Shown one piece after another: positions 1 to 64,000 of a stretch of DNA of 64,000 bases. How positions within the stretch are numbered: position 1 is the stretch's first letter; each line of letters opens with the position of its first letter. Below the pieces are notes generated by a model. The model was not told the DNA's origin. It did not search any database and saw only the letters and a list, made by a program, of their open reading frames with translations. The stretch comes from a virus: IMG/VR virus record IMGVR_UViG_3300032607_001425, positions 1 through 64,000 of that record. The stretch is one strand, 5' to 3'. The position numbers were made by a program, and so were the translations under genes.

Positions 1-138
1 AACCAATTCACTATAAATCTGCGAGAATTTATCTTTAACAATATTCAATGAATATTCATTATTACTAAAATGGTGCTCTTTTTCTATTTTATTTAAGAAA
101 TTAATATAATTTCTATCAAACAAGCTGTATTTTGACAT
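1..138 (-). CDS. hypothetical early protein (3' end runs off window)
   Basis: ATG at 138, open to window edge (MSKYSLFDRNY...), directly downstream of the repeated early promoter. Confidence 0.6.
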   Translation of the reverse strand, partial: MSKYSLFDRNYINFLNKIEKEHHFSNNEYSLNIVKDKFSQIYSELV

Positions 139-159
139 AACTTTTGTTGTTTTAATTAT

Positions 160-218
160 TAATACCTAAAGATACTTAAAAGAAAGCAGACCAGCAACTG
201 ATCTGCTAACTTTTTTTT
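160..218 (-). promoter_or_regulatory. composite terminator/early promoter module
   Basis: minus strand GTTG-N~20-GTATCTTTAGGTATT with hairpin AGCAGATCAG-TTG-CTGGTCTGCT in the spacer; near-identical copies at 3023-3080 and 3928-3984. Confidence 0.75.
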
Positions 219-220
219 AA

Positions 221-583
221 TTATTCTTGCTCAGAAGAAACTAAAATTAATTCTGAATCTTGCTCAACTTCTTCCTCTTCTTCAAGTTCACACAAATTAT
301 TCTCAATTGCTTCTCTGATATAATCAAAGTTAATTGGAACTTCAGTTAATTCAATTTTATTATTGTAACCAATATCAAATTCAGCTGAATCTCTATCTAC
401 AATATCGTCAGAACAATTCTCTAAACTAGACATTATATTATCAACTAATCTTCCAAGATCTTGAGCATTAACTCCTTTCTTCACTTCAATTGCATTGATA
501 AGAAATAATACATCTTCTTTTGAGAAGATTGAACTAATTGAACTTTGAACTTGAGCGATTGCATTTTCTTTTGTAATTTTCAT
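221..583 (-). CDS. hypothetical acidic protein
   Basis: 120 aa ORF with own promoter. Confidence 0.75.
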   Translation of the reverse strand: MKITKENAIAQVQSSISSIFSKEDVLFLINAIEVKKGVNAQDLGRLVDNIMSSLENCSDDIVDRDSAEFDIGYNNKIELTEVPINFDYIREAIENNLCELEEEEEVEQDSELILVSSEQE

Positions 584-607
584 AATGTTTGTTTGTTTTA
601 ATTATTT

Positions 608-646
608 TGATAAAGATACTAAATTAATATACTACTCACAACTTTT
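608..646 (-). promoter_or_regulatory. early promoter (Bacteroidota sigma70-like -33 TTG / -7 TATCTTTA)
   Basis: same motif recurs at ~1018, 1293, 3306, 3455, 4259, 4866, 5543, 8031, 9475, 10376, each just upstream of an ATG. Confidence 0.75.
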
Positions 647-649
647 TTA

Positions 650-997
650 CTAATTATTTTCAAAGTTTTTTACATCAAACTCAATTAAGAATTCTCTCTG
701 AAAATCTTCATTAACAACTTTGTCAAATTCATCTGCAATTAACTTTTGCAAATCAACTCCAAATTCTAAATGAAATTGTTTCAACTTCTTCCATCCTTCA
801 TATCCTTTCACAGGCATATCCATGTAAGTTTCATTATCTTGATCCATAAATTCAAAATCACCAGTAAGCAATCCTGATTGTCTATCTTTGTAAACATACG
901 CTTGAGCGATTGCGTTTAACTTAACTTGACCAACTACGATAGGAAATTCGAAATTAACCATCATCATTTTGTTTGTAATCTTAACTTGATTTTTCAT
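650..997 (-). CDS. hypothetical protein
   Basis: 115 aa ORF with own promoter. Confidence 0.75.
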   Translation of the reverse strand: MKNQVKITNKMMMVNFEFPIVVGQVKLNAIAQAYVYKDRQSGLLTGDFEFMDQDNETYMDMPVKGYEGWKKLKQFHLEFGVDLQKLIADEFDKVVNEDFQREFLIEFDVKNFENN

Positions 998-1057
998 GTT
1001 TGTTTGTTTTAATTATTTTGATAAAGATGCTAAATTAATACTTTGTATGCAACTTTT

Positions 1058-1273
1058 TTATTGATTATTATCTACTCCGTATAATAATGCTGAGTTGTAA
1101 TCTTCTTCATCTTCTTCATCTAATCCAAAGTTAACTAAAGCAGCTTGCATTGCTTCTGAAGCCTCAGCTCCTGATAACCAATTGTTAACTAAAAATTCTA
1201 CTAATGAACTATCTGAGATTCCATTCTCAATTAATCTTTCTTGTAATTCAAAGGCTTTGTTTCTGTCTGACAT
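1058..1273 (-). CDS. hypothetical acidic protein
   Basis: 71 aa ORF with own promoter. Confidence 0.7.
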   Translation of the reverse strand: MSDRNKAFELQERLIENGISDSSLVEFLVNNWLSGAEASEAMQAALVNFGLDEEDEEDYNSALLYGVDNNQ

Positions 1274-1342
1274 GATTTGTTGTTTTAATTATTAATACCT
1301 AAAGATACTGAATTAATACATTCCCAGCAACAAAAAAGTGAA

Positions 1343-1783
1343 TTATTTTAATCTTTTTTTTATACTCTCTAACCAATCATATTGCTTCTGAGATATATCA
1401 TTATTGTGTTGGATGTCTGTGAGAAACTTTACTTCAATATCTTTTAGTTGGTACCTTGTCTTATTCTTTAATATACCATAAATAACTTTCTTCCTACTTT
1501 GAACTTTCTGAGCTTTGGAAGAAGGCTTACCTACTTTTTTAATAGGCTTGCCTTTAGTTGAAGTTATATTACCATCTAATTGGTACCTCCTTATAACTTC
1601 TTCCTTGTAGGTGATCTTAGATTTTAAATCTAGGACCTCAGCAAAAATTCTATTGTGGGAAGTTTGTAAGTCTCCATTCTCCCTCTTTAAAGTAACGACC
1701 TGTTGTTGTAGATCTTTGATCCTGCGTTGTAATTCTTCATTTGCAGATTTATACTCAGCAATTGTTAGGGTGGTTAAATCCAT
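1343..1783 (-). CDS. coiled-coil hypothetical protein
   Basis: 146 aa, N-terminal heptad pattern, basic linker, small C-terminal helical domain. Confidence 0.7.
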   Translation of the reverse strand: MDLTTLTIAEYKSANEELQRRIKDLQQQVVTLKRENGDLQTSHNRIFAEVLDLKSKITYKEEVIRRYQLDGNITSTKGKPIKKVGKPSSKAQKVQSRKKVIYGILKNKTRYQLKDIEVKFLTDIQHNNDISQKQYDWLESIKKRLK

Positions 1784-2160
1784 CTTTTTAAATAATCAAT
1801 AAAAATTAAACATAGTTCAAGATATGTAGGTTTTACCCTATCTTGAAAATTTTCAGCACTCATTGATATTTTTCAAAGCTATCTTACCTTTAGACATCCG
1901 TCCAATTACAGAAGGTTTAGATTGGCTACTAATTTACGCTTGTTGGGAATACTACAACCCTAATCAATAATATGTCTTGTAGTACAATAAGGGGAAAAGA
2001 AAAAGGCCTCTCAATTAAGAGAAGCCTTTTATGATTATCCCTTAAGTGGAGTGACATGCACACGAAAGAGAGTATTCTAAAATAAATATAAGGAAAAAAT
2101 CCTTTGTATCCAACTATTATGCTCTGTTAAGACTAGATGTCACTCTATTGTCATTACATA
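1784..2160 (-). ncRNA. long structured leader / ncRNA with kissing-loop 5' module
   Basis: ORF-free ~380 nt after late promoter; loop AGUGACAU (2131-2152) complementary to AUGUCACU (2046-2063); terminator 2000-2030; further hairpins at 1815-1985. Confidence 0.5.
2000..2030 (-). terminator. intrinsic terminator-like hairpin
   Basis: AAAAGGCTTCTCTTAATTGAGAGGCCTTTTTCTTTT on minus strand. Confidence 0.65.
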
Positions 2161-2171
2161 TATAAATAGCA
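2161..2171 (-). promoter_or_regulatory. putative late promoter (TGC)TATTTATA
   Basis: TATAAATA on + (TATTTATA on -) recurs at 2161, 12526, 28152, 32383, 33188, 36483, 40113, 44666, 46789, 52589, 59558, 62321, upstream of minus-strand genes. Confidence 0.65.
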
Positions 2172-2263
2172 ACTAATTATCAAAAGCCATGTTTTTTAAA
2201 CCAGGAAAAGGAGCCTAAGCTCCTCGTTCCATCGATCAATAATTTAGGGTAACAACTCCCTAA

Positions 2264-3001
2264 TCATACCAACTCTGAAGCTGATACAATATTGTCATGA
2301 AAATATACAGCTTGATTCAATATATTCTCTACGTTACAATTTTCTTCTCTTGTATGAAATCCATCTCTAGTAGTATATATCATAGTACAAGTTTTTCCTG
2401 ACTTAGAAAAATCAATCATCTTCAATGACTTAACTTTAATTGCATAACTTCTCTTGAACTCAATATAAACATATTGGTCAAAAACTATTCCCTCTTTCAA
2501 AGAAAGTTCAATCTCAAGCTTTCTTCTTTCATCATTAGCTTTCTGATAAGCTCTTTTCTCTTTCTCATATCCATCCTGAATAGAATACAACTCACTTTCT
2601 CTTTCTTGATTTGACTTTCTAACATCAGCAATCTCCTTCAAGATAATCTCAGATCTTGTTTTAATAATTCTAGCAACTTTTCCTAAATGAATCAATCTAT
2701 CAAGTTCAAATTCAGACTGAGTATTTGTAGTATAGTAAGATAACTCTAATCTAGTATCCTCTTTATATCTAGAATAAAAATAGATAGAGAATAACTTTTT
2801 TAACCTTCCATCCTCTTCATCTTTCAACTCGAAGTAAGCTGATTCTCCTGATACTTGGATAGTAAATTCTCTAAAAGTATTGAAGTGATCATCAAATACA
2901 GATTGAACTTTCAAGTCAGTAGACTTTTTTAATTCAAATCTCTCAGCTGAAACTTTATTGATAAGTTCCTCTAATTGTGTAATTTCGTTTAAATGGTACA
3001 T
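2264..3001 (-). CDS. hypothetical protein
   Basis: 245 aa ORF with own promoter. Confidence 0.8.
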   Translation of the reverse strand: MYHLNEITQLEELINKVSAERFELKKSTDLKVQSVFDDHFNTFREFTIQVSGESAYFELKDEEDGRLKKLFSIYFYSRYKEDTRLELSYYTTNTQSEFELDRLIHLGKVARIIKTRSEIILKEIADVRKSNQERESELYSIQDGYEKEKRAYQKANDERRKLEIELSLKEGIVFDQYVYIEFKRSYAIKVKSLKMIDFSKSGKTCTMIYTTRDGFHTREENCNVENILNQAVYFHDNIVSASELV

Positions 3002-3022
3002 GTTGTTATATGTTTTAATTAG

Positions 3023-3080
3023 TAATACCTAAAGATAGTTAAAAGAAAGCAGACTAGCAACTAATCTGCTAACTTTTTTT
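3023..3080 (-). promoter_or_regulatory. composite terminator/early promoter module
   Basis: copy of the 160-218 module. Confidence 0.7.
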
Positions 3081-3088
3081 AAAATAAT

Positions 3089-3283
3089 CTACTCTTGTTC
3101 TTCTAGATCTTGTAAATAATCATCAAACTGTGACATAAAAACAAAATCAGCATTGTCATCAACTTGTTGTAGTACTACTTTCTCAACAAAGTCTTTACAA
3201 TGTTTTTCAATTTCATCTTTGTTCCAACCAAAATCTTCATAGTACTCTACAAAATTGTCATCAACTTCAAATGTAATTTTCAT
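3089..3283 (-). CDS. hypothetical acidic protein
   Basis: 64 aa ORF with own promoter. Confidence 0.7.
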   Translation of the reverse strand: MKITFEVDDNFVEYYEDFGWNKDEIEKHCKDFVEKVVLQQVDDNADFVFMSQFDDYLQDLEEQE

Positions 3284-3511
3284 AATGTTTGTTGTTTTTA
3301 GTTATTAATACCTAAAGATACTCAATTAATACTCCGTATGCAACTTTTTATTGAATTATTTTTGTAACATTTCTTTTGTTAACAATCCTTTAGTGTACAG
3401 ATCGTACAATTCTAATAACGTATAATTTTTCATAACCTTTGTTATTTTAATTAATAATACCTAAAGATACTAAATTAATACTTTGCTTGCAACTTTTTTA
3501 CTAAGTATTTT

Positions 3512-3571
3512 TGTGGAGAGCAAGGACTTGAACCTTGTGCCTGTAGCTCTACGGCTTTCTCCGACCTCTCC
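3512..3571 (-). ncRNA. degenerate tRNA-like RNA (acceptor and T-arm intact, D-arm lost)
   Basis: GGAGAG...CAAGG-TTCAAGT-CCTTG-CTCTCC-A-CA. Confidence 0.45.
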
Positions 3572-3615
3572 TGGACCTGCAGATCCCTTGTCAATAATTG
3601 TTCAATCTAATTATT

Positions 3616-3688
3616 TGATGTTGTGGCAGGATTCGAACCTGAAACCTATTGGAAAACCCAATGCTCTAGCCAATTGAGCTACACAACA
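3616..3688 (-). tRNA. tRNA-like gene with truncated anticodon arm (pseudo-tRNA, no assignable anticodon)
   Basis: TGTTGTG-TA-GCTC-AATTGGCTA-GAGC-A-TTGG-GTTTT-CCAA-TAGGTT-TCAGG-TTCGAAT-CCTGC-CACAACA. Confidence 0.6.
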
Positions 3689-3927
3689 AACTTATTTTTT
3701 ATTCTACAATTTGAAATGCTCTCTCCATTCTAACATTGTCTGCTGTATGAATGTTTCCCATCTTAAGTAACCACTGATAAAACTTTTCTTGATTTGACAT
3801 AGCTTATTGATTAAATGTTTTGCATTATTGCTGATGCTAATACTGCTACTTGAAATACTACTAGAACTGCTAGTACTACTAATAAACCTACTTCTTTGTT
3901 TACCATAACCTTTGTTGTTTTAATTAC

Positions 3928-3984
3928 TAATACCTAAAGATACTTAAAAGAAAGCGGACTAGCAACTAATCCGCTAACTTTTTT
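3928..3984 (-). promoter_or_regulatory. composite terminator/early promoter module
   Basis: copy of the 160-218 module with compensatory GCGG/CCGC stem change. Confidence 0.7.
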
Positions 3985-3985
3985 A

Positions 3986-4237
3986 CTAATTATTTTCAAC
4001 AAAATATTTAAAATAAGCTCTGCAATCCCCGTCCTCTTGCAGCAAAATTCTCTTGTATAGGCCCTTACCAAGGCCCCGTCTTAGCATATCTGCATACTTT
4101 TTGTTAGATTCATAGCTTGAACTTCTGAAATATCCGAATACTTTTTGCTGGATTTCAGTTTCTGTTTGAAAAGGATTGTCTTTTAAGAAATTTGCAATCT
4201 CTTTAACTGAGCGATAAGGTGCTGGTGATTTCCACAT
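3986..4237 (-). CDS. hypothetical protein, possible winged-helix
   Basis: 83 aa ORF with own promoter. Confidence 0.7.
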   Translation of the reverse strand: MWKSPAPYRSVKEIANFLKDNPFQTETEIQQKVFGYFRSSSYESNKKYADMLRRGLGKGLYKRILLQEDGDCRAYFKYFVENN

Positions 4238-4316
4238 AACTTTTGTAGTTTTAATTATTAATACCTAAAGATACTCAATTAATACACTACTGACAACTTT
4301 TTTATAAGTTATTTTA

Positions 4317-4391
4317 CTTACACTTTTTGTACAAGCATCAAAGGATCTACTTACACTTTTGGTCCGAGAGGGAGAGGATCAGCTTACACTT
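4317..4391. repeat. three CTTACACTT motifs at exact 33-bp spacing
   Basis: at 4317, 4350, 4383; second and third preceded by AGGATCnn. Confidence 0.7.
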
Positions 4392-4404
4392 GACAAGCAA
4401 ACAT

Positions 4405-4437
4405 AAAAAAAGAGAGATGAATTAACATCTCTCTCTA
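4405..4437 (-). terminator. intrinsic terminator
   Basis: AGAGAGATG-TTAATT-CATCTCTCT followed by T-run on minus strand. Confidence 0.7.
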
Positions 4438-4448
4438 CTTAATTTAAT

Positions 4449-4844
4449 CTAATTTAATAATGAATTTAAAGTATCAATATGTTCTTGATAAACTTCTATG
4501 TCATTACTTTTTTGATACTCAATAATCTCTTGAAGAACTTGAATAACTTCTTCTTTCTTGTAAGTTAACATTTCATCATTAATAGTAACAATGAGAGGAC
4601 AGTGTTGAGACACTCTATCTCTTTGTTCTTGAGATACTAAATGAATAAAACACTTAGAATACTCAAATTCACTAGCTTCTATCTCTTCTAAGAAGCTCTC
4701 AAAAGAGACGATAGAGTCTTCAAAATCTAAAAACTTCTTTACTTCAGAAATAGCTTCATCTAAAGAATTACTAACTGATTCAACATACATTACGTTGTCT
4801 TCATAAAGAACTACTTGATCTTTTACTACTTTACATTTTGTCAT
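4449..4844 (-). CDS. hypothetical protein
   Basis: 131 aa ORF with own promoter. Confidence 0.75.
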   Translation of the reverse strand: MTKCKVVKDQVVLYEDNVMYVESVSNSLDEAISEVKKFLDFEDSIVSFESFLEEIEASEFEYSKCFIHLVSQEQRDRVSQHCPLIVTINDEMLTYKKEEVIQVLQEIIEYQKSNDIEVYQEHIDTLNSLLN

Positions 4845-4950
4845 AGAACTTGTTTTTATTTGTTTTGATAAAGATACTCAATTAATACGATCGAGACAAC
4901 AGCTACAGCTTATTTAGAATACAAATAAATAATAAAAATAAATGATCAAA

Positions 4951-4991
4951 CTGTTGTGAGATCAAAACTTATAGAGTATCTTTAGGTATTG
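4951..4991 (+). promoter_or_regulatory. early-type promoter on the plus strand (divergent)
   Basis: CTGTTG-N~20-GTATCTTTAGGTATT, same motif as the minus-strand promoters, with no real ORF downstream. Confidence 0.6.
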
Positions 4992-5100
4992 AAAAAAAGG
5001 GGCCTGCTAAAATGATACTTAGTGGAAGAGTAGACCGGACAGCACCTTTGTTTAGGTAGTAGGTGATACATAGTACCTGTCTATAGCCACTTAAAGCTAT

Positions 5101-5177
5101 ACTTTAACTTAAAGCTTTACTTTCACTTCCATCAACACTTTAACTGAAAGTATCCCTTTAACTGAAAGTATTACTTT
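5101..5177. repeat. 18-bp tandem repeat (ACTTTAACT[TG]AAAG...) x4
   Basis: units start at 5101, 5119, 5137, 5155 (partial 5173). Confidence 0.75.
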
Positions 5178-5313
5178 AGGTATGGGAAAAGGGACCCTTT
5201 TGAGATCCCTTGTTTTTGTGTTTGTCCTTTCGGTCGTAACTTTTTTTGCTCTTGTGCACCTTGTGCTGGGAAGCAGCCCATCTTTCCTGTAAGGTTACCT
5301 GAATAGTTTTCAT
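5176..5313 (-). CDS. small basic protein, ArfA-like
   Basis: not in ORF track; MKTIQVTLQERWAASQHKVHKSKKSYDRKDKHKNKGSQKGPFSHT, with KxKKSYxRKxKH motif. Confidence 0.55.
   Translation of the reverse strand: MKTIQVTLQERWAASQHKVHKSKKSYDRKDKHKNKGSQKGPFSHT
5187..5211 (-). terminator. terminator-like hairpin inside the ArfA-like ORF
   Basis: AAGGGAUCU-CAAAA-GGGUCCCUU-UU ends about 9 nt before the stop codon. Confidence 0.5.
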
Positions 5314-5318
5314 AGTGT

Positions 5319-5525
5319 TTAAATTGTTAGGGTTGTGGTTACTTCGCACTGCATCTGTCTGAATATATAGTGTGGGTTTCTGAAATACTTCCCTAAGAAC
5401 TCCAAGATCACTTCATGTTGCAATTCCCCCATAAGATTAAACTTAGTTACTAGGGCAGGGGCTGCTATAAACATTTGATTAGTCAGTAACCATTCATAAA
5501 CCTTAAGTGTTCTCATTGTTCTCAT
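5319..5525 (-). CDS. hypothetical protein
   Basis: ORF track 5319..5561, but the 5' part overlaps the promoter; likely start ATG 5525 (MRTMRTLK). Confidence 0.6.
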   Translation of the reverse strand: MRTMRTLKVYEWLLTNQMFIAAPALVTKFNLMGELQHEVILEFLGKYFRNPHYIFRQMQCEVTTTLTI

Positions 5526-5600
5526 ATCGTTTTGCTTTTTTAGATACCTAAAGATAGCCAATTAATATGTACGAGGCAACAGTTGATAGGTTTTTTTAAT

Positions 5601-6219
5601 CAGTTTTTCAAACGGTTTGCTAGTCGGTTCACCAAACGGTTCACTAGACGGTTTTGCAATCGGTTTTCTAGCACCAGATCGGTTCGCTAGACGGTTAGCC
5701 AAACGGTTTTCTACACCCTGATCGGTTCCCTAAACGGTTCCCTAAACGGTTTTTTACATTATTCGCAATGATTTGAACATTTGCTATAGGGGACGATTAT
5801 GATATTCTCACATAAATTGCTGTTGTATTGCGAATGTGATCGGTTTTCTAGGTACCAAACGGTTCGGTAAACGGTTATGTCAACGGTTCTCTAGGTGCAA
5901 AACTGTCTTTGTATAGGCAATTTGCTTTGAGGGAGACAAGTGTGACTACTATTTCCCGTTATAACCCTTCCCTTACACATCTTGTTTTGTACACATTACT
6001 ATATGGTTGGTAGTACTTTGTATGACCTAGTACTATTTGATTTATACACTTGCAATCGGTTTTACAAACGTTACATTGTCAGACTCCCTCACACATATAC
6101 ATCATCTCTACGTGTATTTACGTGTATCTACGACGTGATCTATTAGTATGTGAACGGTTTGCCAGATCGTTACTCAATCGGTTTTATAAACGGTTATCGA
6201 AACGGTTTGGTAGTCGGTT
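5601..6219. repeat. CGGTT repeat clusters with 12/19-bp spacing (iteron-like, candidate origin)
   Basis: CGGTT at 5613, 5625, 5637, 5649, 5661, 5680, 5692, 5704, 5723, 5735, 5747; 5841, 5860, 5872, 5884; 6057; 6155, 6179, 6191, 6203, 6215. Confidence 0.8.
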
Positions 6220-6411
6220 ATCTAAATGAGTTTCATACCATCTATCAAGTAGCATTTGTCCTATCTTCATTCTACTGTCTAGGTATCTTAACTCTTTGAG
6301 TACCTTAGGAGTTTGTTCCCTCATTAGTAATTGCTCCCTTCTCTTCTCTACCTTCCTTATGATATGATTTGAATACGCATCGTTTAGTTTATTTATTCCC
6401 CATACTTCCAT
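6184..6411 (-). CDS. hypothetical protein
   Basis: 75 aa; C-terminus (DNRLPNRFDNRL) is encoded by the CGGTT repeats. Confidence 0.6.
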   Translation of the reverse strand: MEVWGINKLNDAYSNHIIRKVEKRREQLLMREQTPKVLKELRYLDSRMKIGQMLLDRWYETHLDNRLPNRFDNRL

Positions 6412-6414
6412 GCT

Positions 6415-6648
6415 CTATAGTATTATTGCTTTTACTATTTGAAATTGTTTTCTTGCCTTTAGTAGTACATCATCTACGTTTTCATGTCTACCGTAGTACC
6501 ATTGATCATTTACATCTAATGCTACATCTATAGGGTGTATGTTTACTATCTCTACATCATTATATCCCCCTTCATATCCTTTTACCATTACTAATGTATC
6601 TTGATCTTTTATAGTGCTGAGTATTGCTATTAGTTGTTTTACGGTCAT
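6415..6648 (-). CDS. conserved phage hypothetical protein
   Basis: MTVKQLI...GYEGG motif typical of small phage proteins. Confidence 0.7.
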   Translation of the reverse strand: MTVKQLIAILSTIKDQDTLVMVKGYEGGYNDVEIVNIHPIDVALDVNDQWYYGRHENVDDVLLKARKQFQIVKAIIL

Positions 6649-6816
6649 TACTTTACTATTATTAGGTTCTTTCTCTTTTCGTATGCAAGTTCCTCCTTTA
6701 ATATTTTATTCTCTTGCAGTAACTTGTCTACTAATTCATTCAATACTTTGATCTCTATTTGAGGATCACCATGAATCTCTATCCAATCTTTAATGATATT
6801 ACCTTCTGTCTTCATA

Positions 6817-7005
6817 CTACTTATCTATACTTAATAAAAATGCAAACACTGCACTAATTATCATATATGCTCTAACAACTCCCCATTGAATGTTTACTTC
6901 AAGAATGCTCCATGATACAAAGCATCCTAGTAAATAAACTACTGCTACTAATGCTAGTGGTAATGCTATAAAGAATGCTAGGTAAATTTGTAAAAAATCT
7001 TTCAT
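6817..7005 (-). CDS. small membrane protein
   Basis: two hydrophobic segments. Confidence 0.65.
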   Translation of the reverse strand: MKDFLQIYLAFFIALPLALVAVVYLLGCFVSWSILEVNIQWGVVRAYMIISAVFAFLLSIDK

Positions 7006-7565
7006 ATGTATTGTTTATTAATTGTAAATGATTTGTACATTGTCTTAGGTTCACTTGGTGCATTACCATTCGAACTTAACCATAACTTATAATCGTCCTC
7101 ATTGACTTTATATCCCCAATGAAGTAATGATTGCTGAATTCTAGGAGATACATTCCAATCTTGTGTAGCATGTATTCTACTGTAGATATTACTTCTCCAT
7201 CTTCCTTTCACTCCACAAAAGTCATTCCATCTTTGTATCTGTCTATCATCATCTGAACATCTTCTCCCAAGGGAGTAGTTACAATACCACTGGAACCATC
7301 CTCTTGGATCATGATGAGATATCCATTTGTTATCTTTCCAAAATCTATAATCCTTACCACTTCTTATCCCAAACTTATTACTGTTGGGTGAGTACTTGGT
7401 TAACATATATAGGTTGGTATCAAGTCCTTTGAACAAACTTTCAAACAGATCTTTGTAGTCGTCGTCTGAATCATCTATAGCAATACCAAAGTAGCTACAT
7501 CCAAATGCTCCTGATTGTATAACGTCTCTTGGAGTTACATTAGGTTTAAAGGTATTGTTATCCAT
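7002..7565 (-). CDS. conserved hypothetical protein (DPRGWFQWY family)
   Basis: TPxxVxxxGAFG, DPRGWFQWYCxYxxGRRCxDDxRQIxRW motifs. Confidence 0.75.
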   Translation of the reverse strand: MDNNTFKPNVTPRDVIQSGAFGCSYFGIAIDDSDDDYKDLFESLFKGLDTNLYMLTKYSPNSNKFGIRSGKDYRFWKDNKWISHHDPRGWFQWYCNYSLGRRCSDDDRQIQRWNDFCGVKGRWRSNIYSRIHATQDWNVSPRIQQSLLHWGYKVNEDDYKLWLSSNGNAPSEPKTMYKSFTINKQYI

Positions 7566-7575
7566 GTTAATTATA

Positions 7576-7764
7576 TTACGTTATGTGTTTAATTGAATCA
7601 ATGTGTACTGCATGTGGGAAGTTGTTTACATCCCTAAGAACTACTGTATTTAGTTCTGGTACTTGGTGTACTGCTATTCCCTCTACCATAGTTCCACTTG
7701 CCTTCCTTGAGTTGAATGTTACTTTGGGTCCTTTATACTTTTTGGTGTATAGTGTTATGTCCAT
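7576..7764 (-). CDS. small beta-barrel-like hypothetical protein
   Basis: 62 aa ORF in operon. Confidence 0.6.
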   Translation of the reverse strand: MDITLYTKKYKGPKVTFNSRKASGTMVEGIAVHQVPELNTVVLRDVNNFPHAVHIDSIKHIT

Positions 7765-8092
7765 GTTGTATAATTATTTGTTAAAAATCCGCGTCACAGC
7801 TTGGTTAGCGCCCTCTCCTGCTTTTTACTATGCTTTCAATAATCAATCCAAAACCTATTACAAATCCTCCAACGACGCATCCTCCTGCTATCGCTCCTAC
7901 TATTGCATGTATCATATTGTATCTATTTGTTCTTGCGTTAAACTATCTCTCCATTTGTTGATGTAAGTCTCTTCTTCATCACATAGCGCTTGTAATTCTT
8001 CGTCTGTCATAACCTTTATTTGTTTGTTTCTAATACTTAAAGATACGCAAAAAGAGTTACCGAAGCAACTCTTTTGTCAATTATTTTTAAAA

Positions 8093-8332
8093 CTATAATT
8101 CGTTCTCTGGTGTTCCTGTTAATGAATCTTCTGAAATGTATTTTGCATTCACTTGCTCCTTGAGTACTTCTCTTAGATACTTTACGTTATCAACTCCTCC
8201 TACTCCTCGTATAGCTTTCTGAGGATCTTTGAATAATTTGTCGTGAGTCTTTCCATTCTTTTTGATAACTTGGAAATAGTTACCATTGACAGCTGCCATT
8301 AATTCTTTTGGTGTTTTTACTTTTGCGTCCAT
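8093..8332 (-). CDS. hypothetical protein
   Basis: 79 aa ORF. Confidence 0.65.
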   Translation of the reverse strand: MDAKVKTPKELMAAVNGNYFQVIKKNGKTHDKLFKDPQKAIRGVGGVDNVKYLREVLKEQVNAKYISEDSLTGTPENEL

Positions 8333-8382
8333 AACTTACTTTTTACTTATTTACTATTACTATATCTAACTATACTGAAGTA

Positions 8383-8619
8383 TTAGTCGATATAAATAAG
8401 GCTTCCTGCTTGATCTTCTATTTTTGTTACATCCATCTTCTTGTCCATGAACTCTAATACGAATGGTCCATTCATTTGGAAGTACATATTAAAAGTTTGT
8501 TGGAATACTTCAAACGGAGGTGTAGGTCTATTTCTATCCTTATTGTCTAGGAAGTATTGGTAGAACCAGGCCAAATCATATTGGCCTGATCTTCTCATCT
8601 GTATATACTGCTCTCTCAT
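8383..8619 (-). CDS. hypothetical protein
   Basis: 78 aa ORF coupled to the DUF932 gene. Confidence 0.7.
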   Translation of the reverse strand: MREQYIQMRRSGQYDLAWFYQYFLDNKDRNRPTPPFEVFQQTFNMYFQMNGPFVLEFMDKKMDVTKIEDQAGSLIYID

Positions 8620-9449
8620 TAGTTGATAAATGCTGTTGCTAATTTGAACAAGTCTTGGTTCACTTGAAGATCTCTTTCAAAACTTTTAATCTTCTTAACC
8701 TTTCTTACCTTAGCTCCTCTCAATGCTGCTGAGTACCCTCCGTTGATGATAGACTCTTGTACTCTGTTAAATACTAACCACAAGCTGTCTCCTTCGTCCT
8801 CTTTTCTAGTAGCAGTAAGTACTTCTTCGATTGAAGCCTCATCATACTTAGCATCAGGATTTGTAGATCTCAAAGCCATAGCACTGATTGCCAATTGTCT
8901 TTGCTCCTCAGCAGTAAGCATTCTAGCTTGCATCTTATTAAGGACCTCAACCTTATTAGGAAGATCTGCAACAGCTGAAGCTACTACTGTTTGTAATTCC
9001 TCAAACGTATAACCTTTGTGCTTGATACTAAATGCTGAGAATTCTTCATCAGCTACTACCAATCCATTAGAACAAACGAAGCGGTAGATCCCAACTCTAA
9101 ACTGAAATGAACTAAGTCCATCGTGAGAGTTTGTAACAATGATTCTAGGACATGCATCATCACCATCCTTACCCTTAATCATAAGATCAGGATTCTGGAA
9201 TGATATCATATGCTTTGATCTAATTGTAGGAGATCCATCTCTTCTTGGTTTAGTTCTTCTTTGCATTGCAGTAACTGGAAACCATCCTAACTTTGCTAAG
9301 TCGTCGATAACTGTTTCAGTATTAACATGAAGATACTTCTCACTAACATTCTTGTTAGTAGGTTCTGTAGCGAACACAACTGGTGCTACTGCTTTGATTT
9401 GTTCTTTTGATAAATAAGAATCTAACTGTGTTGAAAATTTTGACATCAT
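8619..9449 (-). CDS. DUF932 family protein
   Basis: APxVFA, SEKYxHVxT, NSHDGxSSFQFxxGxYRFVCSNGLV, WxxFNRxQE motifs. Confidence 0.85.
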   Translation of the reverse strand: MMSKFSTQLDSYLSKEQIKAVAPVVFATEPTNKNVSEKYLHVNTETVIDDLAKLGWFPVTAMQRRTKPRRDGSPTIRSKHMISFQNPDLMIKGKDGDDACPRIIVTNSHDGLSSFQFRVGIYRFVCSNGLVVADEEFSAFSIKHKGYTFEELQTVVASAVADLPNKVEVLNKMQARMLTAEEQRQLAISAMALRSTNPDAKYDEASIEEVLTATRKEDEGDSLWLVFNRVQESIINGGYSAALRGAKVRKVKKIKSFERDLQVNQDLFKLATAFIN

Positions 9450-9529
9450 AACCTTTTTTGTTTTAATTGTTTCTAATACTTAAAGATACTGCTAAAGTTT
9501 AGTTCTAGCAACTTTTTTTGTAATTATTT

Positions 9530-9796
9530 TTAAATTATTTTTAAAGCTTTTGCTCTAGCGTAGCTTACTTCATTTCCTGTTGCAGGATTAAGATACAACC
9601 TCCTTGTCTTAGGAAGATTATCCTGACTCTTGCTTTTTTTCTTGAAAGAGTCTAGATACCCTGCTGGATATTCAAACTCTGCTTTTGCTATACCGCTAAC
9701 AATACTACTGCCATTGTAGGTGTAAGTTGTTTTAATTCCAGTAACTTCACATGTGAAAACTTTTGTCATGATTTTATTTTTTGAATTAATTGCCAA
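9530..9796 (-). CDS. hypothetical protein
   Basis: 88 aa ORF; likely start at MTKVFTC. Confidence 0.65.
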   Translation of the reverse strand: MAINSKNKIMTKVFTCEVTGIKTTYTYNGSSIVSGIAKAEFEYPAGYLDSFKKKSKSQDNLPKTRRLYLNPATGNEVSYARAKALKII

Positions 9797-10059
9797 GTAT
9801 CTATTTCGTCATCTTGCATTCCCCATTCACGAAAATGGCTTAAGCAGTTCTGCAATGCTGTTTCCCACTCCTTAGTTCTAATTGAAATTTCAAAAGCAGT
9901 ATCCATTCCATCCATTTCTATTTCAAATAGAAACGCTGTTTTCTTTTTACCAACAAAAGCCTCTTGTATGCTATCTCGAATACTGGTTGTCATGTCAACT
10001 GTCTTATTTTTAAACAGAGTGTCTAATTGGTCTAATGATTCTATCTGCAACTTTTTCAT
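9766..10059 (-). CDS. hypothetical protein
   Basis: 97 aa ORF in operon. Confidence 0.7.
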   Translation of the reverse strand: MKKLQIESLDQLDTLFKNKTVDMTTSIRDSIQEAFVGKKKTAFLFEIEMDGMDTAFEISIRTKEWETALQNCLSHFREWGMQDDEIDTWQLIQKIKS

Positions 10060-10361
10060 ATGCGATTACTATTTTGTAGGGATTTTTGTGTTACTGTGAT
10101 GCTGGGATTGGTTATTATAGTTTCGGAGTACACTCTCTGTACTTGTATGTTTGTCTGAACAACATACACAGGTCCATTGTAATCGTACGTATGCTGTGTA
10201 GCTGATTGTAGTACCGGTTCGGTTATCCTCCTGTTTCCATCAAATGATCTAAATTCTCTTGCTGTTGTTCGATACCAATTACCTTTAATACAAACTTCAC
10301 ATACTCCTGATGTGTTGAAGTCGTATGCAAGTTTAACTGTATTGCCTGTTTTTTCTGCCAT
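10056..10361 (-). CDS. conserved phage hypothetical protein
   Basis: MAEKTGN...WYRTTAREFRSFDGxRRI. Confidence 0.75.
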   Translation of the reverse strand: MAEKTGNTVKLAYDFNTSGVCEVCIKGNWYRTTAREFRSFDGNRRITEPVLQSATQHTYDYNGPVYVVQTNIQVQRVYSETIITNPSITVTQKSLQNSNRI

Positions 10362-10446
10362 AACTTCTATTTGTTTTGATAAAGATACGGATAAAGTTTT
10401 GTTCTAGCAACTATTTTTTAAATAATTTTTAAGATATGTACAAAAT

Positions 10447-11106
10447 TTATTGTTGTTCACTTCGTTTGTAGTTCTCTGAAATGTAGTTGTTTCCATCTGT
10501 AGCGTCAAAATCCTCTTTCCATAGTCCTAACGATTGTAAGTGTTGCTGGGTGGCTTCATCAATGTCCCATTCAATATCTGGTGCCATCTTCTCAATATAA
10601 TCTTCCATCTTCTCTACTTGCTTGTCAGATATTGGAGAGATTGCATATAAGTACGAACAATTGTAACACATCAGCTCAATATTTTCTAGCTCGTAGTTCT
10701 TTTTATTTCGATCCTTGAATTGTAGTATTAATGGAATCTTTTGATCATCTATTCTTTCTTCGTGAAAGCCACATCTGCTACACTCTTCCTTCAAGTATCC
10801 TTCAAATACTAATCTCTGTTTGATCTTAGCTGGTTCAAAGCTTTCAATAGAAAGAGTACCTGCTATCAGTTCTTTAAGTGGAGCTTTTCTTCCTTTGTTG
10901 GATAGAAATTTGGGAATACCTTTGCCTGAAGGATTCTTGTGTAGGTCATTTAGGGTTAGGCCTGTAGCCTCATCTACGTATACTGTTGCATACTTCTTAT
11001 AGTGGTTCAATGAACACCTAAGAAACCTTGCAGCACCATGATTACTCTTGGTGTTTTGCATGGCTCTTAAAATATCTTCTTTAGATAAAAATTTACTTGG
11101 TGGCAT
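10447..11106 (-). CDS. HTH + HNH-like zinc-binding protein
   Basis: N-terminal AARFLxCS helix-turn-helix; CxxC...PLxL...NxxLxNIxxxCxNC (degenerate HNH). Confidence 0.65.
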   Translation of the reverse strand: MPPSKFLSKEDILRAMQNTKSNHGAARFLRCSLNHYKKYATVYVDEATGLTLNDLHKNPSGKGIPKFLSNKGRKAPLKELIAGTLSIESFEPAKIKQRLVFEGYLKEECSRCGFHEERIDDQKIPLILQFKDRNKKNYELENIELMCYNCSYLYAISPISDKQVEKMEDYIEKMAPDIEWDIDEATQQHLQSLGLWKEDFDATDGNNYISENYKRSEQQ

Positions 11107-11526
11107 TTATTCGTCGTCGTCTTCAAGTTCTAAACCTTCAGCATCCTCGATGTCTTGTAGATCTGATAACTCATTATCATCCTCATCTACTTGTAGTTCT
11201 CCTTCTAAAGCTTTGTCGGTAGCCTCTACAATTGCTCTACTATCATCTGATAATTCATCCTCATCAAAGTTTAGGATCTCTAATGGAACATTACGTACTC
11301 CTCTTGAGCTATTTTCTAACTCCTGAAGTCTCTTAGCTGTATCCTGATCGACAATATCTAATTCGGTAACCGTGTAATCTCCTTGTCCAACTACTCGCAC
11401 CCTTCCTACTTTAGGTTTTACATCTGAGCAGTTAATGCAGAAGTCGTATCCGTAAGTGTCCAACCTTAGTTTAGGCATATTACTTTTACATTTTGAACAC
11501 CTAATCATTTCTAAATTCACATTCAT
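11107..11526 (-). CDS. TraR/DksA-type C4 zinc finger protein with acidic tail
   Basis: CSKC-x-MPKLRL-x-FCINC. Confidence 0.6.
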   Translation of the reverse strand: MNVNLEMIRCSKCKSNMPKLRLDTYGYDFCINCSDVKPKVGRVRVVGQGDYTVTELDIVDQDTAKRLQELENSSRGVRNVPLEILNFDEDELSDDSRAIVEATDKALEGELQVDEDDNELSDLQDIEDAEGLELEDDDE

Positions 11527-11596
11527 ATAACTTATTTTTTAAATTTCTATAGCTAAATATAAGGACAATTTAAGTTCTATGCAACTTTTTTATTAA

Positions 11597-11995
11597 CTAT
11601 TTTAAACTATTAATAACAGTCCAAACTTCATCAGGTGTTTCAAACTTAACCGTAATCATATCCTTTCCATCAGAAATATCAATTAAACCATCCCAGTCCT
11701 GTATAGTTGGAACTTGGTATAGGTAGTATTGTATTAGTGAGAATTGTTCTTTGGTGAAGTGAACTTTAAATAGGTTTTCTATTATCTGTAGGAACTTTTC
11801 TTCATACATTGACATATCCATTCCAATCTCTTCCTCCATGAAGTCTCTTCGATCTTCTATCTCCCTTAGTAGTATAATGCTTTCGATAAACAGTTTCTTT
11901 TCTATTACGTCTCTAGCCATATCCTTTTCCTTTATTTGAACACTACCCTTTAAGTAGTTGTTTAGCGTTTTCCTTAATTCCTTCTTGAGCACCAT
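11597..11995 (-). CDS. hypothetical protein
   Basis: 132 aa ORF. Confidence 0.7.
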   Translation of the reverse strand: MVLKKELRKTLNNYLKGSVQIKEKDMARDVIEKKLFIESIILLREIEDRRDFMEEEIGMDMSMYEEKFLQIIENLFKVHFTKEQFSLIQYYLYQVPTIQDWDGLIDISDGKDMITVKFETPDEVWTVINSLK

Positions 11996-12155
11996 AGGTA
12001 TAGTTTTTTACTTCGAAAATTGTTAGAAAATCATTTACTGGTAGTTGCTTTGATAGTGAGAAGAATGTTATAGCTTCTTCTCTGCTCTGAGCGTTTAAAA
12101 CTCCTACTGGCTCTTGTGTAGGATTATTTTTTGAATAAAAACAAAACTGTGGCAT
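11943..12155 (-). CDS. hypothetical protein
   Basis: 70 aa ORF. Confidence 0.6.
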   Translation of the reverse strand: MPQFCFYSKNNPTQEPVGVLNAQSREEAITFFSLSKQLPVNDFLTIFEVKNYTYGAQEGIKENAKQLLKG

Positions 12156-12161
12156 ATTTTT

Positions 12162-12515
12162 TTATTTAGTTGGTTCTGGTTGTGCTGCTTGGTTCAAAGC
12201 ATTGATGATAATTTTATCTAGGTACTCAATGTAGATGAAGAAACCTAAGATAGTTTTATCTTTTAGTTCTCTATCTCTCTCAACTGTTAATCCTAACTGA
12301 GCTAGTCCTTGGTTTAGCTTAGCTCCTAAGTCCATTGCAATCTCATCCTGTTGTTGCTTGGACATTCCTGCGAATGTGGTTGGAAGAAATTGTACTTTAA
12401 TTCCTTTTTTGTTTGGATCTTCGTTTACATCTATCTTTAGTACAAACTTATTTCCTTTGAAGTTTACCTTTGTAACTTCAGATAGCATTTCTTTTATTTC
12501 GTTGATTAAGCTCAT
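12162..12515 (-). CDS. hypothetical late protein
   Basis: 117 aa, late promoter at 12526. Confidence 0.75.
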   Translation of the reverse strand: MSLINEIKEMLSEVTKVNFKGNKFVLKIDVNEDPNKKGIKVQFLPTTFAGMSKQQQDEIAMDLGAKLNQGLAQLGLTVERDRELKDKTILGFFIYIEYLDKIIINALNQAAQPEPTK

Positions 12516-12534
12516 ATGTTTTTAGTATAAATAG

Positions 12535-13704
12535 TTAATTTTTACATACTATTAGATCGTTCTGATATTCTGTAAGAGAGTTGATTGTTACTTTAAATAT
12601 ATCTAATTCAAACTCTCCTACCTCTCCACTCTCTTTTAGTATCTCTGGAAGTTGTTGAATGATGCTAAAGGATTCATGTGTGAACTGTTTCATGTCAAAC
12701 TCTAATACGATATCATTTTCTACTTTCGGATCACTATACTCTATAGTGTATATCCTTTTTGATAGATCAAATTTAGTATTTGACTGTTGATCATCTAGAT
12801 AGTGTACTGTCAGTACTTGCATTTCATCACCAATATAAAGTCTATCGCACCAAGGTTCAAACGCTTTTAGCATCTCAAAGTTACAGTTCCTAATTATAAA
12901 TGCTACATTATACTTAGGGTGTATGATTGGATGCTGGTATTCGTCATTCTTAACCCAGTTACCCCATTTACGTAGGTAGTTTCTAGCAGCATTTTCTTTC
13001 ATTATATGAAAAGTACTGTCTGTTGTTACTTTCTCAACTCCATCCTGAAACTGACCTCCTCTGCATGTAAGGTGGTATACAAGTGCATCTCTACTTTGGA
13101 TACACGTCATTCCAGATAAAATCATTCTATTGAATATATCCGAATCTTCTTGATAGGAATGGAATAATTCATCGTGAAGACCTATTTGTAGTAGCTCCGA
13201 CTTATAGCAAGCCCATGGTGCAAAGATTCCATATGTTACTTGGTTTTTAGAAGTTTCTTGCTCTTGTTGTACAAAGGCATTGAAAGACTCCTCAGTAAAA
13301 TCTTCTGGATACATTCCAAAGTCTTTTACAATCTTCTCCTTTCCTTCTGGATGGAGAGGTGGTTCAATTCTAGTACCTGCTATAACTGTCTTAGGTTTTA
13401 AATGTTTGAGGATATTCCTATCGAAGTCCTTTCCCATAAACATATCAGCATGGAACATGCACACTATATCTGTTTTTGCAGCTTCAATGCATCTGTTGTA
13501 TGCATATGCTATTCCCTTAGGTGTATCTGTCTCATTTACTAAGTACGTAACTTTATTTGCTTGTAGCCATTCAATAGTTCCATCATTGCTAGCATCAACA
13601 TATACAATTATTTTATTATGTTGACTGCTATTTTTCTTTATAGAAGCAATACTGCTTTTCAGGTATCGTAAGTTGTTCTTACTTGGTATACAAAATGTTA
13701 TCAT
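12535..13704 (-). CDS. glycosyltransferase family 2
   Basis: IPSKNN, DASNDGT, HADM, EDSD, YHLTCRG motifs. Confidence 0.85.
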   Translation of the reverse strand: MITFCIPSKNNLRYLKSSIASIKKNSSQHNKIIVYVDASNDGTIEWLQANKVTYLVNETDTPKGIAYAYNRCIEAAKTDIVCMFHADMFMGKDFDRNILKHLKPKTVIAGTRIEPPLHPEGKEKIVKDFGMYPEDFTEESFNAFVQQEQETSKNQVTYGIFAPWACYKSELLQIGLHDELFHSYQEDSDIFNRMILSGMTCIQSRDALVYHLTCRGGQFQDGVEKVTTDSTFHIMKENAARNYLRKWGNWVKNDEYQHPIIHPKYNVAFIIRNCNFEMLKAFEPWCDRLYIGDEMQVLTVHYLDDQQSNTKFDLSKRIYTIEYSDPKVENDIVLEFDMKQFTHESFSIIQQLPEILKESGEVGEFELDIFKVTINSLTEYQNDLIVCKN

Positions 13705-13714
13705 AGCTGTTATT

Positions 13715-15286
13715 TTATCCTTTATTAAAGTAGTCTTCCCAGTAATTGTAGGTTCTAAAGTCGTTAGGAGTACCCCAACAGATATAATTCTCTACCTCAA
13801 ATACCTTAACCTTTAGTCCATCTTTTATGTTTTGATTAAGTACGTCATCTACGTAGAACTCTCCATTAGTTCTAATGTTTTCTTTTATATTATTACTATA
13901 TCCTTTAGTAAAGTATTCACATTTTCTAAAAAACATAGTGCCAACAATGGCATGGGTTGTCAATGGATCTTCATAGATAAACTTCTTACAAGAAACATGC
14001 TTAACGAATCCACTGTCATCAACATCTAACCATGCATATGCATTGGGATTTGTTTTACTAGCTTGATTGTTTCTGAATGTCCATACGATTATATCTATGG
14101 AAGTATCGTTAACCATGTCTAGGTACTTCTGAGAATCGTAATACACACCATTGTCGCATGCAGAAATTAAAATAGGAGACTGCAAATTTATACCCACTTT
14201 GTCTATACCTATCTGGCATGTTGATGCCTGGCCCTGTGTTGTTGTATCAATTGACACTACTTTGGTATTACTATAATACTCAGTCAATTTCCTATCAAGG
14301 CTAAAGTTGTTAATATGGTCTTTCAAGCACATAAATACACTATTGTCTGACTGAGGTAGGCAGTCAACTGCTTGTAGGATCATTGGTAGGTTGTCAACTG
14401 GTAGTAATGGTTTTGGCAGTGTGTACCCTTCTTCTTCAAACCTACTTCCTCTACCTGCCATTGGAAGAAGCAGCGTAGTACCTTGTGGGTTTTTAACTTT
14501 TGGTTGAGCATTTTTTAAATTATTAAAATAATTAGACCAGCTTCTGTAATTCTCCAAGTCATAAGGTGTACCCCATTGTAGCATTTTGTCAATTAGGAAT
14601 GTTGTTACAACTAGACTATCTCTAATAAGTAAGTTGTATACTAGGCTAACGTAATATTCTCCGTTCAAAGAATCTCCTATCTCTACTAATTCTTTAAAAT
14701 ACTTCTTTACTGTAGTTCCATTTTTAAAATAGTAAGTGCCATTAGATGCTAATTCTGATATTTTGTCATCAGTAAAGGGTTTCTTTTCCTGAACCGCTAC
14801 AGCTTTACTACCTTCCATTTTTACAAATGCATAGTTGTCTGAGCCTAGCATGTGAGGATGAAATCCAGTGTAGCATGCAATTGCTCCGTCAGAATTTGCT
14901 TCTCTGGTTTGTTTTAAGAATTTACTATAATCCCAACTAGTTCCATAATCACAGTAGCTAACAATAACCTCCCTGTCATCGTCAATATATTGAGCAACTT
15001 GGTTGACTGCATCTACAGGTCCTTTTCTATTTTCATTTGGAACTGATAATATTTTACAGTTTGGTGATAGTGTCTGTAGTATACTCTCCATGTTAGTATC
15101 TCTTAAATGTATCTCATTACAAATAAAGATGACATCATCAGGACTATCAAACATTTCAACTACATGTTGAATTATTGGTTTCTCATTAACAACAATTAGG
15201 GATTTGGTATCAGCATAACCTGCATCGACAAAACGCTTACCTACACCAGACATGGGTATCACTAATTGAACTTTGTTTTGTATCAT
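13715..15286 (-). CDS. tandem double nucleotidyltransferase (two GlmU/LicC-like domains)
   Basis: IPMSGVGKRF...YCD...GEYYV...WGTP repeated as LPMAGRGSRF...ACD...GEFYV...WGTP. Confidence 0.85.
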   Translation of the reverse strand: MIQNKVQLVIPMSGVGKRFVDAGYADTKSLIVVNEKPIIQHVVEMFDSPDDVIFICNEIHLRDTNMESILQTLSPNCKILSVPNENRKGPVDAVNQVAQYIDDDREVIVSYCDYGTSWDYSKFLKQTREANSDGAIACYTGFHPHMLGSDNYAFVKMEGSKAVAVQEKKPFTDDKISELASNGTYYFKNGTTVKKYFKELVEIGDSLNGEYYVSLVYNLLIRDSLVVTTFLIDKMLQWGTPYDLENYRSWSNYFNNLKNAQPKVKNPQGTTLLLPMAGRGSRFEEEGYTLPKPLLPVDNLPMILQAVDCLPQSDNSVFMCLKDHINNFSLDRKLTEYYSNTKVVSIDTTTQGQASTCQIGIDKVGINLQSPILISACDNGVYYDSQKYLDMVNDTSIDIIVWTFRNNQASKTNPNAYAWLDVDDSGFVKHVSCKKFIYEDPLTTHAIVGTMFFRKCEYFTKGYSNNIKENIRTNGEFYVDDVLNQNIKDGLKVKVFEVENYICWGTPNDFRTYNYWEDYFNKG

Positions 15287-15306
15287 ATTATAAACTTCTT
15301 ATAAAA

Positions 15307-15783
15307 TTAATTATATAAACCTTTTTGTTTTAAGATGTACTTAGCAAAGGTCATATAGTCCGTACACACTGCATATGTTGCTATACCCTCGTACTCCAAT
15401 AAATCCTTTTCATCTAAGAGAGGTATAATTACCCTACTACCTACCTTTATTGCTAACTCATGAGCCCAAACATAACCGTTACTTGTTAACACAAAAGGAT
15501 CTGATGTGTGACAAAAAAATTGTAACGAACCTACTTTGCTAAGTTCATTAGCAGCTTCTATGTTTTTACAATGTATCCACAACCTATCTTTTCTTTTTAT
15601 CAACCATGCTTGAGTTACTTCGTAGTCTGGTGTGTCATGTCCTAGATAGTATTTGTTATTAATAAACTTTATATCAACTTCTACATCGTACCCTGCAGAT
15701 ATTGCAGTATCTATATAGGATGGAGTGTTTTCTCGATTTGGATTTGGACCTACTATGTTTCCTCTATGTGAAATTAATTTCAT
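15307..15783 (-). CDS. glycerophosphodiester phosphodiesterase-like (PLC-like) protein
   Basis: ISHRGN, EN, DVEVD, LGHD, WIHCKN, VCTD. Confidence 0.8.
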   Translation of the reverse strand: MKLISHRGNIVGPNPNRENTPSYIDTAISAGYDVEVDIKFINNKYYLGHDTPDYEVTQAWLIKRKDRLWIHCKNIEAANELSKVGSLQFFCHTSDPFVLTSNGYVWAHELAIKVGSRVIIPLLDEKDLLEYEGIATYAVCTDYMTFAKYILKQKGLYN

Positions 15784-15792
15784 AACTTTGTT

Positions 15793-16692
15793 TTAATTTA
15801 TAAATTGAAGTTTTTCAAGATCTGGTTCTATGTAGTAGGTGAACTTAGCATTCCTAAAACTAGTAACCAGTATATCCCTTTCCTTAGCATTTTGGTACTC
15901 GTTATAAAAATCTTGACCAAATATTATTACAGTCACCTTTTTACATTTATCGGATAGGTATATAAAATTTTTCATAAAAGTTGTACCCCAAGAAAACACA
16001 ACCTCCTCTGAGTTGTATAATATGTTTGCTAAACCTATTTCACCTACGTCAGATGGTTCAACAGATACGTACCCATTTCTTTCACAAAAACTATTCGCTA
16101 CTTTAGAATCGACAACACCCATAGTTGATGATACCGAAGATTCTAGCTTCTTTATTATTGCAGTTTTTGTATAGTTTGTTTTATAATCTACATCTACAAT
16201 TCTACTTTGTATAAAATTTGATATGTTTCTTGTGATTTTTTCACTTTCCAAAAAACTATGTAAAGAATTGGGTATCAATAACACTTCCCTAAATCTATAC
16301 AAAGTATCAGATTCTAAGTAAATTATCCTAGATTTACTTACTAGTTTTTCAACTACTTCTAATATCCCAGATTGTAGTTCCCTAAAAACTATAAACTTGT
16401 ACTTAGAGTTTTCGGCTTTGCTAAAGTAGTTTAGCAGTATTGAGTAAACTCCACTATAAGCATGTACACCTGTGTGGAACGATGTTACTAGTGGCACTAC
16501 TGCTTCATCTATCGTTACATAGTCTTTCCCTAAAACTGGAGTGTGTGAATGACCTTTGATTAAATAGTGCCAGTCGTTTGATTGTTCTATGAAAGATCGG
16601 TCACTGTCAAAACAATATCCTTGGTTATTTGTTATAGTAAAGAAGCAGTTTTCATAAACTACTGGTGTTATCTTTTCGATTGAATAGCTCAT
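15793..16692 (-). CDS. GT61-like glycosyltransferase
   Basis: C-terminal ...LYNSEEVVFSWGTTFMKNFIY resembles the GT61 signature; island context. Confidence 0.5.
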   Translation of the reverse strand: MSYSIEKITPVVYENCFFTITNNQGYCFDSDRSFIEQSNDWHYLIKGHSHTPVLGKDYVTIDEAVVPLVTSFHTGVHAYSGVYSILLNYFSKAENSKYKFIVFRELQSGILEVVEKLVSKSRIIYLESDTLYRFREVLLIPNSLHSFLESEKITRNISNFIQSRIVDVDYKTNYTKTAIIKKLESSVSSTMGVVDSKVANSFCERNGYVSVEPSDVGEIGLANILYNSEEVVFSWGTTFMKNFIYLSDKCKKVTVIIFGQDFYNEYQNAKERDILVTSFRNAKFTYYIEPDLEKLQFIN

Positions 16693-16985
16693 AACTCTTC
16701 GATTCTTAATGTCTTGTCGTCAATAAATAAATCATAATAGGGCTTTGTAACATTCAACTCGTGGTGTTTTGCCCCCCATTCAGCTAGCTGCTGCTTAGTT
16801 AAATCATACCAATTGACTTGCGTCCTACTACCTCGAGCAGTCCAATAGACTATTGTATTACCCTGATCGTATAGTTTGTTGATCTTTTCAATGTTGTGCT
16901 TTATTGGCCTAGCCTTGGAGTAATCCCTAGGTTCTGGTGTTTCACAGATGGTTTCGTCTATGTCCACGTATATTACTTTTGTCAT
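16689..16985 (-). CDS. HAD-family phosphatase (capsule-biosynthesis type)
   Basis: VDIDETIC, YWTARG, KP, FIDDK. Confidence 0.85.
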   Translation of the reverse strand: MTKVIYVDIDETICETPEPRDYSKARPIKHNIEKINKLYDQGNTIVYWTARGSRTQVNWYDLTKQQLAEWGAKHHELNVTKPYYDLFIDDKTLRIEEL

Positions 16986-17656
16986 AATTGCTCTAATCTA
17001 TATTTTTCTTTTTCATCCTTTACTAGGCTACCTACTTGTTGATCTGATAGAAACTGTATGTTTCCCATACTAAGGCTTTTTATATAAACCTCAGCAGCTT
17101 TTTCACAAATATCTGTAATGGTAGTACACTCTCTGATTGAACTTCCACATGCAATTACTCCATGATTCTTTAATAGAATTAGTTTAGGAAAGTATCCTTG
17201 TGTCTTAATAAAGGAGTTTACATGCAGCTTAACTAGTTCAGTTAGTTCCTCTCCTGGTTTGGCGTAAGGTACTAAGCACGTCTTTGATCCATTAAACACC
17301 ACTTGGTCTGGAAATAATCTATTGCTTGCAAAGTCCGAAGCATACTCAGTGCATAGTACTGCTAGTGTATGTGCTGGGTGAGTGTGTGCTACATACTTCA
17401 CGTTGGGAAAACCTATCAGAAAAGTATGAAAACCTAACTCCATGCTTCCTTTTTTGTCAAAATTATCTAGCTGGGTATTGCTAAAGTCGAAGGTAATTAG
17501 GTCTGTGTTTTTCAAACCCTGTAAGCTATGTCCACTAGCTTTTATTAAAAACGAACTGTTATCTGCTTTACCGGAGATGTTACCTTCCATTCCTACACAA
17601 TACTTAGATACTGTATCAGCTAATAACCCTAACTCGGTAGCAACTCTCCTATCCAT
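16982..17656 (-). CDS. class II aldolase/epimerase (AraD/FucA-like)
   Basis: EGNIS, IKASG, SME, HTHP, NHG. Confidence 0.85.
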   Translation of the reverse strand: MDRRVATELGLLADTVSKYCVGMEGNISGKADNSSFLIKASGHSLQGLKNTDLITFDFSNTQLDNFDKKGSMELGFHTFLIGFPNVKYVAHTHPAHTLAVLCTEYASDFASNRLFPDQVVFNGSKTCLVPYAKPGEELTELVKLHVNSFIKTQGYFPKLILLKNHGVIACGSSIRECTTITDICEKAAEVYIKSLSMGNIQFLSDQQVGSLVKDEKEKYRLEQL

Positions 17657-17657
17657 A

Positions 17658-18386
17658 TTAAAAACCTTTCTTAACTATAAATGCTGTTGGTGCAATCCAA
17701 CCTGTACTCTGTAATGTGTATTCCATATTTCTTTCTTTTAGAAATCTCTTAACACCAATACTCTCACTGAACTTATGGTACTCGTACTCGTCAAATAAAA
17801 TAACTCCTCCAGGTAGCAACCTATCCCACATATTGAATAAGGTATGATAAGTAGGTCTTTCTAAATCTACGTCAATATAGATTAAAGATGCTCTGAAGCC
17901 AGGGTTTTCCTGTAGGAAGGTTGGCATTGAAAATTCAACATCTCCATCTATGAGTTTAAATTTATCTGTCTTTGTGTCTGATAGTCTTTTGTAAACAGCC
18001 TCTAGTGTTAGCTCACTATCGCTAACTCTATCATATACAACATTCATAGCATCTCTGTCAAGCTTGCTATCCTTATTTAGTATAGCACTACTCTCTTCTC
18101 TGCTGAATATATCAAATCCTATAACTTTCTTATTAGAATTAGGACAGAATATTTCTATAAATTTTAGAAAAGATGACATGCCTGATCCTTTAAATACCCC
18201 AACCTCTACAATGTCTCCTGGTAGGTGTTGTACTTCTAAGAAGTGCTTAAACCTATGTAAAAGCTTTCCTGTTAACTTTAAATCTTCTGAAAATATGAAA
18301 TCGTTAAATGCTTTATAAGTATCCGTAGATACATTATTTAGCTTGTTTTCATTAGTAATTTGGTCTAATCCAATTTTTTTATTCAT
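17658..18386 (-). CDS. TylF/MycF-type sugar O-methyltransferase
   Basis: PGDIVEVGVFKG, GFDIF, YIDVD, PGGVILFDEY. Confidence 0.85.
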   Translation of the reverse strand: MNKKIGLDQITNENKLNNVSTDTYKAFNDFIFSEDLKLTGKLLHRFKHFLEVQHLPGDIVEVGVFKGSGMSSFLKFIEIFCPNSNKKVIGFDIFSREESSAILNKDSKLDRDAMNVVYDRVSDSELTLEAVYKRLSDTKTDKFKLIDGDVEFSMPTFLQENPGFRASLIYIDVDLERPTYHTLFNMWDRLLPGGVILFDEYEYHKFSESIGVKRFLKERNMEYTLQSTGWIAPTAFIVKKGF

Positions 18387-18423
18387 TTTATTTACTTTTG
18401 CTTTTTATTAATATAGGAAAAAA

Positions 18424-19866
18424 TTAGCTAACTTCCAACCCTAAATTAAGAATAAAGTATATTAGATAATCATAATAATTGTGATAGACTGGTATTGTAG
18501 GGTCTTCCCATAGCGATTTGTCCTTATACTTTAAAAAAGTAATTGACGTAAAGTCTCCTTGAGATCCTACTTCGTATCCTACGTTACATCTACGTAAGGT
18601 CTCTAGTATCTTTCCTATATCATGCTTATTATGTACCAATAGTTGTAGCTGTGTGTTTCCATCTTTGTCTAAAAAGAATCTTACAACTAAGTCAGAGTTG
18701 TCTCGTTGAGGATGAATATACTTTTTGTAATCATCTCTTCTTTTATTAATCTGATCCAATACCTTCTCCAGGGTATGTCCTCTTTCATTTACATCCCTCT
18801 GTATCTTCCATTGTGTTTTTAATTGTTCATCTGTATCTATGAATATTTTTAGATTGTATAAATGATCATCTTTGCTATATAAACTATGTAGTCCACATAC
18901 AATTGTATTCTCACTTGGTTCTATTAGCTGACTCTCTGTGAAGGTTCCTGTCTTATGATCATAGTCTACCTGGTATATTGAATTTCCTAACTTAAGGTTG
19001 AATATATCTTCATTCATTTTTGTTATGTAGTTTGCATCAGGATTTAGGTGTGTATACTTTTCCCAATTTTGATTCCCTCTTTCCCACTTATGGTACCTAT
19101 CGCACTCTAATGCAAAAGAGTTTGAAAAGAACTTTTTAAGTAAGTTTGTAAGAGTTGTCTTTCCAGAACCGGAATCTCCACAAATACCAAATACATTACA
19201 TTTTGATAGTATTATTTCATAATCTAAATTAAGTAGCTTGTAGTTGGTACCGGTGTCGGCAAGGTAGTGGTATAGTGACGTTTCTGATACCGGACCTGTC
19301 TTGCTTATTAAATCCTGGAGGTGTTCATAGATGTTGAAGTAGGTATCCATTGCTGTTGAAGTTCCATATGCAAAAGTATCACATAGGTACTGGTCACTTG
19401 AATTGGTTAGCTTGACTCTATCTATTTTACTGTCTTTGGGTATGTAGATTCCATTACCACTATCTAAAGCTTCTTCGAAATTAATCTCTTCTTTAAGAAG
19501 AACGTCGGGTCTATACCTGATAACTAGATCGTATTTAAAGTTAGAGGATGCTTCTTCAACTTTCTTTAGTTCATTGAGTCTGTATAACTTACTCCACTGG
19601 TTCATGGTTGCATTCTCTAATTTGTGATCTGAGTACTTCCTGTTTGTTTCTATTAGTACGCTAGTAGGGTTTAGTATTGAAATAACTTTTTCAAAGTCTT
19701 TATTCTCATTTATTAAATTAAAGTATCTATCTTCTCGGTTTTCATTTTTAGTTATGTGAAGAAATACATCAACATCAAAAGATTGTTCAATTAGTTGATT
19801 TTTTATAAAAGTAATACCACTTTCATAGTTTCTTAAATATCCAGATATCAATAAGGCAGCTCTCAT
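18424..19866 (-). CDS. fusion: putative glycosyltransferase-like domain + phosphoribulokinase/uridine-kinase domain
   Basis: N-terminal ALLISGYLR...YDLVIRYRPD...DxFAYG; C-terminal GDSGSGKTT, DRYHKWER, YDH, GLH, KIQRDxxERG. Confidence 0.8.
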   Translation of the reverse strand: MRAALLISGYLRNYESGITFIKNQLIEQSFDVDVFLHITKNENREDRYFNLINENKDFEKVISILNPTSVLIETNRKYSDHKLENATMNQWSKLYRLNELKKVEEASSNFKYDLVIRYRPDVLLKEEINFEEALDSGNGIYIPKDSKIDRVKLTNSSDQYLCDTFAYGTSTAMDTYFNIYEHLQDLISKTGPVSETSLYHYLADTGTNYKLLNLDYEIILSKCNVFGICGDSGSGKTTLTNLLKKFFSNSFALECDRYHKWERGNQNWEKYTHLNPDANYITKMNEDIFNLKLGNSIYQVDYDHKTGTFTESQLIEPSENTIVCGLHSLYSKDDHLYNLKIFIDTDEQLKTQWKIQRDVNERGHTLEKVLDQINKRRDDYKKYIHPQRDNSDLVVRFFLDKDGNTQLQLLVHNKHDIGKILETLRRCNVGYEVGSQGDFTSITFLKYKDKSLWEDPTIPVYHNYYDYLIYFILNLGLEVS

Positions 19867-20759
19867 ATTATCAAATTTATATTTTTATTATTACTCTCAA
19901 TCATTTGCTTAACAGTATTTTTTAGATTGCCCTTGTTAAAAATTCTATCGTAATACTCCTCGTAGTTCCTATTAACATCTAATACTTTACTTGGCAAGTC
20001 TTTATAATCAGCCCATATAATAGATTCACTGTATGGAATTTTTTCCTTTAACGGTACATGTTCACTCACAATTAGTACACCCCTAAGGAGAGCAGGTAGC
20101 ACTCTAAGTTCTTCAAAGGTGTCGTGGTGATTGGTCTGGTGTATATTTACGAGTATTTTAGTTCTGTTATAGAGTGCTTGTAGTGCTTTACTTTCAAAAC
20201 AATTTGTAACGTTGTTAATGTTTATATTTAAGTTTCGCATCTTATCAACAATAAAGTCTCTCCTTTCATTCCCACTATTAAATAGACATACAATATCGTC
20301 CCTTCCCTGCATAGTGCCATATCGTTCCTCATACAGTGTCGGGTATACGTGAATCACCTTTTTAAGGTATTGGTCAAAAATACTGTTAGTACTAATGTTA
20401 TACATGTTAGGAAAGCTGTACTCTATGACGTAATCCAGAGCATTATAGTATCCAAACTTTGGTATACGAATTAAATATACTTGCTGGTTTGCGTACTGCA
20501 CTGTGCCGTATATGTGCTCTTCGACGGATCTTCCACCTGCTTTTACCAATGTGTGTTCAACTTGAAGATCAATCCTAACTACTTTGTTTTGATTTGGAAA
20601 TACTACAGCATAAGGTCCAAGTACTACGTTTATGCTACCACTATAGTTTGCTAGCCGATCTCTTAAGAGAGATATGCAGTACATGTAGTATTCCCTAATA
20701 TGCATATCGTGTTCGAGATTGTATGCTAAGTAGCACTGATTTATCTGTTCTATTTTCAT
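19863..20759 (-). CDS. GT-B/CgeB-like glycosyltransferase
   Basis: KILVNIH...FEELRVxxAL..G..IVSE. Confidence 0.6.
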   Translation of the reverse strand: MKIEQINQCYLAYNLEHDMHIREYYMYCISLLRDRLANYSGSINVVLGPYAVVFPNQNKVVRIDLQVEHTLVKAGGRSVEEHIYGTVQYANQQVYLIRIPKFGYYNALDYVIEYSFPNMYNISTNSIFDQYLKKVIHVYPTLYEERYGTMQGRDDIVCLFNSGNERRDFIVDKMRNLNININNVTNCFESKALQALYNRTKILVNIHQTNHHDTFEELRVLPALLRGVLIVSEHVPLKEKIPYSESIIWADYKDLPSKVLDVNRNYEEYYDRIFNKGNLKNTVKQMIESNNKNINLII

Positions 20760-21524
20760 TTAATACTTATCTACTGTGTTTTCATTTTTTTGTTGGACTA
20801 CTTTTGTAAAGAAGCTGTCGACATTGTCGTGGTACGGATCAACTGTCCAACAGTCATACTTCTCTTTTAAGTCTCTAATATCACCATCTAGATCGAAGTT
20901 GGAATATCCATTTAACTCCCACAATATTCTTGCTAGGTACCTCTCAGCTCCTTCACTATCCAGTCTTGTCTGCTGTACTATTGTTTTTAAAATGCGGTAA
21001 AGCTCCTCAGCATGCACACTATCTATAATAAAGCTACTGCACCAACAAAACGTAATCTTGTCTAAATTGTTATTCATTCCTAGATTTTCTAGAACAGGAT
21101 ACCATACTTCTCTACAAGCCCCATCTGGGTAGTAGCTGTTTATTGGACAGGCCTTTATGTTCAAGTCTCTTAGTGCTTTGTAGTCTAATCCTTTATTTAA
21201 GATAAAATTATCTTGTGTGAAGTTGATGTAGCTGTACTTATGTATAAGCTGATTTGCTATTAGGTAGTGCAATCCAACTTGATATGCCCCTAGTTCAAAC
21301 TTGCTCTGTATATTGTTATCTAAAAATACTACATTTAACCTACTATCAATAGTCTCAAATACCTCATCCTTGTAGGTAGAATTATTATCTACTACAATAA
21401 CCAAAGCTTCTGGATAATACTCGAAGATGCGTTCCGTGTATAGTTTTAGGTAGGATGGGTATCCTCTGAAATACTTATGAGCTATGATAAAGCAAACTTT
21501 GTTAGGATGTACTAGTTGTTCCAT
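20760..21524 (-). CDS. putative glycosyltransferase (GT-A-like)
   Basis: IVVDNNS, FELGA, TQD; island context. Confidence 0.55.
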   Translation of the reverse strand: MEQLVHPNKVCFIIAHKYFRGYPSYLKLYTERIFEYYPEALVIVVDNNSTYKDEVFETIDSRLNVVFLDNNIQSKFELGAYQVGLHYLIANQLIHKYSYINFTQDNFILNKGLDYKALRDLNIKACPINSYYPDGACREVWYPVLENLGMNNNLDKITFCWCSSFIIDSVHAEELYRILKTIVQQTRLDSEGAERYLARILWELNGYSNFDLDGDIRDLKEKYDCWTVDPYHDNVDSFFTKVVQQKNENTVDKY

Positions 21525-22297
21525 TTTTTTGAATTTTTTAAATTATACTTATCTACTATCTGGATGTAGTGTTCTTTTACGTCAGAATAGGGTTGGTTAT
21601 ATATTGTTGTATAGGTTTCGTTTAGTGGTACTAGTCTACCGCCATGACTAATATGAAAGTACATAAAAAAGTCCACACAGTCAAAATGTCCACAACTAAC
21701 TTTAGTTGCTGTGTGTAGTTTGTATATGTTAAATTGTTTACAAAAAATTTGAACATCTAAATCTTCTATGTTTCTATAAGTTTTATGTGGAAAGTTATTT
21801 AGTATTTCTAACAAACAAGATTTTTTCCAAATCGAAGGATTAACATTGTATACATAGCTATGCGCATCTTCCTGCTTTACTAACAAGGTAGTTTGTCCTA
21901 TATAGGCAGTTAAGTCGTATAGCATACTACAGTTCATGTTGTCTGTGTATTTTAGATCAACTCTGTCAATATTTTCAACTAACATAGCTTGGTGTATTAT
22001 ATTGACTACATCATCGTCACAGTGTAGCAATATGTCTATGTCATGCATAAATAAGAAATATTCACAATTGAGTTGAGATATGCAGTAGCTAAGTCTTGTA
22101 GCATAGGTGTCATAATCATTGTAGAATATAACTTGTTGATATCTTGCGTATAGGTAGTCTAATTCAAGATTGTTTTTATTAATACACAAAATACAATTGC
22201 TTCGATTAGATGTAACATACTCAGATTGTATTTCTAATATATCTAAGTAGTCTGTATGTGAGTACACTACGTACGTCAGTAAACTATTTTGGTCCAT
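21512..22297 (-). CDS. putative glycosyltransferase
   Basis: YSHTDY, FMHDID, YNVNPSIWK; island context. Confidence 0.55.
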   Translation of the reverse strand: MDQNSLLTYVVYSHTDYLDILEIQSEYVTSNRSNCILCINKNNLELDYLYARYQQVIFYNDYDTYATRLSYCISQLNCEYFLFMHDIDILLHCDDDVVNIIHQAMLVENIDRVDLKYTDNMNCSMLYDLTAYIGQTTLLVKQEDAHSYVYNVNPSIWKKSCLLEILNNFPHKTYRNIEDLDVQIFCKQFNIYKLHTATKVSCGHFDCVDFFMYFHISHGGRLVPLNETYTTIYNQPYSDVKEHYIQIVDKYNLKNSKKWNN

Positions 22298-23522
22298 ATA
22301 AAACTTTTTTTAATTTTTCTAAATCTACTACCCATCGACAGTTTAACCCGTTGTCTAGTTTTTTACAACTACTTGACTCTACTGTAATTGTTTTAAATTC
22401 CACAGAACTATTCCATCCAGCAACTGGTTGATCTAGGTATGAGATAGTTACCTTAGTGCTTTCTATTGAAGTAATTTCTCCTACAATACCTTCGTACTGC
22501 ACTCTCATATATTTCTGAAAATTTTCCTTAGATGCTAGAGATGTATGTTGGAATAGGTTTCTATCTACTTGAGAAAAGCTATGTAAAAATCTTTCATTAA
22601 TCTCCAAAAACCCTGGTGAGCATATCGCTGTTAATTTACATTTAGTATTTCCAAATAATGTGTTAGCTAGACCTCCTCCAATGGCTCCTACTACGTGAGT
22701 AGCATTGCTAAAGAGTTGTATCTTTTGATGTGTAGTTAGTAGCTCTGTAAATACTTCTTCGTACCCAATTGTCGATAGGTACTCCACTAGCTCTTGTTCA
22801 TTTACCAAAAGCCTTCTACTTGTATAATTGGTTCCTATATTTGACAGGTCATTGTGCTTCCAGGTCTGTCTCGATATGTAAATTTTCTTAGGAAAAGTTT
22901 CAGTAGTATTCTTTAAAGCTTCTTGTTTTATTGTATTATATAGTCTATAGATTTCTTCCCTTGGAGGTACGTTTGAATCAAAACCGTGTGTGTAGGAATC
23001 TGAGATGTGTATATTATTGTACTTTGTGTTTTTCTGTGCTATTATGATGTTGCTCTCTTCTATTCCTAGTAACTTTAAAAATTCTAATACAAATTTATAG
23101 TGTGAATCTTTTTGAGGATTGGGATAGGTCATTAATAGCTTAACATCTTTCTGCTTTCTTAATGTCAAATAGCTTATTAGGTAAGGCAGTGTATCGTATA
23201 GAAAGTGGTAGTAGTTGTCTGTATTGTATGCAAAAAAGAATACATCAGAAAACACCTCACTGCTATAGCTCGGAGCTGTAATGTCAAAAGAGGTAGGTGC
23301 TACTTCTCGGAGAGACATTACTTTTTCATCTATAGGATTAAATATCTGATCCTGCCTCTCACTGTATAGCAGAACCTTAGGATACTGTAGTGCGTTGTCT
23401 ACAAATATGCAATCTTCTAACTTGTATATGTTGATAGCTCTTCGATTAGCATCCTCGGGTAGGTAGAGCACCTTGTCCTCTATCTCAGTCAGGTGATTTA
23501 TTTTATAAGTATTCTTTTCCAA
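22284..23522 (-). CDS. GT61 (DUF563) glycosyltransferase
   Basis: NYYHFLYDTLP, KIYISR, RxLxNE, QxxLFSNAxHVVGAIGGGLAN. Confidence 0.8.
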   Translation of the reverse strand: MEKNTYKINHLTEIEDKVLYLPEDANRRAINIYKLEDCIFVDNALQYPKVLLYSERQDQIFNPIDEKVMSLREVAPTSFDITAPSYSSEVFSDVFFFAYNTDNYYHFLYDTLPYLISYLTLRKQKDVKLLMTYPNPQKDSHYKFVLEFLKLLGIEESNIIIAQKNTKYNNIHISDSYTHGFDSNVPPREEIYRLYNTIKQEALKNTTETFPKKIYISRQTWKHNDLSNIGTNYTSRRLLVNEQELVEYLSTIGYEEVFTELLTTHQKIQLFSNATHVVGAIGGGLANTLFGNTKCKLTAICSPGFLEINERFLHSFSQVDRNLFQHTSLASKENFQKYMRVQYEGIVGEITSIESTKVTISYLDQPVAGWNSSVEFKTITVESSSCKKLDNGLNCRWVVDLEKLKKVLYGPK

Positions 23523-24330
23523 AAGTTACCAACTGTTCATTATAGTTATCTAAAATATATTGCTTATAACCTTTCTTTTCTAATATTGTATTAAAAATTG
23601 AAGGATTAATTTCTATACCTGCAACAATATCCTCTGGGGTGGCTACGGTATTGAATTGTAAGTTATTTACAACAGGATCGTACCTATCATTTATAAACTC
23701 AACACTATGGTTGTAATTTATAAATTCATAATGTTTGTACCAAAGCTGCTTAAGAGCATAAAACTCTGTGTTGATTGCCTGCAAGTGTATTACTCCTATA
23801 TCGTGAGTCACTGCTGCTGGTAGATGTATCTGTGGTGTTCTAGGTGTATGGTACTTCCATTGGGTTAGATCAAAGTGTCCTGTATGTTTCATAGGTAGTA
23901 TGAAACTTCTGTAGTTGCTAGCATAGGATGGATCCTGTCTCAACTTATTTACAGAACCTTCTACCACATTGTACCAGTAAAGTAGGAAGTTGGTAGTCTC
24001 ATAATTTTGTAAAATATCTTGAAACATTCCTTCAAAGTTTGCAGAAAGTAACTCATCACAATCTATAGTAAGTACGTAGTCTGCTCCTACTTTCCTACTA
24101 TATTCCAGCATTGCTGATCTATTATGGGATTCGCTAAAGGTGTTACGATCACTGTCAATTATATGTAATCTGTCTACTGGTATGTGTTTCTTAATAACGT
24201 CTACTGTGCTATCGCTGGAGCTGTCGTTAAAGAATACAAACTTATCTACAGGATACTTTACCCAGAAGGGAAGAACTACTTGTAGTAAATCTTCCTCGTC
24301 CTTTACCATTGTGTTAAAATGTACTAACAT
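23503..24330 (-). CDS. glycosyltransferase family 2-like
   Basis: TMVKDE, NDSSSDST, IDCDE. Confidence 0.75.
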   Translation of the reverse strand: MLVHFNTMVKDEEDLLQVVLPFWVKYPVDKFVFFNDSSSDSTVDVIKKHIPVDRLHIIDSDRNTFSESHNRSAMLEYSRKVGADYVLTIDCDELLSANFEGMFQDILQNYETTNFLLYWYNVVEGSVNKLRQDPSYASNYRSFILPMKHTGHFDLTQWKYHTPRTPQIHLPAAVTHDIGVIHLQAINTEFYALKQLWYKHYEFINYNHSVEFINDRYDPVVNNLQFNTVATPEDIVAGIEINPSIFNTILEKKGYKQYILDNYNEQLVTFGKEYL

Positions 24331-25110
24331 CTATTCGTAAGATTCATTTAGAGAGTTAAACTTTTTCATATTATGTTTGTTTTTTTTCACAAACATTTCA
24401 TAAGGATACTGTTGATAGTCTTCCCATACCTTTCTCATTGGAGTATCCCACATTCCTTTAAATCCATTGGCGTCTGGGGTGTATTTTGCTTCTCGAAGTC
24501 TTTTATTAACTGTCGGCTTGTTATCGACATGTATTTCGGAATTAATTGGCATATCATCGTACCTTGCAGCATTGTATATTCCACTTACTAATAATGTAGG
24601 TATGTTTTCGTTAAACATTTCTGCATACCTATGTACCATATCTCCATCCTCTTCTCCTAACGCTAGCAGTCTCTCATCGAAGTAGCCTAGTGTATGTAGC
24701 ATCTGCTTTGTAATTACAAAGTGTGAAAATCCATAATTCAAAGTAAAAAACTCAGCTTGAGTATTATCCAATTGCTCTCCAATAGTTTTTACGATATCTG
24801 CTTCATACTTAACATCATCTCCCATTACAAGTACATAGTCTGTTCTACTGAAGATTACAAGGTTGTTCCATAGTTTTGATAGACTTTTAAACTCAGGACA
24901 AACAAATGGATAGCAGTTACTCACTGTTGCACAGAAGTTAAGCATATCCATTCTATAGTCCTCATCTGTTAACTCCTCATTGTTTCCATTAATTATAAGA
25001 ATAATATCAACCTCCTCTTCACTATTTTGCCGAATACTTCGTACTAACTCTTTTACAATTTCTCTACGTTCCTTAAATGTTACAATTCCTATACTGATTT
25101 TATTTTTCAT
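24331..25110 (-). CDS. glycosyltransferase family 2
   Basis: ISIGIVT, WN, MGDD, GYFDER...GEEDGD. Confidence 0.8.
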   Translation of the reverse strand: MKNKISIGIVTFKERREIVKELVRSIRQNSEEEVDIILIINGNNEELTDEDYRMDMLNFCATVSNCYPFVCPEFKSLSKLWNNLVIFSRTDYVLVMGDDVKYEADIVKTIGEQLDNTQAEFFTLNYGFSHFVITKQMLHTLGYFDERLLALGEEDGDMVHRYAEMFNENIPTLLVSGIYNAARYDDMPINSEIHVDNKPTVNKRLREAKYTPDANGFKGMWDTPMRKVWEDYQQYPYEMFVKKNKHNMKKFNSLNESYE

Positions 25111-25130
25111 ATGTGTATTAAATTAATTTA

Positions 25131-25883
25131 CTATAACCTTATATGCTCAATACTTACTTGTCTTGTGTTGAAGTTTTTATACTTCTCTAAAAGTCTTGTA
25201 TTCTGATCTAATACTATTTTATCTCTGTAGCTTACATTGCTTACCGTTTCCTGGTGATCTAGATACAAGCAAAGGATTTCAGGTATAAGTTTAAATTTGT
25301 AACCACTCTCTGCCATACGGAGCCACATTTCCCAGTCTCCAATTGTCTTAAAATTTATATAATCAAAGTATCCAATTTTGCTATGAATATCCTTTCGCCA
25401 CATAGGATCAGGTCCACATAGGCAGGCAGTTTTTGCATACAGTTCGTAGTTGTCAGGAAAGTTAGTATAAGTTTTGCCTTCTGGTTGTATTGTATAGAAA
25501 GTGTCCTCCACATCTTGTGTTGTTACATAGTAGTTGTACGCAACTGAGTACTCTGGGTTGTTGTATAGTAGCTCGTACTTAATCTTTGTGTTGGTAGGAT
25601 ACCTTAGATCGTCTATATTCCAGTTAGTCACATACTGAGTTGTAGAAGCTTGTATTCCAATATTCCAAGCATTATACACTCCTAACTGTTTATCTTCTTG
25701 TATAAACCTTATGTTAGGATACTGTCGCAATACGTCTAATTGTGGACCTTCTTCTGAGTATACAACTATATGCTCTGTTTCTTCGAACAGTTCTTGCTCT
25801 ATTACATTAGCGGCAAATCTTGTAATAAACTTGCCATACACATGTAGTGGTCCAATTGCTGTTATACTAGTTAGTTTGTACAT
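25131..25883 (-). CDS. glycosyltransferase family 2
   Basis: GVYNAWNxGI, NWNIDD, GPDPMWRK, GDWEMWLR. Confidence 0.85.
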   Translation of the reverse strand: MYKLTSITAIGPLHVYGKFITRFAANVIEQELFEETEHIVVYSEEGPQLDVLRQYPNIRFIQEDKQLGVYNAWNIGIQASTTQYVTNWNIDDLRYPTNTKIKYELLYNNPEYSVAYNYYVTTQDVEDTFYTIQPEGKTYTNFPDNYELYAKTACLCGPDPMWRKDIHSKIGYFDYINFKTIGDWEMWLRMAESGYKFKLIPEILCLYLDHQETVSNVSYRDKIVLDQNTRLLEKYKNFNTRQVSIEHIRL

Positions 25884-26860
25884 AGATATAATATAGTACT
25901 TAATTTCTGATTAAACAACTCTCTACTGTAATATTTTTTATAATTCTCCTTAGCTGTCTTACTGCACTGCTGATAGAACTTACCATCGTCTCTGAGTCTT
26001 TCAGCTAGCATTGCTGCCTTTTCTACATCTTCTACATCCACTGCTAGGTCTGGATGACAAAGTCTTTGTGTATCTACTTTTTCATTTCCTATGCAAGGTA
26101 TGCCAAAATAAGCACAATTTAAACTAAACGTACCAGCTGCTATGGTTGGCATGAGGTGTACTGCATATTTGAATGAGCTTAACTGCTTCATCCAATCTGT
26201 CCAGTATGCTCTTGGTAAGTGGTTTATTAATTGATCTTCCCCCTCTCTCATTGCGTGAGAAGTCTGTCCCCATATCGGAACATCAAACCTTTGTGCCACT
26301 GTGAAGCTTTCCATTCCTCCGTACCATCTAGCAAAATTTCCTCCTATGATAACTTTTTCCTCTGTAACAGGTTGAATACTTTCTACTATAGAATCTATCA
26401 TTAGAGTAGGCATAACATGCACAGGTACGTTAGGAAACATTCCTTTATAGTATTTTACATCATGTTCGTTGTGGGCAAAGATTCCATCACAAGCTACCAT
26501 CATGTTAAAGAACCTAACTTGATCAACCATATTATAATCATTCCACCACCAGTGAGGTCCCTCTTGGATACAGTATACTTTCTTATTATTTAGTTTTAAT
26601 CTCTCTACTGGTTCTTTTACTAGAAGATCGCTTACTGGGTTTGTTCCATCTACTATCTGCGAACCTTCTGCACTCAGGTATACTCTTCCTTTGGGAAAGA
26701 TTATAAAAATATGATTATAGTCTCTAACTTTAGGGAAATCGTGTATGTTAAAGTGGTCAGCATCTAATGCATGCATCCAAGCAAACTCTGTTCGCATATT
26801 AGGATGGTTGGAGGGAATCTTTCCTTCAAATCCCATCTCTGTTAAGAATGCTATCTTCAT
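25871..26860 (-). CDS. GT-B fold glycosyltransferase
   Basis: HLMPTxAAGTFSLNCAYFGIPCIG. Confidence 0.7.
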   Translation of the reverse strand: MKIAFLTEMGFEGKIPSNHPNMRTEFAWMHALDADHFNIHDFPKVRDYNHIFIIFPKGRVYLSAEGSQIVDGTNPVSDLLVKEPVERLKLNNKKVYCIQEGPHWWWNDYNMVDQVRFFNMMVACDGIFAHNEHDVKYYKGMFPNVPVHVMPTLMIDSIVESIQPVTEEKVIIGGNFARWYGGMESFTVAQRFDVPIWGQTSHAMREGEDQLINHLPRAYWTDWMKQLSSFKYAVHLMPTIAAGTFSLNCAYFGIPCIGNEKVDTQRLCHPDLAVDVEDVEKAAMLAERLRDDGKFYQQCSKTAKENYKKYYSRELFNQKLSTILYLCTN

Positions 26861-27483
26861 AGTGTATTGTAATAGTTATTTTGTTTTTCTTGTCTGTCTA
26901 TTGTCTTTGGATGATATAGTGCATACTCCTCTTCTCTAGGAAGCAGAGACATTGTCTTGTATCCGTCAAGTACTTCGTGAACCTTCTTCTTCCATTTTAT
27001 AGTAGGATCGTTTCTATAAATTCTCCATTGGTAGTCCGGGAAGTTTACCCAACCTCTGTCATCTACATTCCATCTCCATTGACGAATATGGTCTTGCGTT
27101 AATCCTTCTACAGTGTTTACTCTAGGTACAAGAAATACATCTACCTCTTGATTAATTTCTAAGATGTATGGAAGTGCGTTAATAAGTTCTTCGTTAGGAA
27201 GTTCATCTGCATCTATCTGGAATATGTAATCTCCTGTACAATGTGATGTTAGTTTGTTTTTCCAATCAGCAAAGTGTCCTTGAAATGCATCTCTATAGCA
27301 TTGTATTTCGGTAGGGAGTGTTAGCAAGTACTTGTACACCTCATCTTTTCCATTTGAATGATCAAGGAGTATTACTACCTCATCATCCTCTCTTTTGCTA
27401 GAAAGGAGGAAGTTGACTAGTCTTTTCACTTCCTCCAATTCATTGCAAACTGTGATCCCGTATGACAACTTTATATTACTCAT
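26857..27483 (-). CDS. glycosyltransferase family 2
   Basis: SYGITVCNE, FADWKN, FQIDADE, PDYQWR, VHE. Confidence 0.85.
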   Translation of the reverse strand: MSNIKLSYGITVCNELEEVKRLVNFLLSSKREDDEVVILLDHSNGKDEVYKYLLTLPTEIQCYRDAFQGHFADWKNKLTSHCTGDYIFQIDADELPNEELINALPYILEINQEVDVFLVPRVNTVEGLTQDHIRQWRWNVDDRGWVNFPDYQWRIYRNDPTIKWKKKVHEVLDGYKTMSLLPREEEYALYHPKTIDRQEKQNNYYNTL

Positions 27484-28102
27484 ATCTTTTTCTTAGATTA
27501 TCTAACCAGGGTATAAACTGTAAATTATTAATTGAACCTATTATATTTGGATCTATTTTATTATTCCAACCTTCTTCTATAGAAATTCTATGATCTAACT
27601 GAAATCCTCCTTCTACTCCTGACCTTGTTCTAGGTTTGTCAAAATTTTCTAATTGATTTATGTCTTGTTGGTTTGTTATTCTCCAAACTTCTTTTCGATA
27701 CCTCTGCTTATCTTCTTTCCAGTTATTGTAAGTTTCCCAAGTCATACCTAAGTCCCTCATCTTCTTTCTAATAACCGGATGATTTTCTCCCGTCTTGGTC
27801 ATTAGCGGAGGATGAGTATTATTCTTAGCAGCACAAGATCTTCCACAATACTTAGCCAACTTATCTCTCTTAAATTCAGCTTTACACTCTTGACATATTT
27901 GCACTCCTATTCTACGCGCTTTATGAAAACATTTGCTAGAGCAAAATTTACTTGTCTCGTTCTTGTAGGGAAAGGGACTGTAAACTTCTTTACATTCTTC
28001 ACAGATCTTTTCCTGTCTTTTTCCTATAGGCTTCCTTAGCTTTTCCATCCAGTTTAGTTTTATTTCTCCAGTAATATTCCTTGGCCCATTTTCTTTGAGC
28101 AT
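27476..28102 (-). CDS. HNH homing endonuclease with zinc-finger N-terminus
   Basis: CxxC/FCSxxC repeats; GFQLDHRISI...NLQFIPWxDNLRK. Confidence 0.8.
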   Translation of the reverse strand: MLKENGPRNITGEIKLNWMEKLRKPIGKRQEKICEECKEVYSPFPYKNETSKFCSSKCFHKARRIGVQICQECKAEFKRDKLAKYCGRSCAAKNNTHPPLMTKTGENHPVIRKKMRDLGMTWETYNNWKEDKQRYRKEVWRITNQQDINQLENFDKPRTRSGVEGGFQLDHRISIEEGWNNKIDPNIIGSINNLQFIPWLDNLRKRYE

Positions 28103-28145
28103 CTTGTTGTTCTTCTACTGTATCGTATTTTTTTAATCTTCCCAT
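27999..28145 (-). CDS. small basic protein overlapping the HNH 5' end
   Basis: not in ORF track; MGRLKKYDTVEEQQDAQRKWAKEYYWRNKTKLDGKAKEAYRKKTGKDL, first ATG after late promoter 28152. Confidence 0.6.
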   Translation of the reverse strand: MGRLKKYDTVEEQQDAQRKWAKEYYWRNKTKLDGKAKEAYRKKTGKDL

Positions 28146-28249
28146 CTTTATTATAAATAGCTAGGTTTTTTAAAAAACTAAAAATAAAACTAAACTTAAT
28201 TGATCTCTTTTCATACTACTAATATACGAAATCTATTCCGATTATGCAA

Positions 28250-28888
28250 CTATGTTAAGGTAATTCTATTTGGAACTTTCTTTATAAGTCCTACCTGATA
28301 CCCTTCGAAAAGTACATCATACTGATTAGCGTACAGGCTCATGAACATCCGTATACCTAACTCAGGAGAGTTTATAGGAGACATATCTTTTAGATCCTTC
28401 CAACCAAAGTCGTCAAAGATTAAGATACCTCCTGGTCTAAGTAGCTTGTGCGCAAAGTACGCATCTACTAAAGTATCATCGGCTCGGTGCGAAGCATCTA
28501 TGTAAACTAAATCATACTTCTTTTCTTCACTAAGTTGTGGAAGAGTTTTTTGAGAAAAACCTTTATAAATTGTGAAGTCAATATTTGGGAAGAATGAAAT
28601 ATTGTGTTTAAAATTTTTTTCTATCGTAGATAGTCCCTGTGCTTGCCTATCCTTTTCATGAACCATTCCTGTCTCTGAGGTGCTTCCTTCAAAAGTGTCA
28701 ATCACGTCGTATGTACCTCCCATTTCAGTAAGTACGTTCTCGCATAACCATACTGTGGCTCTTCCTTCATAGCAGCCTATTTCAAGTACGTCTTTTATAT
28801 TTCGATCTGTATTCTTAAATACCTCAGTCCAGATTGGAATGGCTATGTCAAACCACTCTTCATTAAACCTATACCTTTCGTTAAACAT
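28250..28888 (-). CDS. class I SAM-dependent methyltransferase (Methyltransf_24-like)
   Basis: LEIGCYEGR, IDTF, YIDASH, PGGILIFDD. Confidence 0.85.
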   Translation of the reverse strand: MFNERYRFNEEWFDIAIPIWTEVFKNTDRNIKDVLEIGCYEGRATVWLCENVLTEMGGTYDVIDTFEGSTSETGMVHEKDRQAQGLSTIEKNFKHNISFFPNIDFTIYKGFSQKTLPQLSEEKKYDLVYIDASHRADDTLVDAYFAHKLLRPGGILIFDDFGWKDLKDMSPINSPELGIRMFMSLYANQYDVLFEGYQVGLIKKVPNRITLT

Positions 28889-29354
28889 TCAGACCTCCCT
28901 CTTGCTCTGCAAGTTCTACATCAAAGAATTTGATTGCATCTAATGCTTCCATAAAGTCCTCTTTGTCAAAGTGTTTGATATTTTTCATATCCATTTTAGT
29001 TGTCTGACCTTTTGGAAACTTAGCTTTCTCTTCTTCCAGTATCTCTACTGAACTAACTGCAGCCCATCTCCAACTCTCTTTTGCCGTTCCGTCTAGGAAT
29101 ACCATTCCTTTGTTAGGAAGAGTGACTGTTGATGGGAACCAAACTTTCTTATCCTCATCAATGAACATAAGGTCTTTGTATAGTTCTGGTGATGCTTCTA
29201 ATGTTTTGTTTACTAATTCTCCTCCCTCAACCATTAAAGTTGAAGTTGAGTATCCACATCCGAAACAAAAGCTCGTTGTTACTTCTTCACTTACCTGCTG
29301 TTCGTAGCAAGCATTTCCTCCACAGTGTGGACAGATTGACATTTTTTCTTCCAT
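28881..29354 (-). CDS. zinc-ribbon hypothetical protein
   Basis: CPHCG...CFGCG. Confidence 0.7.
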   Translation of the reverse strand: MEEKMSICPHCGGNACYEQQVSEEVTTSFCFGCGYSTSTLMVEGGELVNKTLEASPELYKDLMFIDEDKKVWFPSTVTLPNKGMVFLDGTAKESWRWAAVSSVEILEEEKAKFPKGQTTKMDMKNIKHFDKEDFMEALDAIKFFDVELAEQEGGLNV

Positions 29355-30640
29355 TATACTTTTCTTAATTTTGGTAGTTCAATTTTCTTTAGCTGAGGTA
29401 GTTTTAATTGTACTTGTTTAGGAAACTCAGGTACGTACTGTGTTAGAATAGTATCTAGCGTTTCTCTCATCTTATCGTACGAGAACTCTGTTCTGCTTCG
29501 GTATCCCTGTCTCTTTGCTAATTCCTTATAAACTTTATAATCCTCAAACACATCCTTTAAAGCTTTTCCTACTAAGGCATCGTCTGGAGTAAACCATTGA
29601 CTCTCTTGTAGTATCATTTTATCAACAGCTGCAGATGGGTGTACGTTTGTTAAACTTCCTCCAATTTGTTTTGTAAATTTACTGTCTAAGAAGTCTATAT
29701 GACCTGACCATCCTGATGCTATGATTGGTTTGTTTACTAAACTAAATTCAAGTAATGGTCTTCCAAATCCTTCTCCTTTTGTTAAAGAGATCATTGCTTT
29801 CACCTTAGTGTGATTGTACAGTTCATTTACTTCACCATCAGACATTTCTCCATGAAGAAGATATATGTTTGGTAGTTTTCCTTTTACAGTTTTTCTAATT
29901 GCATCAATTCTATTTAGCACTTCCTCTCTATCCATAATGGACGTTCCTGATCCTGCTTGTACTTTTAGAATAAGTCCTGGCTGATCTTTCTTATTCTTAA
30001 ATGTTTCAAGGAATGCTTTAATAGTATATCCGATATTTTTTCTATCCTCTCCAAGTATTCCTGGAAGCCAATGTCCTACTGTTAGGAAGCAGAATGATTC
30101 GTCTATATTAGAAAGATCTAACTTAGTTGGAAATGCTAACGGAGTGTACTTTTGTATATCAGCTCCTTCAAATACAACCTCTACTTTTGTAGTAAGAGCT
30201 AGAGTTCCTGTTACCTGACCTGTGTTACTATCCTGTATATTGAATTTACTTTCTTCAAATACTTTCTTAGCATGCTGTGCTGATGCTATTACTAGGTCCA
30301 TTCTATTGCATCCTTCGATCCAAGAAGGATCGCAGATTGTAGTTTCTATTCCTGCAGTTACTCCAATACTATACTTACCTACTTTTTGAAATTCATTTGG
30401 TACAGTAATTTGAACCCAAATGTCTGGTTGTTGTGTTAGTTGAGGTATAATTCTGGAAGCTAGTGATTGATTGTTGTGATCCTTTAGATATCCAAATCTC
30501 GTATTACCCCATCTTTGTGATAGGATTTTCACATCGTACTTGTCTAGATCTATAATTGATTGTACAAAATCTCTTGCTCTTGCTCCATATCCTGAATAAG
30601 TGTCAATTGGACAGCTTACTGCTAATGTAGGTTTACTCAT
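29354..30640 (-). CDS. glycosyltransferase family 4
   Basis: SGYG, RKN, GEGFGRPLLE, WSGHIDF. Confidence 0.9.
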   Translation of the reverse strand: MSKPTLAVSCPIDTYSGYGARARDFVQSIIDLDKYDVKILSQRWGNTRFGYLKDHNNQSLASRIIPQLTQQPDIWVQITVPNEFQKVGKYSIGVTAGIETTICDPSWIEGCNRMDLVIASAQHAKKVFEESKFNIQDSNTGQVTGTLALTTKVEVVFEGADIQKYTPLAFPTKLDLSNIDESFCFLTVGHWLPGILGEDRKNIGYTIKAFLETFKNKKDQPGLILKVQAGSGTSIMDREEVLNRIDAIRKTVKGKLPNIYLLHGEMSDGEVNELYNHTKVKAMISLTKGEGFGRPLLEFSLVNKPIIASGWSGHIDFLDSKFTKQIGGSLTNVHPSAAVDKMILQESQWFTPDDALVGKALKDVFEDYKVYKELAKRQGYRSRTEFSYDKMRETLDTILTQYVPEFPKQVQLKLPQLKKIELPKLRKV

Positions 30641-30642
30641 AA

Positions 30643-31575
30643 CTAGTATATTAATTTATGTTTAACGTATTTTTTTGGTCTGTCTGCTATTTTATATACA
30701 TCAAACCTAGATCTAGGAACAAACTTTGCAAATGTTTCATCCATTGCATCAATAACATTTTCACACATTTGACGTGCTGACATTCCTGATTCATCTGACG
30801 TTACCCATTCTCTAGCTAATAGTCCCCTTCTAGTTCTCTCTTCCTTGCCCATATCGTAAACTGTACAAAGAGCTTTTGCTACATCTTCTGGTGCACATCT
30901 GTCATCATATATGTATGGAGTTGGAACTGAACCTACTAAGGAGATGTTTGAAGGATATACAGGCACTGCCCATAGTCCATGATCTCTATAAGTACCTCTA
31001 TGGTTAGAAGGAAAGTCAGAGCTAAAGTCAATCCACTCACCATTGTTATTTGTAAATCTCATCTGATCTTGCATACCTCCTGTTACATTAGCAATAATCA
31101 TTTTACCTGCCATCATAGTTTCAGTTAGAGATAATCCCCATCCTTCGTTTGAAGTGATAAGCATTCCTACATCAGCTATATTATAAAGTAGATTCATTTG
31201 TGGAGTGTCCAATCTCTCTTGAGAGAAGAATACATTTACATAACTGTCATCACAAACTGCTTCTCTTACTGCATAAAGATCTGTACCATTTTCATCTACA
31301 GCTTGTGTATGCATTACTAAAGCACATTTCTTAGCTTCTTCTTCTCCAATCATATCACAGAACATTCTGTATGACAAAATTACATCTCCTGGAGATTTTC
31401 TTCTAATGTTTCTTGAATTGAAGAATGCTACGAATTCAATATCCTTTCCTTGGAATAGATTCTTCTTAAACTGATCTAGAAGTTTAATATCTTCTACTGA
31501 AGTCATTGGAAAGAAATGTTCGTGGTTTATTCCATGAGGAACATACTTTGCTATTGTTTTTCTTTTTTCTTGCAT
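30643..31575 (-). CDS. glycosyltransferase family 4, C-terminal half of split gene
   Basis: begins YVPHGIN; RNIRRK; EGWGLSLTE; GGMQDQ. Confidence 0.85.
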   Translation of the reverse strand: MQEKRKTIAKYVPHGINHEHFFPMTSVEDIKLLDQFKKNLFQGKDIEFVAFFNSRNIRRKSPGDVILSYRMFCDMIGEEEAKKCALVMHTQAVDENGTDLYAVREAVCDDSYVNVFFSQERLDTPQMNLLYNIADVGMLITSNEGWGLSLTETMMAGKMIIANVTGGMQDQMRFTNNNGEWIDFSSDFPSNHRGTYRDHGLWAVPVYPSNISLVGSVPTPYIYDDRCAPEDVAKALCTVYDMGKEERTRRGLLAREWVTSDESGMSARQMCENVIDAMDETFAKFVPRSRFDVYKIADRPKKYVKHKLIY

Positions 31576-31700
31576 AACTTTTCTTTTATTATTATTTCTA
31601 AATATTTTGTAATCTTAAGTCCATTTTCTAAGCAATGTGCTTTCAAAATGGCATAGACATCCTCACCTATATTTACTGATTTATTTTTAAATACTTCCAT
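31551..31700 (-). CDS. ribbon-helix-helix-like small protein
   Basis: not in ORF track; MEVFKNKSVNIGEDVYAILKAHCLENGLKITKYLEIIIKEKLCKKKEKQ. Confidence 0.6.
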   Translation of the reverse strand: MEVFKNKSVNIGEDVYAILKAHCLENGLKITKYLEIIIKEKLCKKKEKQ

Positions 31701-31701
31701 T

Positions 31702-32370
31702 CTATAATTTATTACTTTTTAGTACATTTTCCAACCAAGGAATCATTTTCAAATTTAAAATATTCCCTATCTCCTCAGCTGGTATTTTATTGATAAATCC
31801 TAGAGAGATTGGATAAATGTGATCTAATTGATAAGCTCCTCCTTTTCCACTTTGTCCTCTCTTACTGAAATTCTCTAAAAGATGTATTGGCTGCTGTCTT
31901 GTTATTGCAAATACTTTTAGATAGTAAAGCCTTTTCTCTGTTTGCAAAGCTTCCCATTCACCTTTTTCCAATGTAGGATAAAATCTTGCAACATTTATCT
32001 GTCTTCGCTTATCGCTATACTCTTCGCAATTCATAGCATCCTTAAAAGCTTTTGACTGCTTATGTGACTTACTAAGATTATCTCTCCATTCTTGGGAGAA
32101 TATCTCCCTAGACCTTCCAGTTAGCTTTTCAGAATGACTCTGCTTTAGTTTAGCTGCTAGCTCTTCTCCGTAAATCTCTTCATATGTTTTTCCTTTTCTA
32201 TAAGCAGAAACTGCCTTTCCTATTTTCTCGTAATGCTCTTTTGTCCTTCTTAAAGCTATACAACTTTTGCAGGAAGTATTTGATTTCGAAGCAACTCGAT
32301 GTCCTTCGTATCCTTTATAGAGAATTTCTCTATTACAAGTTGGGCAATTTCTGTTAAATATATCTTTCAT
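31702..32370 (-). CDS. HNH homing endonuclease
   Basis: CPTC...CKSC; KGKTYEEIYG repeat; AYQLDHIYPI...NLKMIPWxEN. Confidence 0.85.
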   Translation of the reverse strand: MKDIFNRNCPTCNREILYKGYEGHRVASKSNTSCKSCIALRRTKEHYEKIGKAVSAYRKGKTYEEIYGEELAAKLKQSHSEKLTGRSREIFSQEWRDNLSKSHKQSKAFKDAMNCEEYSDKRRQINVARFYPTLEKGEWEALQTEKRLYYLKVFAITRQQPIHLLENFSKRGQSGKGGAYQLDHIYPISLGFINKIPAEEIGNILNLKMIPWLENVLKSNKL

Positions 32371-32429
32371 ATTACTCTTTATTATAAATAGCTAGTAAAA
32401 AGAAAAACATTAAAAAACATTAAAAAACA

Positions 32430-32981
32430 TTACTTTAAATCTAAGTCAACTATCTCCATATTAGAACGTTCTAATAAGATTTTAGTCATAGCTTTTGTCT
32501 GTTTTGAGATACACATATGTAAATCACATGATTCATAATAAGCCTGATTGTACAAAGGAACTGGCCAATCATCCCAGATTGAATAGTACATTAGTGGAAT
32601 TTCATTTCTTAGCTCTCTCTCAATTTCAAATAACCAAGTCCAGTATCTTGGATCTGTAAAGATAAAGATTGCATCTGGCTTTTCTTGAGCAATTAACGAT
32701 CTAATCTGCATTGCATCTCCATACCCATTATTAGGAAGTACTTTTACATCTGCATCTTGTATTGCATTTAACTTATTGACTTCTGCAGATATATCAAATC
32801 CCTTTCCTGCTTCTGGATGGTTGATAGCTGCTCCTAGATTTACCCAGTTGAAGTGGTGAGATGTTCCTACGACAATCTCTCGGGCCATTGTTGCGATACC
32901 GGAATGCATCCTAATATCATCACATAGCAGAAGAATCTTCTTACGATCCTCCTTCTTAACATAGCGAAACTTTTCTTTCAT
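32430..32981 (-). CDS. glycosyltransferase family 4, N-terminal half of split gene
   Basis: KILLLCDDIRMHSG, EKPDA, TDPRY, IWD, CISKQT then an early stop. Confidence 0.85.
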   Translation of the reverse strand: MKEKFRYVKKEDRKKILLLCDDIRMHSGIATMAREIVVGTSHHFNWVNLGAAINHPEAGKGFDISAEVNKLNAIQDADVKVLPNNGYGDAMQIRSLIAQEKPDAIFIFTDPRYWTWLFEIERELRNEIPLMYYSIWDDWPVPLYNQAYYESCDLHMCISKQTKAMTKILLERSNMEIVDLDLK

Positions 32982-32985
32982 GTAA

Positions 32986-33168
32986 CTATTTTAATTTAAT
33001 ATTTGTTTGTGTGTGTAACTTTTGCTTGAACTCCTCTTGTGTAAGATACAGAAAAATTGCTCTGTCTACAAGCTTCTGTAACGAAAATTTATATCGTACG
33101 CATTGTTCTTTAAATTCCTGTAGAAGCTCCTCTTCTACTTTAACTGATGTTAATTTTTTTGTGTTCAT
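32986..33168 (-). CDS. ribbon-helix-helix DNA-binding protein
   Basis: LTSVKV-x-FK..C....SLQKLVDRAI. Confidence 0.65.
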   Translation of the reverse strand: MNTKKLTSVKVEEELLQEFKEQCVRYKFSLQKLVDRAIFLYLTQEEFKQKLHTQTNIKLK

Positions 33169-33201
33169 AGTTTATTTGTTTATTATATATAAATATATAC
33201 T

Positions 33202-34143
33202 CTAAACAAAAACACCTGCATGACAATGTTCAGTACCCTTAAAGTCACAAAACATACAGTTGGACTTGGATGGCTTCTTATCATACTCCTTATCAATATA
33301 CTTTCCATCCGAGTCAAAAGCATCCTCAATAAATTTTGTAAGAGCTGTAGTGGCTTGACCTCTTTTAATCTTTCCTGAGGGTGGTGCAAACTCTTGAACC
33401 CTTCTCCCCATTGCTGGATAGTCTGGATCAGCTGGTACTTTTCTTTTTACGATGAAGTACTTTACATTTACTTTATCTACGTCTAAGTTAAATTGTCTTG
33501 CTAAGAATTCTTTATACAGAAGTAGTTGTGCTAATTTTTTATCATCTTTCTTTGCATACTCATTCCATCCTGAGGTAGATGTTTTAATGTCTAGGATGAT
33601 GTATTTGTCTTCTTGCTGATCGTATAGTACGATGTCGATAAATCCTTTGAAGAAAACATTGTTAGCTATTTTATGTATTAATGGAATTTCTACTCCAACC
33701 AACTTATAATACTTGGTTCCAAAGTAACTAGAGCGTTTCTTACGAACGTATTCTAAAATCTCAGTACCGTCACTAAGAAACTCCGAAAGCTGTTCAGAAC
33801 TAGAAAAGTGTTGTCCATAATTATCCTTCTCTTGGGTATACAAATCAAACAATCTATCATATAGCATACCAGCAAGATCCATCTCATTTGATTTCTTTAC
33901 CATTCCATCATACAATTCGGTAAGCCATGCTTGCATAACTTCATGCAATGCTGTACCAAAGATTAGATGTATCGAAGGTTTTTGTATTTTTAACTTCTTT
34001 ATGTACGATAAGCTCCATTGGTGTGGACAAGTACTGTAAGATAGTGTTTGGCTGTATGAGATTGATTTTTGATTAGCATAATCTATGGCCGGAGTAATGT
34101 GTCCTTTTATAAGCTCTACTTGCTTAATAGTCTTCTTTGCCAT
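33202..34143 (-). CDS. PD-(D/E)XK exonuclease (RecB/Cas4-like)
   Basis: SYSQ..CP, FGTALH, GFID, DIKT, QLxLY, CxFC..C. Confidence 0.85.
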   Translation of the reverse strand: MAKKTIKQVELIKGHITPAIDYANQKSISYSQTLSYSTCPHQWSLSYIKKLKIQKPSIHLIFGTALHEVMQAWLTELYDGMVKKSNEMDLAGMLYDRLFDLYTQEKDNYGQHFSSSEQLSEFLSDGTEILEYVRKKRSSYFGTKYYKLVGVEIPLIHKIANNVFFKGFIDIVLYDQQEDKYIILDIKTSTSGWNEYAKKDDKKLAQLLLYKEFLARQFNLDVDKVNVKYFIVKRKVPADPDYPAMGRRVQEFAPPSGKIKRGQATTALTKFIEDAFDSDGKYIDKEYDKKPSKSNCMFCDFKGTEHCHAGVFV

Positions 34144-34396
34144 CTTTCTTTAGTGCTTTAATTTCTCTTTTTAAATACCAAAGAGCTTTTTCTAATTCCT
34201 GAACTATGTTGTCTTTTTTTCCTGCTCTGGAAATATACTTGATGGTATTTCCTAAACAGAAACCTAAGTCCCATGCTTCAATCACTTTTATCGCTTCGTA
34301 CTTGTTGTCTTTTCCTCCGTAGTGTTGAGGATGATCAACCATTTTGTTTATAACCTTTTCTTTGATAAGAGGTTTTACATCACTGTTCTTTGTCAT
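34124..34396 (-). CDS. DUF3310 family protein
   Basis: VDHPQHY, EAIxVI, GFCLGNxIKYxxRAGKK, KAxWYL. Confidence 0.85.
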   Translation of the reverse strand: MTKNSDVKPLIKEKVINKMVDHPQHYGGKDNKYEAIKVIEAWDLGFCLGNTIKYISRAGKKDNIVQELEKALWYLKREIKALKKDGKEDY

Positions 34397-34458
34397 ATCA
34401 TACTTTATATAGATATAATATACAAAAAAAGACTTGCGTGTGCAAGCCTTTGTTTATT

Positions 34459-35097
34459 TTATTTTTTTAGTCTTATCTTCCAATAAATACCTCCTTGTAC
34501 ACAGACTGCCTTATTGATACCATACCCTACTCCTAACGAGTAAATATGGTCCTGCTTAGTTTTTAATAACACAGAAGGTCCTATAAAGTTTACAACATTT
34601 ACTTTATCAAATCCAGCTGTACCTCCAACATATAATTGAACTTTAGGTAATTCTTTTACAATGGTAACATCGTGAATTATCTTTTGGTTAATTTTAGAAT
34701 TCCAAGTTCTTGCTACTATTTTGTTTTGAGATATAGTATCTGTAACATTTACTGTACCTAAATTATCATCTAATCTTAAAGTATCTTTAAAAGTATACTT
34801 GGCATAATAATCATTTAGTACCTCAGTGGTATCTATCTTAGTTGGTAATTCAACATATATAGGCTTATCTCTCCATATAGTCCTACCATCCTTATAAACT
34901 GTTTTAGTTTTTACAATTGTAACTGTATCGATGGTATGTTTTAGTACTTCGTAGGTTTTACCATCTACTTTAATTGTAGGTGATGTTGATTGTTGTCCTG
35001 ATGAGCAGGTTTTTGTTAAAAGCAATGCTAGGATTAATCCTACTATTAATATTGATTTTAAGTCTAATCCTAATAAGAATTTTTTAATTTGATTCAT
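34459..35097 (-). CDS. membrane-anchored lysis-associated protein (spanin-like candidate)
   Basis: N-terminal TM followed by Cys, DT repeats, C-terminal beta strands; in lysis cassette. Confidence 0.55.
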   Translation of the reverse strand: MNQIKKFLLGLDLKSILIVGLILALLLTKTCSSGQQSTSPTIKVDGKTYEVLKHTIDTVTIVKTKTVYKDGRTIWRDKPIYVELPTKIDTTEVLNDYYAKYTFKDTLRLDDNLGTVNVTDTISQNKIVARTWNSKINQKIIHDVTIVKELPKVQLYVGGTAGFDKVNVVNFIGPSVLLKTKQDHIYSLGVGYGINKAVCVQGGIYWKIRLKK

Positions 35098-35515
35098 AGT
35101 TCTCTCTCTCTCCTTTATGTTTGTCTAACTTATCCAATATTTGAGTCACTAATTCATTTTTAACTATACCTACCATTGAAGCATTTTTTAAAATAGAAAT
35201 TAATTGGAATACTAAGAATGGGGCCATGATAGTTTCACTTAACCAAGATGTTCCCTTAAATCCTTTTTCTATTGATAAAATTGCTGATAGCATTATTATC
35301 CAAAAGCCAAATGTTTTTAGCACACTTAATGCTTTTCTGGTTTGAAAACCCTCTCTTTTAACTCCTGCCCATATACCAAAAAAACCATCAGCAAAAATAA
35401 CTAACCCTACAGCTAGAAATTGTTCGATGTTATCTACTGTTAGATGCATAAAATATGTACCTATAAAAGCTAATGCTGTTGTCAATGATAATGTAATTAG
35501 TAGTGATGTTTTCAT
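35084..35515 (-). CDS. holin
   Basis: 3-4 TM segments, DxxxG motif, SILKNA; adjacent to endolysin. Confidence 0.7.
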   Translation of the reverse strand: MKTSLLITLSLTTALAFIGTYFMHLTVDNIEQFLAVGLVIFADGFFGIWAGVKREGFQTRKALSVLKTFGFWIIMLSAILSIEKGFKGTSWLSETIMAPFLVFQLISILKNASMVGIVKNELVTQILDKLDKHKGERENYESN

Positions 35516-35526
35516 GTTACAGTAAC

Positions 35527-36141
35527 TTATTTAACGTATTCGTAATATTTTTTAGTTTTCTCTGAGCGATCTGCTAATCCATGAGTACCACCGTTAATTT
35601 TTTTTGTAAGAGCTATGATCGAAGCATCGTTCACTCCTTGATCACATATTGACCATAATTTATTTTTATCAAAAAAGAACATCGCTGATTCAAAAGAGTA
35701 TGTAGTTGCTACTAAATCTGGATTTGTCATGATCTCTGGTTTTTTCAAGTAATCAGAAAAAGCTCGGTAGTTTTCTTTACCTGTTAATTGAAGAGCTCCC
35801 CTTCCTCTGAACTTATATCCATCTCCTGAAGTTGAAAGGCCATTTCCCATTCTCCCTGCATATACCCTATTGGCAATCTTCTCGGGGTTTTTTTCAAAAA
35901 ACTTAGCTGTTGCCTCATTTATAAAATACTTTTTAAATGTAGTAACTAGTCCTTTTGCTGAGTAGTTTAAGTTTTCTGCGAATGCAGTAAACCCTCCTGT
36001 TTCGTGTGCGGTTTGAGCAAAAAAATGTGCTGCCCTAACTGGAGTTAATTTGTAAAACTCCATCGCCTTTTTCATTGTTCCTGGACCGAAGGACCCATCA
36101 GCTCCTACTCCAATTTTTTGTTGTAAACTTTTTAAACTCAT
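35527..36141 (-). CDS. endolysin, glycoside hydrolase family 19
   Basis: HFFAQTAHET, ENLNYS, RGRGALQLTG, INGGTHGL. Confidence 0.9.
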   Translation of the reverse strand: MSLKSLQQKIGVGADGSFGPGTMKKAMEFYKLTPVRAAHFFAQTAHETGGFTAFAENLNYSAKGLVTTFKKYFINEATAKFFEKNPEKIANRVYAGRMGNGLSTSGDGYKFRGRGALQLTGKENYRAFSDYLKKPEIMTNPDLVATTYSFESAMFFFDKNKLWSICDQGVNDASIIALTKKINGGTHGLADRSEKTKKYYEYVK

Positions 36142-36148
36142 AATTTAA

Positions 36149-36469
36149 TTATTCTTGTACTGGTTCCTCTTGTACTGGCTCTTCCTTTTTAGGTTCTGGA
36201 ACAAATCTCTCTAATCCAGCAATTCCAAATGATCCCAATGTAATATACATGAACGCATCAAATACGTTGTTGTTTATAGCAAGTACTCTATTGATACATC
36301 CTGCTACTAGGTCTACCATCATTACAATTGTCATCACTGTAAATGATAGAAAGCCAACTACTGTTTTTTCATTATAGTCGTTTGATTTTTTAAAGATGTC
36401 TTTAAATGCCATAATATATTTTATAAGGTTAGTTAACCTATAACCAATTTGGCGTAACGTGCTTTTCAT
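36149..36469 (-). CDS. small 2-TM membrane protein in lysis cassette
   Basis: likely start at MAFKDIFK; two hydrophobic helices. Confidence 0.7.
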   Translation of the reverse strand: MKSTLRQIGYRLTNLIKYIMAFKDIFKKSNDYNEKTVVGFLSFTVMTIVMMVDLVAGCINRVLAINNNVFDAFMYITLGSFGIAGLERFVPEPKKEEPVQEEPVQE

Positions 36470-36495
36470 ACAAACTATTTAATATAAATAGCAAC

Positions 36496-36521
36496 AAAAA
36501 AAAGAGGCACAAGGCCTCTTT
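36496..36521 (-). terminator. intrinsic terminator
   Basis: AAAGAGGC-CTTGT-GCCTCTTT followed by T-run on minus strand. Confidence 0.7.
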
Positions 36522-36542
36522 GATGTTTAAGTAAACTGTGCC

Positions 36543-36776
36543 TTACTGTCCAATATTGAGATGCTTTAGCTCCTTTGGAAGAAATTCTGTATTAACATGG
36601 CCGCAGGCCTTACACGCGAATACTGGTATTGGCATGTACGTGGTTTGTCCTGTACCTGTTAATATTCCCGATGCTTTTCTAATGTGAAGAGCTTCTTCAA
36701 AAAATGTATGATTACATTTCTCACACTCTACCGGTAGTGTTTGGTCAATCGATAGATTCATTTGTGGTTGCTGCAT
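36543..36776 (-). CDS. zinc-ribbon protein
   Basis: CEKC...CKACG. Confidence 0.75.
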   Translation of the reverse strand: MQQPQMNLSIDQTLPVECEKCNHTFFEEALHIRKASGILTGTGQTTYMPIPVFACKACGHVNTEFLPKELKHLNIGQ

Positions 36777-36782
36777 TTTATT

Positions 36783-37031
36783 TTATTTTGTATTACATAA
36801 TTCATCTACCTTAATAGCATCTGCTGCTATTTGAAACACAACTACAGGTGAGAGGTTTGGACCTTGCTTTGATATTTCAACAACTTTTGCTAGAAGATCT
36901 TTAGTAAGAGATATATGCTCACTTGCGTGTAGTATCTGTACAATAGTACCCACACTTGTTTGGTGTTGTGTACTATCAACAAACGATGGATCTTGTTGCA
37001 ACTGTTCGTATTTGGCTCTTGAATTGGACAT
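36783..37031 (-). CDS. hypothetical protein
   Basis: 82 aa ORF in operon. Confidence 0.6.
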   Translation of the reverse strand: MSNSRAKYEQLQQDPSFVDSTQHQTSVGTIVQILHASEHISLTKDLLAKVVEISKQGPNLSPVVVFQIAADAIKVDELCNTK

Positions 37032-37426
37032 TATTTGTTCTTTCTAGGGTAGTATTTTCTTTTGCTCTTAGCCTTATCAATAGGCGACTCTGGCTTTGTA
37101 GGATTGTCCTTTTTGATTTGCTCCACTATTGCCTCAACGTTTACTGTTCCCATTTGTGGTGCTGCTTTGGCAATGTGCACTACTTTGTCGATAACTTGTG
37201 GTGTGATGTCTTGTGATGTTACCTCTTTGGTGTTAGCACATACCTTAGGTGCAGTTGGACGTAGTTGTTTGTCAAAAAGTTCTTGTGCCACTTCTTCGAT
37301 TTGTTCGTTGTCAAAGTCTAGTTTGAATTGTGACATGGGTTTTATTCCTCTTTGTAAATTGTATCCAATGATTGAGGCTACTATTGAGATAGCTATTACT
37401 AGAATAATTGATGTGAAAATTGTCAT
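37031..37426 (-). CDS. membrane-anchored hypothetical protein
   Basis: N-terminal TM, basic C-terminus. Confidence 0.65.
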   Translation of the reverse strand: MTIFTSIILVIAISIVASIIGYNLQRGIKPMSQFKLDFDNEQIEEVAQELFDKQLRPTAPKVCANTKEVTSQDITPQVIDKVVHIAKAAPQMGTVNVEAIVEQIKKDNPTKPESPIDKAKSKRKYYPRKNK

Positions 37427-37504
37427 ATGTTTATTTGTTGGTTAAAATTTGCGCGTGACACCTTCGGTGAGGAGGTTTGCGCCACCTCACCTCTCGGTCT
37501 CTTG

Positions 37505-37672
37505 TTATTTACTCTCTACTGTTGAAGCTTTTCTGTAATCTGTGATTAATTTTTTAACCTCTCCAATTTGCTTTCTTGCTTGTGCTTGAGATTTCTTAGT
37601 AGTACCATTGTGCTCTTTTGCGAAACTCTGATACAGCTCATCGATTTGTTCGAATAATTCTTGCTTGTTCAT
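37505..37672 (-). CDS. histone H1-like (Hc1-type) nucleoid protein
   Basis: not in ORF track; MNKQELFEQIDELYQSFAKEHNGTTKKSQAQARKQIGEVKKLITDYRKASTVESK. Confidence 0.65.
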   Translation of the reverse strand: MNKQELFEQIDELYQSFAKEHNGTTKKSQAQARKQIGEVKKLITDYRKASTVESK

Positions 37673-37694
37673 TTTTATTTATTTTTAATTAATA

Positions 37695-39326
37695 TTACAT
37701 GAACTGAGAAGGATCTATTCCTGCTTGTTCATCTTTAGGTTTTATATTTGTAATAACACATTCTGTGATTAACATTGTTCCTGCAACTGATGCTGCATTC
37801 TCTAAAGCGAGTCTTGTCACTTTAGTTGGATCAATAATTCCTTCTTTAAGCATATCAACATACTCTCCTACTCTTGGATTAAATCCAACCCACTTATCTC
37901 CACCTACTAAGTATGCTTCTCTCTCTTCGATTACTTGTTGAGTTTCTCCTGCATTTAGTAGTATTTGTTCGAATGGCTTTCTGATTGCTCTCATTACAAT
38001 ATTGAATCCTTTTTCTTGATCTGGATGAGAAGCTACTAGTGGATTTTCGAATAAGTAAAATGCTGCATTTAGTAAAGCAATTCCTCCACCTGGAAGTATT
38101 CCTTCTTGTAGTGCTGCTTTAGTTGCATGAAGAGCATCGTCTACTCTGTCTTTCTTTTCTTTCATTTCAACTTCAGTATGACCTCCAACATGAATCATAG
38201 CTACTCCTCCAATAAGTTTTGCTAACCTGTCTTGTAAGATTTCAATCTCATAAGGTGAAACTGTATTCTCAATTTGCTCTTTCAGCTCTTCGATTCTTTT
38301 TGTAATAGCTTCTTCAGTTCCTTTACCATCTACAATGGTAGTGTCATCTTTACCTACTGTTACTTTTCTTGAATTACCAAACCATTGTAAATCAAACTTA
38401 TCCAACTTCATTCCTTTTTCTTCAGACACAACTGTACCTCCTGTTAGGGCTGCAATGTCCTCAAGCATAGCTTTCTTCTTGTCTCCGAACTCAGGAGCCT
38501 TAACTGCTACTACTCTAAGAATTCCCCTCATTTTGTTTACAACTAATGTTGAAAGAGCTTCTCCGTCAATATCATCTGCAATGATAAGTAAGTCTTTGTT
38601 TTGTTGCGATACTGATTCTAGTAGTGGAAGTAGTTCTTTGATTGCTTGAATTCTCTTATCTGTGATAAGGATTAAAGGATTGTTGAGTACTGAAGTCATT
38701 GTATTGTTGTCTGTAACAAAGTATGGAGATTTGTATCCTCTATTGAATTGCATACCCTCTACAGTCTCAAGATAAGTTTCTCCTGTCTTAGATTCTTCAA
38801 TAGTTACCAATCCATCTCTACCAACTTTATCCATTGCTGTTGCAATAAGATTTCCTACTTCTGGATCATTGTTCCCTGAGATTGTTGCTACTTGTTTGAT
38901 TTGCTCTTCTTCAGTAACTTCTTTTGAGTAATCCTCTCTAAGGTATTTGATTACTGCTTTGGTTGCAATATCAATTCCTCTTTTAATTTCTACCGCATTT
39001 GAATTTTCTAGTTCAGATAATCCTTGGCTATAAATTTCTCTTGCAAGTAATGTTGCTGTGGTAGTTCCATCTCCAGCTAACCTGGCTGATTCTATTGCTA
39101 CTTGCTTTACAGCTTGTGCTCCAGTATTTTCAATTGGATCTTCCAATTCTACTTCTTTGGCTACTGTTACACCATCCTTTGTTGAGGTTGGGTTACCTCC
39201 TTGTTGTTGAATAAAAACATTTCGACCTGATGGTCCTAATGTACATACAACTGCATCTGCTAGTTGGTTTACTCCTGATAGTAATTTCTCTCTAGCTTCT
39301 TTTGAAAAACTAATTTGTTTTGACAT
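37695..39326 (-). CDS. groEL: chaperonin GroEL
   Basis: [42 protein letters not shown]. Confidence 0.97.
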
Positions 39327-39382
39327 ACTCTTTTTTAATTAAAACTTTTTAATAATATAACTAATATTTCTCTAATATACAA

Positions 39383-40018
39383 CTAAATAAATTCCATTGT
39401 TGATTTATTTTTATTTCTACCTGATAGCCAGGCTTGTAAAGTTGCTGGTAGTACTCCTATTGCTTTTGCTGCTGCTCGAACTGTCTCATAAACCTGTTCT
39501 GTCTCTGTATCCCGAACTGCTCTTGCACTTGGATTATTTGCTCCTTTCCAACTCTCTGCACCAGTCTTTGCCATCCTTATCTCTCGAAACTTCTGCCTTG
39601 TTATTTCTGAAGGTTTATTTCCTTTAAGTGAGTTTGATAGGTTCTTTTTATGCTCTTCTGTTCTTGGAGGCTTCTTCTTACCTCTATTACCATCTCCTAT
39701 TCTATTTGCTGTTTCTTGTGAGCAGTGTCCAGTTCTATCGTTTGTTTGAGTCAGTCGAAGATTTAATCCACCCTCTCCCAGTACGTTAAAGAAATCTTGC
39801 CAGTGTCTCTCACGGACGTTCAATTGATCTATCTCACACTCTTCCACTACTTCAAAGATATGCTCAGAGAAACCATATTTTACTAGTGAAACATATAGCT
39901 TTTTTTGATTTTTGCAACTCTGTAGGTGGCTGTATTCTCGTCGTCTCTTTTTTAGGTTGACCGATTGTCCAATATAAACTTTTCCACTTGGACTTGTAAT
40001 TTTGTAAATTCCTACCAT
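39383..40018 (-). CDS. GIY-YIG homing endonuclease with NUMOD3/HTH tail
   Basis: GIYKITSPSGKVYIGQS. Confidence 0.9.
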   Translation of the reverse strand: MVGIYKITSPSGKVYIGQSVNLKKRRREYSHLQSCKNQKKLYVSLVKYGFSEHIFEVVEECEIDQLNVRERHWQDFFNVLGEGGLNLRLTQTNDRTGHCSQETANRIGDGNRGKKKPPRTEEHKKNLSNSLKGNKPSEITRQKFREIRMAKTGAESWKGANNPSARAVRDTETEQVYETVRAAAKAIGVLPATLQAWLSGRNKNKSTMEFI

Positions 40019-40112
40019 AATAAAAAAAGCTTAGGCTTTCAAGATTGGAGACTCTACTTGCCATAAGCTTTAGTTGATATTTTCTTTAAATATGTAGCTC
40101 CAATTCTACGTA
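40019..40112 (-). ncRNA. conserved structured leader RNA, copy A
   Basis: GUAG-AAUUGGAG-CUAC; AAAGCUUA-U-GGC-AAGUA-GAG-UCUCCAAU-CUU-GAAA-GCC-UAAGCUUU-U run-AUG. Confidence 0.8.
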
Positions 40113-40146
40113 TATAAATAGCAACTTTTTGTAGAAACCTACCAAA

Positions 40147-40449
40147 CTACTCTGCCTTCCTAATGGTAGCAAGGATTTCTCTGTCTGGTGTAATGAAGTA
40201 CTCTTGACCTTCAAAGTCAATACGAATGGTTCCTATCTTAGGAATCAATACAATGTCTCCTACTTTAGCTTCTACTCTAATAAATTGTCCAAATTCAGAC
40301 TGGCGTCCTGGACCTACGGAAACTACTTCACCCATTTCTGGTCTTTCTTTTCCCATGTCTGGAATGATAATACTTCCAAACCTTTCTTCTCCTGACTCTA
40401 CAGGCTTAACGATAACTCTATCGCTGTTTGCTGATAACTGTTGTGACAT
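40147..40449 (-). CDS. groES: co-chaperonin GroES
   Basis: DRVIVK, IIIPD..KE.P..GEVVSVGPG, VGD, EILA. Confidence 0.95.
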   Translation of the reverse strand: MSQQLSANSDRVIVKPVESGEERFGSIIIPDMGKERPEMGEVVSVGPGRQSEFGQFIRVEAKVGDIVLIPKIGTIRIDFEGQEYFITPDREILATIRKAE

Positions 40450-40513
40450 AAACTGATTTTAATTTAAAACTTATTTCTATTAATATAACAATAAATAGTA
40501 CGTGAGACAACTT

Positions 40514-42886
40514 CTAATGTCCTTCAGCAAAGTTATTTGCTAATTGTGGTGGTGCTTTTAATGTTACTCCTGGTAGTTGTGTTGTTAGTTCCATTAACTC
40601 TTTTACGTATGGCATAAACATTTCTGCTTGATCTTCTCTTACGTTTATAATTAACTGGTCATGAATTTGAGCTTGCACTCTTGCATCTACTCCTAACTCT
40701 TTTGCCTTTCTGTTAATTTGAATTGCTGCTCTGTTTACAACCGCTGCTGCTAGACTCTGTAATTGAAAATTTAAACAGTTATTGATTCCATTTCGATAAT
40801 CCATGTACATTTTGTTGACTGGATCTTTTCCATATCTACTCTCTAGATCTTTTCTAAATCTCCAATCCAATACCTGATCTCCAAACTTTTCAAAGATCTG
40901 TTTTACTTTTGGTAAATGTCTAATCCTTCCTACTTTATTTGTAACAAATCCATGAGTCTTTGCTTGGTTACGTGAAGCAATCATCCATTCTCTTAGTTGT
41001 GGGAATCCACTTAAGTATCCTTCGACCAATTTATCTCCTTCCTTAGCAGAGATTCCCAATGTCATTGCTAATGCATATCCTGACATTCCATATGCTACTC
41101 CTAAAGAGTATGACTTTGCTTGTTGTCTTTTGACTGGATCTAGTTTTTTTAGAAAGATTGGTGACTTGGTATCTGGTGATACTCCGTTTGGATACCTTAG
41201 TGTATTTTGATCTAACTTTTCTGTCTTGATTGCAATTGTAGAATAAAAGTCCCATCCATTGTTAAAAATATCCTGCAGTCCTTTATCTCCTGATACACTT
41301 GCAAAGCAGTGAGGTTCTAATGAAGTATAGTCATTATCAATCAACTTTCTACCTTCCCCAGCAATTAGAAATTCTCTTACTACATTTGTGTAATGTACAA
41401 GTAGTGCAGTTTCTTCTCCCTCCTCTTTTGGCTTTGGAAGTTGTTGAGCATCTGAACCGTAACGTCCTGATACTGTTCCATTTTGCTTGTAGTAAAAATA
41501 GTATCGTCCATCCTCTTGTCCGTCTAAGAATCTATCAATGTATGTTGATTTGATCTTAACTAATTTATTGTACGTTCTAAGATTATTGGCCCACTCATAC
41601 GTCTTAGCAAGCTCCTCTAACATATCCATATCAAATTGGTCTTGACCTTTCTTTGTTTGAGTAAGTGGTTTGATTCCCATATACTTAAATGCAATCTCAC
41701 CTAAGTGTTTCTTTGATTGGATGTTTAAGTACACTCCCTCATTCTCATCTTTCCACATTGACATAGAAATTCTAACAACTTCCATTTGATCTAATAAACT
41801 TAGATCTCCTGTTTGAAGGAATTGTTTTATGTTATCGTCGTCTAGGTTGTCGATGTCTTTTTTTGCTAAAGAATATTTCTTTGTTTTCTCACTTCTTGGT
41901 AATGGTAGTGAGTACATCATTGCTAAGTTCTGAGCCCAGTTACCTCTATGTGAAGGTGGATACGTTGCTAGTGCTGTATCTACTACCCATTCTTTTGCTT
42001 CTGGAATTGCTAGGATGCTGTCTATTACAATTTTCTTGTTTGCTTCTAAATCTCTTATGATATCCTCTTTGGTCTTTTCCAATAGTGGAAGATCCAATGC
42101 TACTCCTAACTCTTCCATTGGAACAGTAACTTCTCTGTAAAGAGGCATTACTTCTTCCTCAAAGAAAAAAGTTTCTAGGTTTTCTTGTCTTAAAACTTTT
42201 AAGAAATGATTACAAACTCTAAGAGTCAAATCGGTATCGGCTGCTGCATACTTGGATAAAATCTCCATATCTGCTTTGAAGATCTCGTAGTTGTCTTTTG
42301 TAATAGATCCTCCATTCTTTTTAATAGACTCCTTAAGCTCTACCTGTTCTTTGTTGGCTGCTTGTTGTACATCCAATCCAATCTCTTCTTGAATAGAAAT
42401 TGCCAGTGCCTTTAGTCCAAACACTCCCATACCTGCTCCTTCTTCTTGTACTGTATGAACAAGTAGTGCTGTATCAACCCAAAGATCTTCTAATAGAGAT
42501 ACTCCGTAGTAGTTTTTAGTATAACGGCAGTCAAAAGAAGCATTGTGCATTACCAGCTTCTTGCCCTTGAGCAGCGGGAGTAGCTTCTTAGTAATACCAT
42601 GTGCTCCTTTGCCGCCAATGATACATTCCTCTAATTGATTTGTTTCGTTATTCCATTTCTGAGTTGGGAGGTAAAATCCTATTCCTTCTTCACCTGATAC
42701 AGACCATCCTACAATAGATCCTTTTCTTACATTTAACCCATCTGTTTCTGTATCATAAGCAATAACCTCAGACTGATTGATATGTTCGATAAGAAGGTTG
42801 ACTGTGTCGATACTGTCAACGTGGTAGTATTTTTTTTCTATTTGCATAACCTTTTTATATTTGTAATAAGATACAAAAAGAGTCAC
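40514..42886 (-). CDS. polA: DNA polymerase family A with 3'-5' exonuclease
   Basis: DTETDGL, HNASFD, YAAAD; DYTSLE; RQQAKSYSLGVAYG; QIHDQ; likely start MQIEK (42847). Confidence 0.95.
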   Translation of the reverse strand: MTLFVSYYKYKKVMQIEKKYYHVDSIDTVNLLIEHINQSEVIAYDTETDGLNVRKGSIVGWSVSGEEGIGFYLPTQKWNNETNQLEECIIGGKGAHGITKKLLPLLKGKKLVMHNASFDCRYTKNYYGVSLLEDLWVDTALLVHTVQEEGAGMGVFGLKALAISIQEEIGLDVQQAANKEQVELKESIKKNGGSITKDNYEIFKADMEILSKYAAADTDLTLRVCNHFLKVLRQENLETFFFEEEVMPLYREVTVPMEELGVALDLPLLEKTKEDIIRDLEANKKIVIDSILAIPEAKEWVVDTALATYPPSHRGNWAQNLAMMYSLPLPRSEKTKKYSLAKKDIDNLDDDNIKQFLQTGDLSLLDQMEVVRISMSMWKDENEGVYLNIQSKKHLGEIAFKYMGIKPLTQTKKGQDQFDMDMLEELAKTYEWANNLRTYNKLVKIKSTYIDRFLDGQEDGRYYFYYKQNGTVSGRYGSDAQQLPKPKEEGEETALLVHYTNVVREFLIAGEGRKLIDNDYTSLEPHCFASVSGDKGLQDIFNNGWDFYSTIAIKTEKLDQNTLRYPNGVSPDTKSPIFLKKLDPVKRQQAKSYSLGVAYGMSGYALAMTLGISAKEGDKLVEGYLSGFPQLREWMIASRNQAKTHGFVTNKVGRIRHLPKVKQIFEKFGDQVLDWRFRKDLESRYGKDPVNKMYMDYRNGINNCLNFQLQSLAAAVVNRAAIQINRKAKELGVDARVQAQIHDQLIINVREDQAEMFMPYVKELMELTTQLPGVTLKAPPQLANNFAEGH

Positions 42887-42913
42887 ATTTCTGCAACTCT
42901 TTTTCTATTTATT

Positions 42914-43105
42914 TTACTCTGGATTGTTCGTTAAATCAGCATCGAGAATGCTGTTATGTAGATCAGACACTATACTATCTAGTGATTCTAACATTTTTAC
43001 ATTACTTGCTGTTTGCATAGCCTGTAATGCCACTGCTAACGGAACCATCTGCACTCCTTGTACATCCTGTGCACTTGCCTGTAGGTATTGTTCTAACTCT
43101 TCCAT
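42914..43105 (-). CDS. hypothetical protein
   Basis: 63 aa ORF in operon. Confidence 0.55.
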   Translation of the reverse strand: MEELEQYLQASAQDVQGVQMVPLAVALQAMQTASNVKMLESLDSIVSDLHNSILDADLTNNPE

Positions 43106-43890
43106 ACTGCTGTCTTATGTGCTTGGTTGAGTAAAAACTGTACATTACTCTCAATTAGTTCACGATTAACACTTGACATATCAAACGTCTCTAAGAAGTT
43201 ATGAGGTGTAGGGGTGCGTGTTGTATGATCTTTTGTAAAATCCTGTCCTAGAGACGCTGCAAACACTGGATATACTGAGTCAGTACTCCTCATCATTGGA
43301 TGATCATAGTATGCGAACTCTGTTGGATCTCCTTGTCCTAAACAGTGAATAGGCTTTACTAATAATCCTTTTTCCTTCAAGTAATCATATGCCATGTGAC
43401 GTGCTTCCTTAATTCCTTGATCGTCTGTATAATTTTCTAGGAATACATTTGGTACTGCTATTTTTGAAAATCCTATTATATCAATCCAACTTTGGTTTAT
43501 TGCCCAGTTGTATGCATTCAACCATGCTTCTTTAGTCTCTCCTTGTGGACAGAAAAAGATATCAATCGTTCCTAACAATCCTTCTTGCTCCATACGATCT
43601 CTAAACATTCTCGCATTAGCAATTGTATCCTCTTTATTAAATAAAACGTCTGGTGCTATTACTTCGTCAGGCATTAACTCTCTACAGATTTCAATTAAGA
43701 TATCTTCTGTTACCAATGCTCTTTCAGCTGCTGAGTTATCTAATGTAATGAACTTTCCTTGCTCTTTTTGATCTAGGATAAATGCTCTGTACTCTGGAAA
43801 CTGAACCCATAAGTGAGCCAATGCGAAGATGCGATCTCCCAACTTCATTGGCTCTAAGTCACTTACTGGTGATATTACGTATACGTCCAT
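43093..43890 (-). CDS. dpdA: TGT-fold DpdA-like 7-deazaguanine transglycosylase (DpdA3-like)
   Basis: LDNSA, IAPDV, PQG, IGFS, HCLG, RSTDS; inside the folE/queD/queE cluster. Confidence 0.7.
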   Translation of the reverse strand: MDVYVISPVSDLEPMKLGDRIFALAHLWVQFPEYRAFILDQKEQGKFITLDNSAAERALVTEDILIEICRELMPDEVIAPDVLFNKEDTIANARMFRDRMEQEGLLGTIDIFFCPQGETKEAWLNAYNWAINQSWIDIIGFSKIAVPNVFLENYTDDQGIKEARHMAYDYLKEKGLLVKPIHCLGQGDPTEFAYYDHPMMRSTDSVYPVFAASLGQDFTKDHTTRTPTPHNFLETFDMSSVNRELIESNVQFLLNQAHKTAVWKS

Positions 43891-43893
43891 TAT

Positions 43894-44649
43894 TTATTTT
43901 TTTAATTGTTTATATTCATATATTTGCTTTACCATACTAAAAAAATCCTGTTCTGGCAAATCCATTTTCATTTTATTAATGTGCTTATGAACCCACTGTA
44001 TATTTCCTAGTACATATCCCTGCTTTGAGTCTATCCTATCAAGAGAAGCTGTGCTAATCTCCTTTGCTCCAAGAGTTCCTTTACCCTTGTCTGAAAATTC
44101 TATCTGCATATTTGATATAGCACATCGTCTGTTTTGTTGTTCGTACAGCTCATACAAATACTGTGGAGTTACTAGCCATTGCTTCTTTCTTAATCTAGCA
44201 CCCTGTTCGTAACGTCTTATATCTCCCATTGGTATACATCCTACTTTTTCTACTAGATACTTTTGCAATCTACACTTTTCACACTGTGTTGATAAGCCTC
44301 TTGTTATGTGAGATGTTCTAATATGCTTTTCTGTTCCACAGTCGCATCTACAATTGTACTGACGTTCTAGTATATTTCCATTCTTCCTATATAGAAGTGT
44401 ATAGTCGTTCACGTCTATTACAGTCCACTTTCCAAAGCGTTTTCCAGTTACAATTCCTGCTTTTGGCTTTTTTGCATAGCAGGAGGTGCATTGCTTAGTA
44501 ACTCCTCTTAGTAGGTCTGTTTGTCGTTGTTGTTTAGTAAATCCACAATCACAGATACAATCAATCTTTTGAGCTGTGTGTGTTTGCGTAACTGTCCAAT
44601 GCCAGAAGCGATCTCCTGCTTGCACTTTAATAGTAGAAATATCAGCCAT
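43894..44649 (-). CDS. homing endonuclease (HNH/EndoVII-like)
   Basis: two GxRFGKWTV...CxCDCG repeats; QxxRCAIS, ASLDRIDSxxGYxxGNIQWV. Confidence 0.85.
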   Translation of the reverse strand: MADISTIKVQAGDRFWHWTVTQTHTAQKIDCICDCGFTKQQRQTDLLRGVTKQCTSCYAKKPKAGIVTGKRFGKWTVIDVNDYTLLYRKNGNILERQYNCRCDCGTEKHIRTSHITRGLSTQCEKCRLQKYLVEKVGCIPMGDIRRYEQGARLRKKQWLVTPQYLYELYEQQNRRCAISNMQIEFSDKGKGTLGAKEISTASLDRIDSKQGYVLGNIQWVHKHINKMKMDLPEQDFFSMVKQIYEYKQLKK

Positions 44650-44699
44650 AGTTATAGTATTTTATTATAAATATAGCCAATATTCCTAAAGCAAGATTT

Positions 44700-45350
44700 T
44701 TACAGTCTTGAGTTTTCAATCAAACTAAAAAACTCTTGGCGAGTGCCTATCTCATTGGTGTAGAAGTATTGGGATAGTTGAGATGTTTTCATTACACTTT
44801 CGTGATTCAAACCTCTACATCTTACACAATTATGCTGACTCTCAATAACTACTGCCACTCCTCTGTTACCAATACACAGCTTATCGACGTGGTCGTGGAT
44901 CTGCTTTGTAAGCGATTCCTGAACTTGTGGTCTGCGGCTGTAGAAGTCTACAATACGGTTCAACTTACTTAGTCCAATAACCTGATCTGTCTTTCCAGTT
45001 CCTGGGATGTATGCAACATGGGCCAATCCCAAAAATTGTAAATTATGGTGTCCACACATACTTATTACAGGAATTCGAGTCTGACAGATAAGTCCTGTGT
45101 ACCCTTCATCGTTAGGGAAGCTAGTAATAACTGGCTCGGCACTTACACTACCTGCAATAAGATCATTGATCCAAGCCTTTGCTACTCTCTTTGGAGTATT
45201 GGCTGAGTGTGGATCTTTTTCCCAATCAAATCCCAAAGCATTTAAAAACTGTCCATAGTAGATAGCTGCTTGGTCAATCATTTGGAGTTTCTCTTCTGCT
45301 GTACGTGGCATGTTTCCATTTGCCTTCTGTAACAATTCTAACTGTTTCAT
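44700..45350 (-). CDS. folE: GTP cyclohydrolase I
   Basis: TPKRVAK, SMCGHH, GLSKLNR, RPQVQE, HNCVxCRG, TRQEF. Confidence 0.92.
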
Positions 45351-45355
45351 ATAAC

Positions 45356-45829
45356 TTATATTTTGTTTTGTTCTTTTAATATACTAAATAATTCTGATAA
45401 TCCCAACTCATTATCTCTTTTTTCTGCTTCTTCGAATGTTAAAGTATCTTTTGGATCTTTACGAGCTTCAAACCTTCTTTTACGCTCTGCACTACTAACC
45501 TCCAACCATTTGTATTCTAACTCTACGTTCTTAAACTGCTCAGTAAGCCATCGTTCAATTGGTTGTAAAACTGTATACTGTCTGATTCCATCTATGATGT
45601 AACACTCTGGTGATCCTTCAGCGTAGGCCATGTAGTTCCAGATAGTCTTAACTATTTCATCTACAATTCTAGTATCAAGATGCTTGGAATTTTGTAACAC
45701 CTCTCTATCCTCAGATTGCATTAATTCCTTAACAAAATCTGAAACTATTAGCTTTACTGAATGCTCGTCGTTGTGGTTGTATGTGCTCTTGCCTGAGCAT
45801 ATCTCTCCAAATAAAAATACTACTTTCAT
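45356..45829 (-). CDS. P-loop nucleotide monophosphate kinase-like protein
   Basis: [19 protein letters not shown] lid. Confidence 0.7.
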
Positions 45830-46170
45830 TATTTCTCAACTATTCCAAAGAACTCTCCGTCTTCTGACACTGAGCACTTATCTAGGTTAAACTGTACTAG
45901 TAAATCCTCTGCAATATGCTCACAAGACATGCTTCCAAAGTTACAGCAGCTATATGTAGCATCGTACCACTTCTCTTGTATGTACGATCTAATTTTGTGC
46001 TTAAAATCAATAAACTCTGTTTCTCTATTTGAGTGACCTACTTCCAGCATGCATGCTACTTGGAATGTATGTCTGTGTGGATATTTTAGGTACTGTACAT
46101 TTGGTAGATTACAATCATCCCAACAGTGTAGTCCTTCTATATCAATTCTTACTTCTATACTTTTTTTCAT
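45829..46170 (-). CDS. QueD-like T-fold protein (DpdL-like)
   Basis: EGLHCW, YPHRHTF, RETEFI, MSCEHIA, VSEDGE; C-terminal 113 aa of ORF 45829..46893. Confidence 0.75.
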   Translation of the reverse strand: MKKSIEVRIDIEGLHCWDDCNLPNVQYLKYPHRHTFQVACMLEVGHSNRETEFIDFKHKIRSYIQEKWYDATYSCCNFGSMSCEHIAEDLLVQFNLDKCSVSEDGEFFGIVEK

Positions 46171-46776
46171 AATATTTCCTTTATACTTTCTTATTTTTAA
46201 ATTTTCTTCCCAACTAATAAATCGTAGGTTGGTTAAATCTGATACTTGTTCGGGAGTCCATCCTTCGTACCAGCAGTCTATTATTGGTCTTATGTGGTCA
46301 ATTTGATATGCTCCAGGTATTCCTGCCCTACCTCTTTTATCCTCAACATACCCTTCTATCTGCTCCTTTACTCGTTCAGTAAGTACCACTACTCTATTAC
46401 GAAACTGCTTATAAGTTTGTTGTGTATTGTGATACTTAAATTTACCATAATTTGGATTACGATCTCCTGCAGTACCTCCACTAAGCTGCTTAGTTTGTTT
46501 AATTTTCTCCCTAGTCACTTCATCCCTAGGCACTCCCCTATTCCATGCAGGCTTACCTTTACTTGGATTATTTTGAAGAAACCTTTGAGACTGTTTAAGT
46601 ACTGCTTCAGGATCTGACCATCGTTTATTATTACTTGCCGTTGTTGCACAGCTTTTGCATACCCGACCTTCTTTTTCAAACCGCTTAGCAGTGTCATCTG
46701 CTCTTTTTTGGCTATGTAATGATGTATTTTGAATTAAACTCCTACAGTCACTGCATATTCTACTTGATTTGTACAT
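46171..46776 (-). CDS. HNH homing endonuclease, in-frame with the QueD-like gene
   Basis: ATG 46776 after late promoter 46789; CxxC, PAWNRG, AYQIDHIRPI...NLRFISWEEN; no stop before MKKSIEV. Confidence 0.75.
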
Positions 46777-46831
46777 ACTATCTTTTAGTATAAATAGTAG
46801 GGAATTCACATTAACCGTTATATGGAACAGG

Positions 46832-47311
46832 TTACTTGTAGTCCTTTTCTCCCAACCATTGACCGTTGTAGGCCTCTGCATCGTTATTATCAAATACGAT
46901 AATTTGGGCCACTCTTGCGCCTTTTTCTATTGTAATTGGTCGAGTTGCAATAAGTACTGCTCCCATTTCATCCACATAGAAAGATGGATCATAAACTCCT
47001 GACGTAATGGTTGCTCCACATCTTAGAACACTTGATCTGTGTCTGATGAAAGCTGTCTTGTTACTTGGAAGTTTTACTCCTTGTTCGAATGTTAGGCTGT
47101 AGCTTCCTGGACTAAGATTATATACTATTTTACCTTCTTTGGTAAAGGTTGGTACTTCTAGGTACGGCAATACTACAGTCTTATCTGAGGATACTGTTCC
47201 TCCTACAATCTGCTTAACTTCTTTCAGAGTTAGATCATAACCTACTTGAGCTTTCGCCCCTTTACCATTTGCCTGTAGAAGCTGTTCTACTTGGTTTGCG
47301 TTGTTTAGCAT
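46832..47311 (-). CDS. dut: trimeric dUTPase / dCTP deaminase family
   Basis: GYDLT, RSSVLRCG, GVYDP, RVAQ, YNGQ. Confidence 0.75.
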   Translation of the reverse strand: MLNNANQVEQLLQANGKGAKAQVGYDLTLKEVKQIVGGTVSSDKTVVLPYLEVPTFTKEGKIVYNLSPGSYSLTFEQGVKLPSNKTAFIRHRSSVLRCGATITSGVYDPSFYVDEMGAVLIATRPITIEKGARVAQIIVFDNNDAEAYNGQWLGEKDYK

Positions 47312-47362
47312 AACTTTATTTTTTTACTAATATACAAAGAAGCCTCCGAAGAGGCAACTTTT

Positions 47363-47563
47363 TTATTCGATTATTTTAATAATTTTTGTCTGAGCTACTC
47401 GAATTACTTCGAAGTTGCTCTCTCCTTCAAACTCTTTATAGATCTTACTTTCTGCTTCTGTTGCTGAAACTGCATCTACTATATACTGCTCGTTTACTCT
47501 TTGTACTTTTCCCTTATCACTTTCGTGCTGTAACTGTACCGTTACTTGCCAATAATTGTTCAT
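47363..47563 (-). CDS. DUF4494-like protein
   Basis: EQYIVDAVSATEAE, IIKI. Confidence 0.7.
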   Translation of the reverse strand: MNNYWQVTVQLQHESDKGKVQRVNEQYIVDAVSATEAESKIYKEFEGESNFEVIRVAQTKIIKIIE

Positions 47564-47579
47564 GTTTATTTAATTTTAG

Positions 47580-47984
47580 TTATTTTTTTAAGTAATCTTG
47601 AATTGCTTCTGAGTCCTTTCTTTCCCATGGATAAATTATCCACTCATCCCCTTGGTGCACTTCTGCAAACATGCTTGGTGTAAATACTGATGTGTGAGGT
47701 TTATAATGGAGAACTGCTGTTGGAACTCCTTGCACTAGTGCTTTTAACGTTTCTCCTGTATCACAAATATCATCTATGACCAATGTACTTGCATTAATAG
47801 ATTCTACGTAAGGAATGTTCAGTCTGTGTGAGATCATTACTGCTGGTACCAATCCTCCTCTTTCAATTCCTGTTACACTTTTTATGTCAGGTCCTACTCT
47901 CTGAATTGTAATACATAGTTTGTTTACTAGTTCATCTACGTCATCCCAACTTAGATAAATTTTATTACCTGCTTTTAATGCCAT
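47580..47984 (-). CDS. phosphoribosyltransferase (xanthine-guanine PRT-like)
   Basis: SW, RGGLVPA, VIDDICDTGETL, WIIYPWE. Confidence 0.9.
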   Translation of the reverse strand: MALKAGNKIYLSWDDVDELVNKLCITIQRVGPDIKSVTGIERGGLVPAVMISHRLNIPYVESINASTLVIDDICDTGETLKALVQGVPTAVLHYKPHTSVFTPSMFAEVHQGDEWIIYPWERKDSEAIQDYLKK

Positions 47985-48262
47985 TACACTTTTGCTATTG
48001 TAATACCTTCTACTCCTGTAATAACAATCTCTCCTACTGCTAATTGTATTGTATCGTTTTGAAGTTCTGCTGTAACATACTTTACTAGTTCCTGTACCGA
48101 TACTTTATCTTTGAATCCAGCTTTGCTTGAATTGCTTACAATTAGTTCTAAGTTTGTAGCATCTATTAATTTGTAATCCCAGATGTAAAGTCCATCTGCT
48201 TTAGGATATGATTTTAAAAGGTCTCTGTCTTGTGCTAAATTAATTAGGTCTTGTAACGTCAT
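47984..48262 (-). CDS. hypothetical protein
   Basis: 92 aa ORF in operon. Confidence 0.65.
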   Translation of the reverse strand: MTLQDLINLAQDRDLLKSYPKADGLYIWDYKLIDATNLELIVSNSSKAGFKDKVSVQELVKYVTAELQNDTIQLAVGEIVITGVEGITIAKV

Positions 48263-48268
48263 TTTTAT

Positions 48269-48499
48269 TTATTTAATTGTGTATTTGGTTTTACCGTCTT
48301 GTGTTTGTGCTTTTATTTCTCCATTTGCTAGAACTGTTAGTTCTAGTTCAAACTCTTCTTTTAAAAGCCTCTTTACTGTAACAATGTTCATTGCCCTGTG
48401 CTTCCACATAGTGTGGAATACTCTTAATGTTTCCTCTGCATTTGCTTTTCTCATTACACTTCTCTTTGGTCCTGAAATGCAATTATGTGAGGTCTCCAA
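48269..48499 (-). CDS. hypothetical protein
   Basis: likely start MRKANAE coupled to the queE stop. Confidence 0.55.
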   Translation of the reverse strand: METSHNCISGPKRSVMRKANAEETLRVFHTMWKHRAMNIVTVKRLLKEEFELELTVLANGEIKAQTQDGKTKYTIK

Positions 48500-49242
48500 G
48501 TTAATCTATAACCATTATCTCTCACCCAATCAAATAATTTTGGATATGATTTGAATAAAGCCTCTCTTGTATCTCCTGCTGGCATGAAATATATCTTGTC
48601 TTGAGGAATATCCATCATTCGAATAAAATCTATTATCTCTCCTAGGGCTACTTGATCTTCTCCATCCCATACTGGTTTTAAATGGTAATCAGAATGATAT
48701 GTAATCATTTTAGACATTGCATCATAATTAAGTCTTAGCTTGTTGTGTTGCTTAATCATTTTTTCATCCGTAACATCTCCTTGAGGAGTAAGTACTCCGA
48801 CTTTAGGTATCGAGTTACTAAATTTAGGTGATATGGAAAGTAAATTAATAGGATAGTCAGTCTCCAGAAAATGACTTCCTTCAGTTTCAATAGTGATAAA
48901 TATCTTTCTTTCATGTGCAAAATGCGTTAGTTCATTTACTAATTTAGGCCACATAGTTGGGCTTCCGCCTGTAAGCATCATCTCTGTGATGTGTGGATTT
49001 TCATTATAAATCCTAATTATATCATCAAAACTATATTTTGATTTATCAGGATGGATACTCGTGTACCAACTGTCGCACCAACCGCCTTCACCGAAATAGC
49101 AGCGGTGAGTGCAGCCTGTAGTTCGAATTACTACTGTAGGGTATCCAGCTCTACTCCCCTCTGATTGCACCGCTGTATAGAGCTCAGTAATTGCTGAGAT
49201 TTTATTTTTCTCCGCTTCTGTCATTCTTGTTATTTGTCCCAT
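48454..49242 (-). CDS. queE: 7-carboxy-7-deazaguanine synthase (radical SAM)
   Basis: QSEG, RTTGCTHRC-x7-WCDS, TGG, IETEG, SISPK. Confidence 0.92.
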   Translation of the reverse strand: MGQITRMTEAEKNKISAITELYTAVQSEGSRAGYPTVVIRTTGCTHRCYFGEGGWCDSWYTSIHPDKSKYSFDDIIRIYNENPHITEMMLTGGSPTMWPKLVNELTHFAHERKIFITIETEGSHFLETDYPINLLSISPKFSNSIPKVGVLTPQGDVTDEKMIKQHNKLRLNYDAMSKMITYHSDYHLKPVWDGEDQVALGEIIDFIRMMDIPQDKIYFMPAGDTREALFKSYPKLFDWVRDNGYRLTWRPHIIAFQDQREV

Positions 49243-49715
49243 CGTAATGTTATGTGTTGATTTAGTAATTTATCTTTATATTTAATGTAGTATTCAATTA
49301 AGTAGTCCAACTCTCTTTGTTTACAATTCTCTTTAGAGGCCTCTTCTATTACTTCAAACTTAATCTTTTCAGGAGCATTATCGTAAGCAGCTTGTAAATA
49401 CTTATTGAAGTGATTACCTCTCTTTAAAGAGGCGTAGTGTCCTTGACTTCTCTCTCTCAATAAGCCTCTTCCTATATAGAATTCTTCAGTATCAATATTC
49501 CCTATTCTATAAATTCCATACCCACCTCTTAGTATAAAAGCCTTTGAATGTTTGCTAGAATTTCCTTTTTCCCTATTCCAAGACTTTCTACACTCTTTAC
49601 ACCTAGACTCTATTCCGTCTTTCCTACTTTTACTTTTGTAAAAATACTCGAATTCTAACTCCTTGCTGCAGATACAGCAGACTTTAGTTTTGGTACCTAC
49701 CGTATTGCTACCCAT
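49230..49715 (-). CDS. GIY-YIG homing endonuclease with Zn-binding N-terminus
   Basis: CxIC...CKEC; GIYRI...FYIG...R; HxNxxLQ. Confidence 0.8.
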   Translation of the reverse strand: MGSNTVGTKTKVCCICSKELEFEYFYKSKSRKDGIESRCKECRKSWNREKGNSSKHSKAFILRGGYGIYRIGNIDTEEFYIGRGLLRERSQGHYASLKRGNHFNKYLQAAYDNAPEKIKFEVIEEASKENCKQRELDYLIEYYIKYKDKLLNQHITLRWDK

Positions 49716-49999
49716 TCATAGGTAATTTTTTCTACTTTTTCTACTCTAGTTAGTTCTGAGAAATTATCTTCAAATCCATAATTATCATCCCAAACTACTT
49801 CATTAGTTTGCCATGTTCCTAAGTACTTATCAAAATCTTCTATATCTGTAAAATGATTTTTATGTTCTGGTAAAAATTCTATAATGTCTGTTCTATAAAA
49901 ATTGGATCCTCTTCTATGGTCCATATCGCTATCTATTGAGAATTCATCTATTTCATCAAACAATAATGGCTCTTCTTGGTATGTTACTCTGTTTATCAT
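49697..49999 (-). CDS. hypothetical acidic protein
   Basis: 100 aa ORF. Confidence 0.65.
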   Translation of the reverse strand: MINRVTYQEEPLLFDEIDEFSIDSDMDHRRGSNFYRTDIIEFLPEHKNHFTDIEDFDKYLGTWQTNEVVWDDNYGFEDNFSELTRVEKVEKITYEWVAIR

Positions 50000-50000
50000 C

Positions 50001-50540
50001 TTATCTTAGTTTAATTTGTAATTCAATTTTGTCTCCATTTGGTTTAGAGTATACAGCATGTGTTGGAGTTAATTCAAATTCCTGTCCTTTTAACATCTCA
50101 ACATATTTTTTACCAGTTCCTGGTTTTAAATAAGCAATAGTTGCATGAGGGTGATAATCAGGAAAATTTGTTGTATGAGGATATTTAGTCAATTCAGCAT
50201 TAGTTTCATGTAAGCTAGGACCTTTAACATTAAACTTAAATACATCGTATTGAGGATTATTAAATATAGAAGCATTAAATAATTTACAAGTTCCGAATTT
50301 AAATTTATCTAGAACATTAATTACATCCTCATCTGATACCTCTTCATGTAAACCAAATAATAGTGTAGTATGTGGTTCATCTTCAAAGCCAAATGATCTA
50401 TCACCTTCCTCGGTGTATGCATCTTCGGGGTTTATAACATTTTGGACTTTACTCATTTCAGGAAAATCAAAGTATAACATAGCACACCCGAACTCAAATT
50501 TCTGTTTTTCTTCCTTAAGAAGATCCATTAATTTTATCAT
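50001..50540 (-). CDS. 2H phosphoesterase, Acb1/gp57B-like
   Basis: PHTTLLFG and PHATIAY; likely start MIKLMDLLKEE (50540). Confidence 0.75.
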   Translation of the reverse strand: MIKLMDLLKEEKQKFEFGCAMLYFDFPEMSKVQNVINPEDAYTEEGDRSFGFEDEPHTTLLFGLHEEVSDEDVINVLDKFKFGTCKLFNASIFNNPQYDVFKFNVKGPSLHETNAELTKYPHTTNFPDYHPHATIAYLKPGTGKKYVEMLKGQEFELTPTHAVYSKPNGDKIELQIKLR

Positions 50541-50541
50541 C

Positions 50542-51006
50542 TTACTCTCCATATATTGCTGAATTTTTATGGTTTTCAAAAAATTGTACTTGAGTAACGT
50601 GGACTCTACCCGCTGTTTCCTCTTGTATGAATGCGTCTAGTTTTTCGTAAATATACTTTGCAAATTGCTCTGCTCCTATTACCGATAAGACTCTTACTTG
50701 AGCTACTCCTGCTTCATCCATTTTCTTAAACGATTCTAAGAAAGGATCATCCTCAGATACTATAAGAGTGTGGTCAAACATATAGTCCATCCACTCTTTT
50801 GCATTCATACCATCAATCTTTGTTTTTGCTCTTTTTAAAATTCCAAAATCAGCTACCCAGTTTCTATGGTCTAAGTCACCTTGAAAAGTAACATCAAAGT
50901 ATACGTCATAGCCATGTAGTTTCGAACAGTGCGTATCATCTGCTTTCCATTGACGAAATACCGTACTAAATCCTTCATACCTTTTTTTACTTCTAAATTT
51001 TTCCAT
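50542..51006 (-). CDS. queD: 6-carboxy-5,6,7,8-tetrahydropterin synthase
   Basis: HCSKLHGY, WVADFG, FDH, GAE, ExxKNSAIY. Confidence 0.9.
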   Translation of the reverse strand: MEKFRSKKRYEGFSTVFRQWKADDTHCSKLHGYDVYFDVTFQGDLDHRNWVADFGILKRAKTKIDGMNAKEWMDYMFDHTLIVSEDDPFLESFKKMDEAGVAQVRVLSVIGAEQFAKYIYEKLDAFIQEETAGRVHVTQVQFFENHKNSAIYGE

Positions 51007-51007
51007 T

Positions 51008-51730
51008 CTACTTTTTTATGTTTAAAGTTTGTAAATCTATTAAATTTGTATCAATTATATCGGATACCGTATAACTGCCGTACCCTGCTTCTCTAAAGGT
51101 CTTACCAATGTATATTCTATCATGTTCTTTCAGTTTATGATCAGTTGCAGCTACAGCTACTGCTGTTACTACTTTGTCTGGATTAGTGCATCTTCTACTT
51201 AGTGTACTCATGTCAATTCCTATTTCCCTATGTGCAATTTGTAATGAAGAGTAATTACCCAAAGGAGTAGTGTATATGTACTTGGTTTTTGCTCCTACTT
51301 TAAAAATATCTTGTTTAAATTCTACTAAAGAGCATGATCCTCTAAGTCCTGTTGATAGATGTAAATAACTGACCATTCCTACTAGTGGCTCCCTCTTAGC
51401 TCTTTTTTTTAGTTTAACCCGTAACTCTACCATCTCATTTTGAGATAATCCTGCATAAGTATTACCTCCTTCTCCACCTGTTGCTATATTATAAAATAAC
51501 TTACTTTGTACAGCATTTAGCAACTTTATCCATCTTACTTCTCCACTTCGGCAATCTTCTTTGTTGGAATACCTTTCTAGTATAATTCTAGTAAAGTTAT
51601 CTTTTCCGTACTTCTGTACTGCTCTTTTTAATAATTTACCTGACCCTAGGTAATTATCAGACTCCGGTCCTTCGTACTTACCTACATAACTCTTCCCATT
51701 AAACAAACATACTGTGAGATATACAAACAT
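51008..51730 (-). CDS. GIY-YIG homing endonuclease (Seg-like)
   Basis: FVYLTVCLFNGKSYVGK, YLGSG, KYGKDNF, YNIxxGG. Confidence 0.85.
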   Translation of the reverse strand: MFVYLTVCLFNGKSYVGKYEGPESDNYLGSGKLLKRAVQKYGKDNFTRIILERYSNKEDCRSGEVRWIKLLNAVQSKLFYNIATGGEGGNTYAGLSQNEMVELRVKLKKRAKREPLVGMVSYLHLSTGLRGSCSLVEFKQDIFKVGAKTKYIYTTPLGNYSSLQIAHREIGIDMSTLSRRCTNPDKVVTAVAVAATDHKLKEHDRIYIGKTFREAGYGSYTVSDIIDTNLIDLQTLNIKK

Positions 51731-51765
51731 ACTTTTTTATAATAAATAGTACCGAAGTCTAAGAA

Positions 51766-51813
51766 CTAGAGTTTGGAGGTACTAAAGATCTTTGTTGATT
51801 GAAATTTATTCAT
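51766..51813 (-). pseudogene. queD: orphan queD 5' fragment (MNKFQSTKIF...)
   Basis: 15-aa ORF behind its own promoter, aligns with the QueD N-terminus MEKFRSKKRY. Confidence 0.55.
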
Positions 51814-51841
51814 TTATTTGTTTTTATATAATGTACGAACT

Positions 51842-52492
51842 TTATTTTAAGATTCCAAACTTTTTATTAGATTTTTTTATATTATCTTGAGCCCACAGTG
51901 GTTGAAAATTTGTGTAATGATTTAGTTTATAAATTTCTTCTAAGGTTTGTGCAGATGAAATTGGGATAATATGATCAAAATGCCACTCACCATGGTTACT
52001 TAATGTCATACCTTCCTGAAATTTGTGCTCGATGTATATTAAAAATTCCTGCATTGAGCATCCTAAAATCTCTTCAGTAAGTTTGCTCTTTTTATAAAGT
52101 CCTTTACAAGCTCTACCAAAAGAACCTCCTACTAATGCCCTTACGCCACATATGGTTTTAAATAAAGGATCTACTTCTCTTCTACGAGTTGCATATTCTT
52201 GAGTACGTTTTTTAACATGCTCTATATTATTTTTATAATATTCAGAATAGCTATTAGGATTTTTTTCTTCCCACTGTTTCATATAGTTAGGATTTTGCTC
52301 CATCCATTCCTTTAGGTAATTAGGGTTTTCTAAATACCATTTTTGAAGATAATCAGGATTTTTTTCTCTCCAACTAGTATTCCTTATTTTACAACATTCT
52401 TTACATTCCCCAAACCTACCATCTAGGTTTCTTACATTCTTATAGTAATCTTCTAATAACTTTTCTTGATTACAAGTTATACATTTTTTCAT
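51842..52492 (-). CDS. HNH homing endonuclease
   Basis: KKCxxC...CKEC; NP[DN]Y repeats; LGCS, WHFDHIIP, NHYTNFQPLW. Confidence 0.85.
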   Translation of the reverse strand: MKKCITCNQEKLLEDYYKNVRNLDGRFGECKECCKIRNTSWREKNPDYLQKWYLENPNYLKEWMEQNPNYMKQWEEKNPNSYSEYYKNNIEHVKKRTQEYATRRREVDPLFKTICGVRALVGGSFGRACKGLYKKSKLTEEILGCSMQEFLIYIEHKFQEGMTLSNHGEWHFDHIIPISSAQTLEEIYKLNHYTNFQPLWAQDNIKKSNKKFGILK

Positions 52493-52588
52493 AATAAAAA
52501 AAAGCTTAGGCTTTCGAGGTCGGACGCTCTACTTGCCATAAGCTTTAAATTGATGTTTTCGATATAAATATAGGTCCGACGCTATGCA
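52493..52588 (-). ncRNA. conserved structured leader RNA, copy B
   Basis: AUAG-CGUCGGAC-CUAU; AAAGCUUA-U-GGC-AAGUA-GAG-CGUCCGAC-CUC-GAAA-GCC-UAAGCUUU. Confidence 0.8.
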
Positions 52589-52627
52589 TATAAATATCGA
52601 CTTTTTATGAAAAGTACGGTTTATTTT

Positions 52628-52969
52628 TTAATTCTTCCAAAATAATTGCACACCCATTATTGCTAATGCCAATCCAAGGCAGATTAAAGTCTTCAAAGAT
52701 AAGGGCTCTCTAAACCAAGCCCAAGACATTATAGTAAAAACTATTGCTCCTATAGCAAATCCTAGTAAACGTGAAGGCCAAAGCTGGCCTTCAAAATGTG
52801 CTACCATATACTTGACTGATGCTAGGTATAGAAGTGATAGAGGAAATCCTAAAAGAGCCATGTAGATTGGATTATCTTTTGCCCATTCAAACTTAAATTG
52901 ACCTTGTAGTTGTACGAATGTAAGTATTTGTGCTAATATTCCTAATATTAATCCTAGTATAAAATTCAT
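52628..52969 (-). CDS. small 4-TM membrane protein (SMR/DMT-like)
   Basis: four hydrophobic helices, FxExLS before the last TM. Confidence 0.7.
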   Translation of the reverse strand: MNFILGLILGILAQILTFVQLQGQFKFEWAKDNPIYMALLGFPLSLLYLASVKYMVAHFEGQLWPSRLLGFAIGAIVFTIMSWAWFREPLSLKTLICLGLALAIMGVQLFWKN

Positions 52970-52970
52970 A

Positions 52971-54182
52971 TTAATTGCTTAAAGGTGCTTTGATTGTTGG
53001 GTGTGATTGGTAATCCTTTACTATGAAATCATCATTGTTTAAATGGCCTATCAAGCTTATTCTATTAGATAACGATTCGTAATAAGCGTCTGCTTTCAAA
53101 TGAACTAAGGTTGGTAATGCATAAGGTTGTCTTGTTCTAATTGGAGTTGGTTCGTAATAATCATTATCAAAATCAGGTAAGTTATTTGGATCAAAATTTC
53201 TTTCCATACCTGTTTCATAGTTATTGGTAAACCAAATATCGTATCTCTCTTCATCACTTAACTGTCTACCAATTTGTTCCTTTGCTTGTTCAATGTGATT
53301 TGAGTATAAATGAACATCTCCTAGATTTCCAATCAACTGGTCAGGAACCATATTAGCTTGTTTTGCAATTATTTCTAGTAACAATCCATAAGAAGCAATG
53401 TTGAATGGTAAACCTAAAAAGGTATCTACTGAACGTTGATTCCACATTAATGAGATTGCTCTATACTTTCCAGGATTGGTAATTTTTTCTTCTCTAGTTG
53501 TTGCTCTTGTATAAACTTGAAATCCATAATGACAAGGAGGTAGAGTCATTTGATCTAATTCTCCAACATTCCAAGCATTGACCATTAATCGTCTTGAGTC
53601 TGGATTTGTTTTAAGTTCGTTGATTAGATTTTGAATTTGGTCTATGTATCCGAAGGTGTCTGTTGCTGAGATGCTACCATTAGAAGTTTTATTTTTTCCT
53701 ATCCACTTTCTCCATTGTTTACCATAAATTGGACCTAACTCACCCCACTTGTTAGCAAACTCATCATCTCTTTTGATTGTATAGATGAACTCTTCTTGAG
53801 TCAAAAGTCTTATTTCATCCCCTACAACAAGTAGTAGTCTGTCATAAATCATATCATCCAAATCCCCAACGTCAGATTTCAACCACATTTTATCAACAGT
53901 ATCAACGTAGTTTTTATAAGCATCACCATCCCATATATGACAATTATTATCAACCAAATATTTAATATTTGTATCACCTCGAAGGAACCAAAGTAGTTCT
54001 GTTACAATTGTTTTGAATGGCATCTTCTTTGTTGTTAGAAGTGGAAAACCATCTTTCATATTGTGACGTATTTGTCTACCGAATATTGAGGTTGTTCCTG
54101 TACCTGTTCTGTCTTGTTTCTGTACTCCGTTGTCAAGAATGTCTTGGAGTAGGTCTATGTATTGCTTATCTAAAGTTGCCAT
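52971..54182 (-). CDS. thyA: thymidylate synthase with insertions
   Basis: DRTGTGT, FPLLTTK, ELLWF, DSRR, LPPCH, QRSVDxFLGLPFN. Confidence 0.95.
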   Translation of the reverse strand: MATLDKQYIDLLQDILDNGVQKQDRTGTGTTSIFGRQIRHNMKDGFPLLTTKKMPFKTIVTELLWFLRGDTNIKYLVDNNCHIWDGDAYKNYVDTVDKMWLKSDVGDLDDMIYDRLLLVVGDEIRLLTQEEFIYTIKRDDEFANKWGELGPIYGKQWRKWIGKNKTSNGSISATDTFGYIDQIQNLINELKTNPDSRRLMVNAWNVGELDQMTLPPCHYGFQVYTRATTREEKITNPGKYRAISLMWNQRSVDTFLGLPFNIASYGLLLEIIAKQANMVPDQLIGNLGDVHLYSNHIEQAKEQIGRQLSDEERYDIWFTNNYETGMERNFDPNNLPDFDNDYYEPTPIRTRQPYALPTLVHLKADAYYESLSNRISLIGHLNNDDFIVKDYQSHPTIKAPLSN

Positions 54183-54184
54183 AA

Positions 54185-54529
54185 TTATAAATTGTTTATT
54201 ACTGCTTCCAACATTCTAGTTTCATTTTTGAAGATTACATCTTCAGATTTTTGCCTATCAATTTCCATTGCCCCTTCTATTAAATCTACAAGCATATTAA
54301 ATGCTTTAGGATGAATAATTTTTGCACAAAAGAATTTAGAATTTGTTATCTGAATTCCATTATCTCTTATCATTATTTCATAATGTTTTGCAGTATTGGA
54401 TAAATAATACTTGTGAGAGATTGGTGCCATCCTTAAAGATGTTTTAGGATGTTCTAATAGCTTTGTAACAATATCAATGAATTGTTGTTCTTGAAGTGTT
54501 GGCGTGTACTTGAAAAATTTATTAAACAT
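54185..54529 (-). CDS. hypothetical protein
   Basis: 114 aa ORF with own promoter. Confidence 0.7.
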   Translation of the reverse strand: MFNKFFKYTPTLQEQQFIDIVTKLLEHPKTSLRMAPISHKYYLSNTAKHYEIMIRDNGIQITNSKFFCAKIIHPKAFNMLVDLIEGAMEIDRQKSEDVIFKNETRMLEAVINNL

Positions 54530-54607
54530 AACCTTTATTTTTATTTGTTTCTAATACTTAAATATACGAAAAAAGACCTGCGTAAGCAAGCCTTTTATTA
54601 TTTATTT

Positions 54608-55411
54608 TTACATTTCTTCGATAGGAGTGTACCCTACTATTGCTTGTGGAGGAATGTTTTGATAGGTATAAGCTCCTTGTCCTTTAAAATTTGGATCTTC
54701 GTAGAAAGCTCCTTTAAGTAGGCTAGTATCAATAGTTAGCTCTACTCCTTGATTCTTTCCAAAATGTTGCTTTAAACCTCTAAATAAAAAGTCAGAATCC
54801 TTCTTAGAAAGTGAAACATATATTCTTTCAGGATGTGCTGATCTCTTTTCTAATGTTTTTGGTGTGAGTCCTATTTGTTTAATTTTATCTACAAATCTTG
54901 TTGTTGTAGTATGGTAAACATACTTTGGAATCTCTACTTCTGGATCATATTTAGCTTCGAAAAAGAATTTAAGGTAAGGAGGCTGTTCATTTAAAACTAA
55001 CTCCCTAAACTTAGAAGAGCTATACTTCATTGAATATTGTTGATTATTATCGTTAAGAGAAGGAAATAGGATCGATTTAGGTTTTTGTTGATTGGGGTTG
55101 TTAAGTTTATAATATACTACGCTAGGAAAATATCCTAAGTTATTTGCTAGTTGAATTACTTTTGATATTTTAGGATCATATAAAGTTCCTGTACTGTACT
55201 TACTACTTTGTTCTGTAGCATAAGTAGGTTTGAATCCTAGTACAATAGTGTTACCATCATTTAAGAAATCAAGTTCAGGGTAATTTTCAACCTCTCTACC
55301 TAGAACTTCCATGGCCTGCTGTATAGGCACTGTCCTAGTCAGTCCTTCCTGTAAGTCTCCTGTAAACGGATCAAAAACAATCCCCCTTATTAAATCCTTT
55401 AATTTAATCAT
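54608..55411 (-). CDS. late protein with C-terminal ADP-ribosyltransferase/Tpt1-like domain
   Basis: YHTT...IxxxGLxP...IYVS...LxID...YxxxxIPPxAI; late-type promoter at 55421. Confidence 0.6.
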   Translation of the reverse strand: MIKLKDLIRGIVFDPFTGDLQEGLTRTVPIQQAMEVLGREVENYPELDFLNDGNTIVLGFKPTYATEQSSKYSTGTLYDPKISKVIQLANNLGYFPSVVYYKLNNPNQQKPKSILFPSLNDNNQQYSMKYSSSKFRELVLNEQPPYLKFFFEAKYDPEVEIPKYVYHTTTTRFVDKIKQIGLTPKTLEKRSAHPERIYVSLSKKDSDFLFRGLKQHFGKNQGVELTIDTSLLKGAFYEDPNFKGQGAYTYQNIPPQAIVGYTPIEEM

Positions 55412-55428
55412 ACTTTTTATAATAAATA

Positions 55429-56151
55429 TTATATAAATTCTATTGTATTTGTTTCCTTATCCCAATCAAACGTCATTGGCTTTTGAGTGTACTCATAACT
55501 CTCATCCAATACAGATGCATTGAAGAAGTGAGTACCATCTTTAAACTCATAACCATATCCTGAATGGATATGACCGCAAACGTGAATTTTAGGCCTTATT
55601 TGTTCTATTCTTTGTGCCAATAACTCACATCCTAAACCATCCCACTCTCTTCCTTTTACTGTATCTAAAGTTCCAAATGCTGGACCATGTGTAACTAGAA
55701 TGTCTGTGTTGTCAGGAATTGCTTCCCACTTACCTGCTAACTGTATTCCATTTTTAGGTAAATTGAATGCCCAAGAATAGAATTCAGGTTGCCAAGGGGA
55801 TCCATAAATACGAATGTTGTTCTCAGGCATATCTCCATTTGGACCATCACCATACAATGCTATTTGTTCATCTTGTAGATAGTCAATTAATGGAAAATCT
55901 TTTAGATATCCTTTCACATCCTCAGGATGATTCTCAAACATTCTATCATGATTACCTGCTATGAATATTTTATCTTCATATTGCTTTAGGGATTGGAACC
56001 AATTACAGAAGCTCCAGATATCATTTCTATTGTATCCTGAGTTCATTATGTCTCCTGCATGGATGAGAATATCTCCTCCAGGTAAATCCTCCATTGGGAT
56101 TAGTCCATGTCTTGTATGTGTGTCCGATAATACTGTTATACGTGTTTTCAT
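55429..56151 (-). CDS. metallophosphoesterase (MPPED-like)
   Basis: SDTH, HAGD, GNHD, THGP, GHIH. Confidence 0.9.
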   Translation of the reverse strand: MKTRITVLSDTHTRHGLIPMEDLPGGDILIHAGDIMNSGYNRNDIWSFCNWFQSLKQYEDKIFIAGNHDRMFENHPEDVKGYLKDFPLIDYLQDEQIALYGDGPNGDMPENNIRIYGSPWQPEFYSWAFNLPKNGIQLAGKWEAIPDNTDILVTHGPAFGTLDTVKGREWDGLGCELLAQRIEQIRPKIHVCGHIHSGYGYEFKDGTHFFNASVLDESYEYTQKPMTFDWDKETNTIEFI

Positions 56152-56249
56152 TTTATTCTCCTCCTCCTTTTTTAATTAAAAAATACCAAAACCAAATTAC
56201 TTTGGATCTTATTAGTTCGTATGCTATCCAAATTAGAATGTACTTCATT

Positions 56250-56492
56250 TTATCTGTTTAAAGATTTTAAATAAATTGCTTGTTGTCTGATTCCAAATTC
56301 TCTTGTAAGAATATTTACATGCATTTGATTTTTCATAAACATCTCCAGTCCAACTATCATTTCAGTAGCATCAAACTTTTTTGATCTACCTTGAATTTTT
56401 AAATCTTCATCAGCAAGTTTTAGCATTAAATATCCTAATTCGGTTTCACTTTCACATTGATTAACTTCTTGCCATTTTTGTAATTCTGTCAT
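56250..56492 (-). CDS. hypothetical protein
   Basis: 80 aa ORF with own promoter. Confidence 0.65.
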   Translation of the reverse strand: MTELQKWQEVNQCESETELGYLMLKLADEDLKIQGRSKKFDATEMIVGLEMFMKNQMHVNILTREFGIRQQAIYLKSLNR

Positions 56493-56527
56493 AACTTTAC
56501 CTTTTTATATAACTAAATATACGAAAT

Positions 56528-56890
56528 TTATTTCGATAAAACAAATAATTCATAACAAGAATTTTCAGTTGAAAATTTTATGTAATCGTCTCTGTGCTCT
56601 ACAATTTCAGTTACTATAGTAGTTTGCCAAATAAAAAACTCATTGAATGGAGACATAATTAAACTTGTATTAACTGCAATGTTTGGTGATTCTCCTTTAT
56701 ACCTTCCTTGCTCATTAAACTCTAACCACTTTATGTCTTTAGAGGTTTTTGTTAATTGGTCTCTTTCTCGAACTAGTTTATATTTATGCTCTTCTGGATT
56801 CCCAAAAACCATTTCAAACATTTGATCTAAATGTAAAGTATTACCATCTGCTTGAGATAGTAGTACTTTTGGCTGTGCTCCTGCTATCAT
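56528..56890 (-). CDS. conserved phage hypothetical protein
   Basis: WQTT.VTEI...FxTxNSxY. Confidence 0.7.
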   Translation of the reverse strand: MIAGAQPKVLLSQADGNTLHLDQMFEMVFGNPEEHKYKLVRERDQLTKTSKDIKWLEFNEQGRYKGESPNIAVNTSLIMSPFNEFFIWQTTIVTEIVEHRDDYIKFSTENSCYELFVLSK

Positions 56891-57099
56891 AATTCTTTTT
56901 CTTTTTTGTAGATTGCTAATAGTTCTTCGTATGTCTTAAGTGCTTTATCATTACGCCATTCACACCAATAAGCAAATCCAATAGCAAATTCATCAGCTAC
57001 TTTTTCGTGTTCAATAGATACAAGTTCTACCATTCCTTCATAATGTTCATCTTCTTCATCATTGATAAACCATTGTTGAAATTTTTCTTTTAGTGTCAT
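56887..57099 (-). CDS. hypothetical protein
   Basis: 70 aa, FAIGFAxW motif. Confidence 0.65.
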   Translation of the reverse strand: MTLKEKFQQWFINDEEDEHYEGMVELVSIEHEKVADEFAIGFAYWCEWRNDKALKTYEELLAIYKKEKEL

Positions 57100-57102
57100 A
57101 AC

Positions 57103-57510
57103 TTATACTGTATGTTGAATTTGTACTCTTACACAATTTTGAGGTAAACGATGTATGTGTCTGTAGTTGTTAATGTACCCCATCATGTTACCACTTCCAA
57201 CTGCATTTGCAGAATGTACTACAACATCAACAACACAACCTCCATCAAGCCATTGATTGACCAACCATTTAGTACAATCCATTCCAGTTTTCTCTTTAAT
57301 ATTGTCATAATTCAATTCATAATTGTAGTAAACATTTTTATGCCATTCAGCCATTGCTGTATCTCCTAAATCGTGATCTAGAGAAATTACATCTATGTTT
57401 TCTAATCCAATGTAAGTAACTGTATCGACAAATTGCTCGTAGTTTCTTACTACAGTCCAAGATGTATCAACTGGTGTTCTTACATCATCTAGGTATATTT
57501 TCTTTTTCAT
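57103..57510 (-). CDS. cyclic-phosphate-processing receiver-domain protein
   Basis: YLDDVRxP, VRNY, SLDHDLG, GxD, HSANxxG. Confidence 0.8.
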   Translation of the reverse strand: MKKKIYLDDVRTPVDTSWTVVRNYEQFVDTVTYIGLENIDVISLDHDLGDTAMAEWHKNVYYNYELNYDNIKEKTGMDCTKWLVNQWLDGGCVVDVVVHSANAVGSGNMMGYINNYRHIHRLPQNCVRVQIQHTV

Positions 57511-57520
57511 TTTATTTGTT

Positions 57521-58144
57521 TTAATCCCACCACCCTTGAATCTGACTTTCCATTATTTTAAATAATAGTTTGTGTGCTCTTTGGTGGTTAATGTGAGCAA
57601 TATTCATTGCAATTCTCTGTTTTCTATCAGTACTAACGTTATCGTGATCTCCTAAAGAAAAGACACCTTCACCATTCATAACTCTTTTATAAATTAAAGG
57701 GTATTTTTTGAAGTAGTCATCAAACTTTTCCCATACTAATTCACTATTCATTAGAGACGAATCTGGTCTGTCTTCGCAAGGTGTAAACCATACCCTGTCT
57801 TTATGGTAATCCATATACTCCATTACATACTCCTCTTCTTGCACTTTTTGCATTAACTTAACACATATTCTCATATTACGAGCATCTTGCTGGGCACGAG
57901 TATGTCTATCCTTTGCTCCAATATAATCGGCTTGAGCTTTTAATTTATGTTTTAGTATTTCGTAGATGTAGTGCGAATCCCAATTTCTATCTTTCCAAAT
58001 GATTGGAAACCAATACCAAACGTTTTTTACTCCTTGTTTAAAGTATTTGTGATAATACTTTCCATCATGATTCCACCAAAGCTGTACCTTTCTAAGTATG
58101 TTTGGTCTAGGTCTGTTTTCTAATTCTTCGAAAAAATCTTCCAT
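57521..58144 (-). CDS. conserved phage hypothetical protein
   Basis: WxxIIWKDRxWD...WWD. Confidence 0.75.
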   Translation of the reverse strand: MEDFFEELENRPRPNILRKVQLWWNHDGKYYHKYFKQGVKNVWYWFPIIWKDRNWDSHYIYEILKHKLKAQADYIGAKDRHTRAQQDARNMRICVKLMQKVQEEEYVMEYMDYHKDRVWFTPCEDRPDSSLMNSELVWEKFDDYFKKYPLIYKRVMNGEGVFSLGDHDNVSTDRKQRIAMNIAHINHQRAHKLLFKIMESQIQGWWD

Positions 58145-58334
58145 TGTTATCTGTTTTTATAATGTTATGCTTTTTGAATGCGTGAAGTCTTTACACAATA
58201 CAACATATCATTTCCTATATGTTCGTACTGTAAACCGTTGATCTCTATTGTTTCTCCGTGTTTCTTAGACGCTCTAATACTTTTTAGTATTAGAGATATG
58301 TCTTCACAATAAACTCTCTTTCCTCTCATAACTT

Positions 58335-58523
58335 TTATTTTGTAAGTTTAATTGGGAAGGTTGAAATCATTATTATAAGTATTGCTTCTACAATAGATAT
58401 ACTACCACGTTGATCAATGGTCCACTCAGTTGCGTCGAGGTTACCTATTGCGAACGCCATTAGTAAATACCCTAATAAAAATCCGATTGCTGCTAGTAAG
58501 CTTCTTGCTATTATTTCTTTCAT
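58335..58523 (-). CDS. small membrane protein
   Basis: two hydrophobic segments. Confidence 0.6.
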   Translation of the reverse strand: MKEIIARSLLAAIGFLLGYLLMAFAIGNLDATEWTIDQRGSISIVEAILIIMISTFPIKLTK

Positions 58524-58537
58524 AACCTTTATTTATT

Positions 58538-58684
58538 TTAAATTAGTATTTTCTTTTTAAAAAGGTAAAGTAGGCTGTTGGTCTTATCTATAACAACGGA
58601 TACTAATTCCCAACCATGTTGACCAGCATTATTAAGTTGTTCTCTTGTTACATCCCATTGCTTTAGGTATTCCCATTTTTCCAT
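58538..58684 (-). CDS. DUF4177-like small protein
   Basis: not in ORF track; MEKWEY...LNNAGQHGWELVSV...YLFKK. Confidence 0.6.
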   Translation of the reverse strand: MEKWEYLKQWDVTREQLNNAGQHGWELVSVVIDKTNSLLYLFKKKILI

Positions 58685-58714
58685 AACTTTTATTTGTTTT
58701 AAATTTCTAATAAT

Positions 58715-58752
58715 TAAATATACGAAAAAAAGCTTGCCGAAGCAAGCCTTTT
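58715..58752 (-). promoter_or_regulatory. middle-type promoter with terminator embedded in its spacer
   Basis: AAAAGGCTTG-CTTCGG-CAAGCTTTTTTTCG-TATATTTA; similar at ~8031, 34416, 42866, 47327, 54558, 63025. Confidence 0.65.
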
Positions 58753-58757
58753 GCCAA

Positions 58758-59456
58758 TTATTTTTTAGAATATTTCCAGATAAATCCTCCTGCAGTTTTT
58801 ACCTTACCTTTTATACAGGTCGAGATGTTCCCTTTATCTATTCCTAGATCTTCACTGGCTTCTCTTCCTGAAGACCATTCTCTGATGAATCTTCCATCTC
58901 TATTGTATTGATTGATAGCTTTTTTGTTTTTCTCTGCTATTAGCTTATAATCTGTATTTTCTACCTTTATTATAAAGTTGGTATTTTTAATCCTTGCTGC
59001 TTCATCTCTACTAGCTGCTGATTTATTTCTGTTTCCTTTTCCTTCCTCGGTCATATTATAGACCCTTAGAGTCTCTGCTATTTGGGACTTTACCTCAACC
59101 CCCTTGGAAGTACTGTAGAGAAGCTTCTTAGCTGCTTTTATTTTATCCACTGTATTTTGGGAATGTACAGTCTTAGCTTCCTGCGTACTCTGTAACTTAC
59201 AGTTTAATCCATTTTCAGATAGAACATCGTAATATTCTTGCCAGTGTCTCTCACGAATGTTTAGTTCCTCTACCTTACACTGTTCTACTATTTCAAAGAT
59301 ATGCTCAGGGAAACCGTATTTTACTAGTGAGGCATAAAGTCTTATCTGATTCTTGCATCCTTTTCTAGCGTAAATTTTCTGCCTTGTTTCCAAGTCAGTA
59401 CTCTGCCCAATATATACTCTTCCCGTTGGACTTATAATTTTATAAATTCCTATCAT
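58758..59456 (-). CDS. GIY-YIG homing endonuclease with NUMOD1 tail
   Basis: GIYKIISPTGRVYIGQS; KTAGGFIWKY; paralog of 39383..40018. Confidence 0.9.
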   Translation of the reverse strand: MIGIYKIISPTGRVYIGQSTDLETRQKIYARKGCKNQIRLYASLVKYGFPEHIFEIVEQCKVEELNIRERHWQEYYDVLSENGLNCKLQSTQEAKTVHSQNTVDKIKAAKKLLYSTSKGVEVKSQIAETLRVYNMTEEGKGNRNKSAASRDEAARIKNTNFIIKVENTDYKLIAEKNKKAINQYNRDGRFIREWSSGREASEDLGIDKGNISTCIKGKVKTAGGFIWKYSKK

Positions 59457-59557
59457 ATTAAATAAAAAAAGGAGAAATTAAAAATATAGTACCTGACCGT
59501 ACTAAATCTTTAAAATCTCCATATGCTCTTGTAGGTCGGTCAGTACCCTTTATTTAA
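59457..59557 (-). ncRNA. kissing-loop leader RNA, variant D
   Basis: GGGU-ACUGACCG-ACCU; GGAGA...UAGUAC-GGUCAG-GUACUA...UCUCC-U7. Confidence 0.6.
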
Positions 59558-59595
59558 TATAAATAGCAACTTTTTATAAAAACCGCTAGTTTTTA

Positions 59596-60741
59596 CTAGT
59601 GGCTGTCGCCATAATCGTGCTTCTCCGATGCAATTAAATATTCAGGGTTTATTACTTTTGCTACCTTTTTACGATCTCCAGATATGTGCTTTATGACTAT
59701 TCCCTCGTGAGGAGTTTTTGTCCTTTCAATGAAGTTGTTGAATACAAAACTGTCTTGGATTTCTTGGTTCCATTTACCTGCATATAGAACTTCTACATGA
59801 GGTAATCCTAATAGCTCATCTATTTCATATTGAGCAGAATCTGTTGGAAAGTATTCATTATCCATTTTTAAATCAAATCCTGTAAATCTAATATCCTCTA
59901 ACCCATAGGTGTAGTTCTTTTGAATTCCTGCTCCATAAATTTCTCCATAAAGAATTAGTCCATCACCAACATAGTCACTTCCATAGATGTAGCATAGGTT
60001 CCAAAGCCTTGCTTTGATTTGATACTTTCCAGCAATTGTTCTCCAAACATCAGTTGAGTAGAATCCTTGAGAATCACTCCCTTTTTCTACATTATGAGAT
60101 CCGTAGACATACTCGTAATCAATCCACTCATCAGTAATTCTTAGGAATTTTTTTACTTTATCCCAAAATGATAATTTAGATTTTTTAACTATTCCGTATC
60201 GTGCGTTAGTCCCATGAATCTTTCTAGTGATTTGAACTTCATCTTCTTGCGTAAACATTCCGTCAACGTTTTTAAGGTTTGGGAATCTGTAGTAGATGTG
60301 GAAGTTTTGATTATCTTGGTACTTAATCTTTCTACCTGAGGCAAGTTGAATTTGTTTAACTGGTGGTTCGTATTTGGTAATGTTTAGGTGAGACATACAA
60401 TCTCTCCCCTCAATTACTAAATCATAGTCACCCATTGATACTTTACCTTTAAGATAGCTTATTGGAATGATTAAGCATTCAGAATAAACTCCTCTTAATT
60501 TTACAGTCCTTACTCTATTGCCTTTTCTTAGGTAAGAAGTAACTCCCATCTGTTCAGATAATTTTTCTGGTATAACTGCATCGGTAGTTGCAATAACTGC
60601 TAACCCATCTACTTGAAATTCTCCTTTTTTAGTAATAGCATTCCATCCACCTGCAATCACAAGTTCGATGTTATCTGCTCCTTCAATGGCTCTTACTTCG
60701 TTTATTTTTGCTATAAAACAGCAGCTGTTATTATTTTCCAT
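59596..60741 (-). CDS. RNA ligase (Rnl2/DRB0094 family)
   Basis: IEGADNI, LRGVYSE, KIHGTN, YGEIYG, FD, EGIV, KVINxxYL. Confidence 0.9.
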   Translation of the reverse strand: MENNNSCCFIAKINEVRAIEGADNIELVIAGGWNAITKKGEFQVDGLAVIATTDAVIPEKLSEQMGVTSYLRKGNRVRTVKLRGVYSECLIIPISYLKGKVSMGDYDLVIEGRDCMSHLNITKYEPPVKQIQLASGRKIKYQDNQNFHIYYRFPNLKNVDGMFTQEDEVQITRKIHGTNARYGIVKKSKLSFWDKVKKFLRITDEWIDYEYVYGSHNVEKGSDSQGFYSTDVWRTIAGKYQIKARLWNLCYIYGSDYVGDGLILYGEIYGAGIQKNYTYGLEDIRFTGFDLKMDNEYFPTDSAQYEIDELLGLPHVEVLYAGKWNQEIQDSFVFNNFIERTKTPHEGIVIKHISGDRKKVAKVINPEYLIASEKHDYGDSH

Positions 60742-60985
60742 TTTTATGTTCTTGTATTAAATTTTTTATTCCTTCTTTTTTCTCATCATTGAAAACATCT
60801 TCGAGTTTAATTTCTTTTTCTGCAAAATACATAAACTCTAAACATTTGTAAACACTCATTCCACTTTTACAACAATCTTCAATATAGTCTTTATACTTTT
60901 CAAAATCCTCATCAGTGTACTTGTAATTATCTTCTGTACGTCTGTCTTTTAGTCTTTGTAAATAATTTTCAAATGTTTCTTTCAT
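60731..60985 (-). CDS. hypothetical protein
   Basis: 84 aa ORF in operon. Confidence 0.65.
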   Translation of the reverse strand: MKETFENYLQRLKDRRTEDNYKYTDEDFEKYKDYIEDCCKSGMSVYKCLEFMYFAEKEIKLEDVFNDEKKEGIKNLIQEHKNGK

Positions 60986-61383
60986 AACAATATTCCGAAT
61001 CTTTTTTTCATAGTTTCTAATTTATCTTGTGGTACTCCATGCTCGTTTACTCCTCCGTGTCTATTTTCTACAATTAACGAGTAGACTCTATATCCGTATT
61101 TTTCTGCTAGATCATAGTATGGTTGCATTTCCCATTCTTGAGTGAATGTGTTTGACACTGTTATTCTTTCGTATTGTGCTTTAATTAAAGATGAAACTTC
61201 TTCTTGACACCAAGCATGTGCTTCTTTTAATTGGGAAGGATCAAACTTATAGTCTCCATTCTTATCTATAAAGTACATATCAGCTTCTCTATAATAATGT
61301 TCTTTGTAATTTGTCATTAATGACTTTGCTAATGTTGATTTACCTGATCCAGGTAATCCTCGTAAAAGAAACAATTCCTTCAT
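60982..61383 (-). CDS. P-loop kinase (polynucleotide kinase-like, AAA_33)
   Basis: RGLPGSGKST, EAD, VSNTF, HGVP. Confidence 0.85.
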   Translation of the reverse strand: MKELFLLRGLPGSGKSTLAKSLMTNYKEHYYREADMYFIDKNGDYKFDPSQLKEAHAWCQEEVSSLIKAQYERITVSNTFTQEWEMQPYYDLAEKYGYRVYSLIVENRHGGVNEHGVPQDKLETMKKRFGILL

Positions 61384-61583
61384 AACCTTATTTGTTTTTA
61401 AGTTCTTTTTCTTTTAAAGTATTCATATATTTTAATTCAATTGCTACTCTATCTATTGCAAAATAAATAAGTAAACCTACAGTTAGTATTGTAAAAATTA
61501 ATAGTACCATCATAATCTTATTTGTTTTTAAATTTATACTTAAATATACGAATAATATCTCAGTCTACCAAATTATTTTTAAT

Positions 61584-62225
61584 TTATTTTACATATTTCC
61601 AAATAAATCCTCCTGCCGTCTTATTACGACCAGTCAGACAATTAGATATACTATTCCTAGATATTCCTAATGATCTCTCAATATCTCCCAGTGAAGGCCA
61701 AACTTGTACAACCACGTTGTCAAGCGTTAGTTGTTTAACTGAAACCATTCGCTTTATTGATCGCTTTTTAATGCTCTCTGGGTTTTGCATGTGATCTGTG
61801 GAAGGTTTAAATCCAATTGCTTTTCTTGTGGCTACAATTTTTGCAGCATGCTCTTTTGTTTTGGGGACATTTTTAAATTGAATAGATACGGCTAAGGCGT
61901 GCCTCTCTTTTACCTCCTGGTACATCCTTGCTGTTACTTTATGCTTAGGTTTGCTTATATCTCCCATTGTTACAAAAAACCACAGTGCCTGTGATAATTT
62001 TAGTTCGGTTGGGAAAATCCTACATAAAAGTAAATGTGCTACAAAATGTTCTCGAGCTGTAAGTAGTACAACATTTGGATGAGTTTTCCACTAACGTTCC
62101 AAACCTTCTCCTCCCATACATTTTGGAATAATGTGATGAGCTTCAAAATAAAACTCTCTACTCTTAACTCTGTTTTCACTTTGAGCTCTCTCAATTAGTT
62201 GATTGTAAATTCTTTGGTAATTCAT
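61584..62225 (-). pseudogene. HNH-NUMOD1 homing endonuclease interrupted by an in-frame TAG
   Basis: MNYQRIY...EAHHIIPKCMGGEGLER*WKTHPNVVLLTAREHFVAH...KTAGGFIWKY; TAG at 62091-62093. Confidence 0.8.
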
Positions 62226-62320
62226 AATAAAAAAAGCTATGGCTTTCGAGGTAGGAGACTCTACTTGCCTATAGCTTTAGTTGATATTTTATTTAGTATT
62301 TGTAGCTCCTACACTACATA
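62226..62320 (-). ncRNA. conserved structured leader RNA, copy C
   Basis: UGUAG-UGUAGGAG-CUACA; AAAGCUAU-A-GGC-AAGUA-GAG-UCUCCUAC-CUC-GAAA-GCC-AUAGCUUU. Confidence 0.8.
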
Positions 62321-62356
62321 TATAAATAGCAACTTTTTATGGAAAACACCGTTTAT

Positions 62357-63007
62357 TTACACTCTAGCCTCATGATGATCCCTAGGAAGTGATGATTTTC
62401 TAACAGGCCTATCTTTGAGAATTTTAAGTACTTCATCCATCGAAATTGGTTCCAGACCATTTCCATCACATCCTACATCCATTGCTCTTCCCTCCATAAC
62501 TCTTAGGTGTGGTGGTAAGTGGACATGTCCAAACAGATGTATATTTTCATTGTTCATTCCGTCCCAACTAATGATAGGAAAATGCATGCAAACAAATGTA
62601 AAGCTCTCTGTTGTTGCTTTGTTGATTGGCCTTCTTACTTCAAGTCTTACGTATTGACTTACTGAAGAGAATAGTTTTTGTACTCCCTCTTTGTTCCTTT
62701 CGATATGGTGATCGTGATTTCCAAGTACCAGGTGAATGTTTTTACAAAGTATTCTATCTCTAAATTCTTGTATCTTTTCAAATCCTCCGAATGAAAAATC
62801 TCCTAAGTGGATTAAGATGTCATCTTCACCAACCATGCAGTTAATGTTGTTCACTAAAGTATCGTTCATATGATCAAGTGACTTAAACTCTCTTGTGAAG
62901 TTTGAAGCACCTTCCCATTTCGTAGTAGCACTACAAATGTTTGAGTGAGCGTAATGTGTGTCTGATGTGAAGAACAATTGTTGTCCTTTTTGTAATGTAA
63001 TTCTCAT
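62357..63007 (-). CDS. calcineurin-like metallophosphoesterase
   Basis: SDTH, HLGD, GNHD, HFP, GHVH, DVGCD. Confidence 0.9.
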   Translation of the reverse strand: MRITLQKGQQLFFTSDTHYAHSNICSATTKWEGASNFTREFKSLDHMNDTLVNNINCMVGEDDILIHLGDFSFGGFEKIQEFRDRILCKNIHLVLGNHDHHIERNKEGVQKLFSSVSQYVRLEVRRPINKATTESFTFVCMHFPIISWDGMNNENIHLFGHVHLPPHLRVMEGRAMDVGCDGNGLEPISMDEVLKILKDRPVRKSSLPRDHHEARV

Positions 63008-63073
63008 AACTTATTTTCTTATACTTAAATATACAAAAAAAGACTTGAATAGACAAGCCTTTTTGCAATTATT

Positions 63074-64000
63074 TTAAATAAATTTTGATATATGAAACTC
63101 AATTAATTGTTGAGCTTTAGAAACATCCTCAACCCTAAGTTGTAAATTATTATCAGCGACTTTAGATAAAGTATCTAAATCTACCAATGTTACTGTGGAG
63201 AGTTGTGTTACATCGTGATCTACGTTAGCAGGTACTGATAGATCGAGTATTAATTTTGGGTTGTTATCGATATTGTTTTTGTTTAGTATAGGTGTTTCAG
63301 CATTTGTAGCTACTATTACTATGTCAGATACAAATATGTTTGCTTTTAGAGTATTGTAATGTGCTTTACCAACATGAAGTTCTTTTGAAAGTAAATCACT
63401 TACCTCCTCTGTCCTATTCATTAATGTAATTTTAGTACAGTGGAGATAGTCGATTAAATTTTTACAAGTGCTTCTTCCCATCTTGCCCATACCTACTATT
63501 AGTATATTTTTAGTACTTGCATCTGGAATATTCTTTTTTATGTATTCAATGGCTACTGATGATACTGAGACTATTCCTTTACTTAGGTTAGTATTATTTT
63601 TAACTTGTCTTGAGATGTGGATGACTTTGTTAGTTATTTTTTCTAACTTTCCTCCTAATTTTTGTGCTGTTTTAGATTTATTAATAGCACTTTTTAGTTG
63701 ACCTATTATTTCATAGTCACCAAGTATTTGTGAATCTAATCCACATGCTACTTGTGAAAGATGTCTCAAAGCATCTTCCCTACTTTTTATATAACATTGA
63801 TCGATAAAGTCATCCTTTGTTCCTTCTGTCTCAGAACATAGTAGTTCAATTAAACTATCAATACTAGGTCCATACCCATATATCTCAGTCCTATTACAAG
63901 TTGATAGAATAAAGAAGTTTGATAAGTTATTTGTAAGAAGTTTTTTGTACTTACTATCTGAGATAGAATATTTACCTCTTGTTAGTACATTTGATTTTTT
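63074..64000 (-). CDS. hemA: glutamyl-tRNA reductase (5' end beyond window; C-terminal dimerisation domain absent)
   Basis: frame open to 64000; LSTCNRTE, VACGLDSQILGD, GMGKMG, NRT, DLSVPAN. Confidence 0.9.
   Translation of the reverse strand, partial: KKSNVLTRGKYSISDSKYKKLLTNNLSNFFILSTCNRTEIYGYGPSIDSLIELLCSETEGTKDDFIDQCYIKSREDALRHLSQVACGLDSQILGDYEIIGQLKSAINKSKTAQKLGGKLEKITNKVIHISRQVKNNTNLSKGIVSVSSVAIEYIKKNIPDASTKNILIVGMGKMGRSTCKNLIDYLHCTKITLMNRTEEVSDLLSKELHVGKAHYNTLKANIFVSDIVIVATNAETPILNKNNIDNNPKLILDLSVPANVDHDVTQLSTVTLVDLDTLSKVADNNLQLRVEDVSKAQQLIEFHISKFI

Follow-up and report, generated by a model that had tools for sequence, protein, structure and literature searches.

The 64,000-nt window analyzed in this study (positions 1 to 64,000 of IMG/VR record IMGVR_UViG_3300032607_001425) contains three leader elements of ~95 nt, found where the initial annotation had placed them and lying on the minus strand, the same strand as all genes there. 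A scan with the core pattern of the leader gave 3 matches in the window versus 0.00 expected, and a fourth copy with the loop GUCGUAG is located outside the window, at 82.8 kb of the genome (G000). Each window copy is arranged in the order TATTTATA, hairpin H1, linker, hairpin H2, U7-8, AUU and AUG. H1 is a 4-bp hairpin with an 8-nt loop, the linker is A/U-rich and 22-23 nt long, and H2 consists of an 8-bp base, a bulged U, GGC/GCC, an AAGUA/GAAA internal loop, GAG/CUY and an 8-nt loop. The two loops of each copy contain complementary (kissing) 7-mers (AUUGGAG:CUCCAAU, GUCGGAC:GUCCGAC and GUAGGAG:CUCCUAC), the same three pairs, each different in sequence, that had been noted initially.

In copy 1, the promoter-like box AAAGTTGCTATTTATA (40113..40128, containing TATTTATA at 40113-40120) is followed by H1 (40094..40109; GUAG/CUAC, loop AAUUGGAG), a single-stranded A/U-rich linker of 22 nt (40072..40093), H2 (40026..40071; loop-E-type AAGUA/GAAA, with the loop UCUCCAAU forming a 7-bp kiss with the H1 loop), and the remainder of the U tract plus AUU (40019..40025), which adjoins the AUG at 40018. 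Copy 2 spans 52493..52604 including its promoter box (52588-52604) and ends in U8 AUU, with H1 at 52570-52585 (AUAG/CUAU, loop CGUCGGAC) and H2 at 52501-52546 (loop CGUCCGAC). Copy 3 spans 62226..62336 including its box (62320-62336) and ends in U7 AUU, with H1 at 62302-62317 (loop UGUAGGAG) and H2 at 62233-62278 (loop UCUCCUAC).

The genes following these leaders, also on the minus strand, had been described as three unrelated nucleases, and this description stands with two amendments. The gene at 39383..40018 encodes a GIY-YIG homing endonuclease of 211 aa according to both Pfam (GIY-YIG) and PHROGs (homing endonuclease). The gene at 51842..52492 (216 aa) has no Pfam match and is called a zinc-ribbon/HNH-type endonuclease from PHROGs alone (endonuclease VII/HNH, 2.7e-22), while the HNH-NUMOD1 endonuclease gene at 61584..62225 is disrupted, with an in-frame stop following codon 44; intact relatives of 221-254 aa exist.

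Promoter box, leader, nuclease gene and a 56-nt tail together form a mobile block (39328..40146, minus strand) inserted between GroES and GroEL. In phage immuto, which does not carry this block, GroES and GroEL are 2 nt apart, and environmental contigs from two studies join 39327 to 40175 with just a divergent GroES end between them. In the region of copy 2, similarity to immuto begins only at 52623. Leader and nuclease come and go together, as a single block. On the GroEL side of the first block, only weak promoter-like boxes were seen; a terminator before the nuclease would also lower GroEL expression unless a promoter follows.

Covariation and conservation across the leader family

Pattern scans and a covariance model applied to viral and metagenome contigs recovered 102 distinct relatives. 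The leader is a widespread RNA family that is not in Rfam. At the gathering threshold, Rfam identified only a tRNA in the whole window, a search with copy 1 at E≤10 returned only noise (≤19 bits), and none of the four genome copies had a match at E≤1. In these searches no Rfam 15 family (mepA/guanidine-IV, ribozymes, Flavo-1 and other Bacteroidota motifs included) scored near its gathering threshold for the leader. The initial impression that this is not a known RNA family is therefore borne out by the Rfam comparison; a literature search likewise found no description of the leader family.

All five helices covary across the 102 distinct homologues, with 23 of 25 base pairs changed on both sides, among them 4/4 pairs of H1 and 7/7 pairs of the kissing helix. 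Although the alignment was fitted to the nested helices alone, leaving out the kiss, 97.5% of the cells of the kissing helix are paired, with ~30 different loop sequences and up to four Watson-Crick pair types per position. None of 500 shuffles of these homologues reached the observed covariation values, just 35-44% of cells were paired in slid controls, and permuting the partners reduced the 7-nt loop match from 96% to 7%. Both the stem covariation and the loop-loop covariation proposed from three copies thus extend to the family as a whole. The base stem of H2 (8-11 bp) covaries, while the linker (14-25 nt, mode 22, 52% A) is poorly conserved in sequence. The presence of G.U and U.G wobbles (e.g., 63 UG and 38 CG at columns 71-99) together with compensatory changes indicates that the leader acts as a gene-strand RNA rather than as DNA. 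Single-copy thermodynamic z-scores are weak (-0.6 to -2.3), and it is the comparative evidence that identifies the element as a folded cis-RNA with a true covarying kissing-loop.

Between covarying helices, AGUA/GAAA is nearly invariant (variants UAGUA, GAGUA and GAUUA), an invariance that stems partly from the selection of sequences since the scan patterns required this core. Judged by sequence, with AGUA opposite GAA and helices flanking, the internal loop is of the loop-E/sarcin-ricin (bulged-G) type in nearly all of the family, as had been recognized in the window copies. Apart from this core, almost no unpaired nucleotides are conserved in the family alignment, and the linker varies in both sequence and length, which argues against the riboswitch and ribozyme considered in the initial annotation.

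Approximately 90% of the genes downstream of the leaders are homing endonucleases belonging to several unrelated families, consistent with the expected enrichment of the leader before nuclease genes. The downstream proteins fall into at least 12 unrelated clusters, including GIY-YIG, HNH, HNH_3+NUMOD4 and zinc-ribbon HNH proteins; a few are not nucleases, and HTH_36 and DUF6291 proteins are among the clusters. Pairing with 12 protein clusters agrees with the earlier proposal that the leader is independent of the nuclease domain. In addition, loop sequence does not track nuclease type, and one loop occurs with many nuclease types.

The window also contains a second type of leader (59457..59573, minus strand), termed family B, with the same promoter box, the H1 loop ACUGACCG, a long H2 and a U7 followed by the AUG of a GIY-YIG gene (58758-59456). 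Its H2 has a GGAGA...UCUCC base and an apical GGUCAG complementary to the H1 loop, and its thermodynamic z-score is -3.96. Three further copies were found in the same genome, where loops differ between copies and each pair matches, and 39 distinct relatives were found in viral contigs. Family B is unrelated in sequence to the leaders described above (family A) and has a linker of 12-14 nt, but shares their topology and layout including the U tract. Since family B lacks the loop-E motif, this motif is not essential to the design.

Promoter box, U tract and start-codon context

A -7 box precedes H1 at a fixed distance in nearly all of 104 relatives, ending 3-4 nt upstream of the hairpin. It has either the canonical form TAnnTTTG, occupying -12 to -5 when counted from the first G of H1, or the form of a phage variant. 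The sigma-A box is located at -12 to -5 from the start site (PMC9723704); given its fixed distance, the box would have the RNA begin at the first hairpin. The same box precedes non-nuclease genes at 36483, 28152 and 32383, and non-nuclease genes with this box have hardly any leader sequence. The label of late promoter given to TATTTATA is not supported, as the T4 late promoter is TATAAATA; judging from its occurrences, TATTTATA is a general promoter-like box of the phage.

At the other end of the leader, 96/104 relatives have five or more consecutive U immediately after H2 and 8/104 do not, and the AUG falls 14-23 nt beyond the end of the loop-E core. In the 46 leaders (of 104) with sufficient length for a profile, U makes up 75-98% of positions -1 to -11, compared to 50-66% A for 74 other phage genes. 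Initiation in F. johnsoniae is favored by A at -3, -6, -12 and -13 and reduced by structure (PMC6847099). A simple terminator scan did not call H2, owing to its interrupted stem.

Proposed function and alternative explanations

The best reading of these features, to which we would give an even chance, is a hard-wired attenuator and translation throttle of the nuclease, so that the attenuator among the initial suggestions is still the leading one. The element would then serve as a portable transcription unit head, in which the -7 box directs transcription to begin no more than ~3 nt from the first base of H1. H1 would fold first, and its loop would catch the H2 loop through seven Watson-Crick pairs once the latter has been made. 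Completed H2, with its G-C-containing base and U6-8, may act both as a built-in intrinsic terminator and as a structured block 7-10 nt ahead of the AUG, in a U-rich context that would be poor for the Shine-Dalgarno-less initiation of Bacteroidota. We infer not only this termination and translational throttling but also the sign of the kissing effect, the kissing helix being a putative tertiary clamp that sets H2 closure and hence the level of read-through or initiation. The predicted outcome is a small, context-independent amount of nuclease in whatever phage operon the cassette has landed.

T-even phages hold down such genes with terminators and hairpins, and hairpins, terminators and promoters have been described at I-TevI/II/III, segB, mobE, segF and seg43(25) (PMC2988022). 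The likeness lies in 5' cis-RNA structures and intrinsic terminators that keep nuclease expression low (predicted for the present leaders), in a cassette with its own promoter, and in a hairpin immediately before the start, as in seg43(25). However, each T-even element is one hairpin specific to its gene, which sequesters the Shine-Dalgarno sequence and contains a late promoter that relieves the block and whose own transcripts cannot form the hairpin, whereas here the promoter is upstream of the entire fold, there is no Shine-Dalgarno sequence, and one two-hairpin kissing architecture is common to many unrelated genes. Extension of H1 into the promoter, through base pairs between the box region and the H1 3' flank, is not conserved. 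The PeSL elements of T4-like phages (PMC2839356, PMC4122927) resemble the leader in being short, conserved regulatory modules that recur within one phage genome beside variable accessory genes, whose modular exchange they could mediate. Unlike the leader, PeSL is a stem-loop upstream of a sigma-70-type promoter followed by Shine-Dalgarno sequence and start; it lacks both long-range RNA pairing and covariation that would indicate a folded RNA.

Neither H1 nor a 7-bp kissing helix nor loop-E would be required for a plain terminator or occluding hairpin, and the conserved elaborate architecture hints at something more. One possible though doubtful alternative is that the leader follows the logic of the guanidine-IV riboswitch without a ligand, in which case the kiss would counteract termination or occlusion and so allow the nuclease to be expressed. 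The guanidine-IV riboswitch (mepA motif; PMC11611296) also has two 5'-leader hairpins with kissing loops and a short linker, the second hairpin running into an intrinsic terminator with a poly-U tail (the terminator being putative in the present leaders). By rough geometry, a coaxial H1-kiss-H2 stack would comprise ~30 bp and measure roughly 84-92 Å, which brings the short linkers of families A and B (14-25 and 12-14 nt) near their extension limit, so that the kiss and full closure of the H2 base would compete; which of the two prevails could depend on kinetics, Mg2+, temperature or a competitor. The kissing pairs are strictly kept in both families, suggesting that the nuclease needs them. Nevertheless, the base pairs of H2 covary as well and the closed form is therefore also selected, both states may coexist if the RNA bends, and there is no apparent input signal. 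Identity with the guanidine-IV riboswitch itself is not supported, as all seven kissing pairs vary: the leader has ~30 freely varying loop sequences, no conserved ligand pocket, no Rfam match, and a full 7-bp Watson-Crick kiss that should form without ligand, and it precedes nuclease genes rather than transporters, in phages of Bacteroidota.

It is also conceivable, although unlikely, that a stable, terminated small RNA of ~95 nt is the main product and the nuclease a read-through passenger, in which case the RNA might, for example, bind a protein via the loop-E motif or act in trans. A promoter directly before and a terminator-like hairpin directly after a compact fold are compatible with this explanation, as are the retention of intact leaders ahead of decayed nuclease genes and the conservation of GUAG/CUAC, GAG/CUC and the AGUA/GAA core, which exceeds what pairing alone requires. 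However, no orphan copies were seen among the 104 members, each of which has a start codon following within 14-28 nt, family B maintains the layout without loop-E, and flanking DNA shows no enrichment of the loop 7-mers and hence no evident target.

Antisense RNAs control plasmid replication through kissing in ColE1 (RNA I/II), R1 (CopA/CopT) and pT181, and in pT181 kissing decides terminator formation ahead of a gene. Their fully paired loops of ~7 nt are likewise free to vary and define specificity, but they are bimolecular sense-antisense systems, while both loops of the leader reside in one sense RNA. By analogy with plasmid incompatibility loops, the loop pair may be an address for copy-number-sensing feedback per cassette, an improbable but far-reaching idea. 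Through its loops, a leader RNA would compete against the intramolecular kiss in nascent transcripts, but only in those from its own cassette, and selection for escape from repression by co-resident cassettes would drive loops apart. Such addressing would account for a scaffold that hardly changes yet carries ~30 different loops, for the arrival of two unrelated leader families at the same topology, and for the differing loops of all copies within a genome.

More improbable still, the leader could be a signal for RNA processing by RNase III or RNase E, or else a new self-cleaving ribozyme, and would then detach or activate the nuclease mRNA. The long hairpin with its asymmetric internal loop and ~14-bp stacked helix recalls the RNase III sites of phage T7, but the Rfam searches (copy 1 at E≤10, all four copies at E≤1) matched neither a ribozyme nor any other family, linker sequences are little conserved, and few conserved unpaired nucleotides are left for a catalytic core. 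The 22-nt A/U linker resembles an RNase E site, and T4 segB and segG are processed by RNase E (PMC2988022).

Least credible of all are a type III toxin-antitoxin-like RNA inhibitor, for which the order of promoter, pseudoknotted RNA, terminator and nuclease gene resembles toxIN, and a DNA-level element (cruciform, homing or recombination site), for which conserved ~130-bp repeats could mediate nuclease gene exchange as proposed for PeSL (PMC4122927): Tandem Repeats Finder detected no array in any leader (one copy per gene), the RNA does not track the protein, the same leader serving unrelated proteins (GIY-YIG, HNH, HNH_3/NUMOD4, HTH_36 and others), mostly DNA homing endonucleases of many families, with no ToxN/AbiQ/CptN-type endoribonuclease found downstream, and the wobbles and compensatory changes point to RNA.

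Very few phage cis-RNAs have such comparative support, with a 7-bp long-range tertiary helix in a ~95-nt RNA demonstrated by dozens of independent compensatory changes. The leader would rank as a new family of Rfam grade, probably with a second, analogous one beside it. It gives an initial picture of the regulation of mobile nuclease genes in Bacteroidota phages (here a Flavobacterium-type phage), whose hosts do not use Shine-Dalgarno-based initiation, and it shows the regulatory head of a homing cassette to be itself a modular, exchangeable part. For orthogonal synthetic attenuators, a kissing pair that can be freely reprogrammed and stands before a putative terminator would be a natural starting point. 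Should the loops function as addresses, they would represent a new form of element-specific self-control.

Leader architecture and covariation

The window contains three copies of a leader RNA, here termed family A, at 40019-40112, 52493-52588 and 62226-62320 (all on the minus strand, which carries every gene in this part of the window), and the 102-kb viral record to which the window belongs has a fourth copy at 82.8 kb. The core pattern matched three times in the window against an expectation of 0.00, confirming the elements proposed in the initial annotation. Read 5' to 3', each copy has the promoter-like box AAAGTYGMTATTTATAT; a hairpin (H1) with a 4-bp stem (GUAG/CUAC, or AUAG/CUAU in copy 2 at 52493-52588) and an 8-nt loop; an A/U-rich linker of 22-23 nt; a 46-nt hairpin (H2) consisting of an 8-bp base, a bulged U, GGC/GCC, an AAGUA/GAAA internal loop, GAG/CUY and an 8-nt loop; and a tail of U7-8 and AUU followed by the AUG.

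Searching viral and metagenome contigs by sequence pattern, and with a covariance model of the kind envisaged in the initial annotation (built from 25 sequences), recovered 102 distinct leaders with covarying helices. Their alignment, A4, was fitted to the nested helices only, with the helix between the H1 and H2 loops (the kiss) left out of the fitting. In A4, 97.5% of the cells of the proposed structure, kiss included, are paired, and two-sided changes occur in 23 of 25 pairs; none of 500 shuffles reached the observed covariation values, and a slid-partner control paired only 35-44% of cells. All seven pairs of the kissing helix vary on both sides, with all four Watson-Crick types present at two positions, and a 7-nt complement between the loops was observed in 96% of cases compared to 7% when partners were swapped between members, which upholds the 7-bp pairing originally described from three copies. 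Approximately 30 different loop sequences occur in family A, and five or more distinct stem sequences back H1. Wobble pairs (63 U.G against 38 C-G where column 71 pairs with column 99, and five G.U in the kiss) show that selection acts on the gene-strand RNA. The linker ranges from 14 to 25 nt and its length does not scale with that of H2 (r = -0.31).

Across family A, the AGUA/GAA core of the internal loop hardly varies, as would be expected of a loop-E (sarcin-ricin) motif; however, this invariance is partly ascertainment because the scan patterns required the core, and its true range is given by the model-based matches, which include UAGUA, GAGUA and GAUUA variants. A strict-core scan of genome contigs returned only seven matches, from Acidobacteria and proteobacteria, all without a kissing complement; these are chance matches or another RNA and were not accepted as members. 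No match to the leader was found among cultured phage records by blastn, and the covariance model had no match in the genome of Flavobacterium phage vB_FspM_immuto. Alternative folds and functions were also rejected. Pairing of the H1 3' strand (CUAC) with GUAG of the loop-E strand is lost where H1 stems differ, while H1 itself is compensated; a leader peptide is contradicted by the absence from copy 3 (62226-62320) of the ATG found within H2 of copy 1 (40019-40112); and ARAGORN detected no tRNA-like fold in the leaders.

Nuclease genes and mobility

The three window copies precede a GIY-YIG endonuclease gene (39383-40018), a zinc-ribbon/HNH-type endonuclease gene recognized by PHROGs alone among the databases (51842-52492), and an HNH-NUMOD1 gene (61584-62225), all on the minus strand. 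The last of these is interrupted by an in-frame stop following codon 44 (62091-62093) behind an intact leader, while its intact relatives encode 221-254 amino acids, and it probably represents a homing endonuclease in decay. At locus L240, a frameshifted relative likewise lies behind an intact leader. In the 95 downstream ORFs with 100 or more amino acids, Pfam identified HNH_3 in 30, NUMOD4 in 27, NUMOD3 and HNH in 15 each, and GIY-YIG and NUMOD1 in 12 each. The downstream proteins fall into 12 BLAST clusters and a single loop sequence, GUCGAGG, is paired with seven kinds of protein, in agreement with the earlier claim that one leader stands before unrelated nucleases. A few members precede genes encoding HTH_36, DUF6291 or unassigned proteins; therefore, the leader is typical of, but not restricted to, nuclease genes. 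One divergent family A member (L330:1244-1350, plus strand), with 6-nt loops AGGCAG/CUGCCU, precedes a non-nuclease gene (MSGWIKL...) and has a second AGGCAG 6-11 nt before the AUG that could compete for loop 2; this single occurrence hints at a switch.

Phage immuto, whose DNA polymerase is approximately 82% identical to that of the window, has neither leader nor nuclease at any of the three sites, with only 2 nt separating GroES and GroEL. Likewise, contigs from two independent environmental studies run straight from position 39327 to 40175, and all that lies between is a divergent GroES end. The promoter box, leader and nuclease are therefore gained or lost as a single block of approximately 820 bp.

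A second leader family and other candidate RNAs

A leader unrelated in sequence to family A and lacking the loop-E motif, termed family B, follows the same promoter box at 59457-59573 on the minus strand, before a GIY-YIG gene (58758-59456). It has an H1 with a 4-5-bp stem and a 7-9-nt loop, a linker of 12-14 nt, a long H2 closed by GGAGA/UCUCC with an apical loop complementary to the H1 loop, and a tail of U6-7, AUUUAAU and AUG. The other copies lie at 66.1 kb, 85.7 kb and 88.6 kb of the whole record (G000; loci L340-L342), and the four copies carry four different matching loop pairs. Viral contigs yielded 39 distinct relatives, often on the same contigs as family A, with at least 12 loop pairs by inspection. 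Both families share one layout: a promoter comes first, then a 5' hairpin whose loop kisses the tip of a second hairpin that resembles a terminator, and after it a U tract and the start codon.

The loop variation may be neutral, drifting with compensation at the only sites where the identity of the base does not matter; alternatively, it may come from diversifying selection for copy-specific addresses. Within genomes, all 13 pairs of family A copies (7 genomes) differ in their loops, a result that chance alone yields with P ~0.35. A guide-RNA role was rejected, as neither the loop 7-mers nor their complements showed enrichment over swapped loops in 2 kb of flanking sequence.

Other candidate RNAs were observed. 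On the minus strand at 1784-2176, approximately 380 nt of non-coding sequence follow the same promoter box (2161-2172), ending in a clear terminator near 2000-2030, and contain a hairpin loop AGUGACAU whose complement AUGUCACU lies ~100 nt downstream; this stretch may be a further structured RNA that pairs over a long range. Rfam places a tRNA at 3618-3688 on the minus strand (49 bits against a gathering threshold of 29), while ARAGORN finds none anywhere in the window. Eight large viral contigs, all from sample 3300045988 (L002, L005, L008, L012, L015, L022, L026 and L030), carry a loop-E hairpin, GAGCAAGUAGAG...CUUGAAAGCUC, whose 10-nt loop (AUAGCGCUGU) is palindromic and whose surroundings are conserved but bear no relation to the leader. 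This hairpin may be a different structured RNA, and with nothing but the loop-E core in common these loci were left out of the member count.

Promoter, tail and proposed mechanism

A simple scan for sigma-70 promoters and terminators gave no useful information for a Bacteroidota-type system. In nearly all of 104 members, a -7 box lies at a fixed distance upstream of H1, either as the canonical Bacteroidota TAnnTTTG, which sits at exactly -12 to -5 relative to the first G of H1, or as the phage variant CTATTTATATAT. The sigma-A box of Flavobacterium psychrophilum occupies -12 to -5 relative to mapped start sites (PMC9723704), and by this spacing the leader RNA would begin at the base of H1. The initial annotation had called the box a late promoter; however, it is not a T4 late promoter, nothing shows lateness, and the variant also precedes non-nuclease genes in the window, with a start codon within a few nucleotides, making it a general promoter-like motif of the phage. 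The ordinary terminator/promoter/gene arrangement is exemplified at 36483-36530 (minus strand), where a clean intrinsic terminator (GAGGC...GCCUC and U8) leads directly into the phage promoter box, with a start codon ~13 nt on. Weak -7-box-like motifs (TATATTAG, CTATTTATTAT and TATATTTA) occur between each nuclease and the next phage gene (39327-39382, 51731-51841 and 61500-61583, minus strand); they are possibly exit promoters restoring downstream expression, or may be chance in such AT-rich DNA.

Downstream of H2, 96 of the 104 members have a run of at least five U, and the distance from the end of the loop-E core to the start codon is 14-23 nt in all members but one (28 nt). Positions -1 to -11 are 75-98% U in the 46 leaders with tails long enough, compared to 50-66% A at these positions in 74 further genes of the same phage. 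Initiation in F. johnsoniae is favored by adenines at -3, -6, -12 and -13 and disfavored by local structure (PMC6847099).

The best-supported reading, to which we give about an even chance, is that the leader is a hard-wired attenuator and translation throttle travelling with its gene. Transcription would begin at H1, the loops would kiss co-transcriptionally, and most transcripts would be terminated by H2 and the U tract; on read-through mRNAs, ribosome access would be limited by H2 and the U-rich, A-poor initiation region. This reading fits the nuclease genes of T-even phages, whose controls include terminators, occluding hairpins and promoters of their own (PMC2988022), although here the promoter lies outside the fold. 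A T4-style extension of H1 into the promoter was rejected, as members do not conserve pairing of the promoter region with the H1 flank.

The kiss may clamp H2 shut. Alternatively, by putting strain on the short linker it may hold the H2 base open, by analogy with the guanidine-IV riboswitch, in which the kissing loop stands in the way of a complete terminator stem (PMC11611296). By rough geometry, a coaxial stack would span ~84-92 A, close to the most that the shorter linkers could bridge (family A linkers measure 14-25 nt, those of family B 12-14 nt). The H2 base pairs covary as well, indicating that both the kiss and the closed H2 are under selection. A discrete small RNA, a processing site or a ribozyme is possible at lower odds than the attenuator. 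A DNA-level reading is largely excluded by the wobble pairs and compensatory changes, which point to RNA. The suggested type III toxin-antitoxin analogy is also largely excluded, given the lack of tandem repeats in the leaders, 12 downstream protein clusters, one loop shared by seven kinds of protein, and HTH_36 and DUF6291 genes behind some leaders.

No Rfam family matches any of the four genome copies, consistent with the initial view that the RNA belongs to no known family, and literature searches for such an RNA and for nuclease-gene control turned up no description of the leader. The leader would be a known sort of cis-regulatory restraint on a mobile nuclease gene, realized as a new structured RNA family for which the comparative support is exceptionally strong.

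Follow-up and report, generated by a model that had tools for sequence, protein, structure and literature searches.

A leader made of two hairpins precedes a GIY-YIG homing endonuclease gene in an uncultured myovirus, and comparison across copies confirms that the predicted pairing between the loops of these hairpins (H1 and H2) is real and far beyond chance in the leader family, here called family B, to which it belongs. The same leader is predicted to fold a long outer stem that runs from its own promoter motif to the start codon of the endonuclease and is kept in most copies, and its second hairpin with the U7 tract that follows looks like an intrinsic-terminator unit. An earlier note on this DNA had described a promoter, H1, an H2 apex complementary to the H1 loop, U7 and the ATG, and all of these were found on the minus strand (Table 1); the promoter to start codon pairing and the terminator-like nature of H2 and U7 had been missed. 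The features that mark a kissing-loop leader of an endonuclease cassette are all present, namely an own promoter motif, an H1 loop paired with the loop of a long hairpin, a U-tract, an endonuclease gene downstream and covarying loops.

The DNA analysed (the window, 64,000 bases) is the stretch from base 1 to base 64000 of the 102,119-bp IMG/VR virus record IMGVR_UViG_3300032607_001425. The record is that of a myovirus, with tail sheath and tail tube genes present, and its minus strand carries nearly all of its genes. Across the whole record a Shine-Dalgarno motif precedes only a handful of some 129 ORFs and start regions are mostly A-rich, not U-rich, which fits a host not using Shine-Dalgarno pairing; presumably this host is one of the Bacteroidota.

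Table 1. Features of the leader and of its surroundings (positions in the window)
Feature	Position	Strand	Basis or remark
RNA-ligase gene	59596-60741 (stop 59598-59596)	minus	Upstream neighbour of the leader
Weak hairpin CCACUAG/CUAGCGG and U5	59576-59602	minus	Last ligase codons and 5' end of the inserted cassette; read from sequence
Leader	59565-59457	minus	Gap between the RNA-ligase gene and the GIY-YIG endonuclease gene
Promoter motif GCTATTTATATTAAATA, with core TATTTATA at 59565-59558	59551-59567	minus	Recurrence of the motif before other genes
Outer stem, 5' arm	59549-59566	minus	Overlaps the promoter motif and the bases just after; from fold and from cognate pairing kept in distant copies
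Hairpin H1 (GGGU 59548-59545, loop ACUGACCG 59544-59537, ACCU 59536-59533)	59533-59548	minus	Sequence and fold
H1 loop core CUGACCG	59543-59537	minus	Pairs with the H2 apex
A-rich single-stranded spacer (ACAAGAGCAUAU here, AUAAAAACAUUAC in most copies)	59521-59532	minus	Low column entropy in the alignment
Hairpin H2, 50 nt (base GGAGA/UCUCC, 2x2 U/U internal loop, A-U-rich middle, apical stem UAGUAC/GUACUA)	59520-59471	minus	Fold
H2 loop GGUCAG; apex CGGUCAG, complementary to the H1 loop	59498-59493; 59499-59493	minus	
U7 tract	59470-59464	minus	Directly 3' of the H2 base; AUUUAAU follows
Outer stem, 3' arm UUUAUUUAAUAUGAUAG	59450-59466	minus	Includes the start codon (59456-59454); fold and comparison
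GIY-YIG / NUMOD1 / I-HmuI-like homing endonuclease gene, 232 aa	58758-59456	minus	Pfam matches and paralogy to the gene at 40018
Strong terminator AAGGCUUGC-UUCG-GCAAGCUUU and U-run	58750-58725	minus	An early-type promoter then follows

The leader as part of a mobile cassette

In the relatives L220 and L234 the site is empty, the ligase stop being followed directly by the strong terminator and the early-type promoter. In the window the insert extends from about 59595, just past the ligase stop, to about 58768, and the endonuclease stop codon and the old terminator come next. From the empty sites and the limits of the insert it follows that the leader is part of a mobile unit which has moved the ligase terminator some 830 bp away, and the strong terminator of Table 1 is, as judged from the empty-site relatives, the one that the ligase gene owned before insertion. 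Contigs assembled from four DNA runs contained no endonuclease-free variant; they only break off here, and depth rises sharply over the repeated segment 59451-59466.

The genome as a whole (102 kb) holds at least 13 endonuclease-type genes, comprising four with a family A leader, four with a family B leader, four in which the promoter motif stands at the ATG itself, and a GIY-YIG gene (51008-51730). The HNH-type gene behind one of the family A leaders (61584-62225 of the window, minus strand) has one in-frame stop codon. Elsewhere in the genome, at 77801-78607 (L205:13801-14607), an endonuclease gene (phrog_655) with a TATTTATT motif right before its ATG is lodged between the genes for the small and large subunits of ribonucleotide reductase. 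In T4, mobE is found in a comparable position, between nrdA and nrdB.

Copies of the leader and how they were collected

Beside the copy in the window, the same genome contains three more family B leaders, all outside the window and placed before the ATGs at 85661, 66088 and 88617. A separate covariance model, advised in the earlier note and built here, recovers exactly these four genomic copies at 106-137 bits, with scores of at most 26 bits on the reverse strand. The search pattern used to look further afield consisted of two invariant H2 segments; it matched the family in 53 viral loci, giving 41 distinct copies once chance matches were removed, and a metagenome collection gave 13 further copies. 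A stricter recount, in which 60 bases of upstream flank were required, left 52 distinct copies in total across viral and metagenome contigs. Since GGAGAUUUUA and UAAUUUCUCC are part of the search pattern they are invariant by ascertainment and have no evidential weight, and the helix base GGAGA/UCUCC, also fixed in family B, belonged to the pattern as well. A second pattern, made of promoter and spacer, mostly matched an unrelated gene start and added one family B copy, L191, in which a U-to-C change falls in the internal loop. A nucleotide search of the phage collection with positions 58700-60800 gave no match.

Two of the copies seem to be decaying. One (L020:5249-5376) has a run of 16 T in place of the start-codon region, and the other (L019:3637-3762) has TAA as its third codon and only 6 matches among the 7 loop positions.

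Pairing between the two loops

The stretch of 161 nt that includes the leader folds at -45 kcal/mol (z = -6.35, with none of 200 shuffles as stable), and both H1 and H2 appear in the minimum free energy structure. The complementarity of the two loops is conserved in homologs, in line with the earlier note. Across the 41 aligned copies the loop-loop helix is 97.2% paired, double changes occur in five of its seven pairs, every one of the four Watson-Crick pairs is represented in one column, and 14 different loop codes are seen. Within the one genome the four copies read CUGACCG/CGGUCAG, CUGGUCC/GGACCAG, AUGCAAC/GUUGCAU and CUGCAAC/GUUGCAG. By automatic parsing, 6-7 loop pairs are obtained in 48 of the 52 distinct copies. 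When the partners are slid against one another by 1-3 columns, pairing falls to only 42-49% of cells.

Both hairpin stems behave in the same way as the loops, in that covariation is found in 4/4 of the H1 stem pairs, in all four apical H2 pairs and in the middle H2 stem too (41 copies). The covariation score of the whole structure is 0.324 as against 0.129 in shuffles, and none of 500 shuffles reached the observed value. Paired cells contain 90 G-U and 11 A-C combinations, and therefore it is the sense RNA that folds. We considered whether a longer duplex might replace the kissing interaction and rejected this, because pairing of GGGUACUGACCG with CGGUCAG-G-UACU works in the window copy but extension past the seven loop bases is not kept in other classes, and the stems of both hairpins covary; the loops thus truly kiss, and do not form part of a long stem.

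No diversifying selection on the loop code was detected, the loops varying about as fast as the stems and no faster. Nor are the loop codes orthogonal, since 6 of 7 loop bases are the same in two of the copies of this genome. A mini-ORF of 6 codons (59522-59502) was rejected, as ACG stands in place of its ATG in most copies. The one clear exception to loop pairing is a metagenome contig of 1160 bp (L250), whose loops are mismatched (CUGCGAC against GUACCAG) and in which the 5' half is that of one variant and the 3' half that of another; it may be a natural recombinant or an assembly chimera made across the conserved spacer.

The promoter motif and the outer stem

The promoter motif announced by the earlier note is present, and its designation as late is drawn solely from the same motif also preceding the tail tube gene. 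In this genome 10-19 nt separate the motif from the ATG both at the tail tube gene and at leaderless-type endonuclease genes, of which four are preceded by it. In seven other contigs (L067, L070, L079, L081, L089, L112 and L113, upstream of position 1501) a TATTTATA-type motif stands only 3-6 nt ahead of the start codon of GIY-YIG homologs, whose mRNAs are probably leaderless or nearly so. With the motif this close to the ATG in related contigs, transcription probably starts within a few bases past it.

The last part of the promoter motif, together with the bases that follow (AUAUUAAAUAAA, 59560-59549), is predicted to pair with UUUAUUUAAUAU (59466-59455) through 12 consecutive pairs, and two 5-bp segments, one of which joins 59566-59562 to 59454-59450, extend this outer stem past the AUG to 22 pairs in total, so that a stable structure lies over the endonuclease start codon. 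No Shine-Dalgarno motif was found before this ATG. In the alignment the outer stem is 96.2% paired, U-A being replaced by C-G or A-U in some copies, and U-G wobbles also occur. It is kept with other letters as AUAUCAAA/UUUGAUAU in L013 and L309, as UCCAUAU/AUAUGGA in one L012 copy and with a G-U pair in L023. Duplexes of cognate arms average -8.4 kcal/mol and those of mismatched arms -6.0 ± 0.64, and none of 1846 derangements reaches the cognate value. Most copies have the stem, but it is weak or absent in L012a, L037, L055 and L270, and a consistent promoter to start codon stem was looked for in family A without success. Its loss in some copies and its inconsistency in family A mean that it cannot be the common function of all kissing leaders.

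Because the 5' arm overlaps the TATTTATA motif and the next 9 bases, RNA started just past the motif, as we assume from the ATGs that lie 3-13 nt past it in other genes, would be without most of this arm. For the region from -12 to +6 the predicted unpaired probability has a median of 0.22 in read-through RNA and of 0.48 in promoter-started RNA, given the assumed start site.

The terminator-like unit

By itself H2 folds at -21.2 kcal/mol (family median -18), is closed by GGAGA/UCUCC and has U7 directly after it, and a run of U4-U7 occupies this place in all copies. In family A the corresponding hairpin (AAAGCUUAUGGC...GCCUAAGCUUU) is followed by U7-U8, and a stem with a U-run also ends every other kissing-type leader family seen before GIY-YIG homologs. 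As the starts of most other genes are A-rich, the U-run hardly looks like a common start signal. The terminators of this phage are short and G-C rich, whereas H2 is a long, interrupted hairpin rich in A-U, and a scan of 58600-60900 with a simple terminator consensus called no site, H2 with its U7 included.

A hairpin before another endonuclease gene of this genome (99774-99813; L206:15774-15813) shows in its barest form how a promoter can be set inside a terminator-like lock. Its perfect 10-bp helix, UGCCUAUUUA / UAAAUAGGCA, contains the promoter motif on the 5' side and is followed by U6 and the ATG.

Two unrelated families with one plan

Family A leaders stand before the ATGs at 40018, 52492, 62225 and 82793, and the family B leader of the window before that at 59456. 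The middle sequences of the two families are unrelated, as the earlier note had said, and only the promoter motif and the U-tract are common; what is shared is a plan, in which the promoter is followed by a short hairpin, then by a long one whose loop is complementary to that of the first, and lastly by the U-tract and the ATG. Further leaders of this plan, again unrelated in sequence, are found before GIY-YIG homologs in L097, L118 and perhaps L074, and many GIY-YIG homologs have no leader at all. The proposal that topology and not sequence is selected therefore stands for the comparison of unrelated families, but within family B it does not extend to the single-stranded parts, since strong sequence conservation is seen both in the spacer and in the U-tract with the start region.

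Leaders do prove exchangeable between nucleases. Family B precedes four gene types (GIY-YIG with NUMOD1, GIY-YIG-like with NUMOD3, N-terminal HNH with NUMOD3, and zinc-ribbon/C-terminal HNH-like), at least three or four architectures in all; the HNH matches of the last type are below Pfam's cut-off. The paralogy claimed for the GIY-YIG gene holds as well, its domain being 55% identical over 107 aa to that of the gene behind the family A leader at 40018, and so related domains sit behind leaders of both families.

A similar arrangement on the minus strand at 2000-2170 of the window has a late-type promoter and then a hairpin UAG-AGUGACAU-CUA whose loop is complementary to AUGUCACU about 90 nt downstream. 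An early-type promoter lies between these kissing halves and a strong terminator after them, and the gene behind has no evident endonuclease link.

Proposed function and its alternatives

It is with middling confidence that we propose the leader to be a portable expression governor, in which a T4-like translational lock on read-through transcripts would be combined with a leaky terminator braced by kissing loops. It probably keeps nuclease output low and restricted to the gene's own transcripts. The leader would be the cis-regulatory part of a self-contained mobile endonuclease cassette, inserted just past the RNA-ligase stop and carrying its own phage promoter. In a first layer, transcripts that read through from the upstream gene would include the 5' arm and have the start codon locked, and those from the promoter of the cassette, without most of this arm, would be translatable. 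In a second layer H2 and U7 would act as a leaky intrinsic terminator that ends upstream transcription in place of the displaced ligase terminator and admits only a fraction of polymerases to the nuclease gene. The kissing pair may brace the long A-U-rich H2 or speed its folding and in this way set the dose, which is the weakest step of the proposal. Counting against the proposal are the terminator scan that passes over H2 and U7, the copies in which the outer stem is weak or absent, and the many GIY-YIG homologs that have no leader.

A more elaborate reading, which we find rather doubtful, takes the outer stem and the kissing pair as alternative states of one portable switch by which the leader reads out the origin of its own transcript, with unrelated families having converged on the same device in phages of non-Shine-Dalgarno hosts. 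In read-through RNA the promoter-derived arm would be closed on the start codon, and H1 would be tethered too near the junction to reach the tip of the 22-bp H2, and in promoter-started RNA H1 would be free to kiss H2 and so alter termination at H2 and U7.

It seems unlikely that the leader is instead an mRNA stabiliser and ribosome landing pad, the kissing fold shielding the 5' end from 5'-end-dependent nucleases and the U-rich tract giving a single-stranded loading site in a non-Shine-Dalgarno host. H1 would lie only a few bases from the 5' end if transcription starts about 6 nt past TATTTATA, the phage genes are without Shine-Dalgarno motifs, and 40 of 52 copies keep a constant 13-14 nt between UCUCC and AUG; against this the start regions of most other genes are A-rich and not U-rich, the stem with an immediate U-run is a terminator signature that recurs in unrelated leader families, and a selfish nuclease is expected to be kept low (PMC2988022). 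Cleavage of H2 as a putative processing site by an enzyme of the RNase III type, which would part the upstream mRNA from the nuclease mRNA and alter the translation or decay of the latter, would suit the interrupted helix of some 22 bp with its internal loops, but leaves the conserved U-tract and the loop-loop pairing unexplained and is in our view quite improbable.

Control by an antisense RNA or in trans has less in its favour and we give it very little credence. The reverse complement of the start region does resemble the promoter motif (CTATCATATTAAATA against CTATTTATATTAAATA) and could serve as the promoter of a leader antisense RNA, yet the TATTTATA core on the plus strand is broken by a one-base deletion, and the excess of G-U over A-C cells and the low reverse-strand scores of the covariance model point to a folded sense strand. 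A terminated leader might likewise act in trans through its loop code, as copies of one genome do have different codes, but these are not orthogonal and loops vary no faster than stems. Scarcely credible is a DNA-level inverted repeat or chance complementarity with no RNA role, which the A-T-rich sequence and the nearly palindromic promoter motif might suggest, given the compensatory changes in three separate helices and in the loop pairing, the failure of every shuffle, the far lower pairing of all slid controls and the tolerance of G-U wobbles on one strand only.

Relation to known systems

Homing endonucleases need late and sparing expression that leaves their neighbours undisturbed, and to our knowledge the means by which this is achieved have been described for no more than a few genes of T-even phages. 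Among these I-TevI, I-TevII, I-TevIII, segB and mobE of Aeh1 have hairpins that control translation and in which a late or middle promoter is embedded (PMC2988022). As in these, family B places RNA structure over the translation start of an endonuclease with the 5' arm at the gene's own promoter, so that read-through transcripts alone should form it. In contrast to the T-even hairpins the closing stem of family B is long-range, with arms about 85 nt apart around a two-hairpin kissing domain, and it hides the AUG and an A/U-rich stretch and no Shine-Dalgarno sequence; it is known here from sequence comparison. Nor is the phage T4-like, having a family A polymerase and a host without Shine-Dalgarno use.

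The second element also has a T4 counterpart, since mobE and segF have intrinsic terminators at their 5' ends, where about 30% of mobE transcripts end (PMC2988022). There, as here, a hairpin and U-tract at the start of a free-standing endonuclease unit could cut transcription into it, although the mobE and segF terminators are simple hairpins inside the coding region, whereas the hairpin of family B lies before the AUG, is about 50 nt long and has its loop paired with an upstream hairpin.

In cobalamin riboswitches the regulatory kissing loop L5-L13 pairs the loop of an upstream element with the loop of an expression-platform hairpin, giving control in cis. The loop-loop pairing in cis of family B is alike, with the difference that its loop letters are free to vary as long as they match. 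No ligand-binding aptamer is apparent, H1 being a bare hairpin of 4-5 bp that varies in stem and loop and matches no aptamer family. Kissing antisense RNAs of plasmid copy control (RNA I and RNA II of ColE1, CopA and CopT of R1) are two molecules made from opposite strands. They share with family B fully complementary hairpin loops of 6-7 nt in which changes of loop letters give new specificities, but in family B both loops are on one sense RNA.

At gathering thresholds Rfam reports only a tRNA in the window and in loci L002-L004, and no family, int-alpA included, reaches its threshold for the leader; in a permissive scan of 59400-59650 even the best match had an E-value of no less than 0.34, and all scored far under the thresholds. 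No published account of a kissing-loop leader in front of endonuclease genes turned up in the literature searched. Overall, control of homing endonucleases by RNA structure is of a known kind, and the design that joins a kissing loop to a terminator is undescribed in Rfam and in the literature found, the promoter to start codon lock being an addition in family B.

What emerges is a compact mobile RNA module in uncultured freshwater myoviruses, with strong comparative support, and since several families share its architecture without being related in sequence, the regulatory device seems to have evolved by convergence or in a modular way. If it is true that loop pairing tunes the terminator, this would be a simple, ligand-free and reprogrammable cis control element, and the leader would serve as a marker for endonuclease cassettes in metagenomes.
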